Source: Isurus oxyrinchus (lineage: Eukaryota). Taken from it: 64,000 nucleotides of DNA. Shown here piece after piece: positions 1 to 64,000 of this stretch. Below the pieces are notes generated by a model that saw only the letters and a list, made by a program, of their open reading frames with translations, had not been told where the DNA came from and made no database searches. Location of the stretch: NCBI GenBank assembly GCA_026770705.1, contig JANJGN010000002.1, forward strand, positions 170,376,001-170,440,000, in the 5' to 3' direction. Position numbers and translations under genes: made by a program. How positions within the stretch are numbered: position 1 is the first letter of the stretch; each line of letters opens with the position of its first letter.

Positions 1-326
1 GACCTCTGCCCCAGAAAACAGGAGGAAACAAATTTTTAGCCCAACCACTTTTGGGTTAGGTGAGCATTTAAATCATTTTGTACAAACTTGACTTAAATTG
101 CCTTGTTCACTGGCTTAAATGAGAGAATTTGTTATCTATCAGATTAAGCTCCCTTTTCGTACATCCATGGCTTTGAAACTTCCTTGTATCTTTGTATTGT
201 CCTGCCGCAACCAATTCCACTGGAATTTATAATGCTTTAGATCATGAAGAGCTCTGGCCCAGCAAACTGAGTCCTACATCCAATCCTTATTTCATTCTCT
301 CAGGAACTCTTTTTTTTGTATTCATT

Positions 327-933
327 CATGGGATGTGGGCTTTGCTGGCTGGGCCAGTATTCATTGCCTATCCCTGATGAGAAGGTGGTGGTGAGCTGTC
401 TCCTTGAACCACTGCAGTCCGTGTGGTGTAGGTAAACCCACTGTGCTGTTAGGAGGGAGTTCCAGGATTTTGGCCCAGCGACAGTGAAGGAACAGCAATA
501 TATTTCCAAGTCAGGATGGTGAGTGGCTTGGAGGGGAACTTTCAGGTGGTGGTGTTCCCATCTATCTGCAGCCCTTGTCCTTCTAGATGGTAGTAGTCAT
601 GGGTTTGGAAGGTGCTATGTAAGGAGCCTTGGTGAATTCCTGCAGTGCATCTTGTAGATGGCATACACTGCTGCTACTATGGTGTAGATAGTGAACCATC
701 TACAAGGCCAAAGCCAGGAGTGTGATGGAATACTCTCCCCTTGCCTGGATGAGTGCAGCTCCAGCAACACTGAAGAAGCCTAACACCATCCATGACAAAG
801 CAGTCCACTTAATTGACATGCCATCTACAAACATTCACTCCCTCCACCACCGACGCACAATGGTAGCAGTGTGTATCATCTACAAGATGCACTGAAGGAA
901 TTCACCAAGACTTCTTAGACAGCGCCTTCCAAA
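327..933. mobile_element. Two opposed LINE/SINE 3'-end fragments (CR1/L2-type)
   Basis: The segment gatgcactgcaggaattcaccaaggctcct..caccttccaaa occurs on - (~600-660) and on + (~880-933); related sequence recurs at ~3060-3350 and 44120-44340. Confidence 0.55.
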
Positions 934-1266
934 AATATGTCATGTTTTGCTCCAAGATGCTTGTGGAAACACAAATACTCATAGCCCGCAAAGTTCAGGG
1001 ATCCTCTCTTAATCAAGAGAAGTGTAGTGGTGAAGTGTAGAAGAAGTTGGCTGTCTGACCAGAGGAGGACAAGGCCTTGGACAGAAGACATTAAATCAGT
1101 TTATTATAAATGCTCCTAAGGAAGTGAATGAGCATCTTTTCAAATTTAATTGATCTTCTCGTTGAGGAAAAGAATGTACACGATATGTTTGCACAGCTGT
1201 AGGAAAAGCTGGAAATATAGGAGAGATCTTGAGTTGCAACCCTTCCAGTGCATAACATGAACACAA

Positions 1267-1452
1267 GGGGGTAATTTTGACCTTGTGTGACTGTGTAAAA
1301 CAGGCATTATCGGCTGCAGCGGGCGTTTCACACTGGCTGGCCGTTAATTGACCAGCCAGCGTGAAGTCTCAGTCAGGGCCCAATTACAGGCGATGGTCTG
1401 TTTCGCAGCCGCCCCCACCGAGCCTGCCTGATGACTGGAAAATCCTGACCCC
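1267..1452. mobile_element. Short MITE, probably Harbinger-related
   Basis: GGGGGTAATTTT ... AAAATCCTGACCCC ends; internal palindrome ctggctggccgttaattgaccagccag. Confidence 0.4.
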
Positions 1453-2144
1453 AGTGTCTGAGCAGAGCTATGAAGTGGAAACTGTCACCTTAATGTACCA
1501 CATTCACCTTAATACAAATTTGTATAATCTTGTAGTCAAGTGGCACATTAACCTAATGCAAATTTTAGAGCTGCAGAAAATTCATTTCTAACTTGAAGAC
1601 ATTGTTTTGTATTTCTGTTTTTAAAAGCTGATATGACTTAAGGAGTTCCTACATTGGAATATGGTCAGATTCTTAGTGTGAGTTGTTTTTGTTTCCCGAG
1701 TTTTTTTTTTCTCCTAAAGGTGGGGCTTTTGTGTTGGGAACCATTCCAGAGGTACTGATAACTCTCGAGCAATTCACCCAATTGGTTATTCTTTAAGTGG
1801 GAGCCTTGATAATGAATTCTGGTAATCTGTTGCACTATGATGGAAATCACATCGGCCAAGTCTGATCTTGATGTTGTAGTTCACTGTCCACACACTTATG
1901 GTTTCCTGTAGGAGTCATTGAAAGCAAGTGGGAACAGGAGCCCTGGTTTCTTAAAAATATTTTTTATTTATTGCTGCATTGACTGATATCAACTAGCAAA
2001 GTGTGGAGTGAATTTGGAGAGTGAATTTTCACATTATTGATCCACCTAAATTACGAAGGAGCAGGTTGGACTGAGACCACTTGACTTGGACATTGCAACT
2101 CAATGCTCTGCATCCCAGGCTCTATGAGTGTTAGATTTGGTGAC

Positions 2145-2625
2145 AGCCTTGGCTCAATTAATAGCACATTAACCTCAGAATCAGATTGTTGCGAGTTCAT
2201 GCTCTCACTCTAGAGACTTGAGCACATAATCTACTGAAGGAGTGCTGCACTGTCAGGGATGCCTTCTTTCAGATCACACATTAAACCAAGACCCTGTCTG
2301 TCCTCTCAGGTAGATGTAAAAGATCACATGGCACCATTCAAAGAAGAGCAGGAGAGTTCTTTCAGCCTCCTGGTCAATTTATAATCCTCAACCAACATCT
2401 AAAACAGTTGATCATTTATTTCATATTGTTTATTCAAACTTTCTGTGTGCAAATTAGCTGCCATGTTTCCCTACATTACAACAACATTGCATTTCTATAG
2501 TTCCTCTAACAGAATAAAATGAATTAAGACACTTGTGGGGATGTCATCAAACAAAATTGAACAAATGATGCACTTCAAAAGTACTTGGGATGTCCTGAGA
2601 ATGTTGCTGATTGTGAAAGTATAAA
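2145..2625 (+). mobile_element. Deu-domain SINE (SacSINE1/AmnSINE1-like)
   Basis: tRNA-like head, then the Deu core tagatgtaaaagatcacatggcaccattcaaagaagagcaggagagttct, recognised from memory. Confidence 0.7.
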
Positions 2626-2773
2626 GAGTTTGCTCTTTTAATTTTAGGAAAAGTCTTCTCACAACAGACAAGAGCAAAACAGTACAAATACTGAAATTGA
2701 ATTAGAAAATATTGGAAGCACACAACAGGTCAGTCAGCAGCTGTAAAGAGAAAAGATATGTCTCGATTTTATA

Positions 2774-3063
2774 GGGCAGAAGCTTCTGGTTGGCATGCAA
2801 GGGTGGGCCCCACATACCGACGTATAAAATGACGCACGTTGACATCAAGCATGCTTCCCGATGTCACCGTGTGTCATTCTGATCTTCTGTTCAGCGGGCG
2901 TGCACCGGAGTCAGCTGCGCACCCGCTGAGCTGTCAAAGGGTTGTTAAGGCCATTAATAAACTAATTAAAGCAATTGTCAGGGCTGCCCATCCAACCTTT
3001 GTAGGCAGGTGAAGAGCCCAAGCGGCCTTCACATTTCTCATGAAACCTCATCCACGGGCGGGG
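2774..3063 (+). mobile_element. Truncated Harbinger-type MITE
   Basis: Starts GGGCAGAA; colinear with the left halves of the MITEs at 7391, 17796 and 51302. Confidence 0.7.
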
Positions 3064-4089
3064 TGCATTCCAATTCTGCAATCTCTGCCACCAGGAAGAA
3101 CCAGGGCAGCATATGAATAGGAACACCCTCACTTGCAAGTGTTCTTCCATGTGACATACCATCCTGACTTGGAACTGTATCACCATCTCTTCGCTGTCCC
3201 TGGGTTAAAATCTTTGATCTCCTTCCCTAACAGCACTGTGGGTATACCTACTCAACAAGGCCTGCAACAGTTCAAGATAGTGACTCACCACCACTTTCTC
3301 AAGGTAATCAATGCTGACCTTGCTAGAGTCGCTCACACCCCATCAAGGAATTGGATGCTGTGCTGAAAGACCTCACGCAAGTGGCCAAAATCAGTGAATG
3401 CATCCTCGCAAGTCATCTCATACCAACTGCATCGCAAGCCTCATACATTGCTGCATTTACCACAACCCTTACTGTCACCTCGCATGTACAGCACTATTTC
3501 CTGAAAACTTTATCAACTGTTCTCAATTCCTCCAAACACCAATTACTTCCACAAGCTTAGAAAGAACCATTAGAAAGCAATAAGTAACTAACCTGCAAAT
3601 TATTGACGACGCCCTTAAATGCAGCTGGTGCAAATCCTTCTTGCTGCTGAATGTATGTTCAACTCTCTGTGTTAAAAAGATGTTAACTAGAGTGGCAAGG
3701 CCAAAAATGGCAGATCAGGTACGAATTCAATATTCGACACTGACTGACGTCACAATCTGCTGACTCTATATAATTCTAGCCCATGCTCATCACATTCATG
3801 TTAATGCGCTCACCAAGATGATGGACGCAAATAACACAGACACTATTTTACTACTAATCTGGCTGTTGGAGCACTGACACTATGAAGCAGAACATTGCAG
3901 CCACAATCTTGTGTAGTAGATATATTACTCGTGATGTAGACAGGTATTCAGCATCAGAGAAATTTAAAAGTATTGAAATTGACTTTGCAATATTAGATAG
4001 ACCAAAAAATTGGAAAATTGCAGAAATTACTATGGACATTGTAAATATTGGTGCAAATCATGAAAAATGTAATTCTTTAATCCTTTCAT

Positions 4090-4445
4090 GGGTGTAGGTG
4101 TCACTGGCACAGCCAGCATTTGTTACCCATCCCTAATTGCCCTTAAACAGAATGGCTTGCTAGGCCATTTCAGAAGGCAGTTAAGAGTCAACCACATGTA
4201 GGCCAAACTGGGTAAAGATGGCAGATTTCCTTCCCTAAAGGACATTAGTGAACCAGATGGGGTTTTTACAACAAATGATGATAGTTTCATGGTCACTATT
4301 ACTGAGACTAGCTTTCCATTCCAGACTTTATTATTTAAAATTTCATCAGCTACCATGGTAGGATTTGAACCCATGTCCCCTAGGTATTAGCCTGAACCTC
4401 TAGATTACTTTATCTAGAGAGATTACCACTCCACCATCATCTGCC
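4090..4445 (-). mobile_element. tRNA-derived SINE
   Basis: B-box-like GGGTTCAAATCC on -; body shared with other SINE fragments in the window. Confidence 0.55.
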
Positions 4446-4934
4446 CCATTTCTGTTCTATCATTTTAAAGTAGCTTGGTTAATATCTTACAGATCCAATA
4501 CAGCCTACCTGATTATGTACAAAAGAAAAGAGAGTAAGGTATGGCAATGTGTACAATTCAAATCAGTAATTGTGTTATCTTGAGCAAATGATAAATTTAC
4601 TAAATACTCCATTGTACTGTATATAAGAGCTAACATTTATATTAGTTTGCATTTTGTAACATCAAAGCTTTCCTGCTGTCCCACCCATATTCTGAAGAAA
4701 CATAACTTGTGCTAAGATGTCTCTACCAAGAATAAACCTTGCACTGCAAGTCTTTCACAACCAAAACATTATCTTTAATATATTAACATTTCAAGTTGTG
4801 ACTCCAAGCAGTCAGATCTGGTTAACTTCTTAATTTGCAGCTAGATTATGGTGTTAGGAGCCCTTTGAAAGCTGAATTTACTATTAAATATTAAAGAATG
4901 GTGGAACATGATTGAGAGGGTACACCATGGTATT

Positions 4935-5510
4935 TTTATAATGCATTGGAGGCCTTGATGGAAGATATGGAACAGAAGAGATAAAACCTGTATCTGCAGT
5001 GGGGATGGAGGCCCTCCAGGCACATGCTCAAGAGGCAACAGGAAGAAATACCAAAAGAAAACACTTGTGCTGCCTGCTCTTTTAAATGATTTCTATGTGC
5101 AACCAGGGTTACCTACACTATTTGTTGGCTGTATACACTGGCAAGAGTTTTGATATTTTGAGTGACTAATTAACAGCAGCCTACACCTCTTAAAGGGGTG
5201 GTTCATTTTGGGTGCAACAAGTGGTGGGAGTTTATTCAAAATTAAATGAGAACTGTGATTCTTTCAGCAATGGTGGAATCTGCAAGGTAGTGCACACCAA
5301 GGTTTTCATACAATGCACTGGAAGCCTCTGTGGGAGAAATGGAAAGGAGGAGAGATGTCCTGAATCTGTAGTGGGGCAGGGACCCTTCATCCACATGTTC
5401 AGGAGCCATGAAAAGAAACAGTAGAGGATGATGATGCCAGGAGTGTTGCTTACCAAGAATGGATGCAGTGCAGGAAGAAGTTTAATAATCTCAAACAAGT
5501 TATCGAGTTA
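4935..5510 (+). mobile_element. Decayed Harbinger Myb/SANT gene remnants
   Basis: ALEALMEDMEQKR.. and LEASVGEMERRRDVL..MQCRKKFNNLKQV match the Myb-like exon 1 at 6571 and 35818. Confidence 0.55.
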
Positions 5511-5724
5511 AATAACTACAACTTCAAATGGCATATCATACCAATTACACCAATAATCTCATCCACTGCTAAATTTACCATATCCACTTATCTTCCAACA
5601 ATCTCTATCAATCAGGACTCAAACCTAAAAGTCATGTGCTTCACCCTCACACTTAGCACTGTTACAAGCCTCAGACCCACAAGTCACAACTTGCACATAT
5701 TGACAGCTATTTAATTATAAACAT

Positions 5725-6125
5725 ATGACAACATAAAGAGTAGGAGTTGGCCTTTTGGCCCCTTGTGTCAGTTCTGCTCCTCAATAAGATCATGGCATAT
5801 ACGGTAGATGTAGAGAAGATATTTCCATTTACAGATGAGTCCAGAACTTGTGTTCATAAAATGTAAGATGGCAACTAATAAATCCAATGTGGAATTAGGA
5901 GAAGCATTTTTACCCAAAGAGTAGTTAGAATGTGCAACTTACTAACACAAGGAGTAGTTGAGGCAAATAGCATAGTTGCATTTAATGGGAAGCTAGGTAA
6001 GCACATAAGGGAGAAAGGAATAGAAGGACATGTAGCTGGGGTTAAAGAGGGGTGGGAAGGGGATTGTTTGGACTATAAACACTGGCATGGACCTGTTGGG
6101 CTGAATGACGTATTTCTGTGCCACA
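5725..6125 (+). mobile_element. CR1 LINE 3' fragment
   Basis: CR1-type C-terminal text (..FTQRVVRMCNLL..) and 3' tail. Confidence 0.65.
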
Positions 6126-6570
6126 ATTACTTTTAATCCATTCTCTGTAACCTATCTACTATCTATTTTTTTTTCTCTGACCAACAGCCAAGATGTTACG
6201 GTAATAGCTGGTTCTAATTCTGCTGCTTCCTGTCACTTGATTACAGATGTTTATTGTTGCCAAGTGCTGTCTTGATTTTCCTGTTGGTAGTCTGGGCAGA
6301 ATTTTCTGCTCCAAAGACTAAGTGTGGTGTCGGGTGGGAAAAGCAGCACATTTCCCACAGTCTGGCATGGCGGATTTCTGTGCCAGATTGTCTGCTTTTC
6401 AGCTCATTATATATACCTGAATGTGGAGCATATCATATCTAGTGGCAGGGCGGGCTAGGATTTGTCCATCAAACCAAGATCTCATTGGATCATCTTTCTG
6501 GGGTCCATATTTAAACTCCACCAATGCACATCGTTTACTGTCTACACCCCAGGGCTGGTCATGGTGACTG

Positions 6571-7200
6571 ATGGCCCTGGGGAGGAAGAAGCCTACTGCC
6601 TCCAAGTTTATTGACAATGCACAGGGGGCACTCCTGGACACAGTGGGTGCAAACCAGGACATCCTTTACCCCCAAGATGGGAGAAGGAGATCCATTAACT
6701 TCACCACACCAGTTTGGGAGCAGGTCACCAGGGTGGTCAGCACCAGTGCTCTGCAGAAGAGGATGAGTGATCTCATCCACTCCACCAGAGGTAAGTCAAT
6801 CTTCTCCTCACTCTCAACTCTCATTCTCACAAGCCCACCAGGTATTTGCAGGGTTACAATCCACAGGGATCTCACACACTACCAGCACAAGGGACATTAG
6901 CGCTGACTCAAACACAGTTTGACATCTTCATCTATTCTCAAATCTTATGAAGTCCTTACACAGGCCCACTTAGAACCCAAAGCATGCTTATCATCTGCCT
7001 TGGCATCCTTCCTGCTCACAGTCTGTCCATTTGTTTTTATGCAGGAGAAGATTGCCCACAACAAAAGCGAGAGATCCCAGATTGGAGGGAAGGTGCCAGA
7101 GCTCAGGGTCCTCGCACTGTATAAAGAATGTGTGGCAGAGCTGGCCAGCTAGAACTGGGACCATTCTGTGCCAAGAGTGAGACAGGTGTCTCCCAAGCCA
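6571..7200 (+). pseudogene. Harbinger Myb/SANT-like DNA-binding protein, exons 1-2
   Basis: MALGRKKPTASKF..W..V..KRMSDLIHSTR|gtaagt, intron, gcag|EKIAHNKSERSQIGG; internal deletion and stops. Confidence 0.7.
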
Positions 7201-7212
7201 GTGAGGACCCAG

Positions 7213-9370
7213 CATACAAACAGACAAGTTAAGAGCAGGAATAGGCCTCTTGGCCCCTCAAGCCTGCTCCGCCATTTAATAAAATCATGGCTGATCTGAA
7301 TCTCAACTTCACATTCCTGCATGCCCTTGATAACCTTTCACCCCTTTGTTAATCAAGAATCTATCTAGCTCTGCCTTAAAAATATTCAAAGGGCAGAATT
7401 TTACGAATCGGCGAGCGGGGGCGGGGCCCGCTCACCGATGCGTAAAATGATGTGCAGCGATGTCAGGGGGATCTCCCGGCATCACCGTGCCCCATTTAAA
7501 TTTTCAAGAAGGCGGGAGCGCAGCAAAATCAGCTGCACGCCCGCCGACCTGTTGATGGGCAATTGAGGCTTTCGACAGATTCAATTAAGTAATTAAAGGA
7601 CCTGCCCGTCCAACCTTAAGGTTGGTGAGCAGGCCAGGAGCCCCAGTGGGAACTAGAAAAAACATGAAACCTCATCCACAGGCAGGATGAGGTTTCATGG
7701 AGGCTTTAAAAAAATTTAAGTGAAGGTTTTGTGAAAATTATGGACATGTTCCAGCTCGTGTGACTTTGTCATATGAGGGGACATGTTAGGGAAATTTTAT
7801 TTTCTATTTTTGTCTTTTTCACATTTAGAGCTAATCTCCCTGAGGCAGCACTTAGCCTCAGGGAGATGAGTGCGCTCTTGTGTGCGCACGCGCGAAAGAG
7901 CGCACTCTCGAATTTGGGATTCCCCCCGCCCACACAGGGAGTGCATAGCGCTTCCATGCGGATGTCAAGCTGGGTGGGCCTTAATTGGCCCGTCCACGTA
8001 AAATGGCAGCGCGCCTGCCCATCAGCCTCCTCCCCCAATGGGGGGGGGGGGGGAGAAATTCAGCCCAAAGACTCTGCTTCTACCGCCTGTTGAGGAAGAA
8101 AGTTCCAAAGACCCACAACCCTCTGAGAGAAAAAGTTTCTCCTCATCTCTGTCTTAAATGAGCGACCCCTTATTTTCAGTGACCCCTTGTCCTAGATTCT
8201 CCCACAACAGGAAACATCCCCTCCCCATCCACCCTCTCAAGACCCCTCAGGATCTTAAAGGTTTCAGTTAAGTCACCTTTTACTCTCCTAAATTCCAGCA
8301 GATACAAGCCTAACCTGTCCAGCCTTTCCTCATAAGACATCCCACCCATTCCTGGTATTAGTCTAGTAAACCTTCTCTAAACTGCTTCTAATGCATTTAC
8401 ATCTTTCTTTAAATAAGGAGACCACTACTGTACACAGTACTCCAGATGTGGCCTTACCAGTGCCCTGTATAACTTAAACATAACCTCCCTACTTTTGTAA
8501 TCAATTCCCCTCACAATAAGTGATAATATTCTATTAACTTTCCCAATTACCTGCTGTATCTGCATACTAACCTTTTGTGATTCATGCACGAGGATACTCA
8601 GATCCCTCTGAATCTCAGAGCTCTGCATCCTCTCATTATTTAGATAATAAGCTTCCTTTTCATTCTTCCTGCCAAAATAAACAATTTCACACTTGCCCAC
8701 ATTATACTCCATTTGCCAGATCTTTTCTCACTCACTTAACTTATCTATGTCACTTTGTGGCCTCCTTACATACTCTAACAGTTTACTTTCCTACCTATGT
8801 TTGTGTTGTCAGCAAACGTAGCAACTATCCTTTTGGTACCTTCATCCAAGTCATATATATAAATTGTAAAAAGTTGAAGCCCCAGAACTGATCCCTGTGG
8901 CACACCACTCGTCGTGTCCTGCCAACCAGAAAAAGACTCATTTATGCCAACTCTCTGCTTTCTTTTAGCTACCCAATCTTCTACCCATGCCAGTATGTTA
9001 CCCCCTACACCATGAGCTTTTATTTTCTGTGATACCTTTGATGTGGCACTTTACCAAATGCCTTCTGGAAATCTAAATATAGTACATCCATCAGTTTCCC
9101 CTTTATCCACAGCACATGTGACTCCTTCAAAGAACTCCAATAAATTGGTTAAACACGATTTCTTTTTTACAAGACCGTGTTGACTCTGCCTGATTGCCTT
9201 GAATTTTTCTAAGTGTCCTGCTATAATATCTTTAATAATAGTTTCTAATATTTTCCCTATGACTGATGTTAGGCTAACTGGCCTATAGTTTCCTGCTTTC
9301 TCTCTCCCTTCTTTTTTGAATAAAGAGTGATATTTGCTATTTTCCAATCTAATGGAACTTTCCCCAAATC
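7213..9370 (-). mobile_element. CR1 LINE (RT and 3' end) inserted into the Harbinger Myb gene
   Basis: ORFs 9051..9347 (NYRPVSLTS, QHG, SCLTNLLEFF) and 8425..8712 (LYRALVRPHLEYCVQ). Confidence 0.9.
7391..8066. mobile_element. Harbinger-type MITE (~680 bp) with 3-bp TSD AAA, inside the CR1
   Basis: TIRs GGGCAGAATTT / AAATTCAGCCC; removing it and one AAA restores the CR1 text aatattcaaagactctg. Confidence 0.88.
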
Positions 9371-10269
9371 AACAGCTGCTCATTCACCCAACAAAATTAT
9401 GAGTGCTTTGTAGTGTTTCTGATAATGCAGCCAATCACAAATTATCTCTTCTCTCTTTGACTGGCTCCAGCAGGAAAAGGAAGAGGCACATAGCCAGCCA
9501 GCTTATTAGCCGCAGCCCCCACAACACCTTGGATGAGGATCCTGAGGACACACCGGATGAAGACCCGTCATAGTGTTCAACTGTACCCTCCAACAGTGCA
9601 GAGAGACACACCTCAGTGCAACCTAGTATTAGAGCAGGTTCAAAGTCACAATCTGGTGAGCACATCATTGATTCAGGTTCACAGCAGGCAGAGGCAGGGA
9701 CATCCACGGTCACCAACACTCAGAGGACTACAGGAGGCCTGATGACTGCCTGAGCGGACAAACGGCAGTGCAGATTCAGAACCAAATTCACACATGAAGG
9801 TGATAACCACTGAGTGATGATTGTCTTCCTTGAGGTGCCTTGCCAGACTGCAGGCATACTGCCACAAGTGCATTGAGGATTGCAATGCTGCTTCTGCTCT
9901 TGAAGGCTGCCGTAGGCAGTGGAATGTTGGTGAGATGCTGTAAGAGGCTGCACCATCTCAACTCTGCTCACAAAATCCACTGTTGCAATTATTATCCCAT
10001 TAGAGGAAGGCCACATGCTTCTGAGGCTGCCTTATCTTCCAAGGATGAGGACATTGTGGTGCAAGATTGTCACTCCTCATTCAGAGATTGATGTGCTGTG
10101 TTGAGATGATTAGGATCACAAATGTGTTAAAGTGGATCCAGCATGGAGGGCACTAATGAAAGAGGTTCATATGAGCTAGTCATCATCACCCTTCTGGAAT
10201 CTGGTGGCTATAAACATTTCACATGCATACCTGCCTTATCTGGCCTGTGCTATGGCCTCTTCCTCTGCA

Positions 10270-11250
10270 GTCACCGTTTTCACCCCCTCTTGACATCCTC
10301 ATCAAAGAAGGAGATGTGCAGTTCCCCCATCTCTCATTCTAGCAATCCTCCCTTTGGAGCGTCAGGTTGTATAGAGCACAGCAAATCATGATGATGCAGG
10401 AGACTTCTGGCAAGAGTACGGGAAAGCGCCGTCTGACCTGTCCAGATATCAAAAAGGCATCTTCAAGGTGCCAATAGTCAGCGCAATCAATGGGCATGTT
10501 GCAGAATGAGTAGCATTGCACCTTGCCTGTGAGGCAGTTTGTGGCTGCTGAACAAGGGTCAGCAACCACACCTTTTGTGGGCAGCCTTTGTCACCGAGGA
10601 CCCAATCCCAGATGTGCTGTATATCCTTGAAGGTCTGTGGCACTTGCGAGTGACTCAATGTAGGAGTCATGAGAGTTTCAAGGGTACCTCGCACATACCT
10701 GCATAATCTGCTTCTGGTGGTTGCAGAACCGCTGCACTTTGAGACACAGGAACCTTTTCCTATTGATGAATTGTAGTGGCTGCTGCTGAGGAACACTTAA
10801 AGCCGCAAGAGTGCAGTCGATGGCAGCTTGCACCTGTGGGAATCCAGAGATTGCTCCAAATCCCACTGGTCTGGCAGCCTGGCTGGTTTCATCTTGGAAG
10901 AACTGGATGTAATTATGCACCTTGCTAAATAGGGCACTGATGCATTTGTGAGCTGATGCTTGAGAAATCTCGCAGTGGACCCCTGGAACGAGCCTCTTGT
11001 GAAGAGGGTTCAGAGCAACGGCCACTTTTAGAGCCGCTGGCAATGGATGGCCTTCCAGTCTCTGCAGCACCAACTCTTCCTGGAGAATGTGGCAGATGTG
11101 AGCTTTTGCATCCCTTGACGTATCACTGTCTCTTGCTCATCTGGAGGCATGAGAAATGTCTTCTTGATCTTGCCCAACGCCTCCACTCAATGGCTTTGTC
11201 AGCCTCAGCTTCTGGGCGTTGAAGGGCTGGCCCTTGTTCGTCAGGGCAAG
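10270..11250 (-). pseudogene. Harbinger (HARBI1-like) DDE transposase, frameshifted
   Basis: ORFs 10678..11073 and 10449..10796: GFPQVQAAIDCT, FINRKRF, VCARYP, WVLGDKG. Confidence 0.85.
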
Positions 11251-13091
11251 ACTTTTCCCTTTGCCCAGCTTGGTAGTTTCGGGCTATCTTCTCCTTTTTG
11301 GTTGCTTGATTGCCAAGATAAAAGCAACATTGCCTGTTTCATCCATGAGGCACTCGTGTTTGGCTCTATGGAAACATTGAACAGAAACATGAATGAACAT
11401 AAACCTGCAATGGTCACCTTCCAGTCACTAACTAGGGAGTCATTGTGGAGCCCATGGGTTACTTTCATCCCAGCCATTACATCTCTACTTACTCTCCTGG
11501 AGTGCTGTTCCACCTTCTGGATCACTGGTAGGGTATGCACATTCCCACCCAACCTCCACCCACCTCCTCCAAATGCAAGAAGTATGACAGGGCTTTGATA
11601 CAAGGGCTTGGATCTGACCGAGTTCTTCCAGGCAACAGATGCCTCAGTCAGGGCACTGTCTGGCCATATCCTTTGGATTACACAGCAGGCACAACTTGCA
11701 CTCATGTTACAAGAGTAGTGGGGGTTGGGGTGTGGGGTTGGCCTTCAAGATCTGAAACTGACAGCTGCAAGGCTTTAGAGACCTTTGGGCCATTAGGCAT
11801 ATGCATTTTGACCCGTGGCCCCTTTTCAGTTGGCTCCATCTTACATTTGCGATTTCCCACAAGAGGGATAAAGAGTGCTTGGAAGCCAATCCTACAGAGG
11901 CCCCAATCGGGTTTATACTCTCACAAGAATGTGCAGCTGAGGTCAGGCGCCACATTCCTTAAATTGGCATTTGACCAACATGTCTTAGCTGTGCCTTCCA
12001 CTCTCTTTGGAAAAGTTGAAACTATTTGGGTACCCCTTCAATCAGCCCAACCCCAAACGCAAGACACATGGCAAGGTTTTGACACAGGGGCTTGGATCTG
12101 ACTGAGTTCTTCCAAGTGACAGAAGCCTCAGCCAGGGCATTGTCAGACTGTATTCTTTGGATTACACAGCAGGCACAACTTGCACTTATGTTATGAGAGT
12201 AGTGGGGGTAGGGGTGGTGGGAGGGGTTGGGGGGAGGGGAGGGTGGGGGTGTCGATTCCTCCAGCAAGCCCTGAGACCTTGCCCCGGCAATCTTATTCAT
12301 TGGTTGTTTTTCCACTGTGTCATTGGATCAGCTTGAAAAATGGTGGTGCTTACCAGGCTTCACTACCAAACCAACTTCGAGCTGGAGTGGGGGCTTGATT
12401 CTTGCGAGCTGCCTTTTTAATGAGTATTCATGATATTCAAATAAATGCAAATACAGTTCCCAACATGGCATGGCGGGCTACATGATCCACCATGAAAGTC
12501 AGGAGCGGAGAATTGCAAATTATTTTTACACCAGCAAGAAACAGACTTTTGGCCATTCTCACAATTAACCGCCCCGTCCACCATGACGCCTGCCACTGCC
12601 GGGACTGGAAAATCCCACCAACCATAGCAGGAGAGCAGTATGTTCATATAAATTCATCACTTTCCTCAAATAAAAGCTTTGAGAATTCAATCTTGAGTTC
12701 TCTCAAACACTTTGGAGAAAAGCAAGAAAACCCTCAAAGATAAGCCATGGGGTCCTTGTAAATCAGGAGTGCTTTTTCATTCCCCACTGAAAAAGGTTGT
12801 ATTGCTGCTGCTCCTGATCGCATCTCATCCCCTCCTTGCCACTCCCCCCACCCTCACAACCCCTACCCCACCAGAATTTACCTTGCTGCCGGCTGGTCAG
12901 CCTCTGAACCAGCCAATATTATGTCAGCTTAATTCACCTTAACTGGACACAAGCTGTATTAGACTGCTCATTTGGGGTGAGCGACTAATGGTTAAATGTA
13001 AATAAAGCCCAGGCCTCAAAATAGCTCTGTCCTTTTCACTGTGGGAATGGGTGGCCAGTGGCTATTGTAAAGGTACATTTATCACAATAGT

Positions 13092-13272
13092 GGGGAAATT
13101 TGGATTACAGCACTGTCACAAAATAAGGGTAAGCAGATCTGCCGCCCATTAAACACCATCCAATTTTATTCTCATTAACTTCAGTAAAAAGGGAAATTAG
13201 ATGGATCATGTAATGGCCAGCCAATCCACTACCACACATTTTACCCACCCCCTAAGAGTTGACAATTACCTC
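13092..13272. mobile_element. Old palindromic MITE remnant
   Basis: GGGGAAATTT start, imperfect internal dyad, ends acaattacctc. Confidence 0.35.
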
Positions 13273-14393
13273 TAATTGACTGTTCTTCAAGAATATCAAC
13301 AATAGTTCTAAATTTTAGTCTTCAGTTTCCCCATGACACAGAAGTTGAGCTTACCACAGCGTGTGAAACAGTTCACGTGATTCTTATTGAAATGTTTTGC
13401 CTGTAAGCTCAAATTAAATGAAACATTTACTTAGGAATGGTCTTTGTTGTCTTTATCCCATTAGCAGCACCTTGATAATTCCCTGAACCATTTAAGTATT
13501 TTGGAGGCAGGTACTACTACTTCTGGACTGAGTGAGGAGGACATGGTGCACTCTTTGAAGCAAAGAATAGATACCGCTGGCAATCAGATCCAAGATCTAA
13601 GGGCCACAGAAGTAAAATGCCACACTTGACCATTCACCTTTTCAAACCGCTATGTGATAGCACCCCAAGGATTGGAATGCAATATTATGCAGGCCTTCTG
13701 TGTTGTTGCTCTTGTATTTCAGTTTCAGAAAAGATACAGTCGTACTCACTTGTTATATTAATGTAGCATATCTGCTGATAATAATCCACTTTAATTGTTT
13801 TAATAATACCTGTTAAAATGTTCTGCAGAGTCACAGTTCTTGATCCATTACAAAGGGATTTCTATGGAACACTGATAGCAAGGCCTTGCAGTTCAGGGAC
13901 TACTTTCAAAGGAACATATTAATTATATGAAAGGTCTTTGTTTTGTTAAGAAACAAGCAACTGGTTCAATTTTGGTTTAATATTTTCATGATTCCATAAT
14001 TGTGTATCAGTTCTGCATGCCCCACATGGTGATTGATTTTCATACATGTTCCTTAAGACAAAATATTAGAATGGCTTTTGTAGCACACCCAGCAACAAGA
14101 ACCAACCATGGAATAAATTTGTAATAATGCCAAATAAGCAGGGACGACAACTATTCCTCAGATTTGTGCATAATTTTCAGTTTGCCTTTTTATCAGAGCT
14201 GGAATTGGAATGCAATAAAATGATCAACCATGAAGATCAACAAATTGTCAATAATTTCAGTGTTATTTGCAGCTGTAGTAGAAGTATTACTCTATTCAAA
14301 AAATAACTTGTACAAATTTAGTAATCTCCCCAATAGAAGCAGGACTGTAACAACTTTGACTCTGTGCCCTGAAATCTATCCAATTTACACTGT

Positions 14394-16259
14394 GGACAGA
14401 ACTTAGTCTCGTGGGCAGGTGCGCACCCAATCTGAACGGACGTGAAATAGTGCAAGATGACATCAGGCGAGTGTCCCAATGCCATCCCACAAGCAAGCAA
14501 TCTTTAGGTCAGAGCTGTCCCCGCCAACAATTAAAGAGCCACTTAAGGCCATTAAAAAGACAATTGATCCTGATTTTGCATTGCCTATGCAATTTTGCAC
14601 TCGTCACACGGAGAGGCAGACAGCCCACTTTTAACTAAACCTCATCCAAGGGAGGGATAAAAAGGGTCAGAGCATTGCCATTGTGAATAATGAGCAGTTT
14701 TGGAGATAGTTTGCAGCTGGTTGCTTATTTGAACTTGACAGCTTCATCTATGTTTTGAGCTTCATTCTTAGCATTTCTAGGTTTCATTTCAAGACTCATT
14801 GGTGTCTCCAAAATCACTGGAGGATTTTGACCATGTGGACCTTTTCAAGTATAAGACAGCCTTCTGTTACCCTGGTAATGAGGATTGTGGTCTCCATTGG
14901 TGGCACCTCCTCTGAGGAGGAAGAGATGGGCAGAAGGGAGAGGAGGCCACGTGTCCCAATGCAGTTTCCAAGGGAGGGACCTGTAGGAGGAGAAGCACAG
15001 GCACAAGGGGCACAGGGCCAGCAGGCAGTCCAAGGTGGAAGGGGCCGCAGAAGATGCCACTATTCTGCTGCCAGGGTTTACAGGCAGCGATGTAGCTACC
15101 TCAATATGTCCGAGGTGCAATATTGAAGGAGGGTCCGTCTCTCCAGGGAAACCCTGACCTCCATTTGTCAGATGATTGAGCCTGGGATAACCTTTAACTG
15201 TGTGGGTGGAAATCCCTTGCCAGTCACAGTGAAGGTCACAGTGGTCCTCAACTTCTATGCATCCGGCTCTTTCCAGGGGTCAGTAGGGGGTCTTTGTGGA
15301 GTGTCCCAATCAGCTGTCCACAGTTGCGTCAAGCTGGTGACAGAAGCTCTGTTCGGGCGGGTAATGACATTTATTCATTTCCATATGGATGAGGCAAGCC
15401 AGGCTGAGAGTGCCAGATGCTTTGCAGCGATTGCTGGCTTCCCCCGCGTCCAGGGTGCAATTGACTGCTCACATGTGGCCATCAAGGCGCCAGCGGGTGA
15501 GCCCGGTGCCATCGTCAACAGGAAGAGATTCCACTCAATGAACACCCAGATACAGTGTGACCACAGGACGCAGACTCTGAAAGTCTGTACAAGATACCCT
15601 GGCAGCTCCCATGTCACTTATATCCTGAGACACTCCCAGGTGCCGAGGATCTTCAGTGCTCCAGCCCAACTGGACGGATGGCTGCTGGGTGACAAGGGCT
15701 GTCTATTGAAAAGGTGGCTTATGACACTTCTCCACCACCCAAGAACAGAGGCAGAGCAGGGTTATAATAGGAGTCAATAGAGAGGACCAAAGGTATTCCT
15801 AAGATGCACTTCTGATGCCTGGACCATTCAGGGGGAGCACTACAATACCTCCCAGAGCAAGTGTCACTGATCGTGGTTGCATGATATGCTCTCCTCAATC
15901 TGGCACTGGCAAGGGGGACCCCCTGGAGGACAAGGGTCTTGAGGCAGCTCCACAGACCACAGAGGATGAACCCTGTAGTGAGTCAGAAGGGGAGCATGGT
16001 GAGGGGAATGCTGAGGGTGTGGAGGCAGACCTCTGTATCCTTCAGGGAGGCAGGGACACCAGGGACACCTTGATTCAGCAAGGCTACCAAAGCTCTGCTT
16101 CCACCTCATGCCAGGGCTGTCAACTCCCTCCCAGATGTCTGAAATTACTCTTTCATTTGAACTTAAAGTCCACTCAGTGCCTGTGTAATAAAGTTTAGAG
16201 CCACTCACGTCCAGTATCACATGCGCCAAAAAATACAAAGGTGAAGCATATTCAGGCCC
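14394..16259 (+). mobile_element. Harbinger transposon, internally deleted, with transposase pseudogene
   Basis: ORF 15172..15780: GFPRVQGAIDCSHV, NRKRFHSMN, RYPGSSH, WLLGDKG; colinear with 29487-32462; TIR-like ends. Confidence 0.88.
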
Positions 16260-16269
16260 TTAGGACAAA

Positions 16270-17725
16270 ACCAAAATTTATCTCATTTTGACAATCCAAG
16301 GAAATCCATCCTATGTCCTCAGTGGACGACAGCTTGGCAAAACTTGCCAACAGTGTGCTCTTCACTAAACTTGATACTAATAGTGGGTTTTGGTAAATAC
16401 CCCTTGACCAAGAGTCCAGATTGTTAACAATATTTATTACGTCTTTCAAACAATTTTGCTTTAATTTCCTTCCCTTTGGTATATCATCCACTCTGGAGAT
16501 ATTCCAGCGAATCATGTCAAACATTCTGGAAGGGAAAATGGGAGTAATTTGACCTGTGGATGACGTGTTTATCCAAGGCACCACAAGACAGGAGCATGAC
16601 CACAGAGTTTATGAAGTTCTGAAAGCATTACAAAAGGCAGGTCTCACCTTAAACAAAAAGTGTGAATTTGCAAAAGCTACCATTAAATTCTTGGGTTACA
16701 TCATATACAAAAGGGCATAATGGTAGACCCTTAAAGAATGAAAGTGTTCAGTGACTTTCCACAACCAAGGATGTCCAGAGATTCCTTGGAATAGTCACTC
16801 AGGCTGGCAAATTCATTCTGACTTTAACTACAATCACTGAACCTTTGAGAGACCTTTTACAAAAAGGCCAACAGTGGTTTTGGGGATTTGAGCAAACCAA
16901 CACATTTAAGAAAATAAAGGAAAGGCTCATCTCTTCAGACGTGTTGGCACATTATAAAACCAGATTGCTCACTGTGGTGGTCGCAGATGCATCCTCAAGA
17001 GACCTTGGAGCCATACATATTCAGATCCAGGAGGATAGTAAAAGAAAAGCAGTCTACTTTCCTTTCAGTGAAATAACTGTAATGGAACAACGCTATGAGA
17101 CTATGGAGGAAAGCATTGTCAGTAACCTGGACATCTGAGAGATTTTCTGATTGTTTGATGGGATTGCAATTTTAAATTGAGATAGACCATAAATGTTGGT
17201 CATCCTCCTGAATTCCACAGAGATTGTCAAAATGCTTCTACACATATTACATTTCAGACTCAGGTTGATGTGTTATCATTATACAACTGTGAATGTGCCA
17301 GGCAAAATGCAGGTCACAGCAGATGCATTATCTAGAGCTATGGCTGATCAAGCAGTAACCTAAGACTTAGAGCTTATTTCAGAGGTGAAAGCATTTTCAT
17401 TGGAACCAACTCTCTAACAGCTTCTGAGAAAAAACTGCAAGAAATCAGGAAAGCAAAATAGGAAGATGTGGAGTGGACTGAGGTTAGGAAATTTTGACAA
17501 GAATGGTGGTCAAAATATAGTCTAAACAATCAGCTCCTATGAAAGTACCATGAACAGTGGAAACATGTAACAAGGTGAACAATTTTCTAAAATTTAACCA
17601 CTGGCTAGTAATATGCAAGGTTATGAGGGTGGAGATTCTTCATAAAATCCATGGTGGTCACTTGGGAATAGCAATGTGCAGAGCTCGTGCACATCAATCT
17701 ATGTGGTGGCCAGGAATTTCCTGTA
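16270..17725 (+). mobile_element. Gypsy LTR retrotransposon pol remnant (RT-RNaseH-integrase Zn)
   Basis: FTKLDTNSGFW, LPFGISS, VDDVFI, VVADASS, HGGHLGI..MWWPG; many stops. Confidence 0.85.
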
Positions 17726-17795
17726 TAATGTAGTTGCTCATATCATAACATCACTAGTTTAGTCCTCTATAACATGGAAAACGTATTGTAGATAT

Positions 17796-18529
17796 GGGCA
17801 GAATCTTCAGATTGGTGGGCAGAGGCCAGGCTCACCAAAGCATAAAATGCCGTGCAGTGACGTCAGACGTGTGTCCCAACGTCACCGCGCGTCATTCAGA
17901 TTTTCAGCTCGGTGAGCACGCTTCTGACTCAGCCCGCCGAACTGTCAAAGGCCTATTAAGACCAGTTAACTGTCAATTAAAACAATAAACAGAGTTGCCT
18001 GTCCAACCTTAAGGTTGGCGGGCAGGCGAAGAGGCCAGGCTGCCTTTGCATTTTTCATGGAACCTCATCCACAGGCGAGATGAGGTTTCAAGAAGTTTTT
18101 TTAAAGGTTTGAAAAAGTTTTAAATAAAATTCATAGACATGTCCCAGCTCATGTGACAGTTTCACATGAGGGGGCATGTCCTAAAAAAATGTTTTCCTTT
18201 ATTAAGATTTTTTAAACTGAAACTAATCTCCCTGAGGCAGCTTTGTGCCTCAGGGAGATTTCTGCACTCTTTCACACACATGCGCGAAAGAGCGCTGGCC
18301 CCGACTCAGGCAACCCATCCCCCCTCCCCACCCCCCCCCCCCCCCCCAACCTCCTGCCCCCGCCTGCACAGGGAGCGGTCAGTGCTTCTGGGTGTGCATC
18401 ACATTGGGTGGGCCTTAATTGGCCTACCGATGTATAGGGCTGTGCTCAGCCGATTGCAGGTGGTGATCGGCTGCATGCACGCCCACACCCGCTCCTATAC
18501 AACCCCCCGATGGGGAGAAAATTCTCCGC
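17796..18529. mobile_element. Harbinger-type MITE (~730 bp)
   Basis: GGGCAGAATCTT ... AAAATTCTCCGC; same internal hairpins as 7391 and 51302. Confidence 0.85.
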
Positions 18530-19415
18530 ATAGAATTTTATGAGACCCTGTGGCTTGCGGTTTGGTTTCTACTTTGAACATTAATTTGGATCTCTCTTCA
18601 GGTAACTTGTGACCTGGTCTGGATTAGGAAGATTTCCCACTACTTCCAAGTGACTTAGGTCTAACTCTTAAATGTTTCTTCAAAAACTCTTTTATTTACA
18701 CGATAGCATATTCTAAGCTTCTAGATAAATATCTCTCTCTTGTACAATATCAAATGTTGAACTGCTTTACTCTGTCCAGATAATGTCTAATACCCAAGCA
18801 GTAAAATGAAAATCTACCAACAAAGCTCTCTATGTTGCTCTAGCTTTCCATAAACTCAATTTTCCTTTTGTTACCCATTCACTGCTTCACAGCCTTGGTT
18901 ATACTCAGTTCCTCCATTGCATTTTAGACCTCTACTGATACATTTCAGCCCATGAACAGTCTCTTCCACTTGGCCTTTCATTTATGTTCACATTGGAAAA
19001 ATTGCATTTATGATGCTCTCCATTGCATCAAGGAGATTCAACATTACGGGACTCAAGTCTTGAAATACTTCCGGTAGATTCAGTGATATTGCAGGGACAA
19101 TAAATGTCAAGCTTCTCCCATCATTTTTGCAAGACATTGGCTCATGCATGAAGTATTGTTCAATATGTAGCATCCCTATACTACCTCAACCTACTGGCTA
19201 AACTTAATCTGACAAAGACTGCTAGCAGGTTGTTCAAGTATGTGAAGCATCAAAGGTGAGAGCCATTCTTTCATCACAAAGCACCCAGTTTTAATTTCCA
19301 GCAGGGTTTATTGGAAATCACCAGAGTGGAGAATCTTATCTCATTGTTTCATTCCCTGCCTGAGGATCAATTGTATCATATTTCTAACTGGCTTTACTGA
19401 GATCCACTTACTCGG

Positions 19416-19646
19416 AAACAAAAACAGAATTACCTGGAAAAACTCAGCAGGTCTGGCAGCATCGGCGAAGAAAAGAGTTGATGTTTCGAGTCCTCACGAC
19501 CCTTCGACAGAACGTTCTGTCGAAGGGTCATGAGGACTCGAAATGTCAACTCTTTTCTTCTCCGCCGATGCTGCCAGACTCGCTGAGTTTTTCCAGGTAA
19601 TTCTGTTTTTGTTTTGGATTGCCAGCATCCGCAGTTTTTTGTTTTT
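19416..19646. repeat. Penelope-derived fold-back palindrome (no spacer, ~98-bp arms)
   Basis: Centre gacagaac|gttctgtc at 19513/19514; arms homologous to the Penelope terminus at 20777. Confidence 0.88.
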
Positions 19647-20076
19647 ATCCACTAACTCTGCACGGATGAGGAATTGAATCAACAACATTGCTGGTTGGAA
19701 CTGGTAGGATAGGAACCATGCAAATATAGGCCTACAGAGCTGCATGACAGAGAAGAGACAGTAGAATGGGCATGGCTGATTGGATAGAATGCCATAGTGA
19801 GGTCAAGGAGAACAAGACGGCAAAATGCACAGTGGTTGCAGTTACCGATGGTGACTTCTGTACCATTGGCTAGGGTGGTATTAGTCCTGTGAGCAAGGTC
19901 AGAGCCAGAATTCACTGCGATTTTTTTTTAGTAAACATGGGCAGAGTAGCAAAGCTATGGCAGAGGTGGGCGCAAGTTGGGAAAACGCAGAACTTTCAAT
20001 GGCAAAAGATTCCCCCCTTTGGATATTTATAACAAAAGCATAACAAAACAGTTTCAAGAAATCATTACGCCCAGAA

Positions 20077-20093
20077 GAAAACGAAAATGAAAC
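20077..20093 (+). promoter_or_regulatory. Tandem ISRE / IRF element
   Basis: GAAAACGAAAATGAAAC = GAAA-NN-GAAA-NN-GAAA, ~210 bp upstream of the RBR ATG in a CpG-enriched non-repeat region. Confidence 0.7.
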
Positions 20094-20210
20094 AGGACTT
20101 CGTCTCAACAACAGCTGCGTTTGACGGAGCAAAGGTTCTCACTGCTTTGATGTGACTGGTTCGTGGGACCGCATTTAATTTTATTGGTTTAGCCATAACC
20201 AAATTAGGAC

Positions 20211-20232
20211 ATTTCGTTTTGTGGAAATTTCC
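20211..20232. promoter_or_regulatory. IRF half-site next to an NF-kB-like palindrome
   Basis: ATTTCGTTTT (rc AAAACGAAAT) followed by GGAAATTTCC at 20223-20232. Confidence 0.4.
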
Positions 20233-20299
20233 TGTTGTTCCAAACTGTCTCAGAGAATTTTGAGCACGTCATTTGGGAGTGAAGCAGCGAAGAAGGATA

Positions 20300-20375
20300 A
20301 TGGAAGTTGTCGAGAAGCGCTACGATCCCAACGACACCACTTTGAAATTTGTAAAGGGAAAGGATGAGATCACAG
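20300..20375 (+). CDS. RBR E3 ligase coding exon 1
   Basis: ATG at 20300, MEVVEKRYDPNDTTLKFVKGKDEIT, phase-1 donor G|gtaaa. Confidence 0.85.
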
Positions 20376-23300
20376 GTAAAATCACAATGCACATCAGTAG
20401 CTTTATAGCTTGAAAATAAAATCAGAGGATTTTATTTGGAGCGATTGCAACATCAATAAACAAAAACTATTTATATTTATTTAGCGTCATTAACATAACG
20501 TAATCGTTAACCTAACAAAATAATCTTAAGGAGCAGATCATTGTGAACAGTTTTCTTTAAGGTCAGCAGCAAGTGCCCTCGCTTTGCAACTGATTGGAAT
20601 TTTTATGGTCGTAATTCTAATGAAAACTGTCTGTTTCAGGAGAAGATGATGACCCAAATGCTCTGAGAGCAGAAATGTCCTGTGGACACGCTGTAGACCC
20701 CAATTCACTCACAGCATGGTGTCGGAGCCTAATAGACCAGGTCTGTACATCTTTAAGTTTTATTTTATTTCTTAAGCAAAAATAAAAATACCTGGAAAAA
20801 CTCAGCAGGTCTGACAACGTCTGTGGAGACGAACACAGTTAACGTTTCGAGTCCATATGACTCTTCATCAGAACTAAGGAAATAGAGAAATGAGGTGAAA
20901 TATAAGCTGGTTGAGGGGGGTGGGACAGGTAGAGCTGGGTAGAGGGCCAGTGATAGTTGGAGGCACATAAGAGATTGCCAAAGATGCCATCGACAAAAGG
21001 ACAAAAGGGAGTTGACTGTGGTGATATTATTTAAGGAATGTGCAAATGGTGACATTAAGGGTAGAAAGCAAGACAAGCTAGTGGCAAATGGCCCTAGTAG
21101 GTGTCGGGTGGGGGGGGGGGGGTGCGGGGGAAGGGATCGAAATGGGCTGAAAGGTGGAGATAAAAACAATGGATCAAAATAAACTTAAAAATAGGTGGGA
21201 AAAGAAAAATATTTTAAAAAATTATAGATTATTGGAAAAAGGGGGATCGGAAAGGGGGTGGGTATAGAGCAGAGAGTAAAGTGCCTAGTCGGAAGATGAG
21301 GTGCTGTTCCTCCAGTTTGCATTGAGCTTCACTGGAACATTGCAGCAGGCCAAGGACGGACATGTGGGCATGAAAGCAGGGTGGTATGTTGAAATGGCAA
21401 GCAACAGGGAGGTCTGGGTCATGTTTGCGGATAGACTGATGCAGTAGACTAAATTGAGGGAAGTGCAAGTGAAGTGCTGCTTCACTTGAAAGGTTGTTTG
21501 GACCTTTGGATGGTGAGGAGGGGGAAAGTAAAGGGGCAGGTGTTGCACCTTATGCGGATGCATGGGAAGGCGCCATGGGAAGGAGTTGAGGTGTAGGGGG
21601 TGATGTAGGAGTGGACCAGGGTGTCTCGGAGGGAACGATCCCTGCGGAAAGCCTTCTGGGGGTGAAGGGAAGATGTGTTTGGCGGTGGCATCATGCTGGA
21701 GTTGGTGGAAATGACAGAGGTTGATCCTTTGAATGCGGAGGCCGATGGGGTGATAAGTGAGGACAAGGGGGACCCTATCATGGTTCTGGGAGGGAGAGGA
21801 AGGTGTGAGGGCGGATGCGCAGGAGATGGGCCAGACACGTTTGAGGGCCCTGTCAACCACTGTGGGTGGAAAACCTCAGTTAAGGAAGAAGGAAGACATG
21901 TCAGAGGAGCTGTTTTTGAAGGTAGCATCATCAGAACAGATGTGATGGAGGTGAAGGAACTGAGAGAATGGGATGGAGTTCTGACAGGAAGTGGGGTGTG
22001 AGGAGCTGTAGTCGAGGTAGCTGTGGGAGTCGGTAGGTTTGTAATGGATATTGGTGGACAGTCTGTCACCAGAAATTGAGACAGGTCAAGGAAGGGAAAG
22101 GAAGTGTCAGTGATGGACCATGTGAAAACGATAGAGGGGTGGAAATTGGAAGCAAAATTAATAAATTTTTCCAGCTCCAAACGAGAGCATGAAGCAGCAC
22201 TGAAGCAGTCATCGATGTACTGGAGAAAGAGCTGTGGGAGGGGTCCTGAGTAGGGCTGGAACAAGGAATGTTCCACATACCCCATAAAGAGACAGGTATA
22301 ACTGAGACCCATGCAGGTACCCATAGCCACATCTTTTATTTGGAGGAAGTGAGACGAGTTTAAGGAGATATTGTTCAGTGAGAGAACAAGTTCAGCCAGT
22401 TGGAGGAGAGTAGTGATGGATGGGGATTGTTCGGGCCTCTGTTCAAGGAAGAAGCGGAGAACCCTCAGACCATCCCGGTAGGGTAGGGAGGTGTAGAGGG
22501 ATTGGACGTCCATGGTGCTTTCATCTTCTATAAACTCTAGTTCATCCAAAACTCTGCTATCATATTTTAAACTGCATTAAATCCTGTTTACTCCTGTGCT
22601 CACTGACCTATTGGGGCCAGGGAACTGGAAATTGTTGCTATGATGTAGAGTGTCAGAGGAATTGTGGATGTATGTGGGAAGACTGGACAAGGGGAGAGAG
22701 AATGAAGTCAAGATAGCAAGAAATGAGTTCAATGGGGCAGGAGCAGGGTGACACGATCGGTCTACCGGGATAGTCCTGATTGTGATTTTGGGTAGGAGGT
22801 AGAAGCAGGCCGTCCAAGGTTGGGAGATTATGAGGTTGGAAGCTGTGGAGGGAAGATCTCCAGAGGAGATGAGGTCAGTGACTTGATGGCTTGATGTTCA
22901 GTGGTGGGGTCATGTTCCAGGGGGAAGTAGGAGGAAGCATGTGCGCATTCAGCCTCTGTGAGGTAGAGGTCAGTGCGTCAGACAACAACAGCACCACCCT
23001 TGTCAGCAGGTTTGATGACAAAGTCAGGGTTGGACCTGACAGAACAGATTTCGGCAAGTTCAGAAAGAGACAGGTTAGAGTGGGTGAGAGGAGCAGAGAA
23101 ACTGAGACGACTGACGTCACGCTGACAGTTCTCAATGAATAGATCAAGAGCAGGTGAGAATCCAGAGGGAGGGATCCAAGTGGAGGGAGAATATTGGAGG
23201 TGAGTAAAAGGATCCATTGAATGGGGAGAGGACTCCTGCCCAAAGAAGTGAGCGTGGTAACGAAGGCGACGGAAAAAGAGTTCAGCATCGTGCTGAGCCT

Positions 23301-26300
23301 GAAATTCATTGAGGTTTTCTTCTTAGCGTGTCCACGGACAGTCTATACATGGCCCAGCCAGAACTGGACACGTTTTTGCACCTTGTTGTTGAATTTGGTA
23401 AGATCTGCAACAGTGCAGGGTTCCTCTAACGATAGGCATTGTAGGAGATGTTGCATAGTTTGTGGCTCAGTTCCACATTCACAAGTTGTCGGGCTGGTTG
23501 TATATCCCCATTTTCTTAGTGACACCTTTAAATGACCTACACCAGTCCTAAGTCTGTTAAGGCACTTCCAGGTTGCCCAGTTGCAATTAGCTCCTGGGGG
23601 AAGGGTTTCATCCGGTGGAATTTCCATTGCTGGGGGTTGTTCGAGACTGGCAAGCCGGTCTTTCCACAAGACGATGCGGGCTTCAGATGAGGTTGATTGT
23701 AAAGGAACAACGCTGATCATGAAGCTCTTCCTTGACTTTAGGCAGCTGGGTGTAGGTGTATGACCATGTAGAGCGTGCCTCTCATCTGATGTTTGATGGA
23801 GTCATTCTTTCTTGCTGGCTACTGTTCTTCTTATATCAGGGGAAGCGATACCCGCCAGGATATATAGGCTGTTGGTGTTTGTTTGTTTTAAACAACCTGT
23901 GATAAGTCGGCAGCTTGCATTCAGAACAACATCCATCTTCTTAGCATGAGTAGATCTTTCCCATGCAGGGCAGGCGTATTCGGTAGTGGAATAGCAGAGA
24001 GCAAGTGCACTAGTTCGCAATGTTTTCGAGCTTGCTCCCCATTTTGTGTTAGTGAGCTTATTCAGGATGTTGTTTCATGCGCTCACTTTTGCCTTTGTCT
24101 TTTCGATGTGGTTCTTGAAGGTGAGGCAGCTGTCAAGGGTGACTCCTAAATAGATAGGGTGCTTGCAATGCGTCAGTGTTGCTCCACACCAGGTTACTTT
24201 AAGCTGGTGTTTGGCTTCACGGTTTCTGAGGTGGAATGCACAAACTTGCGTCTTTGATGGGTTTGCGCAAAGGTGATTTTCTTCATAGTAGGATGTTAGT
24301 CCCTCCAAGGCCTCAGAAAGCATTTTCTCCATGGTGTTAAAATCAGTGCTTTGGGCAGTGACACATAAGTCATCAGCATATATAAAACAACGTGTGACAT
24401 CATCTAAAGGTTGGTCATTCGTGTAGATATTGTACAGCAGCAATGCAAGCACGCTTCCCTGAGGAAGACCATTCTTCTGAATATGCCACCTACTGCGCTT
24501 CCCACCTAGTTCAGCATAGAACCGATGATTCTAAAGCATGCTTTCTAACCGCTCTGTTAAGTGAGTATCTTTTGTCATCTCCAGGATCTTGCAGAGGCAA
24601 TGTCTATGGTTCATTGTATCGTATGCTGCTGCCAGGTCTACAAAAACAGCACCTGTTACCATCCCTTGCTCAAAACCATCTTCGATATGTTGTGTGAGGT
24701 TGAGCAGTTGGCTTGTTGTTGATTTGCCAGGGCCGAAACCTGCTTGCTCTGGAATAATCTTCTCATCTGCAGTTGGTGCTATCCTATTGAGTATCAGGCG
24801 TTCAAACAGCTTATTGGTGTGGCAAAGCGGTGAAATTGGCTGAAAACTCTTGGGATCTGAGGGATCTTTTCCAGACTTTAATAGTGCTATTATATGTACC
24901 TTCTGCCAAATATTATGTAGCTTGTGTGTTACCAGGCAGTGGCTGAACAATTGCAGGAGCCATTTCTTTGCTTGCTGTCCAAAATGCTTTATCTGTTCTG
25001 TTGCTATGTTGTCAAGACCAATTGCTTTCCCATGTTTTAGACTAGATATACTACTTTCCAGCTCTTCCATGGTAAGTGGTCCAGTGAAGCTAGTGAAGCT
25101 GTACTTCTTCCTATCTAGTTGTGCTCTTGGAAGTTTCTTGTTGATTTTTCCATTTAGGAGCAACTGGTGTGCAACTTGGTTTGCAGACACATTTGGATGT
25201 TGGGCAGCTTTCTTGGGATCGCCTCCAAGTTTGCATATGAGAGACCATGCCTTCTTGCTGTTGTGTGTTGCCAGGCATTGGCACTTGCTCATTGAGGTGA
25301 GGGCATAAGGGTATGAAACTGAGTCCTTTGTTGAGCACTGAGCGTTCAACATCAGAGAGGGGAAGTTCAGGGGATATGGTGAATACATGGCTGGGGCTGG
25401 GATTGGAAGAGGGGACGGAGTCAGAGGGATGGGCAGGGGTGGAGGGTCCTGGATGGGCATTGGTGTCGATGAGTTATTGGAGCTTGCATTCCTTTGTACC
25501 TGAAAGAAAGACACAAAGTTTCTTGTTGAGGTGTCAGATGAGATGAAGAATAAAATGAAACTGGGGGCAAGGACAGCTTAGGGATAGGGTGAGTCAGCGC
25601 TGCTGGAGGGAGAGGTTGAGTGTGTTCATATGGCGGCGTATGGCACTGAGTGTGGATCTCAGGGTGCGACGAGAACAGCAGTCCAAGGAGTGTTGTATGT
25701 CGCGGAGATGATACCTGTAATTCTGGATGGGTTCAAAACATGAGGAATGGAACTTCAGTTGGAATCCATGTGGGGTAAGTCGGAGATGGAGACAGTCACT
25801 GAGGAAGGAAATTTACTTTTATTTTATTTGCTTTTATTTTATTTCTTGTTTGACCTGATTTCTTAAGTGATTATTAAAAGTGATATTTTTAACATATAAT
25901 TTTCAATTCATATTTTAGGGTCATTTCACATTCCATTGCCCTGGGGAAAAGAAAGGCACTGACGAGAAGTGTAACAAGGAATGGCCCTATGTGGAGGTTC
26001 GCAGACTTGCGCTGCTGACTGATGAGGAACAGCAGTATTTTGAAGAGAAGGTTTCCATACTTGCTGCTGCAAAGTACTGTGAATACAAATGGGTAATTCA
26101 GCATCAGCATTTAACATTTATAGTCAATATTTAATAGGAAATTTTACAGGAACTGAGGAGGTTCTGAAGTCAGGATGGAGTGAGAATATAGAGGAGTAAG
26201 GCAATCAGTACTGTTGATTCAAGCAGGATAGCAACAGTGTCTGCTTATTAAAAACAGTTTTTTAAAGGAGAAATTGAAACAAAAGCATAGTATCTTTCAT

Positions 26301-29141
26301 AGCATTTTTATGGGGAGAAAGATTGAATAAGCTGGGGCTCATTTCTATTTGAAAATAGATAACTGACAGGTGACCTGATTGAAGTTTTGCAAATCATGAA
26401 GGAGTTCAGTAAGAGAGATGTAGAAAAGATGTTTAAACTTATGGGGGAGTCTAAAACTGGGGACATAAATATTAGATAGCCACCGATAAATCCAAAACCA
26501 GATTTAGGAGAGACTCAGATCAAACATTGGGCTGTTAAGGTGAATACAATGCCTTTATGGGGAAGCTAGATAGGTACACGAAGGAGAAAGGAGTAGAAGG
26601 ATATGCTGATTAAGCGGAGATGAAATAAGGTGGGAGGAGGCTCATGGAGAACAAATGCCAGAATGATTCTTTTGGGCCAAATGGCCTGTGTCAATGCTAT
26701 AAATTCTACAGCCCAGACCTCCTGACGAGAGGCAACCTTGTCAGTTTGCTGTTCCACTTGAACATTCACCCAACTTGACGCTGCTCCACATTCCTTCCAG
26801 GACCTTCCGAGACCTGCTTTTGCATAAATTCGAATGCACCATGTCCGATGTCACCCCGCGTCATTTTACTCCTCAGCGAGCGGTCCCCGCACCCTCACCG
26901 AGATGAAAATTCTGGCCTTGGACTCAGTCTGGCCACCCATCCCAGGTTGAATTTACACCGATTGGGTTAGGGAAAGCTCTTCATTTCATTCTGAGACAGG
27001 GTGCTCATTTTCGTATGTGCACAATCTTTGTTAGCAGATGTTATATATATCAAAAAATTTAATTTTATTACAAACTGACTGTACCAATAAAACTAGTAAA
27101 TGGTTCAGTATAGATATTTTAAAACCTAATTTTCAGTGATTTCAAATCAGATTATTTGGTATTAATTAAACTTCACCAGGTATTTAAAGAGTCAGAATAT
27201 CGAGGAATATTTATTAATGAAAAGGAAAACATAAACAAATACATTTTATTTAAACTGCCTGATTGTGCTAATCCTTGGAAGGTTTTATATTTGAAGTTAT
27301 TCAAATATATTTTATCAAAAACTTGAACTGTAGCCCAGCAGCAATTTCTTGATTGCATCCCAGATGGAAAGTCTTTCCCAAGTGCTCAACTTTAGTATCA
27401 AAGCTGTTTCCATTTTTATGATGATCTCTTCTTTAAGAACCCAATTCCTGTTGAAGTTATGAAAGATTTTCTTAGTTGGTTGTTTCTGTAGAATTTATGT
27501 AATTTTTTACACGTATGCGCACAAAAGACCACAGAAAACTCCCTGAGGCACAGAACTGCCTCAGGGTGATAGAAGCGCTTTTGAAATAAATAAATGGTTT
27601 GAAAAATGAATTAAACATGTTCCCTATGTGTCACATGAGATGGGACATGTTTTTATATTTCAGGAAAATTTTTCATTTAAGTGGTAAAAGGTTTAGGAAA
27701 CCCTATCCCACTCGTAGATGAGGTTTACTGGAAAAACCTGAAGGCCGCTTGGCCTCTTTGCCTGCCCGCCAACCTTATGGTTGGATGGGCAGTGTAAACA
27801 ATTACATTAATTAATTCATTAATGGCGTTAATAGGCCGATTGGTTATTGGCGGGCGCGCAGCCAACTCCGGTGCACACCTGCCGAACGAAATATCGCGAG
27901 ACAGCACAATGACGCTGGAATACATGCCCGATGTCATCATGCATCATTTTACACGCCGGTCTGTCAGGCCCGCTCCCGCACGCTGACTGAAAAACTCAGG
28001 CCTAAAATTTGGGAATATAGTGGGAAAAGGGAAATTTGGTAAAAAATAATTTTGCATAAGTGGATATGAATCGAAAGATCATTTCAACACCAAAAAAAAA
28101 CACCAGCTAACATACTTGCATTCATTTCGTTATTCTGTCTTTTTTAGTGACCTGAAAGTAAAAGTGTGAGAAACCAAAAAACTTTAAAGTGTAAAAGCAA
28201 AATACTGCGGATGCTGGAAATCTGAAACAAAAACAAAAATAGCTGGAAAAACTCAGCAGGTCTGACAGTATCTGCGGAGAGGAACACAGTTAATATTTCG
28301 AGTCCATATGACTCTTCATCAGAACTAAGGAAAAATAAAAATAAGGTGAATTATAAGCTGGTTGAGGGGGGTGGGACAGGTAGAGCTGGATAGAGGGCCA
28401 GTGATAGGTGGAGGCTGGCCCTCTATCCAGCTGTACCTGTCCCACCTCCCTCAACCAGCTTATAATTCACCTTATTTTTATTTTTCCTTAGTTCTGATGA
28501 AGAGTCATATGGACTCGAAATATTAACTGTGTTCCTCTCCGCAGATACTGTCAGACCTGCTGAGTTTTTCCAGCTATTTTTTGTTTTTACCTTTAAAGTA
28601 TGCTGTGAAAGATAATGAGTAGGTGCGGTTGCTTTGGCATGTTTTGAATACTCTTCTTGTCTAAATATTTAATTATTTTGTGTTTTTTATAAAGTGCCCT
28701 GGATGTGGAAGTTGTGTTGAACGGAAATATCTGACAAACCTATCTGTGAAATGTGTAATCTGTACAGCTGAGAAAGGAAAGTGTTATGAATTCTGCTGGC
28801 AATGTATGAAGGAATGGAAGGGCCGAGCACCACGCTCTGATCGATGTGACAATGAAGGGTGCACCAATGTTCAACTGGAAACCCTAAAAAACTGTGACAC
28901 CAAGGTTTTGGCCTACAGCAAAATTCACTGTCCAAAAATTCGTGCATGTCCTACATGTGGGGTGCTCATAGAGCATAAAGACATGTGCAAATATGTCATA
29001 TGCACTAGATGTCATGTAGCATTTTGCTTTGCATGCCTTCAGACTGAAAACGTTTGCAGAAAATCATCTAATTATCTTAATGCTTGTGCTAAATCTGTGG
29101 CACCAAAGCAAACAAGTATTCCTGTGTGGAATCGTACCTAA
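20300..29141 (+). CDS. Compact RBR-family (RING1-like/IBR/RING2) E3 ubiquitin ligase gene, 4 coding exons, 265 aa
   Basis: Exons 20300-20375, 20640-20740, 25919-26092 and 28695-29141 all have GT-AG boundaries and join in frame: MEVVEKRYDPNDTTLKFVKGKDEITG/EDDDPNALRAEMSCGHAVDPNSLTAWCRSLIDQ/GHFTFHCPG..KCNKEWPYVEVRRLALL..YCEYKW/CPGCGSC..C..C..FCWQCMKEW..CPTCGVLIEHKDMCKYVICTRCHVAFCFAC. Resembles from memory the fish ariadne/RNF144-like small RBR family. Confidence 0.9.
20640..20740 (+). CDS. RBR E3 ligase coding exon 2 (RAEMSCGH RING1 part)
   Basis: Acceptor ctgtttcag|, donor CAG|gtctgt; encodes EDDDPNALRAEMSCGHAVDPNSLTAWCRSLIDQ. Confidence 0.9.
20837..20875 (-). ncRNA. Minimal type-I hammerhead ribozyme motif in Penelope terminus
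   Basis: rc: AGTT-CTGATGA-A-GAGTC-ATATG-GACTC-GAAA-CG-TT-AACT; palindromic AACGTT stem III as described for Penelope hammerheads. Confidence 0.65.
23316..25288 (-). mobile_element. 5'-truncated Vingi/Ingi-like LINE nested in the Penelope, 10-bp TSD
   Basis: TSD TCATTGAGGT at 23306-23315 and 25289-25298; RT motifs FVDLAAAYD, LPQGS, YADD; RTSALALCYS..EYACPAW; C-terminal CECG..HLLQC. Confidence 0.85.
25919..26092 (+). CDS. RBR E3 ligase coding exon 3
   Basis: Acceptor catattttag|, donor TGG|gtaatt; 174 nt, phase 0-0; GHFTFHCPGEKKGTDEKCNKEWPYVEVRRLALLTDEEQQYFEEKVSILAAAKYCEYKW. Confidence 0.9.
26310..26705 (+). mobile_element. CR1 LINE 3' fragment
   Basis: Degenerate GDLIEV..MF.LMGES.TGGH text and CR1-type tail. 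Confidence 0.65.
26830..26917 (-). mobile_element. Harbinger MITE terminal fragment
   Basis: Ends AAAATTCTGGCC; matches the rc of the MITE left end. Confidence 0.6.
27500..28002 (-). mobile_element. Harbinger-type MITE, partial, reverse orientation
   Basis: Contains ccctgaggc..gcctcaggg and aaacc..atc..gatgaggttt hairpins; ends AAAACTCAGGCC. Confidence 0.75.
28229..28588. repeat. Penelope-derived fold-back, ~173-bp near-identical arms, 13-nt loop, in RBR intron 3
   Basis: Arms 28229-28401 and 28415-28588 differ by about 2 substitutions and one T-run indel. Confidence 0.93.
28490..28528 (+). ncRNA. Minimal hammerhead ribozyme motif, sense to RBR pre-mRNA (mirror copy 28288-28326 on -)
   Basis: AGTT-CTGATGA-A-GAGTC-ATATG-GACTC-GAAA-TA-TT-AACT. 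Confidence 0.55.
28695..29141 (+). CDS. RBR E3 ligase terminal coding exon (IBR + RING2)
   Basis: Acceptor tgttttttataaag|TGC; in ORF 28680..29141; IBR and RING2 Cys patterns; TAA stop. Confidence 0.93.
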   Translation, partial: CPGCGSCVERKYLTNLSVKCVICTAEKGKCYEFCWQCMKEWKGRAPRSDRCDNEGCTNVQLETLKNCDTKVLAYSKIHCPKIRACPTCGVLIEHKDMCKYVICTRCHVAFCFACLQTENVCRKSSNYLNACAKSVAPKQTSIPVWNRT

Positions 29142-29251
29142 AATTCAAATACTTCTGATGCTTAAGGTGTTGCTGAATCCTTTTGATGTACAATCAGTTA
29201 AGCAAATAATCAGAGTCTTAAGATTGAATGTAAGTTTGAAAACAAAAATCA

Positions 29252-29257
29252 AATAAA
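29252..29257 (+). terminator. Candidate polyadenylation signal of RBR gene
   Basis: AATAAA ~110 nt after the stop codon in AT-rich 3' sequence. Confidence 0.5.
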
Positions 29258-29486
29258 CATCAAATAGCTCAATGCAAGTCATTTATTTTTGCTGATCAAT
29301 GTTACCTGATTTTGCTAATTATTCTATGGGATTTAATAAGATAAACATTTTGCGTTTTGTTTGTTCTGACGATATTATTGTAAGCTGTTACCAAACAAAT
29401 AAATAATTATTATAATTAACATTTCATATTGCCAACAAGATTGTTTCCTAATACTTTCATCTCTAAATTAACATGAACTTTAGTAC

Positions 29487-32462
29487 ATGCAGAACTTTTC
29501 GTTGACGGGCGGGCACGCGCCCAACCCACTCAAGCATGAAATAACACACGTTGACATTGGCCGAGCATGGCGAAGTCAACGTGCACTCTTGTGATATTTC
29601 GCTTGGTGGGCGCGCAAGGGAGACTGAGATGCACTCACCATTAAGAGGCCAGTTAAGGCCCTTGACGCACCAATTGTCTCCGAATTTATGGAGCCCGTGC
29701 GAATTTTCGGCTGTCACACGGGCAAAATGGGCAGGCGGCCAGGCCACAACTTGCAAAAGCTCATCCATGGGTGGGATAAGAGGGATCAGCAGCATTGTCA
29801 TTGTGAGTAGTGAGAGATTTTGGAGATTGTATGCTTTTCATTTCGCTTCAGAGCTGCATCCTGAGCATTTCAAGGCTTCATTTCAGGACTCATTGTTGTC
29901 TTCCAGGCCCCCTGAGAATTCAGACCACGTGGTCCCTTCCAGGTATCAGACAGCCTTCCATAACCACAGTAATGGGGATTGTGGTCTCTGCTGGTGGCAC
30001 CTCCTCTGAGGAGGAAGAGAGGGGCAGAAGGGAGAGGAGGCAAGGTGTCCCTATTCTGCCTCCAGGGGAGTGATTTGTGGGAGGACAGGCGCAGACACAA
30101 GAGGGGCAGGGCCAGCTGGCAGTCCAAAGCAGATGGGGCTACAGAAGACGTCACTATTTTGCTGCCAGCATTCACAGGCAGCGATGCAGCTACCTCAATA
30201 TGTCTGAGGTGCAATGCCAAAGGAGGCTCCGCCTTTCAAGGGAGATAGTGACCTCCATTTGCCAGATGATTGGGCCTGAGATCAGCTCCAACTATGTGGG
30301 TGGAATCCCATGCCTGTGGTTCTGAAGGTCACAGTGGCTCTCAACGTCTATGCCTCTGCCTCTTTCCAGGGGTCAGTGGGTGATCCGTGTGGAGTCTCCC
30401 AATCAGCTGTCCACAGTTGCTCCAAGCCAGTGACAGAAGCTCTGTTCAGGCGAGTATTGATTTTCATTCATTTCTGTACGGATGAGACCAGACAGGCAGA
30501 GCGAGCCAAAGGCTTTACAGCGATTACTGCGTTCCCCCGCGTCCAGGGTGCTATAAACTGTACACATGTGGCCCTCAAGGTGCCAGCAGTTGAGCCCGGT
30601 GCCTTCGTCAACAGGAAGGGCTTCCACTCCATGAACGTGCAGATAGCGTGTGATCACAGGATGCAGATTCTGCAAGTCTGTGCAAGGTACCCAGGTGCAC
30701 GCATCCTGAGACACTCCCAGGTGCTGAGGCTGTTCAGTGCTCCAGTCCAACTGGATGGATGGCTGCTGGATGACAAGGGCTATCTCCTCAAAAGGTGGCT
30801 CATGATGCCTCTCCACCATCCAAGAACAGAGGCCAAGCAGCGGTCCAATAGGAGCCACGCCTCCACAAGGGCGGTGGTAGAGAGAACCATCGGCCTTCTC
30901 AAGATGCGCCTCTGATGCCTGGGCTGTTCACAGGGAATACTACAATACCCCCCAGAGCGGGTGTCACTGATAGTGGTTGCATGCTGCATTCTCCACAATC
31001 TGGTACAGGCAAGGTGGGGACCCACTGGAGGAAGAGGATGTTGACACAGCTGCACAGGCAACAGAGTATCCAGTAGTGAGTCCGAGGACGAGCACAGTGA
31101 GGAGAACACTGAAGGCATGGATGCTGACCTGGGTAACCTCCAGGGAGACAGGGACATCTTTGATCCAACGCTCCTTCAGCTAGCCTACCGAATAAGAATC
31201 ACTACCAGATGCAGGGCTGCAGGCTCCAAACTCAACCCCTGACAGGACCATTTCCTTTACCACCAGCATACACTTTGTGTCTGTGCAATAAAGTTTCAGG
31301 AGACATACATACATCATTACATAATGATCCACCCTGCACCTACAGAACAAATGAAGCATACAGAGCCCCACAGCACAAAATAAAAACTCATTTAGTTGTG
31401 CGTGTGAAACATAGCTGAAATGAACATTAACCTTAATCACACCTCTAAAAAATATAAAGCAAAGTGGGGGCACAAAATATCACCAGTGATAAGGCTGTCT
31501 TGTGCTTAAGGTGCTTTACATTTACATTTGCGGGTGCAACGTCTAGGTGCTCCTCCTTCATTGGCACCGGCATTGGAGACAGCCTGCTCACTGTTGTCCT
31601 GTTGGCCATGATGACCTTGGCGGGCATCCTCTGGCCCATGGAGCCTGTGCTGGTCCCGACTGGATGGAAACAGCCAGTGCCTAGGCTGGCATTTCCCCAG
31701 TCGCCGCAGCCTCACCAGATGCCATGGTGACTGGCAGAGTGTCAGAGGAGCTGCTGGCATCATCCAGATGCCCTGAGAGAAGCCTACAGTGATGACAGGC
31801 AGCTCATGCGCCAACGTGATGCTGCTTTGGACCTCCCTGCTCAACATTCGTGGAAGGGAACGTAGCTGGGATCCTGCGGGTGGCCAGCCCTTAACTGTTC
31901 TGCACACTAGCTCATGCCAACACAGTACTCATCTTTCCCAATTGCAATTGGCCTTTGATGTGCTTCCAGCACTGCACCCATGAGCGCCTCACCACGTTGT
32001 GGCTGCTGACCCTGGATGCCATCTCCTCCTAGGCCTTCTTGGTGAGGTGGGGGGTCCTCCTCCTCCTGTCTCTAGGAACAAGGGTGTCCCTCCTGGCCGC
32101 CACCTGCTCCAGGAGGGCGCAAGGCACTTGTCAGAGAAATGCGGGGCCAACTGCCCCACCAACCGACCTGCCCTCCCACCTGCTTGTCCAACCACAGTGG
32201 AATCCATTGAGAGTTCAGCGTCCTTCCATGGCTGCCTTCCAGGGGCTATGTGGGCTGCTTTTGAATCGGCTGCTGGGTCGCCATTGGGCCCAGCAGACAT
32301 CATGCCCCCGCCCCTTCTCGGAGCTTCCCCAGCCATATTTCACGTTGGGCGGGCCTTAATTGGCCCGCCAGTGTGAAATCGCGGTCCGTTCCCAATTGCG
32401 GACGGCAGCCACCTTCCTGACCACCACTGCCAAGCCCGCCCAACACGGGCAAAATTTTGCCC
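29487..32462 (+). mobile_element. Harbinger transposon (~3 kb) with transposase pseudogene
   Basis: Right TIR AAAATTTTGCCC, degenerate left ATGCAGAACTTT, flanks TAC/TAT; ORFs 30077..30325 and 30310..30915 (QGAINCTHV, NRKGFHSMNVQ, DDKGY, VVERTIGLLKMR). Confidence 0.9.
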
Positions 32463-32932
32463 TATGTGTTCTTCATGAGTCTGGCTTTTTCTTTTCCATT
32501 CTTCATTTATATGTAGGTGTGGCTGTAGCTTTATAATTGTTGTTTGATACCATTGCAAATGCAAGTGAGCATATTTTTCAACCTTTGTTGCATTTCTCAT
32601 AGGAGTGCTTGATGCAGTTGCATTGAATCGCTCTCTGCGCTTTCTTAATGTTAAACTATTTAAAATAAACATTTAATTTTAAAAGTGTTAAGATATACAT
32701 GAAGAAAATTGAAGGGCAATTACTGTACAATTTGTGTAAATAGGTTGTTGGTGCACTGTGCTGTAAAAGAGCTGGAGAGAATATACATCAGTGACTATGT
32801 GTGTTAAGCAGTGTGCAATTTTTATCTTTTTTAAATTCACATTATATCTGAGCTGTTAAACATTTATCACTCTATTGTTTCAATTTGTATAAAGGTAAGA
32901 AATTTGGCACAAATACATTAAACGTTTTATAT

Positions 32933-33000
32933 CAGTGGTTCCCAAATCATTGGTTGCAAACCCCAATGGGGTCGCAGAGGTCACTTTTGGGATTGCAGCT
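32933..33000 (+). mobile_element. hAT/Charlie-like terminal fragment
   Basis: CAGTGGTTCCCAAA start with a ttgcaaacccc..ggggtcgcag dyad. Confidence 0.4.
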
Positions 33001-33379
33001 CCCCCTCCTCCTAGGCAGCAATTGGAGAGCAGACAATCCAGACCAGACTAGGTGCTGGCAGGACAGCCCTAGAACCACTGATTATCAAGGCTTGGACAGT
33101 GAGCTAAAACTGCTCTTTAACCTCAGAGAACACATTTAGCACCCTGTGCTGCGTGGGCCGGGACGATTGTGCGTCAACTTGGCGCAGATTAAGGCTGGCA
33201 AGTATAATGCAGTGACTGTGGGAATAACCAGGAGGTTATATGTCTGAGCAGGGTAGCTGCCTAACGGAAAACTGTGACATAATTCTTGTGTTCAAATGCA
33301 CTAAAAACAATCAGTAATCATTTGACATCAAACATGCGTGTGATTGGTGGGGGTTGGGGGGTGTTTACAGTCTGAGTAC

Positions 33380-33700
33380 TGTGTGTGTGTGTGTGTGTCT
33401 GTGTGGGGTAGGGTGGAGATGGGCTGATTATTCTGTGTGTGAGGGAGAGGGGCTAATTACTATGTGCGTGTGGCGGGAGGGGAAGAGGGGCTGGTTATAG
33501 TGTGTGTGCGCGTGTGTGTGTGTGTGTGTGTTGGGGAGGTCGGTTGATTTCAGTGTTTGTACGTGGGGGGCGAGAGGGGCTGATTGTATGTATGCGTAGA
33601 GAGAGGGGCTGATCACTCTGTGCGATTTGGGGCTTTGATAGAGAGGCTGATTAATGTGTGTAGTGGGGGTGGGGGAGAGGTGGAGGCTGATTACAAGGGC
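33380..33700. repeat. (TG)n microsatellites within a G-rich degenerate minisatellite
   Basis: Recurring GGGGCTGATT(A)..TGTGTG units of ~30-60 bp. Confidence 0.75.
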
Positions 33701-34951
33701 CAAGGAGAGAAATCCTGGGCCCTGGTGTTTCTCCCTTTATTCCTCCCTCCCCACTTTAACCCTCCCCCTCAATTACGCATGATTTTTTTTTACTCTTTCA
33801 GGGTTCACCAATCAATCCACAAAATCATCATAGAAAGGTCCTAGCAAAATGATAATGCCGATGGTTGACATCTGGTTACAAATATCGTCTGATACATATG
33901 CAGCATGGGACGTTAATATTATGATCAGCAACAATATAACACAACATTAGTTTGTGTGTACCCTATAGGTGATCCCACCATGAACATTAAACATACCAGA
34001 GAGTACAAATTTTACTTTAACATCGTTGTGCAATATTGGTAATCTGAAGGAAAGTATCCCTTTAGTTATTTATAACACTGTGCTGATGATGACACTGATT
34101 TTGGTGACTGCTTTCAGCTCTAATGTTCTGTACAATGCGCCCAATGGACATGGTGACAGTAAATTCATATTTGGGAAAAGAATTCAATACTTTCAACCTA
34201 GGTAAACTGCACAAGATCATTTCCATTATGTAGAAGAAGTAGAAGACTTTCTTCTGCCTTAGTATATTCAATATATTTCATACAAGGGGTGTAACAATTC
34301 TACTTCAACAGCAGTCACACAGGATTGAAAGGTCAAACGACTCTTGAGCGAAAAAGTGGAATGATTGAACAACATAGGTTTTTACTGTCAGTGAGAAGCT
34401 TTGGAGCCCTCAGGTGTCTGTACAACATAGTTTTTAGGAGGCCAGAGGACAAAGATTAAATAGTTCACTATTGAAACCTGTGTTTTCTTCATTAGCAAGT
34501 CTAAAAACTCTGCTGATTGCTGCTTCTCACTACACTATATTCTTAATATCTACAATGCAAAGCAACTTTATCACAATATTTCACTATCTCAAAAAAATCT
34601 CATAAAAAGCAGAATATAAAGTGGAAAAGGTAGACAAAAGGACAAGACTTGAGCATCATGTGCAGGATAAAACGGATTACTGATTTACTATGAGCCCATT
34701 ATGCACTCATGTTCTGGCAATTTCACCTCATAAAGTCTGCTCAGAGTAAACATTCATTAGCAACAAAATAAACAGAATTCCATCCATGCTCCACCTCCCA
34801 TTTGCAAGATAATTATGGATGACAAAGGCCAACTAACCAAGCTCATCTCATCCATCTAGAATGACATACGGACATATGTATTAGGAGCAGAATAGGCCAT
34901 TCAGTCCCTTGTTCCTGTTTTGCCATTTGATAACAATGCCCACATTATACC

Positions 34952-37275
34952 TGTTACTGAGTGATGAGAGATGTATATTTTTATATGTTTGCGATTATGT
35001 TTTCTATGTAAAGAGCTGTGGGTGTGTGTGTGTACAGGGTTAATCAAACAGGGGACAGGCTAGTAAAGACAGGTTGTCTGTGAGGTTTAAGAGATGAAAT
35101 ATTAAAGGTGTTAGGTTTGTGCATTTGTAATGAGAGGTTATGGAGGGGTTTGTGTTACAAGTATGTTGGATCTGAAATTTGCATCGTGACATAAATGGGG
35201 AAATTGGTTTTTAGCTGTTGAATTCAGAGGTGACAGGGAATATTTGCATTTTACAGGGGTTCATGAATAAACAGGGGAAGGTATATTAAATTTTATTGAC
35301 CCGCAGGTAGAGGCAAAATAGAAAACATGAAATATTTTTATATTTGGAGAAGTTGAATTTCAAAGAAGTGTTTGAGGACCTGAGATGAAAGGGGAAAGCA
35401 TGTAAGGAAAGGGATGTTTGTAGCAATTTGCTGTAGGGTGATGTCCACAGAAGATAGCTTCTGTGCGCTGGAGTGCTCAAAAGCTGTGAAAGATTTAAAT
35501 TGAAGAAAACAACTCGGTGCTAAGCCAGGGAAGTCTTTGGGTTGAACCATCTCAGATTTGCACTAAGTGCAGTAGCGGACAGGAAAAAGATTGTTTTACC
35601 CGTTAGCTGTAATGATGGCTTTTCACATCATTTCATCCCAATCCTGCCTCATCAATCATGCATTCCCGGAGAACACACCACTTCAATGGCAGGCAGAGTC
35701 TCACTTTGCCTGCCATGCTGTCACCTCACTGCCTCCTCACATGGAGTGCCATATTTAAAATGCAGCCATGCACCACAACTCTTGGTGCTTCCAGCCCAGG
35801 ACTGCTGCACAGAAGACATGGCCCCGAAAGGCAAAAAGACTGCAGAGCCCCGATTCAGCGATGCATCCCTGGAACACCTTTTAAATGCCATGGAGGCCTG
35901 CCATGATGTCCTCTAACTCTGCTCTGGCTGCAGGAGGTCCAGCAATCTCACCGCTCTGGCTTGGTAGGCATTGGCAGTGGTGATCTGTGCCAAAGTTCCA
36001 GAAGAGGCTGCCCATCCAATGCAGAAAGAGGATGAATGATCTTATCCATGCCACCAGAGTAAGGCAACCATCGTATCACTATAATCTCACACAATCAAAC
36101 CCATCACACATTCACTGGCATCTCACTCACTGCCAGTTCAAGGGACATCATCACTCACTCTCTCTCACACACCCTCACATCTCCACCTGGCCTCATCTCT
36201 GGAGACTGCCTCCTCAGCCCTCACCATCTTGAGGCCACTTGTACAGGTCAACTTGTGCCCCCACACACACCCTGGGATACTCACCTTCCCTAGTGCAGCC
36301 TTAGCTCTGCAGCCTCTTCCCTAGCCTGAGGCCACTTCTCCACCTTTCCCAAGTAAGCCCTAGCCCTGCAGCCATTGAAAAGCCACCTCCACCTTATGAC
36401 TGGCCTGGTAGGTAGAGACCTGCCTGTGAGCCCTCTTAAAAGTGATGTAATGTCTGTGAAGACTTTCAGTGATGACTGTGAGTGTTGCCTGAAGCAAGGA
36501 GCAAGGTAGGCAAACAAATCTTGAAGTCTAGAGTGAAGTGCAGCTCACCAGGTCGCACGTCATTTATGTACAGCTGTGAGACATGTCAGCATGACCTTGG
36601 ATGATCCAGCCTGGGGGGATTATTCCAGTGAACTGGGCTCATAATGATATGCAGACGTATTACAACGAAGTTCCCAATGTCTGACGGAGGGAAATGTGGC
36701 CCACCATTGACGGGCAGAGTGGACGATGTCGTGAAACTGATTTTTTGGCCTTCTCACCATATTGGCCACTCGCCGTCGAACATGCCCACTGCAATGGGCA
36801 CGGAAAATTCCGCCCTTTGTTTTAGGAAACAATTTGTTTCAGGAAACAATTTGTTTCTTAACCTACTTTTGGAATTCTATATCAGAGTGGAAGTGTCTGA
36901 GAAGCCGTGAGGTGTACCTTTATTAAAGTGACAATGCCTTGATTTGGGTAATGTTTACTGGATTTTTATGGTTAACAATCTATAAGGTGTTATTGCCAAA
37001 AAGGTAGTTTAATTGTGGACTTTCAATCAAGCATGTTCTTTGGGGGTTGTTCTGTAAGGCTGTTTTAACTGGGTAACTTTTATCTCGTGTGCTTAAAATT
37101 TTTTTTCTTTTTAATAATTGTTTTAAGTTTTAAAATTCTAAAGGTTTTACTGGGGTTCTATGCTTTTGAGGTGAGTAGCTCTTCCTCCTCATTTTCATGA
37201 TATAAAAAAGGGTTTATGATCAGTGAGACTCTGGGGTCTGGCTTGCTCAGCAATAATATCAGCTGTGGTTATAAC
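34952..37275. mobile_element. Probable solo LTR split by a Harbinger insertion
   Basis: TGTTAC...TATAACA ends; non-coding; the interior 35550-36815 is Harbinger. Confidence 0.45.
35550..36815 (+). mobile_element. Non-autonomous Harbinger carrying Myb/SANT exon 1
   Basis: MAPKGKKTAEPRFSDASLEHLL..IQCRKRMNDLIHATR|gtaagg; right TIR AAAATTCCGCCC. Confidence 0.8.
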
Positions 37276-37361
37276 AACTGCAACTCAGAAATATTTAATT
37301 AGCTGTAAAGTGATTTGGACATTGTGAAAGTTGCTTTATAAATGGAGGTTTAGTCTTTACT

Positions 37362-40328
37362 AATGCAGATTAACGCAGTCACCAAAACAAACTCCTACTC
37401 GATTCCCCACCTGGAAGACTGCATAGACAGAGTAAGTAACACAGCCTACATCACTAAGATAGATTTATTAAAGGGATACTGGCAAGTGCTTTTGACCACC
37501 CAAGCAAAGGAGATCTCCACCTTCGTAACTCCTTGTGGGTTATTCCAGTTTCAGGTCATGCCATTTGGACTCAAAAATTCCCGAGCCACTTCCAAAGGCT
37601 GATGAACCAGGTAGTGATGGGCCTACCCAATTGTATAGTGTACCTACACGACCTAGTGTATGGTGACACCTGGGCAAACCACCTAGGATAACTGGAAGCC
37701 CTCTTCTAAAGGTTACAGTCAGCTGACCTAGTGGTCAATCAAGCAAAAAATGATTTCACTAAGGCTCAGGTGATCTAATCTGACGTGCGGTGGGTCCAGG
37801 ACAAATACTGTCCAGAGCTGAAAAGGTACAAGCAGTAAGTGAATTTTCGCATCTCCACAACAAAACAGGAAATAACAAGATTCCTAGAGATGTCTGGTTT
37901 GCACCGCAAGTTTGTCCCTAACTTCAGAACCATAGATGACTCACTAACAGACCTGTTAACGTGGATAAGTGTGAGGTTATCCATTTTGGTCGGAAGAATA
38001 AAAAGGCAACTTATTATTTAAATGGAGAGAAACTTCAGAATGCTTCGGTGCAGAGGGATCTGGGTGTCCTCCTGCATGAATCGCTGAAAGCTAGAATACA
38101 GGCACAGCAGGTAATCAGGAAGGCAAATGGAATTTTGGCATTTATTGCTAAAGCAATCGAGTATAAAAGTAGGGAAGTGTTGTTGCAGCTGTACAAGGAA
38201 TTGGTGAGAAAGCACCTGGAGTACTGTGCACAGTTTTGGTCCTCTTGAGGAATAACACAGTTGCATCGGAGGCGGTTCAGAGGAGATTCACTAGATTGAT
38301 TCCAGAGATGTGGGGCTTGCCTTATGAGGAGAGATTGAGCAGTTTAGGCCTATACTCCCTAGAGTTTAGAAGGATGAGAGGAGATCTAATTGAGGTATAT
38401 AAGATGCTAAATGGGATAGACAAAGTAGACGTGGAGCAGATGTTTCCCCTTGTGGAGCATTCTAGAATGAGAGGCCATAGTTTTAGGCTATGGGGTGGTA
38501 GATTTAAATCAGAGGTGAGGAGGAATTACTTTTTTCAAAGGGTTGTGAATCTGTGGAATTCACTACCTTAGAGTGCAGTGGATGCCGGGATGCTGAATAA
38601 ATTTAAGGATGAAATAGACAGATTTTTAATTAGTAACGGGTTGAAAGGTTAAATGGAGAGGGCAGTAAATTGGAGTTGAGGCCGAAATGAGATCAGCCAT
38701 GATCGAATTGAATGGCGGGGCAGGCTCAAGGGGCTGAATTGCCTATTCCTGCTCCTAGTTCTTATGTATTACAGAAAAAACACATTGGTAGTGTGGACTG
38801 AGGGGTGCCAAATAACTTCTGAGAAGCTGAAAGTCATTCTAGCAAAAGAACCAGTATTAGCATCAGGCATCAACAAGGTATTTAACGTAGCCATCAATGC
38901 TAGTGACCTCAGGGTAGGGGCTGTCCTATGCCAGGAAGATCACTCAGGCATAGAGAGACCTATCAGGTATTTCTCCAAGATATTGAACAAACACCAGAAA
39001 TGATATTCCACTGTGGAGGAAGAAAGCTTAGGATTATTACTAGCTCTCAAACACTTTGAGCTACATGTCTGAAATGGCTGCACAGAGACCACAGTCTTTA
39101 ATGATCACAATCCCTTGACTTTTGTGGAAAAATTCAAAACCAAAATTGAGAGAATATTTTGTTCGAACTTGTTCCTTCAATCATCTCACTTAAAAATTAT
39201 GCAAATTGCAGGGGAAAAAATATGATTGTGGACACTCTGTTCGCAGTTTAAAACCTGCATAGGAACAATAACCAGCACTTAAACAGAGCACAACCAATAG
39301 GGTTAAAGAGAAGATATGAGTGTATGGGTGAAAGTGCATGGATGAGTTCTGTTTATTTTTATTATTTCTGTTCTTTCCCAGTCTTGTAATGAAATGAGAG
39401 TGAATCTCATTTCATTCTGTGTCGTGCAGAAGTGTTATGAGGATGTGATTTTTCTATTTTGTTTTCTTTTTCTAGCTGGACTTCTTAAAAAAACTGGGTC
39501 CCTTCTGCAGGTAATGACAAAACACTACTGCACACAAACTCAATCCCCTGTGGAGTGTGCAAGACCTCATCCACTGTCGATTCATACTATCTTGAGACTT
39601 TTCAAATGTTTCTGAGATGGGACATCAAAATGCAATTACCTGTTCTGAAACAATAACTGCAGCAGTCATGAATGCAATAGAATTTCTCTGGAATATACAC
39701 TCAGGACCCTTACCAAGCAGGAGAGACAGAACAAAAGATAATGCTGTACTGAACACTGGCCATTTGAAGCTGTATGCCCTCTGTGTCTGTCTGTTTCTCT
39801 CACTCTCTCTTAGAAGTCCTGAGTCAGTTTGTAAAGTAACCACCCTGAGAAATCTACTATGAACTGAAGTCTTTTCAGGACAAAAACATCTAACTCTGCT
39901 CCATACAACTACACCCAGGAAGATAGCTAAACAAATCAGCTGTATTGATACAAGCTGATGGACAGATAACCATATACTCCATTGTTTTATCTTTCCTGAA
40001 TTGTAAAAAAAAATCCTATTAGCCTAACCTCCTACTCTGCCATATGTACTGGTGTGTGTGTTTATGCTCAGATGAATACCTGTGACGTATGGATGGTGGT
40101 TGAGATTTACCTAGTTTCTTTTTAGTTTCAATAAAGCTATTGTGGTCTGTGTTTAATGAAGAAAATCTGTCTGAATAATTTCTTGCAGCCTAAAAGTGTA
40201 AATAGTGGGACTCTTACAAAATTGGTGAAGAAAATTCTCTCTAAATTCACACAAAAAACCCTGTTATGATCAAACTTGGAGTGGGATAATAGGGGAGTCA
40301 TTTCACCCCTCCTTTCATGGTCACAACA
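37362..40328 (+). mobile_element. Gypsy remnant (RT, RNase H) with probable 3' LTR ~39433-40328
   Basis: KIDLLKGYWQV, VMPFGLKN; INASDLRVGAVLCQ..RPIRYFSK; TGTTAT..ACAACA LTR-like ends. Confidence 0.8.
37960..38768 (+). mobile_element. CR1 LINE 3' part inserted in the Gypsy pol
   Basis: ORFs 37961..38248 and 38236..38571; Gypsy LTDLL|QKK is rejoined across the insertion. Confidence 0.9.
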
Positions 40329-40329
40329 C

Positions 40330-42130
40330 AGGTTATTTTTTTTCACAAAAACGCAGCCCTTGCCCCATTTACATTACCTAAGAGCTGCCAGTCAGTGGAG
40401 GCTGAGGAAGAAACAGAGAAGATGAAGACGCTTAATCATATACTTACAGGCACCAGCTCAGATATTGACACTGTGCATAATCTAGAGGCTAGCTTAGATG
40501 GGGGATTGTTATGTGATGAGATACCAGGCTCAAAGTTTGTTGAAGTAGTGATAGGGGAAAGGATAGCAACTCGACAGAGAGCAAAGTTACAAACTCACTC
40601 AGCTGCAGAGGACTCAGATGATGACTTTGATGGGCAAGGCAAGTGAAGTAGGCCGATGGGTATACATAACCAAGTGATTGATGCATTAGAAAACTTGAGC
40701 TCAGTGCCAAATAGTATGCAGGAGCCCAACACCAACTTCATTTATTTACACAGAGCTTGAAGCCCATTCTTTCCAACATGGATCAAGTGGTCACTTCCAT
40801 CAGCACACCTGTGGATTCTACCATAATGCCATGTCATAGCTACATTGCAGCACAAACAATGTGCTGCAGTAGAAGCTCAGGCTATTTCCATTGTGGATAT
40901 GGATACCACCGGGGCATCTAGCTTATTGTAGATTTCGCACAAAACATTCTCAAACTGAACAGCAGGATGTTGAAACACTGCTCCATGGAGCACAAGCCTA
41001 CTGTCCTCCCTCAGGATGACAGCATTCATGCTCCCATCTGACCATGAGATGGTGCAGTCTGAAGCATGGCCTTCCAGGACGTGAGCTGTTCAAGATCACC
41101 TTCCAAGGTCATCTTCAGTCTCCTCAATTTAAGGTCAGCAGCCTCCCACAACCTCTACTGCAACAATTGTAGAAGCCCTTGTTGGAGCACCTAAAAAGCA
41201 AAGACATATGGAAGACAGGCACCAAAGGAAAGCTCAAGGGTAATTATTTCAGTTTTGTATGCTTAACGTCATAATTGAATTTATAACTTTGGATTAAAAT
41301 ATACATTTTCTGACTCTCCAGTACAGCTCTTCCAGGGTTTCCCACATTGTTGTGGTCTGCTGTGCCCTATGCAGCATGGAACTTCAGAAAGGAGTGGGCC
41401 TGGAGGTGGTCTATGGAGAATAGCATGCTGCCTCATCAGAGGATGACTGTTTTCGTGAGGACCAGTGAACTGTGTAACAAGACAGCCCAGAGATCAGACT
41501 TATGCAGAGACTATATCAGTCAGGTGCTGAGGGTTGACAATAGATAAACATATCCTCTGTTCTTATACAATGGCTGTCATGAAACCCTCCTGTTCAGAGG
41601 TTCCATTCTTTTAAGACTTGGCTGAAATCTTGGCTTTGCATCTTACTCACCTTGCCAGACCACAGAGGGTCATTGAAGTGCTTCCTGCACTGGACCTAAG
41701 TCCTGCTTATCGCGTTGTGGCTTCTGACCTCTCTCGTGACCTCCAAGCATCCTTCCTTTGTTTTCCTGACAGGCTTCCTGCTCCCTTTTTCCAGAAAGAA
41801 AATGTTCATCTTGGCTCAGACTACCTTTATCATGGCCTCCAGGGAGGAGACCTTTTGGGCTGCCTTACTATGATAGATTGCCATGTTAATGCTCTGAAAA
41901 CCTGTTCCCTGAGGGCTGACATTCTTTGGTTGCATCCTGTTTGAAGGCTGACAGGTGTCTTCACCACATCTTTCTCCTGTATCCGATTGCACCTGTCATC
42001 TATTATTGGGTAGATATCACGGATTTCACCCATTAATTGGACACCTCTTGCAAAATACTGACACGCTTCACACTCTGTCCTCCAGCGAGATCATGATCCA
42101 GAAATGGTCTCAACATCGAGTTGCCAACAA
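40330..42130. mobile_element. Old Harbinger remnants (transposase C-terminus on +, Myb exon on -)
   Basis: VSHIVVVCCALCSM at ~41340 (+); SLEAMIKVV..VQCRKHFND..|gtgagt at ~41650-41870 (-). Confidence 0.6.
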
Positions 42131-42303
42131 TCTTGAGAAAATGCTACAGGTATTGGAATAGTTGGAAATATACTGTTTACGCTATTCTCAACTTTGTTGG
42201 TAAAATTGGTTTCGTGCCAAGTTAGAAAACAGTTCTTTGCTATTTGATGCCCTCCAAAGAAAATTATGTTCCTTCCCAATGCGATTGAACTATGTATCTG
42301 GGC

Positions 42304-43201
42304 TGTTATGGCACAGCGGATGGTAAATGCTGAGATGTTCAAATCCCAGAGGGAACCTTGAAACTACTGCCACAACTATTTTGCAATTTGTATTTTTATT
42401 TTGAGATGCATGCCTTCAATTCAGTAGTAATAAGATCACCGAGTTTTAGAGGTTCTTTATAAAATTAAATTAAACATTTATTAAAATTTATTAAAAATTT
42501 ATTTTAAATGATTTTAAGCACATACAAAGGTTTACAAATTACTACTATGATAGCTCCTAGCTCCCCGAGTTAATTTAACTCCCAGTTGCACCTCCATTAA
42601 GGCAACAGTAAAACAAGATAGATTTTAACAGACCTAGGCAAAGTAACATGATACCTTGGACAGGGATATTCACAATGAATTCTCTTGGCTTCAGTTCCTG
42701 GAGACAACAGCTTGGTATATGCAGGCTGGAGGCTTCTCACATTTATTAGATCTTAGGATTCCTCTTTCTTACACATAACCTCACCTCCTTTATACAGGTT
42801 TCTCCCTTTTTAATGTGAATCTCATTGTTCCAATATGTCTTTTCAACTTTACTTTTCTAATAATAAAATCTTTCATAGTACCAACTTTATCAGTCAGTTT
42901 TGGGAAAAATCAAACACACTGTTTGGCTTCTTCTGGCTAAGTGTAACATTTCACCCTCTCTTTTGAAATTCAAACAACTCTGGTTTATCTAAAAATGCAA
43001 ATGTTCATGTACATTCTAAAACTTCAACCATATTTACCTATTTAGCATTTCAAACCTAGCTCTTCTGATAAATCAAAGCCTTCAGACCAGCTGCCTTTAA
43101 TTCATTTAAGCCCCCTCCACATGCACACACGATCCTAACTCCACTATTCCTAATTCACAATAAATTCCAATAACATTATGAAAAATTATATTTTCCTGAC
43201 A
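42304..43201. mobile_element. Probable solo LTR (~900 bp)
   Basis: TGTTA...TGACA ends; flanks GGGC/GAGC (4-bp TSD-like, one mismatch). Confidence 0.55.
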
Positions 43202-44884
43202 GAGCAGCTGTCTTAAAATATTCAATTCTCTGCTCACATGCCGGTTTCTACATAACATCAGTGTGGGGGCTCCATGGAGCTAAAGTTTATGTGGTTCAGT
43301 ATCAAAGCTAGTTTCATGGTGCTCCTGCAAAGTGTCTTGGGGTGTTTTACTCTCTTCAAGGTGCTATATAAATGCAAGTTGTTGTTGAAACATATGATCT
43401 GAAGTATGATTTTCCCTTTCTTTCAGCATTAACAGAAGAATTTGCAATTCAATCTGTTGTAAAGATTGCTGGAATAAAAAGGTAATTATTATTCCTCTGA
43501 CCTTTTCTTGTCATGAATAAAATTGTAAGTTTCAGATTAGCAGACTTCAGGCTGCTTAGAGAAACTCTGTTGCAAATACTAATAGATTGGAAGTGCCAAG
43601 CTCCAAAATCTTAAATGCTTGTGGCCTACCATCCCATAGAACAGCAGGTCAGTGGTCGATACACTAGCCGTTAAGACTGGCTATAATATTCTCTTCATTT
43701 TCTGTGCCAATTTCAGGCTGAAGTAGAATCTATGTCAGCTTTTCTCTTCTCTGGTTTAATTGATGAACTAAACCAGAACATCACCTTGTTCTTGGCTTTT
43801 TATATTAGGTACATTACAGTGATGAGGCCTTTATAGGTGTAGCGGAGACAAGTTGTATGGTGGTGGAGACAAATACATGAGTTTGCACTCTACATGGTTA
43901 CTGTATTATTAGAGACTGGGAGGTGGGGGAAGAGTGTGAATTTATAAAGCAGCTTATTACTTCCTTCAGATTCATGTCAAAGGGTCATACTTAATGAATT
44001 CCTTTGTCAGCACATTTCATGTAGTAAAACGGGAGCAAGGTGAAACGCATAAGCAATTTAGAGGTGAAATTGCTGTCAACAGAATCAAGCTTTTATTTGA
44101 TTGGTCATGTGATATGCAGGGGCATCACTGGCTGGGTCAGCATTTATTGCCTACTCCTAATTGCCCTCAAGAAGGCGGTGGTGAGCTGCCTTCTTGAACT
44201 GCTGCAGTCCATGTGGTGTAGGTACAATGTTGTTGGAGTGGGAGGAAATTTCAGGATTTTGTCCCAGTGACAATAAAGGAATGATGATTTGGTTCCAAGT
44301 CAGGATGGTGAATGGCTTGGAATTGAACTTGCAGGTGATAGTTAGTGTAAGATAAAATGGAACACCTTCATCAGAATATCAGAAACTGTGGGGGGGGATG
44401 TATAAGACCCAAACATTTAAGATTGGAAAGCTGATGCCTGGGCTCAAGTGTGAATAGTGAATGGATGATTAAGCGCAAAGAACAAAAAAAAATTGATTCA
44501 GCCTTTATCAGGCTTGGGGATGGCAGTGCACTATTATCCAGCGCCTAGTCCTGATGAGGCAGACAGCATGTAAACTTGTGCTGTCTGTGCATTTACATGA
44601 TTGTAGTGTGCAGCCCAGCACAAAACATGCTGGCGGCTGGCTGCACGCTCAGCAGGGTCCAAGCGTGTGCAAAACTGGTACATTGTGCAGTTCGCCTTCA
44701 TCTCTGAAAGGCAGCCAGCCCTCTTAAAGGGGAGCTACGCTGAGGATACCGGAAGTGCTGGAACACTCAGGAAAGCTTTGCTAGAAGGAAGAGAACTGTA
44801 AATGGAATACCAGACCAGAGAGAGGGCTCATCAGTAGGGGCTAAAAATCCTGTTCCTGGAGTGTGTTTTCCGAATTTCCCATTA

Positions 44885-44955
44885 GGGAGAATTTTCTCCC
44901 CATCAGGGTTTGGGCGGGAGCCCACCCCCCACTCGTCGACCCAAAGATTCTGGCC
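44885..44955. mobile_element. Miniature (~70 bp) Harbinger MITE
   Basis: GGGAGAATTTT ... AAGATTCTGGCC. Confidence 0.5.
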
Positions 44956-46067
44956 ATTATCTCACTGCTGCCTAATATGGCTGTGGATTGCCCATTGTAA
45001 TAATCAAACAAATTTACTTAAGTAATATAACAGATGACAGATAAAATACTTTACTGACATTGAGAGAAACAAGGACTCAAAGAAATGATTTTTATAAATA
45101 CATTGAGCTACCATTTTAGAAAAGTTGCTTTAATATACAAATAACATTCTTTTGTCATCCAAATTTTTTACTCAGTTTCTTAAATAAATTTAAAAAAAAT
45201 TTCTACCAGCTCACCTCAAACAACATCATTAATTCATTTTTGTCCAATTTTTGAATCTGGATAAAATTCTGCAAAGGGATCTTTTAACCTCCACCATGGC
45301 CCACACCCACCACCGTGCCTCCATCCCCCTGCCATTGACTGGTTGTCCTGTCACATGCTGGGGACTCTAATTCAACATATATCAGTGATGGGTCTCTCTC
45401 TCACACAAAGATGAATGCAATTTGGCTTCAACCTGTCTTCAACATAGGTCATCTTGCACGCAAGTATAAACTACTTCTATTTCAGAGTGTGGTGAATATC
45501 TTAGCTCACAATCATTTCTAATGCATTCCTGTCAAGTAAAAGTAATGTTATTTTATTGTAGGGTTCTAGCTGCTAATGACATCGGCGATTCACAGTAAAG
45601 TGATCATATTTTTTCATAAGATCCACACTGTGATGTTAAATATTCATTGCTAGCAGCACAAATTCAATCTACTAAGGGTTGGCAAGCAAAACATGCAGAA
45701 TAAAAGCAAAAGCTTACCAAAGACTTTTTTTTTTTAAATCACATTGGCAATTCTCTGTGAAAATGACATATTCTGCCAGATGAGCCTGAATAACTCAAGA
45801 GAATTATTGGTGCTGGTCTGTCTTAAAAATTTAAAAAGAAAATAATTCATTCAGATCAATTGCAAATCATGTTTTTCTGAATTTGTATGTAAATCGATGT
45901 AAAATGAAGTTAACGGTGATTTTAAAAAATCAAGTAGACTGAAAATACACCTTTTATATTTTTAACACTTTGATTTTTCAGTCGGATACTCTCTTTAGTT
46001 TTCACCTCCCTTTCCAAAACAGGTAAAATATGCTCTCTTTGACTTTTCTTTTGGTCCTTTCTTAAAA

Positions 46068-46996
46068 TTAAACAACTTTCTCCACATACTCTTCTGCTGT
46101 TTCATTTTCTGTCTCTGTTGTTTCTGGTTCACTCTGCCTCCTTGCTGTCATTTTCCCAGATATTTCTTCTTGCACTCCTTCCCCTTTCTTTATTTCCACT
46201 AACAAAACTCTCTCTTCCTCTTGGCACGCTTTTTCACTCATAAATGGCTTCTCTTCTCTTGCTGAAGGATAATTATTTTGTTCCATATCTATTGGCTCCT
46301 TACAACCCTGGTGTTGATGTGATTCCTCATTTTCGCTGATTTGTACCATTTCTTTCTGTTCCTCTTGTTCTAACTCAGTTTTATTTTGAGCTATTATATC
46401 TTTTCCTTCATGTACTATCGTTTCATCTTTCATCCCTTCTACTTTAACACATATTTTTCCTTCTGTTCCATTTTCCCCTTTAATATTCTTTTCATCTGCA
46501 TTGCTTTCCATGAACTCTTCATTTAAATGTTCACCCCCATTTTCCTTTATCGTTTCCTTTATTGTTTCTGTTTTCCTCTCACTGTCCTTTAGCTGTCCCA
46601 CAGCGCCTTCTCTCATAATATTTTCTTTCCTACCTATCTGACACTGCTCTCCTTGCGTACTTTGCATTTCCCCAGGTGTAACCATGTCATCTGCTTCAGT
46701 GCTCTTTTCTTTTATAGTCTGTGTATCTTCTTTCACTTCTGTTTCTTGTGTCTGTCTTTCATTTTCCTTCATTTCACAATTTCTTTTCTCTATTTTCTCC
46801 ATTGTTGTGTTTCTCTCTATTGCTACTGTTGCATTATTTTCTGGAAGATCTTCTATAATTCCATTGGGAGGTTGATTGCTTTGCTCACAATGGTGATACT
46901 TTGCACCATCTCCCATTCCCTCCAATTCAAGGCTTCCATTTTCATTTCTGATTGACATTGGTTCGTTTGATTGTTTTTCTTCATCTTCATTCTCTC
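46068..46996 (-). CDS. USP large Glu/Lys-rich C-terminal exon
   Basis: Within ORF 46068..47063; phase-1 acceptor ..ctcaaag|GAGAGAAT matches the phase-1 donor at 49721; ~310 aa low-complexity acidic sequence. Confidence 0.75.
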
Positions 46997-49900
46997 CTTT
47001 GAGACGTTTTGGAAAGATGACAATGATAAACAATGTAAATAACCCGATTACAATTAAATTCAAAGCATGGTGTTATTTTATGATTGTCATTAAAATGGGA
47101 AACCTAGTTCATAATAAAACAATCTCAATTTGCAAAATAGAGGACTCCAACTTTAATACATAGCAGAAACTAGGCAGGTGGGCAGTTAAAACTGGGCAGG
47201 TTAGTTACCTGCTCAGAATTCACTCCTTTCCCTCTGCCTGTAACCTTAATTTGAAAATTTCTGCCACTCTGACATGCTTGTCTAATTGGGCCCACAAGAA
47301 GATCTGTTAATAGGGGTACAATTCCCTTAATAGGACAACAACTACATTTAATCCAAGCGGGGAAGAGCTATCAGCTCTCCCAACAAGTGAAAGCAGGTTG
47401 GGTAATTTTTGGGAAAGGTGAAGGAGTCCTCCAAGGTAATAAAATTGCCTACTTCTGTGGAGCAAAGAGGAGTAGGAAACCCTCCCATGAGGCCGTCTTA
47501 AATTCTCCTCCCTGTGACTTAACTGGTGGCTTGCCGATGTCTTCCTTTGGATGATGGCTTCTGGCCACCTGAATGTCCTCTCTAGTCCACAGGTCAGCAG
47601 TAGCTTTACATCCTTTATAGCTGGGCAGCTGTACAGCAGTATGTAGACAAAGCCCAGGAGTTAAAATATCCGGGGGCTCAAACTTAAGCCAGCGAGTACA
47701 TTTTTTTCTTGCCCCCTATCCGCCCAACCAAATTCCGCTGTGGATTCAAATTGACACCAATGACTGAATCATGAGGTGATGAGCAGAATATCTGAGCAAT
47801 CGTTAAATCTCAGATTACAAATGTACATGTTGTCATAATTCATCGGCTGTTTTACAAATCATGATGCAAGTGTTTGCAAAGTATTTACCTCACTAAAAAG
47901 GTCATTGGACCTGTTCAGCAGCTGATAATTCAGTGTGATGCTGAGCATCTGACACAATCAATTAAAGATACCTCTGTGTTTACACATTCCTTTCAAACCC
48001 AAAGTAACTCATTGTGAGGAATAAAGTCAAAATTATTCAAGTAACTTGCATTATGTTAAACTGACTGTCAGATGTAAAGAATTCTTCAGGTATAATCTTC
48101 TTTCTAAGAGTAGGGAGATTTTCAGAAAATCTCTTTGTGAATTCTGTTTGTTATTTAGTATTCAGAATGCAATAATTTAATAATTTACAAATTACTAAAG
48201 GTATTTTTGATTTAACCTGTTCTATGGAACCTGCATTATCAAAACCTAAAATCAACATTTGGAGGAAAGAAAGTTTATGTGCAAAATATGTAAACTGCAC
48301 TAACTCACACTGCAGCCTAATTTGAATTTAATTTCCGCATAGGCTGGGATACGAATAGTACAAATAGTACAAAATGGGCAAGAGTTCCTGGAATGCATTC
48401 AAGATAATTTTCTGCAGCAGTATGTTTCCAGTCCAACGAGAGGACATGCACTTTTGGACCTGGTTCTGGGTAATGAGTTAGCTCAAGTGAATCAAATATC
48501 AGTGGGAGAGCCTCTAGGGAGACAGTGACCATTGTATCATAAAGTTTAGGTTTATTATGGAAAAGAACAGGGAACAATCCAGAGCAGGGACAATTAATTG
48601 GGGGAAAACCAACTTCATTGAGATGAGAATGCATCTGAGTCAAGTGAGTTGGAATTAAATGCTGTCAGAAAAGACGGTGGCTGAACAATGGGCCACTTTC
48701 AAAGAAAAGGTATTGCGGACAATGTCATGGTGTATTCCCTTGAACAGGAAAGATGTGGCAAATAAATCCAGAGCACCCTGGGTGACGAGAGAGATAGAGG
48801 TAAAGATAAAAGGAAGAAGTTGGCGTACAACAGATGTCAGTTAGAAAACACTACTGTGATACTGTGGTCTACTTTATGCATACAATAAAATATTAATAAA
48901 TGGCTGCAAACTTGAATAATGCAAGTTGTTCAGTGTGTTACTAACATTGCCAAGGAGGTGGGAGTCTCTGCGTTGGAGTAGATACTGCTCAACAGATAGC
49001 TTTTTGGGTCAGAATCCAAAGGGGAGGGCGGGACCAGCAAAAGCAGGTGACCACCTCAGCCTAGAGCTTTCCAGAAGCAGAGAAATAGCAGAATATTAGG
49101 GATGTGCAAGTATCTGCTAACGGACTGTGACTATCTGGGACTGGAGAGCTTCCCAGAAATCCACATTTGCCTCTTCTCTATTCCCCTCAATACACCACTG
49201 ACACCTTGTATAGGACATGGTCTGGGGGATACAGGCACATCATACGTCTGGACGTAACCATCCGGGGGAAACTGAGCTGGAAAGAGAACATTAAGACCAG
49301 AGACTCTATCTCTCATTATTCTCTTCTGGCACTGCATTCATGCAACATGGGTTGTTACACTGCTGACGTAATTCTTTCTTTCCTCATTATTGTTTATGCC
49401 TAAGCAATTGTACCCACAGCGGAATTCAATAAGGACAATAAAATTGAATTGATTGGCTGATTGAAATTTATTGGAGTACACATGTATATGAATATACATA
49501 CATGCTTATCTATGTATATACATTATACTTGTGAATAAATCATTATTGCCCCATTTTAATTAATAATTTTAGTAACTCAAGGCAAGAGCTGCACTCCTGC
49601 ATGAATTTGAAGGCAACACTTCCTTATATTTGAAAAACCCCGTATGAGAATTTAATACATATATCAAGTTGCTGAGTCCAAACTGATCTAAATCATATCA
49701 GAATGAAAGGCTATATTTACCTTGATAGGTGCTTACTTCCTCCTTCCTGTACATTAACATGTATGCTGTAGGTGAACTGTGGTAAAAGTGCATTGTTAAA
49801 AATAGTTGGCATCTTAAATTTATAGTCAAAAAATTCTGGGGTTAATGTATTAGGCAAACTAATGGATAATTAAGAAGATTTAATCAGAAACTCAGTTACA

Positions 49901-52900
49901 CTACACAACTACCTTCTGTAAGGCATGCTCGATGGACTGCCTACACCACCACAGTCTGTTCGAGAAATGGGGCCTTGTATCTGCAACGGAAATAATTCAT
50001 TTCTTGTTGAATGTAGGATAAAGCATTACATTTCAAAGAATGCAAAACTCATGTTCATGAATAAAGAGGGAAGGGATGTGAAGCAATGTTCCCTCTGGGC
50101 AGCTTGGATGTCTGGCTGTGCAACAATGGGGAATGTGCCACTTAGAGAACAAACAAAAGTTTGAGGAAACGCTGTTGGAGAAGGAGGCACAGAAATTGGA
50201 AGAATATAGGATCTCAGAGCTTCTGGCACTTTTTGACCCCATGACAAACTCTGATTCAGAATCTTGGACACTTTTGCTGCCCAACTGTTTAGGTTTCAGC
50301 AGTAATTTGGGAATGCATCTGATGCAGCATTCCTGGGAAACCTGTCAGATATGTATTCAATTGGTTCAGTAGTATCTGCAATTACCAAAAGCACATGTAG
50401 GTTCCTTGCTCAGCTAAATGTGGGGCACAGAGTTAAACAGACACTCAATAATCGATTCCAGAGTGATCAATGAGTGACCCAACATCACAGGGAGAGCTTT
50501 TCAGGAAACTGTGATCCTTTTTATCTTGGGCCTGACTAACTGTAACTCCATCTTTGGTGATGGCAGGATGCCATTCCAAGATTACATTGCTGCTGCAAGG
50601 TGGGACTGCCTGCTGTGCTCTTAGAGACTTCCATGACTGGGATTTGGTCTGTGCCCAGTGAAAGCAAATTTTATAAAATGATTTTATCCACAGCAAAATA
50701 TCTAGAAATCTATATAAGTTCCAAAATATATTTGCATTACATAAAGTGTATGAAAAATTACCCTTGAAAAGTCTGAAAGTCAGAATATTTTTCTCAATAA
50801 AGAAAATAATATTTACCTCATTGACTTTTGTATCATCAAAACGGTACCAATTACAGGAATAAATTGGTTTAATGTGTGCAACATAATGGCCACTGCCATA
50901 TCCTCCAGAATGATCACAGATGGCAAACAGCTCATATGTAGTGTTATGCTAGAGTGAGATTGAAGCACAAATGTAAGAAAGAGAATTGTATCATAATTTT
51001 TTCCCCTAAGATTTAAAGTATGAAAAAAACTTCATAAAATCCTTATGAGGACTTCAATTAGATGAGTATCAAGTTTTAATGTAAAGCTCGAGCATAAGAT
51101 GTTATTAAACATGATATTAATGTTGCACGTGTTGAAAACAAACTGGCCATTTTCTCCAGCACAATTCACAGCAATTTCCTTATGGACAGCTGACCAGAAG
51201 TCACAGAGGAATCATCTACTTCCACTTGACGAGTGAGAGAATAGTATTTTATTTAGTTGCTCTTGACATAGTGCAATTCTGACTTTCCCTCAATACACAT
51301 GGGCCAGAATTTTTCCCGTTGGCGAATTGGGGGCGGGGCCCGCTCGCCGACGCGAAAATGACGCGGGATGACGTCGGAGGGAACTCCTGACATCATCCCG
51401 CTCCATTTAAATATTCAGGAACGCGGGCAGACAGCGCAATCAGCTGTCCGCCCGCTGAACTGTCAATGGCCAATTGAGGCTGTTGACAAGATAATTAAGA
51501 CAATTAAAGGCCCTGCCCATGCAAACTTAAGGCAGGTGGGCAGGCCAGGAGCCCCAGCGGGCTTCTGAAAAAACATGAAACCTCATCCACTGGCGGAATG
51601 AGGTTTCATGTCTATTTTTTAAAAGTGTATTAAAGTTTAAGTCATATTTATTAACATGTCCCATCTCGTGTAACATTATCACATGAGGGGGACAAGTTGT
51701 TAATTTTTTTACCATTCTATTTTTAAACTTTGAAGCACTGTCACCAATCTCCCTGAGACAGCACTTAGTCACAGGGAGATGTGCGCTCTTTCGCGCACAT
51801 GCAGGAAAGAGCACAATTTGACAGTTGGGGATTCCCTCCCCCCACCGCACCGGAAGCGCATAGTGCTTCCTGTTGGACAGACCACTGGGTAGGCCTTAAT
51901 TGGCCCGCCCACTTAAAATGGTGGCGGTGATCAGCTGCCCGCCCACCGCCAAGCTGGTGGGGCCCGACCGCCCACCAAGGGCAAAATTCTGCCCATGATG
52001 CTGAATTCAACAGCAGTTTCTCACCTGTGAAAACCATCTACAGAGAAGCATATTCAGTTCAATGACTCAACGGTGCAGACAGGTTTCAACAAAGCAACAG
52101 TTAACTTTATTACAGAGAGCTTTTCAAGTGCTATATGCTTGATCAGGATCCTTAACCGGAAGCTCCACTCCCACCTGCCCCCATTCCCCACCCCCCACCC
52201 CACTCCTGAATTACTCATGCTTAGGGCTCACTGGCTGGTACTTAAACAACACGTCACAGGATCCCTGATTGACAGGAGAGGCTATACCTTCAGTTACTGC
52301 ATTTCCTCCCCCTTTACAATTTCTATTTACAAAAAAATTTGAATATCCAATAATACATATATGTACAATCTCAATTAATTAAAGATCAAGTCTCTGAGGT
52401 GGTCTCCTTATACAGCTAGTGGCGTAGCTCTATCACTTGAGGTTCCTCAACAGGATTGACAGGATCAGGAGCTGCAGTATGAGGCTCAACATTGGAATGT
52501 GGGGCAGTTCAGGATTTGGCAAATCTACAGAGACATTGGGCATGTCTATTCTAGGTCAATCGGTCACCTCATGAATTAATGGTTCGACATTACTAACAGG
52601 ATGAATAGTTGGTTGTTGGAATGTCTCTCTGGCACGAACATGATCTATGTATATACAGATGATTCTACCTCCCATTTGCACTTGGAAAGGCAATGGGCCA
52701 GTCTCTGAGACAATAGTTTCAGGAGTCCAACAAGGTCCATTGCCAAAATTCTGCACGAATACCGTGTCACCTTCAATGAATGTGCAACTTTTGCTGTGTA
52801 CATCATGATGTAATTTTTGATTTTTCTGATGACACTGTACCTTCCCCTCTAAATTTGGAAATATTAAGTATAACCATGTACATAGGCGGCATTTCATTTA

Positions 52901-55833
52901 TAATTCAGACAGTGTTGAACCTGTAGTCGAATGTGCTGTATGATGACTGAAAAGAAAGTGTGAAAGCCGAGACTCCAGAGTACCTTCTGATAGCTTCTTC
53001 TTATCAGATTTGAAAGTTTGCACTGCCCTCTCTGCTATGCTGTTCAATGAGGTGTGGTAAGGGGCTATTTTAATATGTCTGATTCCATTCAAATCCATAA
53101 ACCCCTGAAACTCTGTACTGGTAAAAACGCTACCATTATCTGAAGCAACTTCACGTTTGCTGAAACTATGACATAGTGTCTCTACAGTTGCGCTAGACAT
53201 TGAAGGCTTGACGTCATACACGCCCATCCAGTTGGAATGTGCATCTATAATTAACAAGAACATGGTTCCCAAGAATGGTCCTATGTAATCAATGTGCAAT
53301 TGTATGCAGGGTCCACCAGGCCATTCCCGCAGATGCAGGGGAGCTGCAACAGGCTACTTATTTTGTTGCTGGCACTGGAGACAGCGCTTCACCATGTTTT
53401 CAATATCTCCATCGATGCCCAGCCAACATTTTCATTTTTGATATGCCTTGATGTGCACTATACAGTTCTGTCAAGAGAGGCTCTCTGCCTTGTGGTGGAG
53501 CCACCACCCTCGATGCCCACAACAAAATCTTGTCTTGACAGCTCAACTCCATCTGTCTGACATGGAATGATCTCAATTCTTCAGATACAGGTGAGTTTGG
53601 CCAATCTTCTAAAACAAAATCTCTGACTCTCGATAAGGTTGGATCCCTGTTTGTCCAATTTTTAATCTGTTTCGCACACACAGGTGAAGAATCAAAGAAG
53701 TTCAGTAATAGTACTAGTTCCTGCAGTACAGGAGTATGCACAAGACTGCCTGGTAACGAGAAGTGACTGAGTGCACTTGCAAAGTGTAAGCCAGGGCGGT
53801 ACATAAAAGTATATTCATATGCAGATAACATCAGAGCCCAATGTTGGATCCTTGCTGATGCAATTGGCGGAATGGGATAGTCCTCACTGAACAAACTTAT
53901 TAATGGTTTATAGTCCGACACAATGATGAATTGGCAACCATGCAGATACTGGTGGAATTTCTTCACCCCAAATACCACCAATAAACCTTCCTTTTCTAGC
54001 TGGGAATATCTCTTCACAGCTGTGAAGAGGGTTCTCTGGGTATAGCCAATGGGTCTTTCGGACCCATTTTCCATTTTATGGGATAGCACAGCTCCCACTC
54101 TGTAGGGAGAGGCATTGCATGTTAATACCAGCGCTTTGATGGGTCAAAGTGTACTAGCAGACACCACCCCACCACCACTCTCCCAGACCTGACCTGCACT
54201 AGAGGCCCTTGCCCCAGCACGACACTGAAAACCAGCCTGGGAAAAATGACTTGCCTGTTCCCCTCACGAATGCATGGCACCTCTTCCTTGATGCTCTATG
54301 GGCGATGCTTGCAAGTGCTGTGCAAAGTTGTGTGCACTCACCTCCGAGTTCCCTCGAAGCTCAGGTCACCAGGTACAGTCCTTTTAAAGGCAGTTGTGAA
54401 GCACGCCATTCTGAAATCATGCTGATGTGGCAGTAAATTTAATGTGGGGAAATGATGTCCCCAGTGCGCAGTGGCAGGAGACGAGCCTGCCATTGGCTGG
54501 AGCGGACGATTGCAAACTGGTTTCACAAAGGCATAAAACTGATTTCTGGCCTTCTCACTTTATTGTTTCTCAACCAACCCCACCTGCGCCCCCCACCCAC
54601 CATGACGCCCGACCCCAACAGGGTCAGAAAATTCCAGCCATAGTCTTCAATTCCCGGCACAAACAAACTCTTCTTTCCTAGCCATCAAATCCATCCCTCT
54701 CTCCGCAAACCATCTGAGGCTGAGCCAGACCATTGCAACGTATTTGCTCCTGAATTGTTTCCTGAATGACATATCCTTCCAAGAATGCCTATTCCACCTT
54801 CATAATACTGTGCATCTCCTTCTCTGCTTCAACCCATCTGATGCTGAAGTCCTCACCCTAGCTTTGTTACCTCCAGGTTTGGCTATTCAAATGCTCGGTT
54901 GGTTGGCTTCCCACCTTCCAACATCTGTAAAGGTCAGCTCATCCAAAATTTGCATCAAGTTCCATTCGCTTGCTGTCCTATATAAGCTCCCAGCCTGGAA
55001 ACATCTTAATTTAAAATTCTCAATGTCTTCAAACCCTCCAAGGCCTCACCGATCCCTGTCTCTGTGACCTCCTACAGCTGGACAAACCTTCAAGATCTCT
55101 TCACTCCTCCAACTCTGCCCTCTTACAGATCCTCGATTTTAACTGCTCCACCATTTGCAGTTGTGCATTCAGCTCCTGAGACCCCATGCTCTGGAATTCC
55201 TCCCTACATCTCACCAGCTCTTTCCTTTTAATCACTTCATAAAAAACTCTCTCTTTGATCAAGCATTTATCCTAATATCTCCTTATGTGGTTCGGTGTCA
55301 AATTTTGTTTGAAAACACTTCAGTGAAGCGCCATAAAGCATTACACTATGTTAAAGGTGCTACAGAAGGCACATTACTGTTGTTGAATAGAAAAAAAGAG
55401 ATGGTGTTAAGTACATGCCCATATAAGAGCTGTCTGGATTTCTGCCTATTTGACATGCAGTTCATGTCAATGCTACGCAACCTCCCCTCAACCCAGGAAA
55501 GAGTTTCCAACGATACAATGACAAGATGCATGACTATTTCTACATTCCTCAGCAAGAACAACTACTTACATATATATAAACACGCACGCGCAGGCACACA
55601 CACAGTCTTATTAATGCATTTAAACATTCCATAAGATGATCTCCTATACTGTATACTAATAAGCCTCAGACAGAGCGTTTTGCCTTGTTTGATGTGCCAT
55701 GCACAGTGATCCTTACCTTCTGGCTCTCATCTTTGGCTGGTTTCTGGCTTTCTTCATATTCTTCATTTCTGGGTATTTTCGATGACAGTGGCTCCAGGTA
55801 TGTTAGATGCGTCTTTGCTGCTTCTTTGGATTC
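46068..55833 (-). CDS. USP-family deubiquitinase, 3' part (His box plus acidic tail); USP18/USP47-like; 5' exons not found in window
   Basis: Exons 55833-55717, 50948-50817, 49980-49913, 49776-49721 and 46996-46068 join in frame with AG/GT ends: ..YELFAICDHSGGYGSGHYVAHIKPIYSCNWYRFDDTKVNE..SSPTAYMLMYRKEE..GENEDEEKQ.. The GHY, FDD and AYMLMY motifs are USP His-box signatures. Confidence 0.85.
48320..48850 (+). mobile_element. CR1 ORF2 endonuclease/tether fragment in USP intron
   Basis: F.QQYV..PTR....LDLVL, D.DHCI, INWGK.NF, APWVT. Confidence 0.7.
49721..49776 (-). CDS. USP exon with AYMLMY motif
   Basis: Acceptor ttttaccacag|; SPTAYMLMYRKEEVSTYQ; phase-1 donor G|gtaaat (alternative donor at 49737). 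Confidence 0.85.
49913..49980 (-). CDS. USP small exon
   Basis: Acceptor ttccgttgcag|, donor AG|gtagtt; IQGPISRTDCGGVGSPSSMPYR; provides the phase needed for the next exon. Confidence 0.75.
50817..50948 (-). CDS. USP His-box exon
   Basis: 132 nt, phase 0-0; HNTTYELFAICDHSGGYGSGHYVAHIKPIYSCNWYRFDDTKVNE. Confidence 0.92.
51302..51994. mobile_element. Harbinger-type MITE (693 bp) with 3-bp TSD ATG
   Basis: ATG|GGCCAGAATTTT ... AAAATTCTGCCC|ATG. Confidence 0.9.
52040..54160 (-). mobile_element. Gypsy remnant (RNase H, integrase, PPT, LTR)
   Basis: ORFs 53400..54098, 52898..53299 (HIDY, SDNG, AERAVQTFK) and 52556..52897 (GP.S-like); polypurine GGGGGAG at ~52305. Confidence 0.88.
54170..54638. 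mobile_element. Harbinger terminal fragment
   Basis: Ends AAAATTCCAGCC. Confidence 0.5.
54650..55385 (+). mobile_element. L2-clade LINE 3' fragment
   Basis: ctctggaattccctccct and the ..gttaaaggtgcta..tgttgttg L2-type tail. Confidence 0.6.
55717..55833 (-). CDS. USP exon (pre-His-box linker)
   Basis: Acceptor tttttccatag|, donor AAG|gtaag; 117 nt; ESKEAAKTHLTYLEPLSSKIPRNEEYEESQKPAKDESQK. Confidence 0.7.
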
Positions 55834-56049
55834 CTATGGAAAAATTTCAGTTAAAATCTGTTTGGTGGACATGTAAAGCATTTTACCTTATACTCTTGTT
55901 AGAAAAACATTGTTACTGAAATATTCATGATTGTAGAACTATATTAGAAAGTGCTGTCTGCTGAATGTTCTGGAAAATACATAGGATTGTATATTACTGA
56001 AGCAAGCTTTCTTCATTCTGAATGTTTCATTGTGTTGATATGAGTCCAC

Positions 56050-56960
56050 GAGCTGGATTTTACGCTCCCCTGCCAGTGGGTTTCATATGGCAGTGGTGTC
56101 TGTAAAAAGCAGAGGATGTGCTGTGCACTGCCTATCTGCCCGTCCCCGACCTGTCTCCAATTTTACAGGGGTGGTAGATGTGTCGGGTGGCATATTGGTG
56201 ATCACTTAAGGGCCTCACCCCGCCCCTGCCACCATTTTGCCTGTGACAGGGAGACACCCATGGGCTGGTGTTGGGCAAGGGAGGTGGGGGACCATCTTTG
56301 GGAGTCTCCTATGCCCACTGGAGGCACCACCACCAAGATCATACCCCGCCACTTTAACTCTCCCCATCTGACCTCTCAAACCTGAAACCCACCCCTTGCT
56401 GGTGTCTTCCAGCCCTGACCCTGGTGATATCCTAGAGTTACCTTCAAGTTCAACATTATTGCAGCACACAACTCTCTGGGGCTGCCTGTACTCAGCAATG
56501 GCCACCACTCGAACCTAGTGCTGCTGGGACTACAGAGCTGCCAGCCAGCTGATTTCACTTGTTCCCTTGTTAACTCTTTCGAGTACAAACATGTTTCCAT
56601 CTGTTTCAGATGAAGTTACATTGTTTCATAGTTTGCCATTGTGAGATTTGAACTCTTGATACTCTTTCGAGCACAAACCCGTTTCCATCTGTTTCAGATG
56701 AAGTTACATTGTTTTGCCATTGTGAGATTTGAACTCTTGATCTAGGGGTTACAAACCCAGTACCATAACCACTTGGCTATTTAGGCCAAGCCCCCTGATT
56801 CTCTTGTTAGGCGTACAAGTCTCGCATTAATTCAATTAACAATGCTCCCAGTGTTAAATTGCTGAAGAGCAGCTGGTAGTATCATTGGGGGGGCTCCTCC
56901 CACCACACCACTGACTTTTTAGCTGAGGTCCGGGTGTTGGCAACCCATAAAATCCAGCCC
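56050..56960. mobile_element. MITE (TIR GGGCTGGATTTT family) containing an inserted SINE
   Basis: CAC|GAGCTGGATTTT ... AAAATCCAGCCC|CAT. Confidence 0.7.
56573..56790 (-). mobile_element. tRNA-derived SINE with tandemly duplicated ~85-bp 3' part
   Basis: rc head GGCCTAAATAGCCAAGTGG..GAGTTCAAATC (A and B boxes); units 56573-56660 and 56661-56741. Confidence 0.65.
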
Positions 56961-57049
56961 CATATTAAAGGAATGATTTGAAATGTTCAACAAAAATACA
57001 TTCCATTAAAAAGCAAAAAACTCAGTGATATAAATCTATCCGTGGCATT

Positions 57050-58100
57050 CTGGGGAAGTTAGATTGTATTAGCTTAAAGGGAGAGGTTTATAACTTTGTA
57101 AAGAATAGTAGTAAGCCTGAGGATTGGGAGACTTTTAGAAACCAACAAATCCCAACCAAAATGTTTATTTAAAGGGAAACAATCCAAACGAAACTAAATT
57201 AGCCAGGAATATAAAAACAGATTGTAAGAGCTTTTACAAGTAATAAAAGGGAGAAAGGTGACTAAAGTAAATGCTAGGCCCTTAGTGGCAGAGACAGTAG
57301 AAATAATGGGAATAAAGAAATGACAGAAACGTTGAAAAAATAATTTTTTTGTGTTTGTCTTCACAAATTACTCACCAAAAAAAGAGGGTAACCAAAGAAT
57401 TAATAAGGGTGAGGGACTTAAAATAATTATCAGCAGAGAAAAGGTATAAAAGAAACTTAAAGACTAAAAGCTGACAAATCCCCAGGACTTGTGCCCTACA
57501 TCACAGGGTTCTAAAAGAGGCGGCTGCAGAGTTATTGGATGCACTGACTATGATTTTCCAAAATTTCCAGATTCTGCAACAGTCTTAATGAATTGGAAGT
57601 TAGCAATGTAACACCACTATACAAGAAGGAGGGAAAGAGAAATCAGGGAAGTGAAAGCCAATTAGCCTGACATCAATCATTTGAAAAATGCTGAAATCTA
57701 TTATTACAGAAGTTTTAACAATACACTTAGAAAATAACAGAACGAACACTGGTTTGGCCTCAGTTGGAATATTGTGTCCAATTCTGGGCACCACATTTTT
57801 GGAAGGATATGATGCCTTTAGAGAGGGTGCAGAAGAGATCGAAATGAGAATGGTTCTAGGGATGAGGGACTTCAGTTATGCAGTTATGTGGATAAACTAG
57901 AGAAGCTAGGGTTGGTCTCCTTAGACAATAGAATATTAAGAGGAGATCAATGAAGATAATCAAAATTATGATGGGTCTAGACAGAGTAAATAGACTGAAA
58001 CTATTGCCATTGGTGGAAGAGTCAAGAACTAGAGGACACCAATATATGGTCAAAGGCAAAATAACCAACAGCAACATGAAGGACAGAATCAATTTGGCTA
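57050..58100 (+). mobile_element. Decayed CR1 fragments
   Basis: KSPG....RVLKE, PISLTSII, CVQFWAP text in broken frames. Confidence 0.75.
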
Positions 58101-59664
58101 GAGCACACTTCCAGGCAGCGCATTCCAAACCTGAACCAATCACTGTGTGAAAAAGATTTTTCTCACGTCACATTTACTTCTTTTGCAAAATACTTTAAAT
58201 CTGTGCCTCTTGATTCTTTTACGAGTGAAAACCGTTTCTCCCTATCTGCTCTATCAAGCCTCCTCATGAATTTGAGCACTTCCATCAAATCTCCTCTTAG
58301 TCTTCTCTCCAAGGAGAACAGTTCCAACTTCACCAAACTATCTTCATAACTGAAGTTTTGCATCCCTGGAATCATCCTGTAAACCTCTTCTGCACTCTCT
58401 CCAATGTGTTTGTATCCTTCCTAAAGTGAGGTGTCCACAACTGTACACAATGCTCCAGCTGAGGTCTAACTAGTGTCTTATAAAAGTTCAGCATAAGCTC
58501 CTTGTTCTTGTACTCTATGTCACTATTAATAAAGCCTAGGATACTGCATGCTTTATTAACTTCTCTCTCCACTTGTCCTGCTACCTTTAATGACTTATGT
58601 ACATATACACCCTGGTCCCTCTGCTCTTGCACACCCTTTAGTGTTGTACCCCTTATTTTACATTGTCCCTCCATGTTCTTCCCACCAAAATGGAACACCT
58701 CACATTTCTCCACATTGAACTTCATCCGCCACCTATCTGCCCACTCCACCAACTTGTCTATGTTCTACACTGTCTTCCTAACAGTTTACATTGCTTCCAA
58801 GTTTTGTATCACTTGCAAACTTTGAAATTTTCCCCTGCACATCAAGATCTAGATCATTAATATATATCATGAGAAATAAGCGTCCAAATATCGACCCCTG
58901 AGGAACTCCACTACAAAACTTCCTCCAGCCTGAAAAATATCCATTAACCATTACTCACTATTTCCTATTATCAGTCAATTCTGCATCCACATTTGTCCCT
59001 TTCAATCCATGAGCTATAACTTTTCTCAAGTCTATTGTGTCGCACAGTATCGAATGCTTTTTGGAAGTCCATGTACACCACATCAAGAGCATTACCATCA
59101 TCAACCTTCTCTGTTACTTCTTTAACTAACTGACTGGAGTTTTTCCCTTAAGAAATCCATGCTGGTTCTTCCTAATCAACTCACATTATTCCATGTGACT
59201 ATTAATTCTATCCCGTTCCCCACCACCAAAGTTAAACTGATTGATCTGTAATTGCTGGGCTTATCCTTACAATCTTTTTTAGACAAGGGCATAATGTTTG
59301 CAATTCTCCAGTCCTCTGGCACCTCCCTCGAGTCTAGGGAAGACAGAGGTTATGGCCAGTGCCCCTGCAATTTTCACTCTCACTTCCTTTAATATCCTTG
59401 GATGCATCTCATCCAGCCCGGATGCCTTGTCAACTTTTAATTATCAACAGTTTATCCAATTCCTCCTCCTTATCAATTTTGAACCCTTCTAGTGACAGAG
59501 CTTCTTCCTCTGTCACCATGGTGTGGGTAGCATCTGCTTCCTTGGTGAAGACGGATGCAAAGTATTCATTTAACAGCTCAGCCATGCTCTCTGCCTCCAT
59601 GCGTAAATCCCCTTTTTGGTCCCTAATCGACCTTACTCCTCCTTTTACCACCTGTTTACCATTA

Positions 59665-61390
59665 GAAACATAGAAAATAGGAGCAGGAGTAGGTCATTTG
59701 GCCCTTCGAGCCCGCTCTGCCATTCAATATGATCATGGCTGATCCCCTATCTCAACACTGTACTCCTGCGCACTCCCTATAGCCCTTGATGCCTTTAGGG
59801 TCCAGAAATCTATCTATTTTCTTCTTAAATATATTCAGTGACTTGGCCTCCACAGCCCTCTGTGGTAGAGAATTCCTCAGGTTCACCAACCTCTGAGTGA
59901 AGAAGTTTCACCTCATCTCAGTCCTGAGGCTGTAACTTCTTGTTCTAGACTCCCCCCACCCCCCCTCACCCCACCCCCAACAGCCAGAGGAAAATTCATC
60001 CAGTCTGTCCAGCCCTGTCAAGAATTTTATATGTTTCAATGAGATCTCCTCTCATTCTTCTAAACTCCCGTGAATGCAGGCCTAGTCAGCCCAATCTTTC
60101 CTCATACGATGATCCTGCTATCCCAGGAGTCAGTCTGGTGAACCTTCGCTTCACTCCCACATGGCAAGTATATCCTTTCTTAGGTAAGGAGACCAAAACG
60201 GCATACAATACTGCAGGTGTAGTCTCACCAAGGCCCTGTACAACTGCAGCAAGACATCCTTGCTCCTGTACTCAAGTTCTCTCGCAATGAAAGCCAACAT
60301 ACCGCTTGCCTTCTTAACTGCTGGCTGCACCTGCATGTTTGCTTTCAGTGATTGGTGTACAAGGACACGCAGGCCCCTTTGTACATCAACATTTCCCAAT
60401 CTATCACTATTTAAATAATACTCTGCCATTCAGTTTTCCCTACCAAAATGGATAAGTTCACACTTATCCATGTTAACTGCATCTGCCATATATTTGCCCA
60501 TTCACTCAGCCTGTCTAAATTGCCTTGGAGCCTCTTAACATCTTCCTCATCGCTCACATTCCCACCAAGTTTCATGTCATCAGCAAACTTGGAAATATTA
60601 CATTTGGTTCCCTCATCCAAACCATTGATATATATTGTGAATAGCTGAGGCCAAGCACTGATCCCAGCTGTACCTCACTAGTCACTGCCAGCCACTCCAA
60701 AAAAAACCCATTTATTCCCACTCTGTTACTCTCTGCTAATCAATTCTCAATATTAAGTACTCTTGGATAATCACTTCCTGGCCTTGGTCACCCTGCAGCC
60801 ATGTCTCCATAATTGCAATCATATCGTACCCATTTACATCTATTTGTGTTGTTCATTCATCTACCTTATTGCAAATGCTCCGTGCATTCAGATGCAGTGC
60901 CTTTAGACTTGCCTTTTCAACATTTTTAGACATTTTTTGTACTATGGCCCTATTTGCTGCTAGCCCTTATTTCCTCTCCTTTCCACTATTGCTTTCTACT
61001 TTTCTATCTTTCATTCCTATCTTTGTTTCCCTCACTTGTGTCTTCCTGTTCAGGTTCCGATCCCCCACTAATCTAGTTTAAATCCATCCCCACAGTACTG
61101 GCGAATACCCCTGCGAGGATATTAGTCCAGATCCTGCTGGGGCGTAGCCCGTCCAGCTTGTTCAGATCCCATCTTCCCCAGATTTAGTCCCAATTATCTT
61201 GAGTAGTTGCAGCTGGAAACACTTCCTGCACACATGGTTGCCTTGGACACTGGTAGTGTCCCTGACTTCCCACATTGCACGGGCGGAGCATTCCACTTGG
61301 CTGAGCTGCCCTGCCTTTTTCCTCTCAAATTACAACCTTTACTTTTATTTCCTCTAGTTTAGAGAATATTAAGGACAGAAGAAATACCTA
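59665..61390 (-). mobile_element. Second, internally deleted CR1 nested in the long CR1
   Basis: Tail agaaacatagaaaataggagcagg at 59665; SKFADD (60411..60620); LYRALVR. Confidence 0.8.
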
Positions 61391-61696
61391 CCAGGTCTTA
61401 CTTACTAAGGCCGCTGCTCTTCTTACTAAGGAAAGGTAGAAAATGAAAGGGTCACCTCCTTCCCTCTTCAGCGAACTGCCTCGCTCACTAAACTCCAACT
61501 GAAGCACACTAATACACCCCAAAGCAGCACTCCAGTGGAGACAAAAGCAGCACTGTAGATGACTTGCTTTTATGCTGTCTGAATCTAGCTTTTGAATGTG
61601 CCTATGGAAGCTTCCAGCCACTTTAGCAGAAGCCTGCTGTGTCCAGTAACTTAAGTTCTGTTACAAGCCTTTGGAATTCCACTGTCGAATGGGTGC

Positions 61697-62041
61697 TGTG
61701 GTACCCTTGCTGGGTTGATTTTGTAGTTTCAAATCTATTTTGGACTGTTGCCATAAAGGGAGTGTGTAGCTGGGAGCCTGTTTAATTAAGAACTTTGGGA
61801 ACTGTTCAGACTAAATATCCGTATAACTGTATTCTTACGTGTGCTTAATATTTTTTCCTTTTGTTAATGAATGTTTTAAGCTAACTTTAAAATCTCTAAA
61901 GGTGTTCATGGATTCAATTTTTCTGAATTCAGTGCATAAGCCTTCTTGTAATAAAACAAGTTGCAAAACTGTTGTGATAGTGTGGCCAAGTTTCCCTTGT
62001 GGATTTGGTCCGCCTGGCACATACCACCATATGTCATAACA
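61697..62041. mobile_element. Probable solo LTR fragment nested in CR1
   Basis: TGTGG...CATAACA ends with an internal AATAAA; interrupts CR1 text. Confidence 0.4.
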
Positions 62042-64000
62042 CTGTTGTAAGCATACTTTTTCTTCTTTATCTTAATTTCTAACTCTCTTTTCATCTAAGG
62101 AGCCCTGGATTTGTTTGCCCAGCCATTCCCTTTTGAGGGAATATAGCTCGACTGTGCCCGAACCATTTCTTCTTTGAAAGTAGCCCATTGTTCTGTTTTT
62201 CCCACCAGCCTTTGGTTCCAATCTATCCGATCCAGCTCTGATCTTGCCCCATTGAAGTCAGCTCTCCCCCAATTAATTATTTTTACTTTGGATTACCCAT
62301 TGTCCTTTTCTACCATCTTCCTAAACCTCATGATACAATGATCACTGTCTCCTAAATGTTCTTCCACTGATACTTGATCTATTTGGCCCATCTCCTTTCT
62401 AAGAACCAGGTCTAGCAGTGCATCCTTTCATGTTGGACTGAATACATACTAGTGTAGAAAATTTTCCTGAACACTATCTAGGAACTCTTGGTCCTCTCTG
62501 CCCTTTATACTACCACTAGCCTAGTCTATATTCGGGTAACTAAATTCTTCCATTATAACTGTCCTATAATGTTTGCACCTGTCTGGTAATTTCCCTGCAG
62601 ATTTGTTTCTCTATTTCCTTCTCACTAGTTGGTGGTCTATGGACTACACAGAGTAATGTGATTTTACCCTTTTTGTTCCTTTGCTCTAGCCAACTTGATT
62701 CTGTCCTTGAACCGTCTGGGACATCCTCTTTCTCCAGCACTGCGATGCTCTCCTAAACCAATACCACCACCCCTCCTCCTTTTCTTCCTTTCCTATCTTT
62801 CTTGAACACCTTGTACCCAGGAATATTTAACACCCAGTCCTCTGTTTACGCCACATCATAATTCCACATGGCAATCTGCACCTGTAACTCACTAATCTTA
62901 TTTACTATGCTCCCAGAATTCACATGCATGCAGTATAACCCAGATTTAGACTTCATTACTTTCTCCCTTACTCTGACTCCACATATTAGCTTACTATTTT
63001 CTATATTAGTGCCACGTGTCCCTCCCAGTATTTTGCACATCCTCATATTACTCTCTAATATTCTCTCCAGGTTGCTGCACCCCTGCTGAGTTAGTTTAAA
63101 GCCCCCGGAACAGCACTAGCAAAACATCCCACAAAGAACTCAGTCCTGGTTATGTTTAGGTGCAACTCATCTGGATGTACAGGTGCCATCTTCCCCAGAG
63201 CCAGTCCCAATGTCCCAGGAATCTAAAACCCTTCCTCCTGTACCATCTTTCCAGCCACACATTCATCTGCCTTATCCTCCTATTTCTGTATTCACTTGCA
63301 AGTGGCACTGGGAGTAATCCAGAGATCACTACTTTTGAGGTCCTACTTGTTAATTTTCTACCTAGCTCCCTAAATTCTGACTGCAGGTCCACATCCCCCT
63401 TCCTACCTAAGTAATCGGTATCAAGGTGGACAACGACCTCTGGCTGTTCACCCTCCCCCAGAAGAATGTTCTGCAGCCACTCTGTGATATCCTTGACTCT
63501 GGCACCAGGGAGACAACATACCATCTAGAGTCATGTCTATAGCTGCAGAAAGACCTGTCTGTTCCCCAAACAAATCTCTGTCATTATTTCTCTTCCTTTC
63601 TTCTTCCTCCCCTCCTGGACAGCCGAGCCGCTCATGGTGCCACAAACTTGGCTCTGACTGCACCCCTCTGAGGAACAAACACCTTCACCAGTATCCAGCA
63701 ATTTGCATACCAGGGAATAATTTCTGAGGCAGGTCAGTGAGGTCATAGGCAATTGTAGTAAAATATAATTCATAAATTCTCTCTTTCTATTTTAGAACAA
63801 GTGGAACTGAACATAAAAGAACCAGTGAGAATCCAGTTTATTGTAACAGAAGGGGTCAATTTTGTTGAAATACTTTTACCCTATAGCTTAAACCTAGTTG
63901 CTATTTACAGAATAATCTACATTTATTATTGATTTTTGCCACAGATACAATGCCAAGACCTGTGAGATGCTGCTTTTATTCAACTTATGACAATGTCCGT

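Follow-up and report, generated by a model that had tools for sequence, protein, structure and literature searches.

Genes at the locus

The window, the whole 64,000-nucleotide stretch analysed here, comes from the shark Isurus oxyrinchus (GCA_026770705.1, contig JANJGN010000002.1, positions 170,376,001 to 170,440,000). It carries an RBR-type ubiquitin ligase gene, ARIT, on the forward strand and the 3' part of a ubiquitin-specific protease gene, USP-C, on the reverse strand. The original prediction had described a 265-aa RBR ligase and a USP protease converging about 17 kb apart, and the two genes do lie tail to tail, 16,927 nt from stop to stop. They are not the only host-gene traces in the window, since another USP18-like gene, USP-B, has left broken remains near its left end. 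The features are as follows.

about 2672-2743 and 4482-4541, forward strand: USP-B remnants, two 3' exons (tblastn limits); the 5' part sits left of the window
about 20077-20092, forward strand: triple GAAANN motif of ISRE/IRF type; the ARIT ATG follows 223 nt downstream
20300-20375, forward strand: ARIT exon 1, with the ATG; RING1 ligand positions 1-2 are polar
20640-20740, forward strand: ARIT exon 2, carrying RING1 Cys40/His42
25919-26092, forward strand: ARIT exon 3, carrying RING1 Cys66/Cys77 and linker helices
28695-29141, forward strand: ARIT exon 4, with the IBR, RING2 with the predicted catalytic Cys215, and the stop
29252 and 29398: ARIT poly(A) signals, 3' of exon 4
46068-46996, reverse strand: USP-C exon 13, a long acidic low-complexity tail and the stop
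49721-49776, reverse strand: USP-C exon 12, last strand of the catalytic domain
49913-49980, reverse strand: USP-C exon 11
50817-50948, reverse strand: USP-C exon 10, His box with the catalytic His and Asp
55717-55833, reverse strand: USP-C exon 9, catalytic-domain insert

Exons 1-8 of USP-C, its Cys box and its promoter motif lie past the right end of the window.

A minimal RBR ligase with a one-zinc RING1

The four-exon ARIT gene stands as modelled, with every intron bounded by GT-AG. Its splice joints were found in contigs assembled from four public runs belonging to three studies, all three joints in three runs and two of the three in the fourth; none of these runs is on record as RNA, their RNA nature being a tool's guess, and the spliced joints themselves serve as evidence. 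The protein is an RBR module devoid of flanking domains: Pfam gives IBR-type matches only on the near-identical relative P0083, no long C-terminal helix was seen in the structure model, and there is no transmembrane segment. The AlphaFold model (pLDDT 89.2) has a RING1-IBR-RING2 fold whose best structural matches are RBRs, including HHARI, ARIH2, parkin, HOIL-1 and HOIP (Foldseek E down to 4e-7; VIA Z 8.1, rmsd 6.5, 146 aligned).

RING1 departs from the canonical arrangement. None of the 77 homologues in our alignment has Cys at positions 22, 25, 45 or 48 (7-9 rows being gapped there), so that the first zinc site is missing, and the second is retained in 69-70 of the 77; judged on these rows, the domain lacks the eight C3HC4 ligands of a canonical RBR RING1. 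Cys215, conserved in 72 of the 77, aligns to the active-site loop of Ariadne-1 RING2, at a Cys that we take to be catalytic. ARIT is filed as a variant that probably works like an RBR, by putative thioester transfer. It shares with parkin, HOIL-1 and the ARIH proteins the predicted fold and the position of the catalytic RING2 Cys, but differs from them in the absence of autoinhibitory or targeting domains, in its one-zinc RING1, in a Tyr or Asn replacing the His that follows the catalytic Cys, and in extra conserved Cys/His residues around the IBR and RING2. SP-RING and U-box E3 domains are also RING folds in which polar residues replace one or both zinc sites; in ARIT, unlike these, the one-zinc RING is the RING1 of an RBR.

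Homologues in bony vertebrates are 46-68% identical to the shark protein, those of bichir, lungfish, tuna, medaka and afrotherian/xenarthran species 52-68%. The ARIT clade was named in salmon, together with a 'USP18-like' protease clade (Grimholt et al., 2025; PMC12234341). The shark gene is likewise RBR only, without a transmembrane segment, and its motif blocks agree by eye with the published alignment, the salmon sequence itself having been outside our computation; the RBR is called typical in that paper, whereas here RING1 is without its first zinc site. Salmon ARIT rises by more than 11 log2 units after interferon-gamma and the USP18-like gene by more than 4, both are also up after ISAV infection, and ARIT has been lost in hominoids (Grimholt et al., 2025). 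By name match only, and therefore suggestive, an 'RNF144A-A' is induced by poly(I:C) in cod and by IPNV in trout, and a salmon eQTL co-regulates 'RNF144A-A' with a 'ubiquitin-like protein'. More distant ARIT-like genes, 38-42% identical to ARIT, occur in the shark on C33 and two small contigs, and no USP or tag match was found in the surrounding stretches examined.

A USP18-like protease of its own clade

The His-box motifs of USP-C, at 50936/50891, and its final TAY-type motif, at 49769, are as the original prediction had given them. Recovery of the 5' exons, which it had proposed as a check, yields a model of 691 aa and 13 exons, built from splice signals and with the help of an annotated relative; a single open reading frame contains its Cys box, His box and Asp, and a pseudogene reading is thereby ruled out. 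The protein is 97% identical, gap-free, to the annotated relative, in which Pfam UCH is matched at E 2e-47, and ends in an acidic tail of ~310 aa.

The protease is neither USP18 nor USP47. USP-C falls in a clade with sturgeon, bowfin, bichir and teleost proteins annotated as USP47-like (support 100/99), apart from the true USP47 on C10 and from a conventional USP18-type gene on C20, to which the USP18-type motifs belong. For its near-identical relative, the match to USP47 reaches 163.5 bits and that to USP18 structures only 64-76; an assignment to USP47, which carries further C-terminal domains, was rejected in view of the C10 gene, and P0084 has no further Pfam domain. A USP cluster on C25, considered as a possible USP18, has motifs resembling what is presumably a USP8/USP50 pair. 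From the published clade description and synteny, USP-C is probably a member of the salmon 'USP18-like' clade: it likewise has a minimal USP domain and is linked to ARIT like the salmon gene, but is set apart by its acidic tail. No ARIT-USP fusion was detected with the ARIT profile among 147 + 5 USP relatives scanned.

The cluster beyond the window

A ubiquitin-like tag gene is located 90 kb beyond the left end of the window, and was hence invisible to the original prediction. It is spliced, its joint being confirmed in a transcript contig, and encodes a single domain of 94 aa that ends in LPGG plus three residues. A ubiquitin fold is indicated by a Pfam ubiquitin match at E 1.1e-5 (exon 2) and 32 identities to the 76-aa ubiquitin. 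The di-glycine is present in all six aligned tag sequences, and Ser and Pro occupy the places of ubiquitin Arg72 and Arg74; this Pro, two residues ahead of the end of the di-glycine, might be an obstacle to cleavage or charging. The tag differs from ISG15 in having one domain rather than two in tandem and in lacking an LRLRGG end. In the atlas consulted, its matches are generic ubiquitin-family clusters only, a 96-aa chordate 'polyubiquitin-like' cluster (score 0.81) being a lead and nothing further. The 'polyubiquitin-like' genes of trout, possibly ISG15, were left out of the evidence.

Also left of the window are a damaged second ARIT and a further protease, USP-A, with motifs of USP18 type; in the tree it joins the USP18-type gene of C20 (99/96, a grouping flagged for its long branches). 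Broken copies of the tag, ARIT and USP types mark the cluster as subject to birth-and-death turnover. Exon-level searches, which give lower bounds, returned no E1 or E2 match near it. About ten ISG15-like di-ubiquitin genes are located on another chromosome, C13.

Interferon-type promoter motifs

A 'perfect triple ISRE' had been reported at the ARIT promoter. One triple GAAANN motif is indeed there, the single match in the window, where 0.03 would be expected (one was present in 3 of 100 shuffles); 'perfect' is slightly generous, as it ends ...AC-A and the strict ISRE consensus ends ...AC-T. Scanning the USP-C promoter beyond the window, another of the proposed checks, revealed an ISRE-like motif, and the tag gene has a triple ISRE-like motif of its own. 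In one sample the tag transcript contig extends through this motif, which may therefore lie in the 5' UTR. All four intact cluster genes have a strict ISRE-like motif no more than 400 nt from the ATG; among background windows, 36 of 1157 have one. For this comparison the pattern was selected after the window motif had been seen, and the first exon of USP-A was sought near its motif. No strict ISRE-like match was found at an ISG15-like control locus. Three further triple motifs were set aside: those at -75710 and -68461 belong to a duplicated segment and are followed by no gene that could be found, and the one at 209250 is situated in a retroelement.

Linkage and fusions across species

Conservation of the neighbourhood, also put forward as a check, was borne out: ARIT and the USP share a contig in all 11 species with data for both, evidence that is weak where contigs are chromosome-scale. 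Accessions are near-consecutive in five species and not adjacent in four of the nine with accessions for both; by the coordinates of Grimholt et al. (2025), the salmon genes are 157 kb apart. A teleost-like contig, L103, carries the complete tag-ARIT-USP triad within 11 kb:

4714-3403, reverse strand: ARIT
5402-6144, forward strand: tag, with the two-exon layout and LPGG end of the shark tag
9203-10752, forward strand: ARIT
16257-15641, reverse strand: USP, tail to tail with the forward ARIT, as in the window

Among eight metagenome loci retrieved with ARIT alone, seven have a ubiquitin-like domain beside or fused to ARIT. Domain and ARIT share a reading frame in L100, L101 (whose 5' end is chimeric, with a gyrase match) and L106, as they probably do across introns in L105; L102, L103 and L107 have the domain as a separate neighbouring gene. 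In the fused form of L100 the ubiquitin-like domain is not followed by a di-glycine, as would suit a regulatory domain of the parkin kind better than a tag. Free copies in the shark, the teleost-like contig and L107 keep the di-glycine and a short tail. The tag family also occurs inside two of the 150 proteins among the matches listed by the USP representative search (P0161 and P0126). Outside this shark, the evidence for linkage of the tag comprises a single vertebrate-like contig and two gene-model fusions.

A candidate tag, writer and eraser module

We regard the identity and linkage of the cluster genes as solid. ARIT, the USP18-like protease and the tag may form an interferon-inducible module of their own, with tag, writer and eraser, that runs parallel to ISG15, a reading that we favour while giving it slightly less than an even chance; induction in the shark and conjugation of the tag are what we infer. 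After viral sensing, IRF/ISGF3 factors would bind the motifs and switch the cluster genes on together. A cluster USP would trim the three residues beyond the di-glycine of the tag, and an E1 and E2 encoded elsewhere would charge it. The one-zinc RING1 of ARIT would then bind the loaded E2, with Cys215 of RING2 taking over the tag for transfer to host or viral targets, from which the USP18-like protease would strip it again. With Ser and Pro in place of Arg72 and Arg74, the tag would depend on a protease matched to it and on an E1 that tolerates the change, which may be why the genes have stayed together.

The small ubiquitin-like protein could instead be a non-covalent regulator of ARIT acting in trans, with ARIT and the USP writing and erasing ordinary ubiquitin. 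RBRs are known to be activated allosterically by ubiquitin-like proteins, and parkin has its own Ubl domain as regulator; N-terminal ubiquitin-like fusions to ARIT exist, that of L100 without di-glycine, and ARIT, with 265 aa of RBR only, has no autoinhibitory domain of its own. The tail of the tag is moreover unlike the Arg-rich tail of ubiquitin, and the cluster has no E1 or E2 match. This explanation is weakened by the free copies, since a pure binder would not need a di-glycine and a short removable tail, and it leaves the fusion of the tag to, or its linkage with, the protease unaccounted for (P0161, P0126); we consider it unlikely, but a serious contender. Rather improbable is a third explanation, that the cluster merely assembles co-regulated interferon-stimulated neighbours, each acting on its own; common regulation or a low rate of rearrangement would then hold them together, with no biochemical partnership. 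Immune genes are often clustered, and both the turnover that left broken copies of all three gene types and the separation of the salmon genes would agree with it, but the in-frame joining of a ubiquitin-like domain to ARIT, found in three divergent contigs, speaks for a functional link, and the gene types are exactly the tag, writer and eraser of one chemistry.

The analogy of the original prediction with ARIH1, USP18 and ISG15 does not hold as identity, the ligase being ARIT rather than ARIH1 and the ISG15-like genes lying on C13. That ARIT is nevertheless an ISG15 ligase and the USP a de-ISGylase appears very doubtful. The abundance of ISG15-like genes in this genome and the USP18-type character of USP-A speak for it, and ISGylation by ARIT is left as an open possibility by Grimholt et al. 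(2025), who place USP18-like sister to USP18. Against it stand the separate clade of USP-C, the closer match of its near-identical relative to USP47, the conventional USP18-type gene on C20, and a linked tag of one domain that lacks the LRLRGG end.

The preferred tag/writer/eraser module would resemble the mammalian system of ISG15, HERC5/ARIH1 and USP18, in which a ubiquitin-like tag induced by interferon is served by a ligase and a protease of its own (Grimholt et al., 2025). The proposed shark module differs in a single-domain tag that ends in LPGG and a tail, in a minimal RBR as ligase, and in the clustering of its genes. Somewhat more tentatively, the cluster may represent a second clustered, interferon-switched ubiquitin-like system of jawed vertebrates, composed of an LPGG tag, an ARIT with one-zinc RING1 and a matched USP, derived from a more ancient fusion of tag and ligase, of which divergent eukaryotic contigs give examples; its ligase would have been lost toward hominoids, and the cluster would be the birthplace of the USP18 lineage.

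Significance

Term searches of the text of PMC12234341 found no cartilaginous fish, no ARIT/USP18-like linkage and no linked tag, and no publication describing the tag-ARIT-USP triad was found in the literature searched. Even with the tag as a mere regulator, the conserved linkage and the presence of both clades in cartilaginous fish did not turn up in that literature. New conjugatable ubiquitin-like modifiers are rare finds in vertebrates. If the proposal is true, it would give a concrete substrate to two strongly interferon-induced and unexplained fish genes, ARIT and USP18-like, and would extend the RBR family by a structurally novel member whose RING1 has one zinc, with a bearing on the origin of USP18. 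Should the triad work as a pathway, antiviral tagging would exist beside ISG15 in fish and many tetrapods, by means of a ligase that is absent in humans.

Layout of the cluster

Both window genes are additions to clades that were named only recently and have no assigned function. The cluster to which they belong has intact genes with their catalytic residues, a spliced ligase and a spliced tag, promoter motifs and an association conserved across species. The window occupies positions 170376001-170440000 of contig C2 in the 4.98-Gb shark genome (G000); repeated sequence makes up about 40% of it (compared within the 463 kb studied), and the nearest proteins to its genes are those of mackerel sharks. 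The plus-strand RBR E3 of 265 aa described in the original prediction was recovered with four exons, all introns being GT-AG, and the His box and last motif of the minus-strand USP lie at the positions proposed; the two genes converge with 16,927 nt from stop to stop, close to the 17 kb first estimated. Beside these two, the only reconstructable host genes of the original prediction, two 3' exons of a broken third gene, USP-B, are present at about 2672-2743 and 4482-4541. Transposon-derived reading frames occupy introns and the intergenic gap (15127-15780, 30280-30915, 21482-25577 and 52898-54143); from their motifs, we take these to be a Harbinger-like transposase, a LINE reverse transcriptase and a Gypsy-like integrase.

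Features of the cluster, left to right (outside 1-64000, genome position = C2:170376000 + coordinate)
near -170668: tag remnant, frameshifted, leftmost in the cluster
about -94997 to -143030 (-): USP-A, seven core exons open, USP18-type motifs
-90409 to -89789 (+): ubiquitin-like tag gene, two exons, 94 aa
-39267 to -52113 (-): damaged second ARIT ligase
-28849 into the window (+): USP-B, broken, in-frame stop near -9800
next rightward (+): window ARIT ligase
next rightward (-): window USP (USP-C), with these model exons beyond the window:
64286-64245 (-): exon 8
68475-68341 (-): exon 7
78474-78379 (-): exon 6
90170-90039 (-): exon 5
93091-93003 (-): exon 4
97487-97348 (-): exon 3
97764-97668 (-): exon 2, intact Cys box
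102907-102865 (-): exon 1
about 188468 (L042:5468-6418): intronless GPR35/55-like receptor gene, right flank

In the damaged ARIT one IBR cysteine is replaced and the last exon carries an insertion of about 2.5 kb; a search for its exon 1 found none, and two exons of USP-B, including that of the His box, were likewise not found.

The ligase

All three ARIT introns are joined in assembled contigs of 1046-1052 nt in three of four public runs (3 studies; presumed RNA), and the fourth run, also presumed RNA, contains two of the three joints. The protein is 93% identical to a Cetorhinus protein, and a search with exon 4 gave 77 homologues in sharks, rays, bichir, lungfish, teleosts, newts, anteater, tenrec and aardvark, under varied automatic names (among them si:ch211-212k18.15). 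AlphaFold modelling of P0083, a close relative (77 sequences; pLDDT 89.2, pTM 0.58), gave a fold that matches HHARI, ARIH2, parkin, HOIL-1 and HOIP. The predicted catalytic Cys215 of RING2 is present in 72 of the 77 rows, followed two residues later by Asn in 53, Tyr in 18 and His in none. Cysteine is absent from the first-site positions of RING1 (22, 25, 45 and 48) in all 77 rows, 7-9 of which are gapped there, and the second zinc site is conserved in 69-70; residue 22 pairs, at the start of the structural alignment, with HOIP residue 699, presumably the first RING1 cysteine. RING1 is read as a one-zinc RING, like the SP-RINGs. A hydrophobic residue 24, Trp52 and Pro67, which by RING chemistry we take to be E2 contacts, are conserved in most rows.

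ARIT is multi-copy on a single chromosome in anteater and tenrec (P0029 and P0040 clusters). A distant ARIT-like subfamily (exon 4 identity 38-42%) lies at C33 (4.07, 4.95 and 7.57 Mb), C1732 and C1512 of this genome (L003-L007); two copies carry a stop, and the stretches fetched there contain no USP or tag match.

The protease

Exons 1-8 of USP-C were recovered in neighbouring stretches. The predicted gene, of 13 exons and 691 aa, has a GC donor in intron 1; its product aligns without gaps to an annotated relative and is 97% identical to a Carcharodon protein. The possibility that the gene lacks a Cys box is contradicted by exon 2. Compared with solved structures, the short isoform of that relative scored 163.5 bits (USP47), 121 (USP7) and 64-76 (USP18). 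The family hint of the original prediction, USP18/USP47-like, did not survive phylogeny: USP-C falls in a 27-row clade (support 100/99) of a 40-row tree, alongside shark paralogues and proteins annotated 'USP47-like' from sturgeon, bowfin, bichir and teleosts, and both USP47 (C10) and the USP18-type gene on C20 lie outside it. This placement is unaltered after deletion of either long branch; USP-C is therefore neither USP18 nor USP47.

This genome has two USP18-type genes, USP-A (C2:170.233-170.281 Mb; L027-L032) and another at C20:68.03-68.09 Mb, grouped with support 99/96 on long branches. The basic, cysteine-containing C-terminal end of basking-shark and other orthologues falls after the USP-C stop (45998-46068) and is also missing in the long isoform of Carcharodon; a putative membrane-anchoring tail was therefore lost in this lineage. 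Database proteins of 1900-3200 aa with 9-20 stretches matching the USP query (P0097, P0100, P0101, P0104, P0124) suggest that some species carry USP18-like genes in tandem arrays.

The tag and its neighbours

The 336-nt intron of the tag gene is joined in all four runs, exon 2 has a Pfam ubiquitin match, and the genome holds one intact match. The protein shares 32 identities with ubiquitin; the di-glycine is retained, with three residues after it, and Ser and Pro stand in place of ubiquitin's Arg72 and Arg74. It was rejected as ISG15, the ISG15-like genes here being a tandem array of about ten two-domain genes ending LRLRGG (C13:23.06-23.20 Mb; L069, L070, L087).

Of the eight loci that a single metagenome scan retrieved with no query but the ARIT alignment, seven carry a ubiquitin-like domain. 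In the teleost-like contig L103, ARIT(-) is followed by an LPGG tag(+) of two exons, then by a second ARIT(+) and by USP18-like(-), the last about 4.9 kb from ARIT and tail-to-tail, as in the window. In L107 a free tag lies about 240 nt 3' of ARIT, with 45% identity to shark tag exon 1 over 38 residues. Domain and ARIT share one reading frame in L100, L101 (whose 5' end is chimeric) and L106, and are probably fused across introns in L105; among the three with one frame, the junction has a di-glycine in L101 and L106 but not in L100. The neighbour in L102 is more ubiquitin-like (L102:2398-2063; there a teleost-like ARIT lies tail-to-tail with a gene whose LRLRGG precedes a long acidic tail); in L104 no such domain was seen. 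The tag also occurs inside two USP18-like database proteins, whole in P0161 and as exon 1 in P0126; these may be read-through gene models, and even so demonstrate tag-USP adjacency. An informal comparison for chance proximity gave no tag match in 11 shark loci around distant ARIT-like genes.

Relatives of ligase and protease lie on one contig in all 11 species for which contigs are known for the two (Carcharodon, Cetorhinus, Mustelus, two Scyliorhinus, Heptranchias, Heterodontus, Rhinoraja, Mobula hypostoma, Polypterus and Xiphias), modest evidence by itself because the contigs are chromosome-scale. In the nine species where both have accessions, these are at most 24 numbers apart in five and 265-1134 apart in four. 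Direct distances come from L103 and from salmon, where USP18-like (chr7:23,855,978-23,861,969) and ARIT.1 (chr7:24,018,681-24,045,226) are 157 kb apart (PMC12234341, supplement).

Promoters and published induction

The triple GAAANN reported above the E3 is the sole match in the window, at 20077 (expected 0.03; 3/100 shuffles with one), and the suggested scan of the USP promoter gave an ISRE-like motif at 103248, which is 341 nt before the start codon. Another lies 130 nt above the putative ATG of USP-A, and the tag gene has a triple motif at -90504, through which its transcript contig extends in one sample. A strict pattern chosen post hoc, GAAANNGAAA[C/G], occurs within 400 nt above the ATG in all four intact cluster genes (the first exon of USP-A having been sought near its motif), against 36/1157 background and 18/405 CpG-rich windows, and is absent from an ISG15-like control locus of 10 kb. 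The two copies of a duplicated segment, at least 700 nt long (C2:170.300-170.312 Mb; L024, L025), each bear a triple GAAA motif, with no gene found downstream and a degraded ARIT-like exon-1 trace nearby.

PMC12234341 names both clades: ARIT, an RBR-only clade of teleosts, reptiles, elephant, echidna and monkeys with no member found in hominoids, and 'USP18-like', sister to USP18. Salmon ARIT reached a log2 fold change of >11 with interferon-gamma and of >4 with ISAV at 48 h, and USP18-like >4 and >2, respectively; function was left untested there, and term searches of the main text turned up no remark on linkage and no 'shark'. Other sources give support at name level only (PMC3534563, PMC11258392, PMC7316828, bioRxiv 693333, PMC13030082). 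The literature searched, which left out most subscription papers, contains no description of the cluster or tag.

Interpretation

Induction of the cluster genes in sharks is likely. More tentatively, and at somewhat less than even chances, the tag would be matured, conjugated and then removed again in one cycle. No E1 or E2 was found in the cluster, so the module would not be self-sufficient. A tag that acts non-covalently, as a regulator, is a rather unlikely alternative to this cycle; less likely still, the cluster genes would merely be co-regulated, and handling of ISG15 by the cluster enzymes, as the ARIH1/USP18 analogy of the original prediction would suggest, appears improbable. With the cycle of maturation, conjugation and removal as the preferred reading, the triad is a candidate variant within the theme of interferon-induced ubiquitin-like modifiers, and one that is directly testable.
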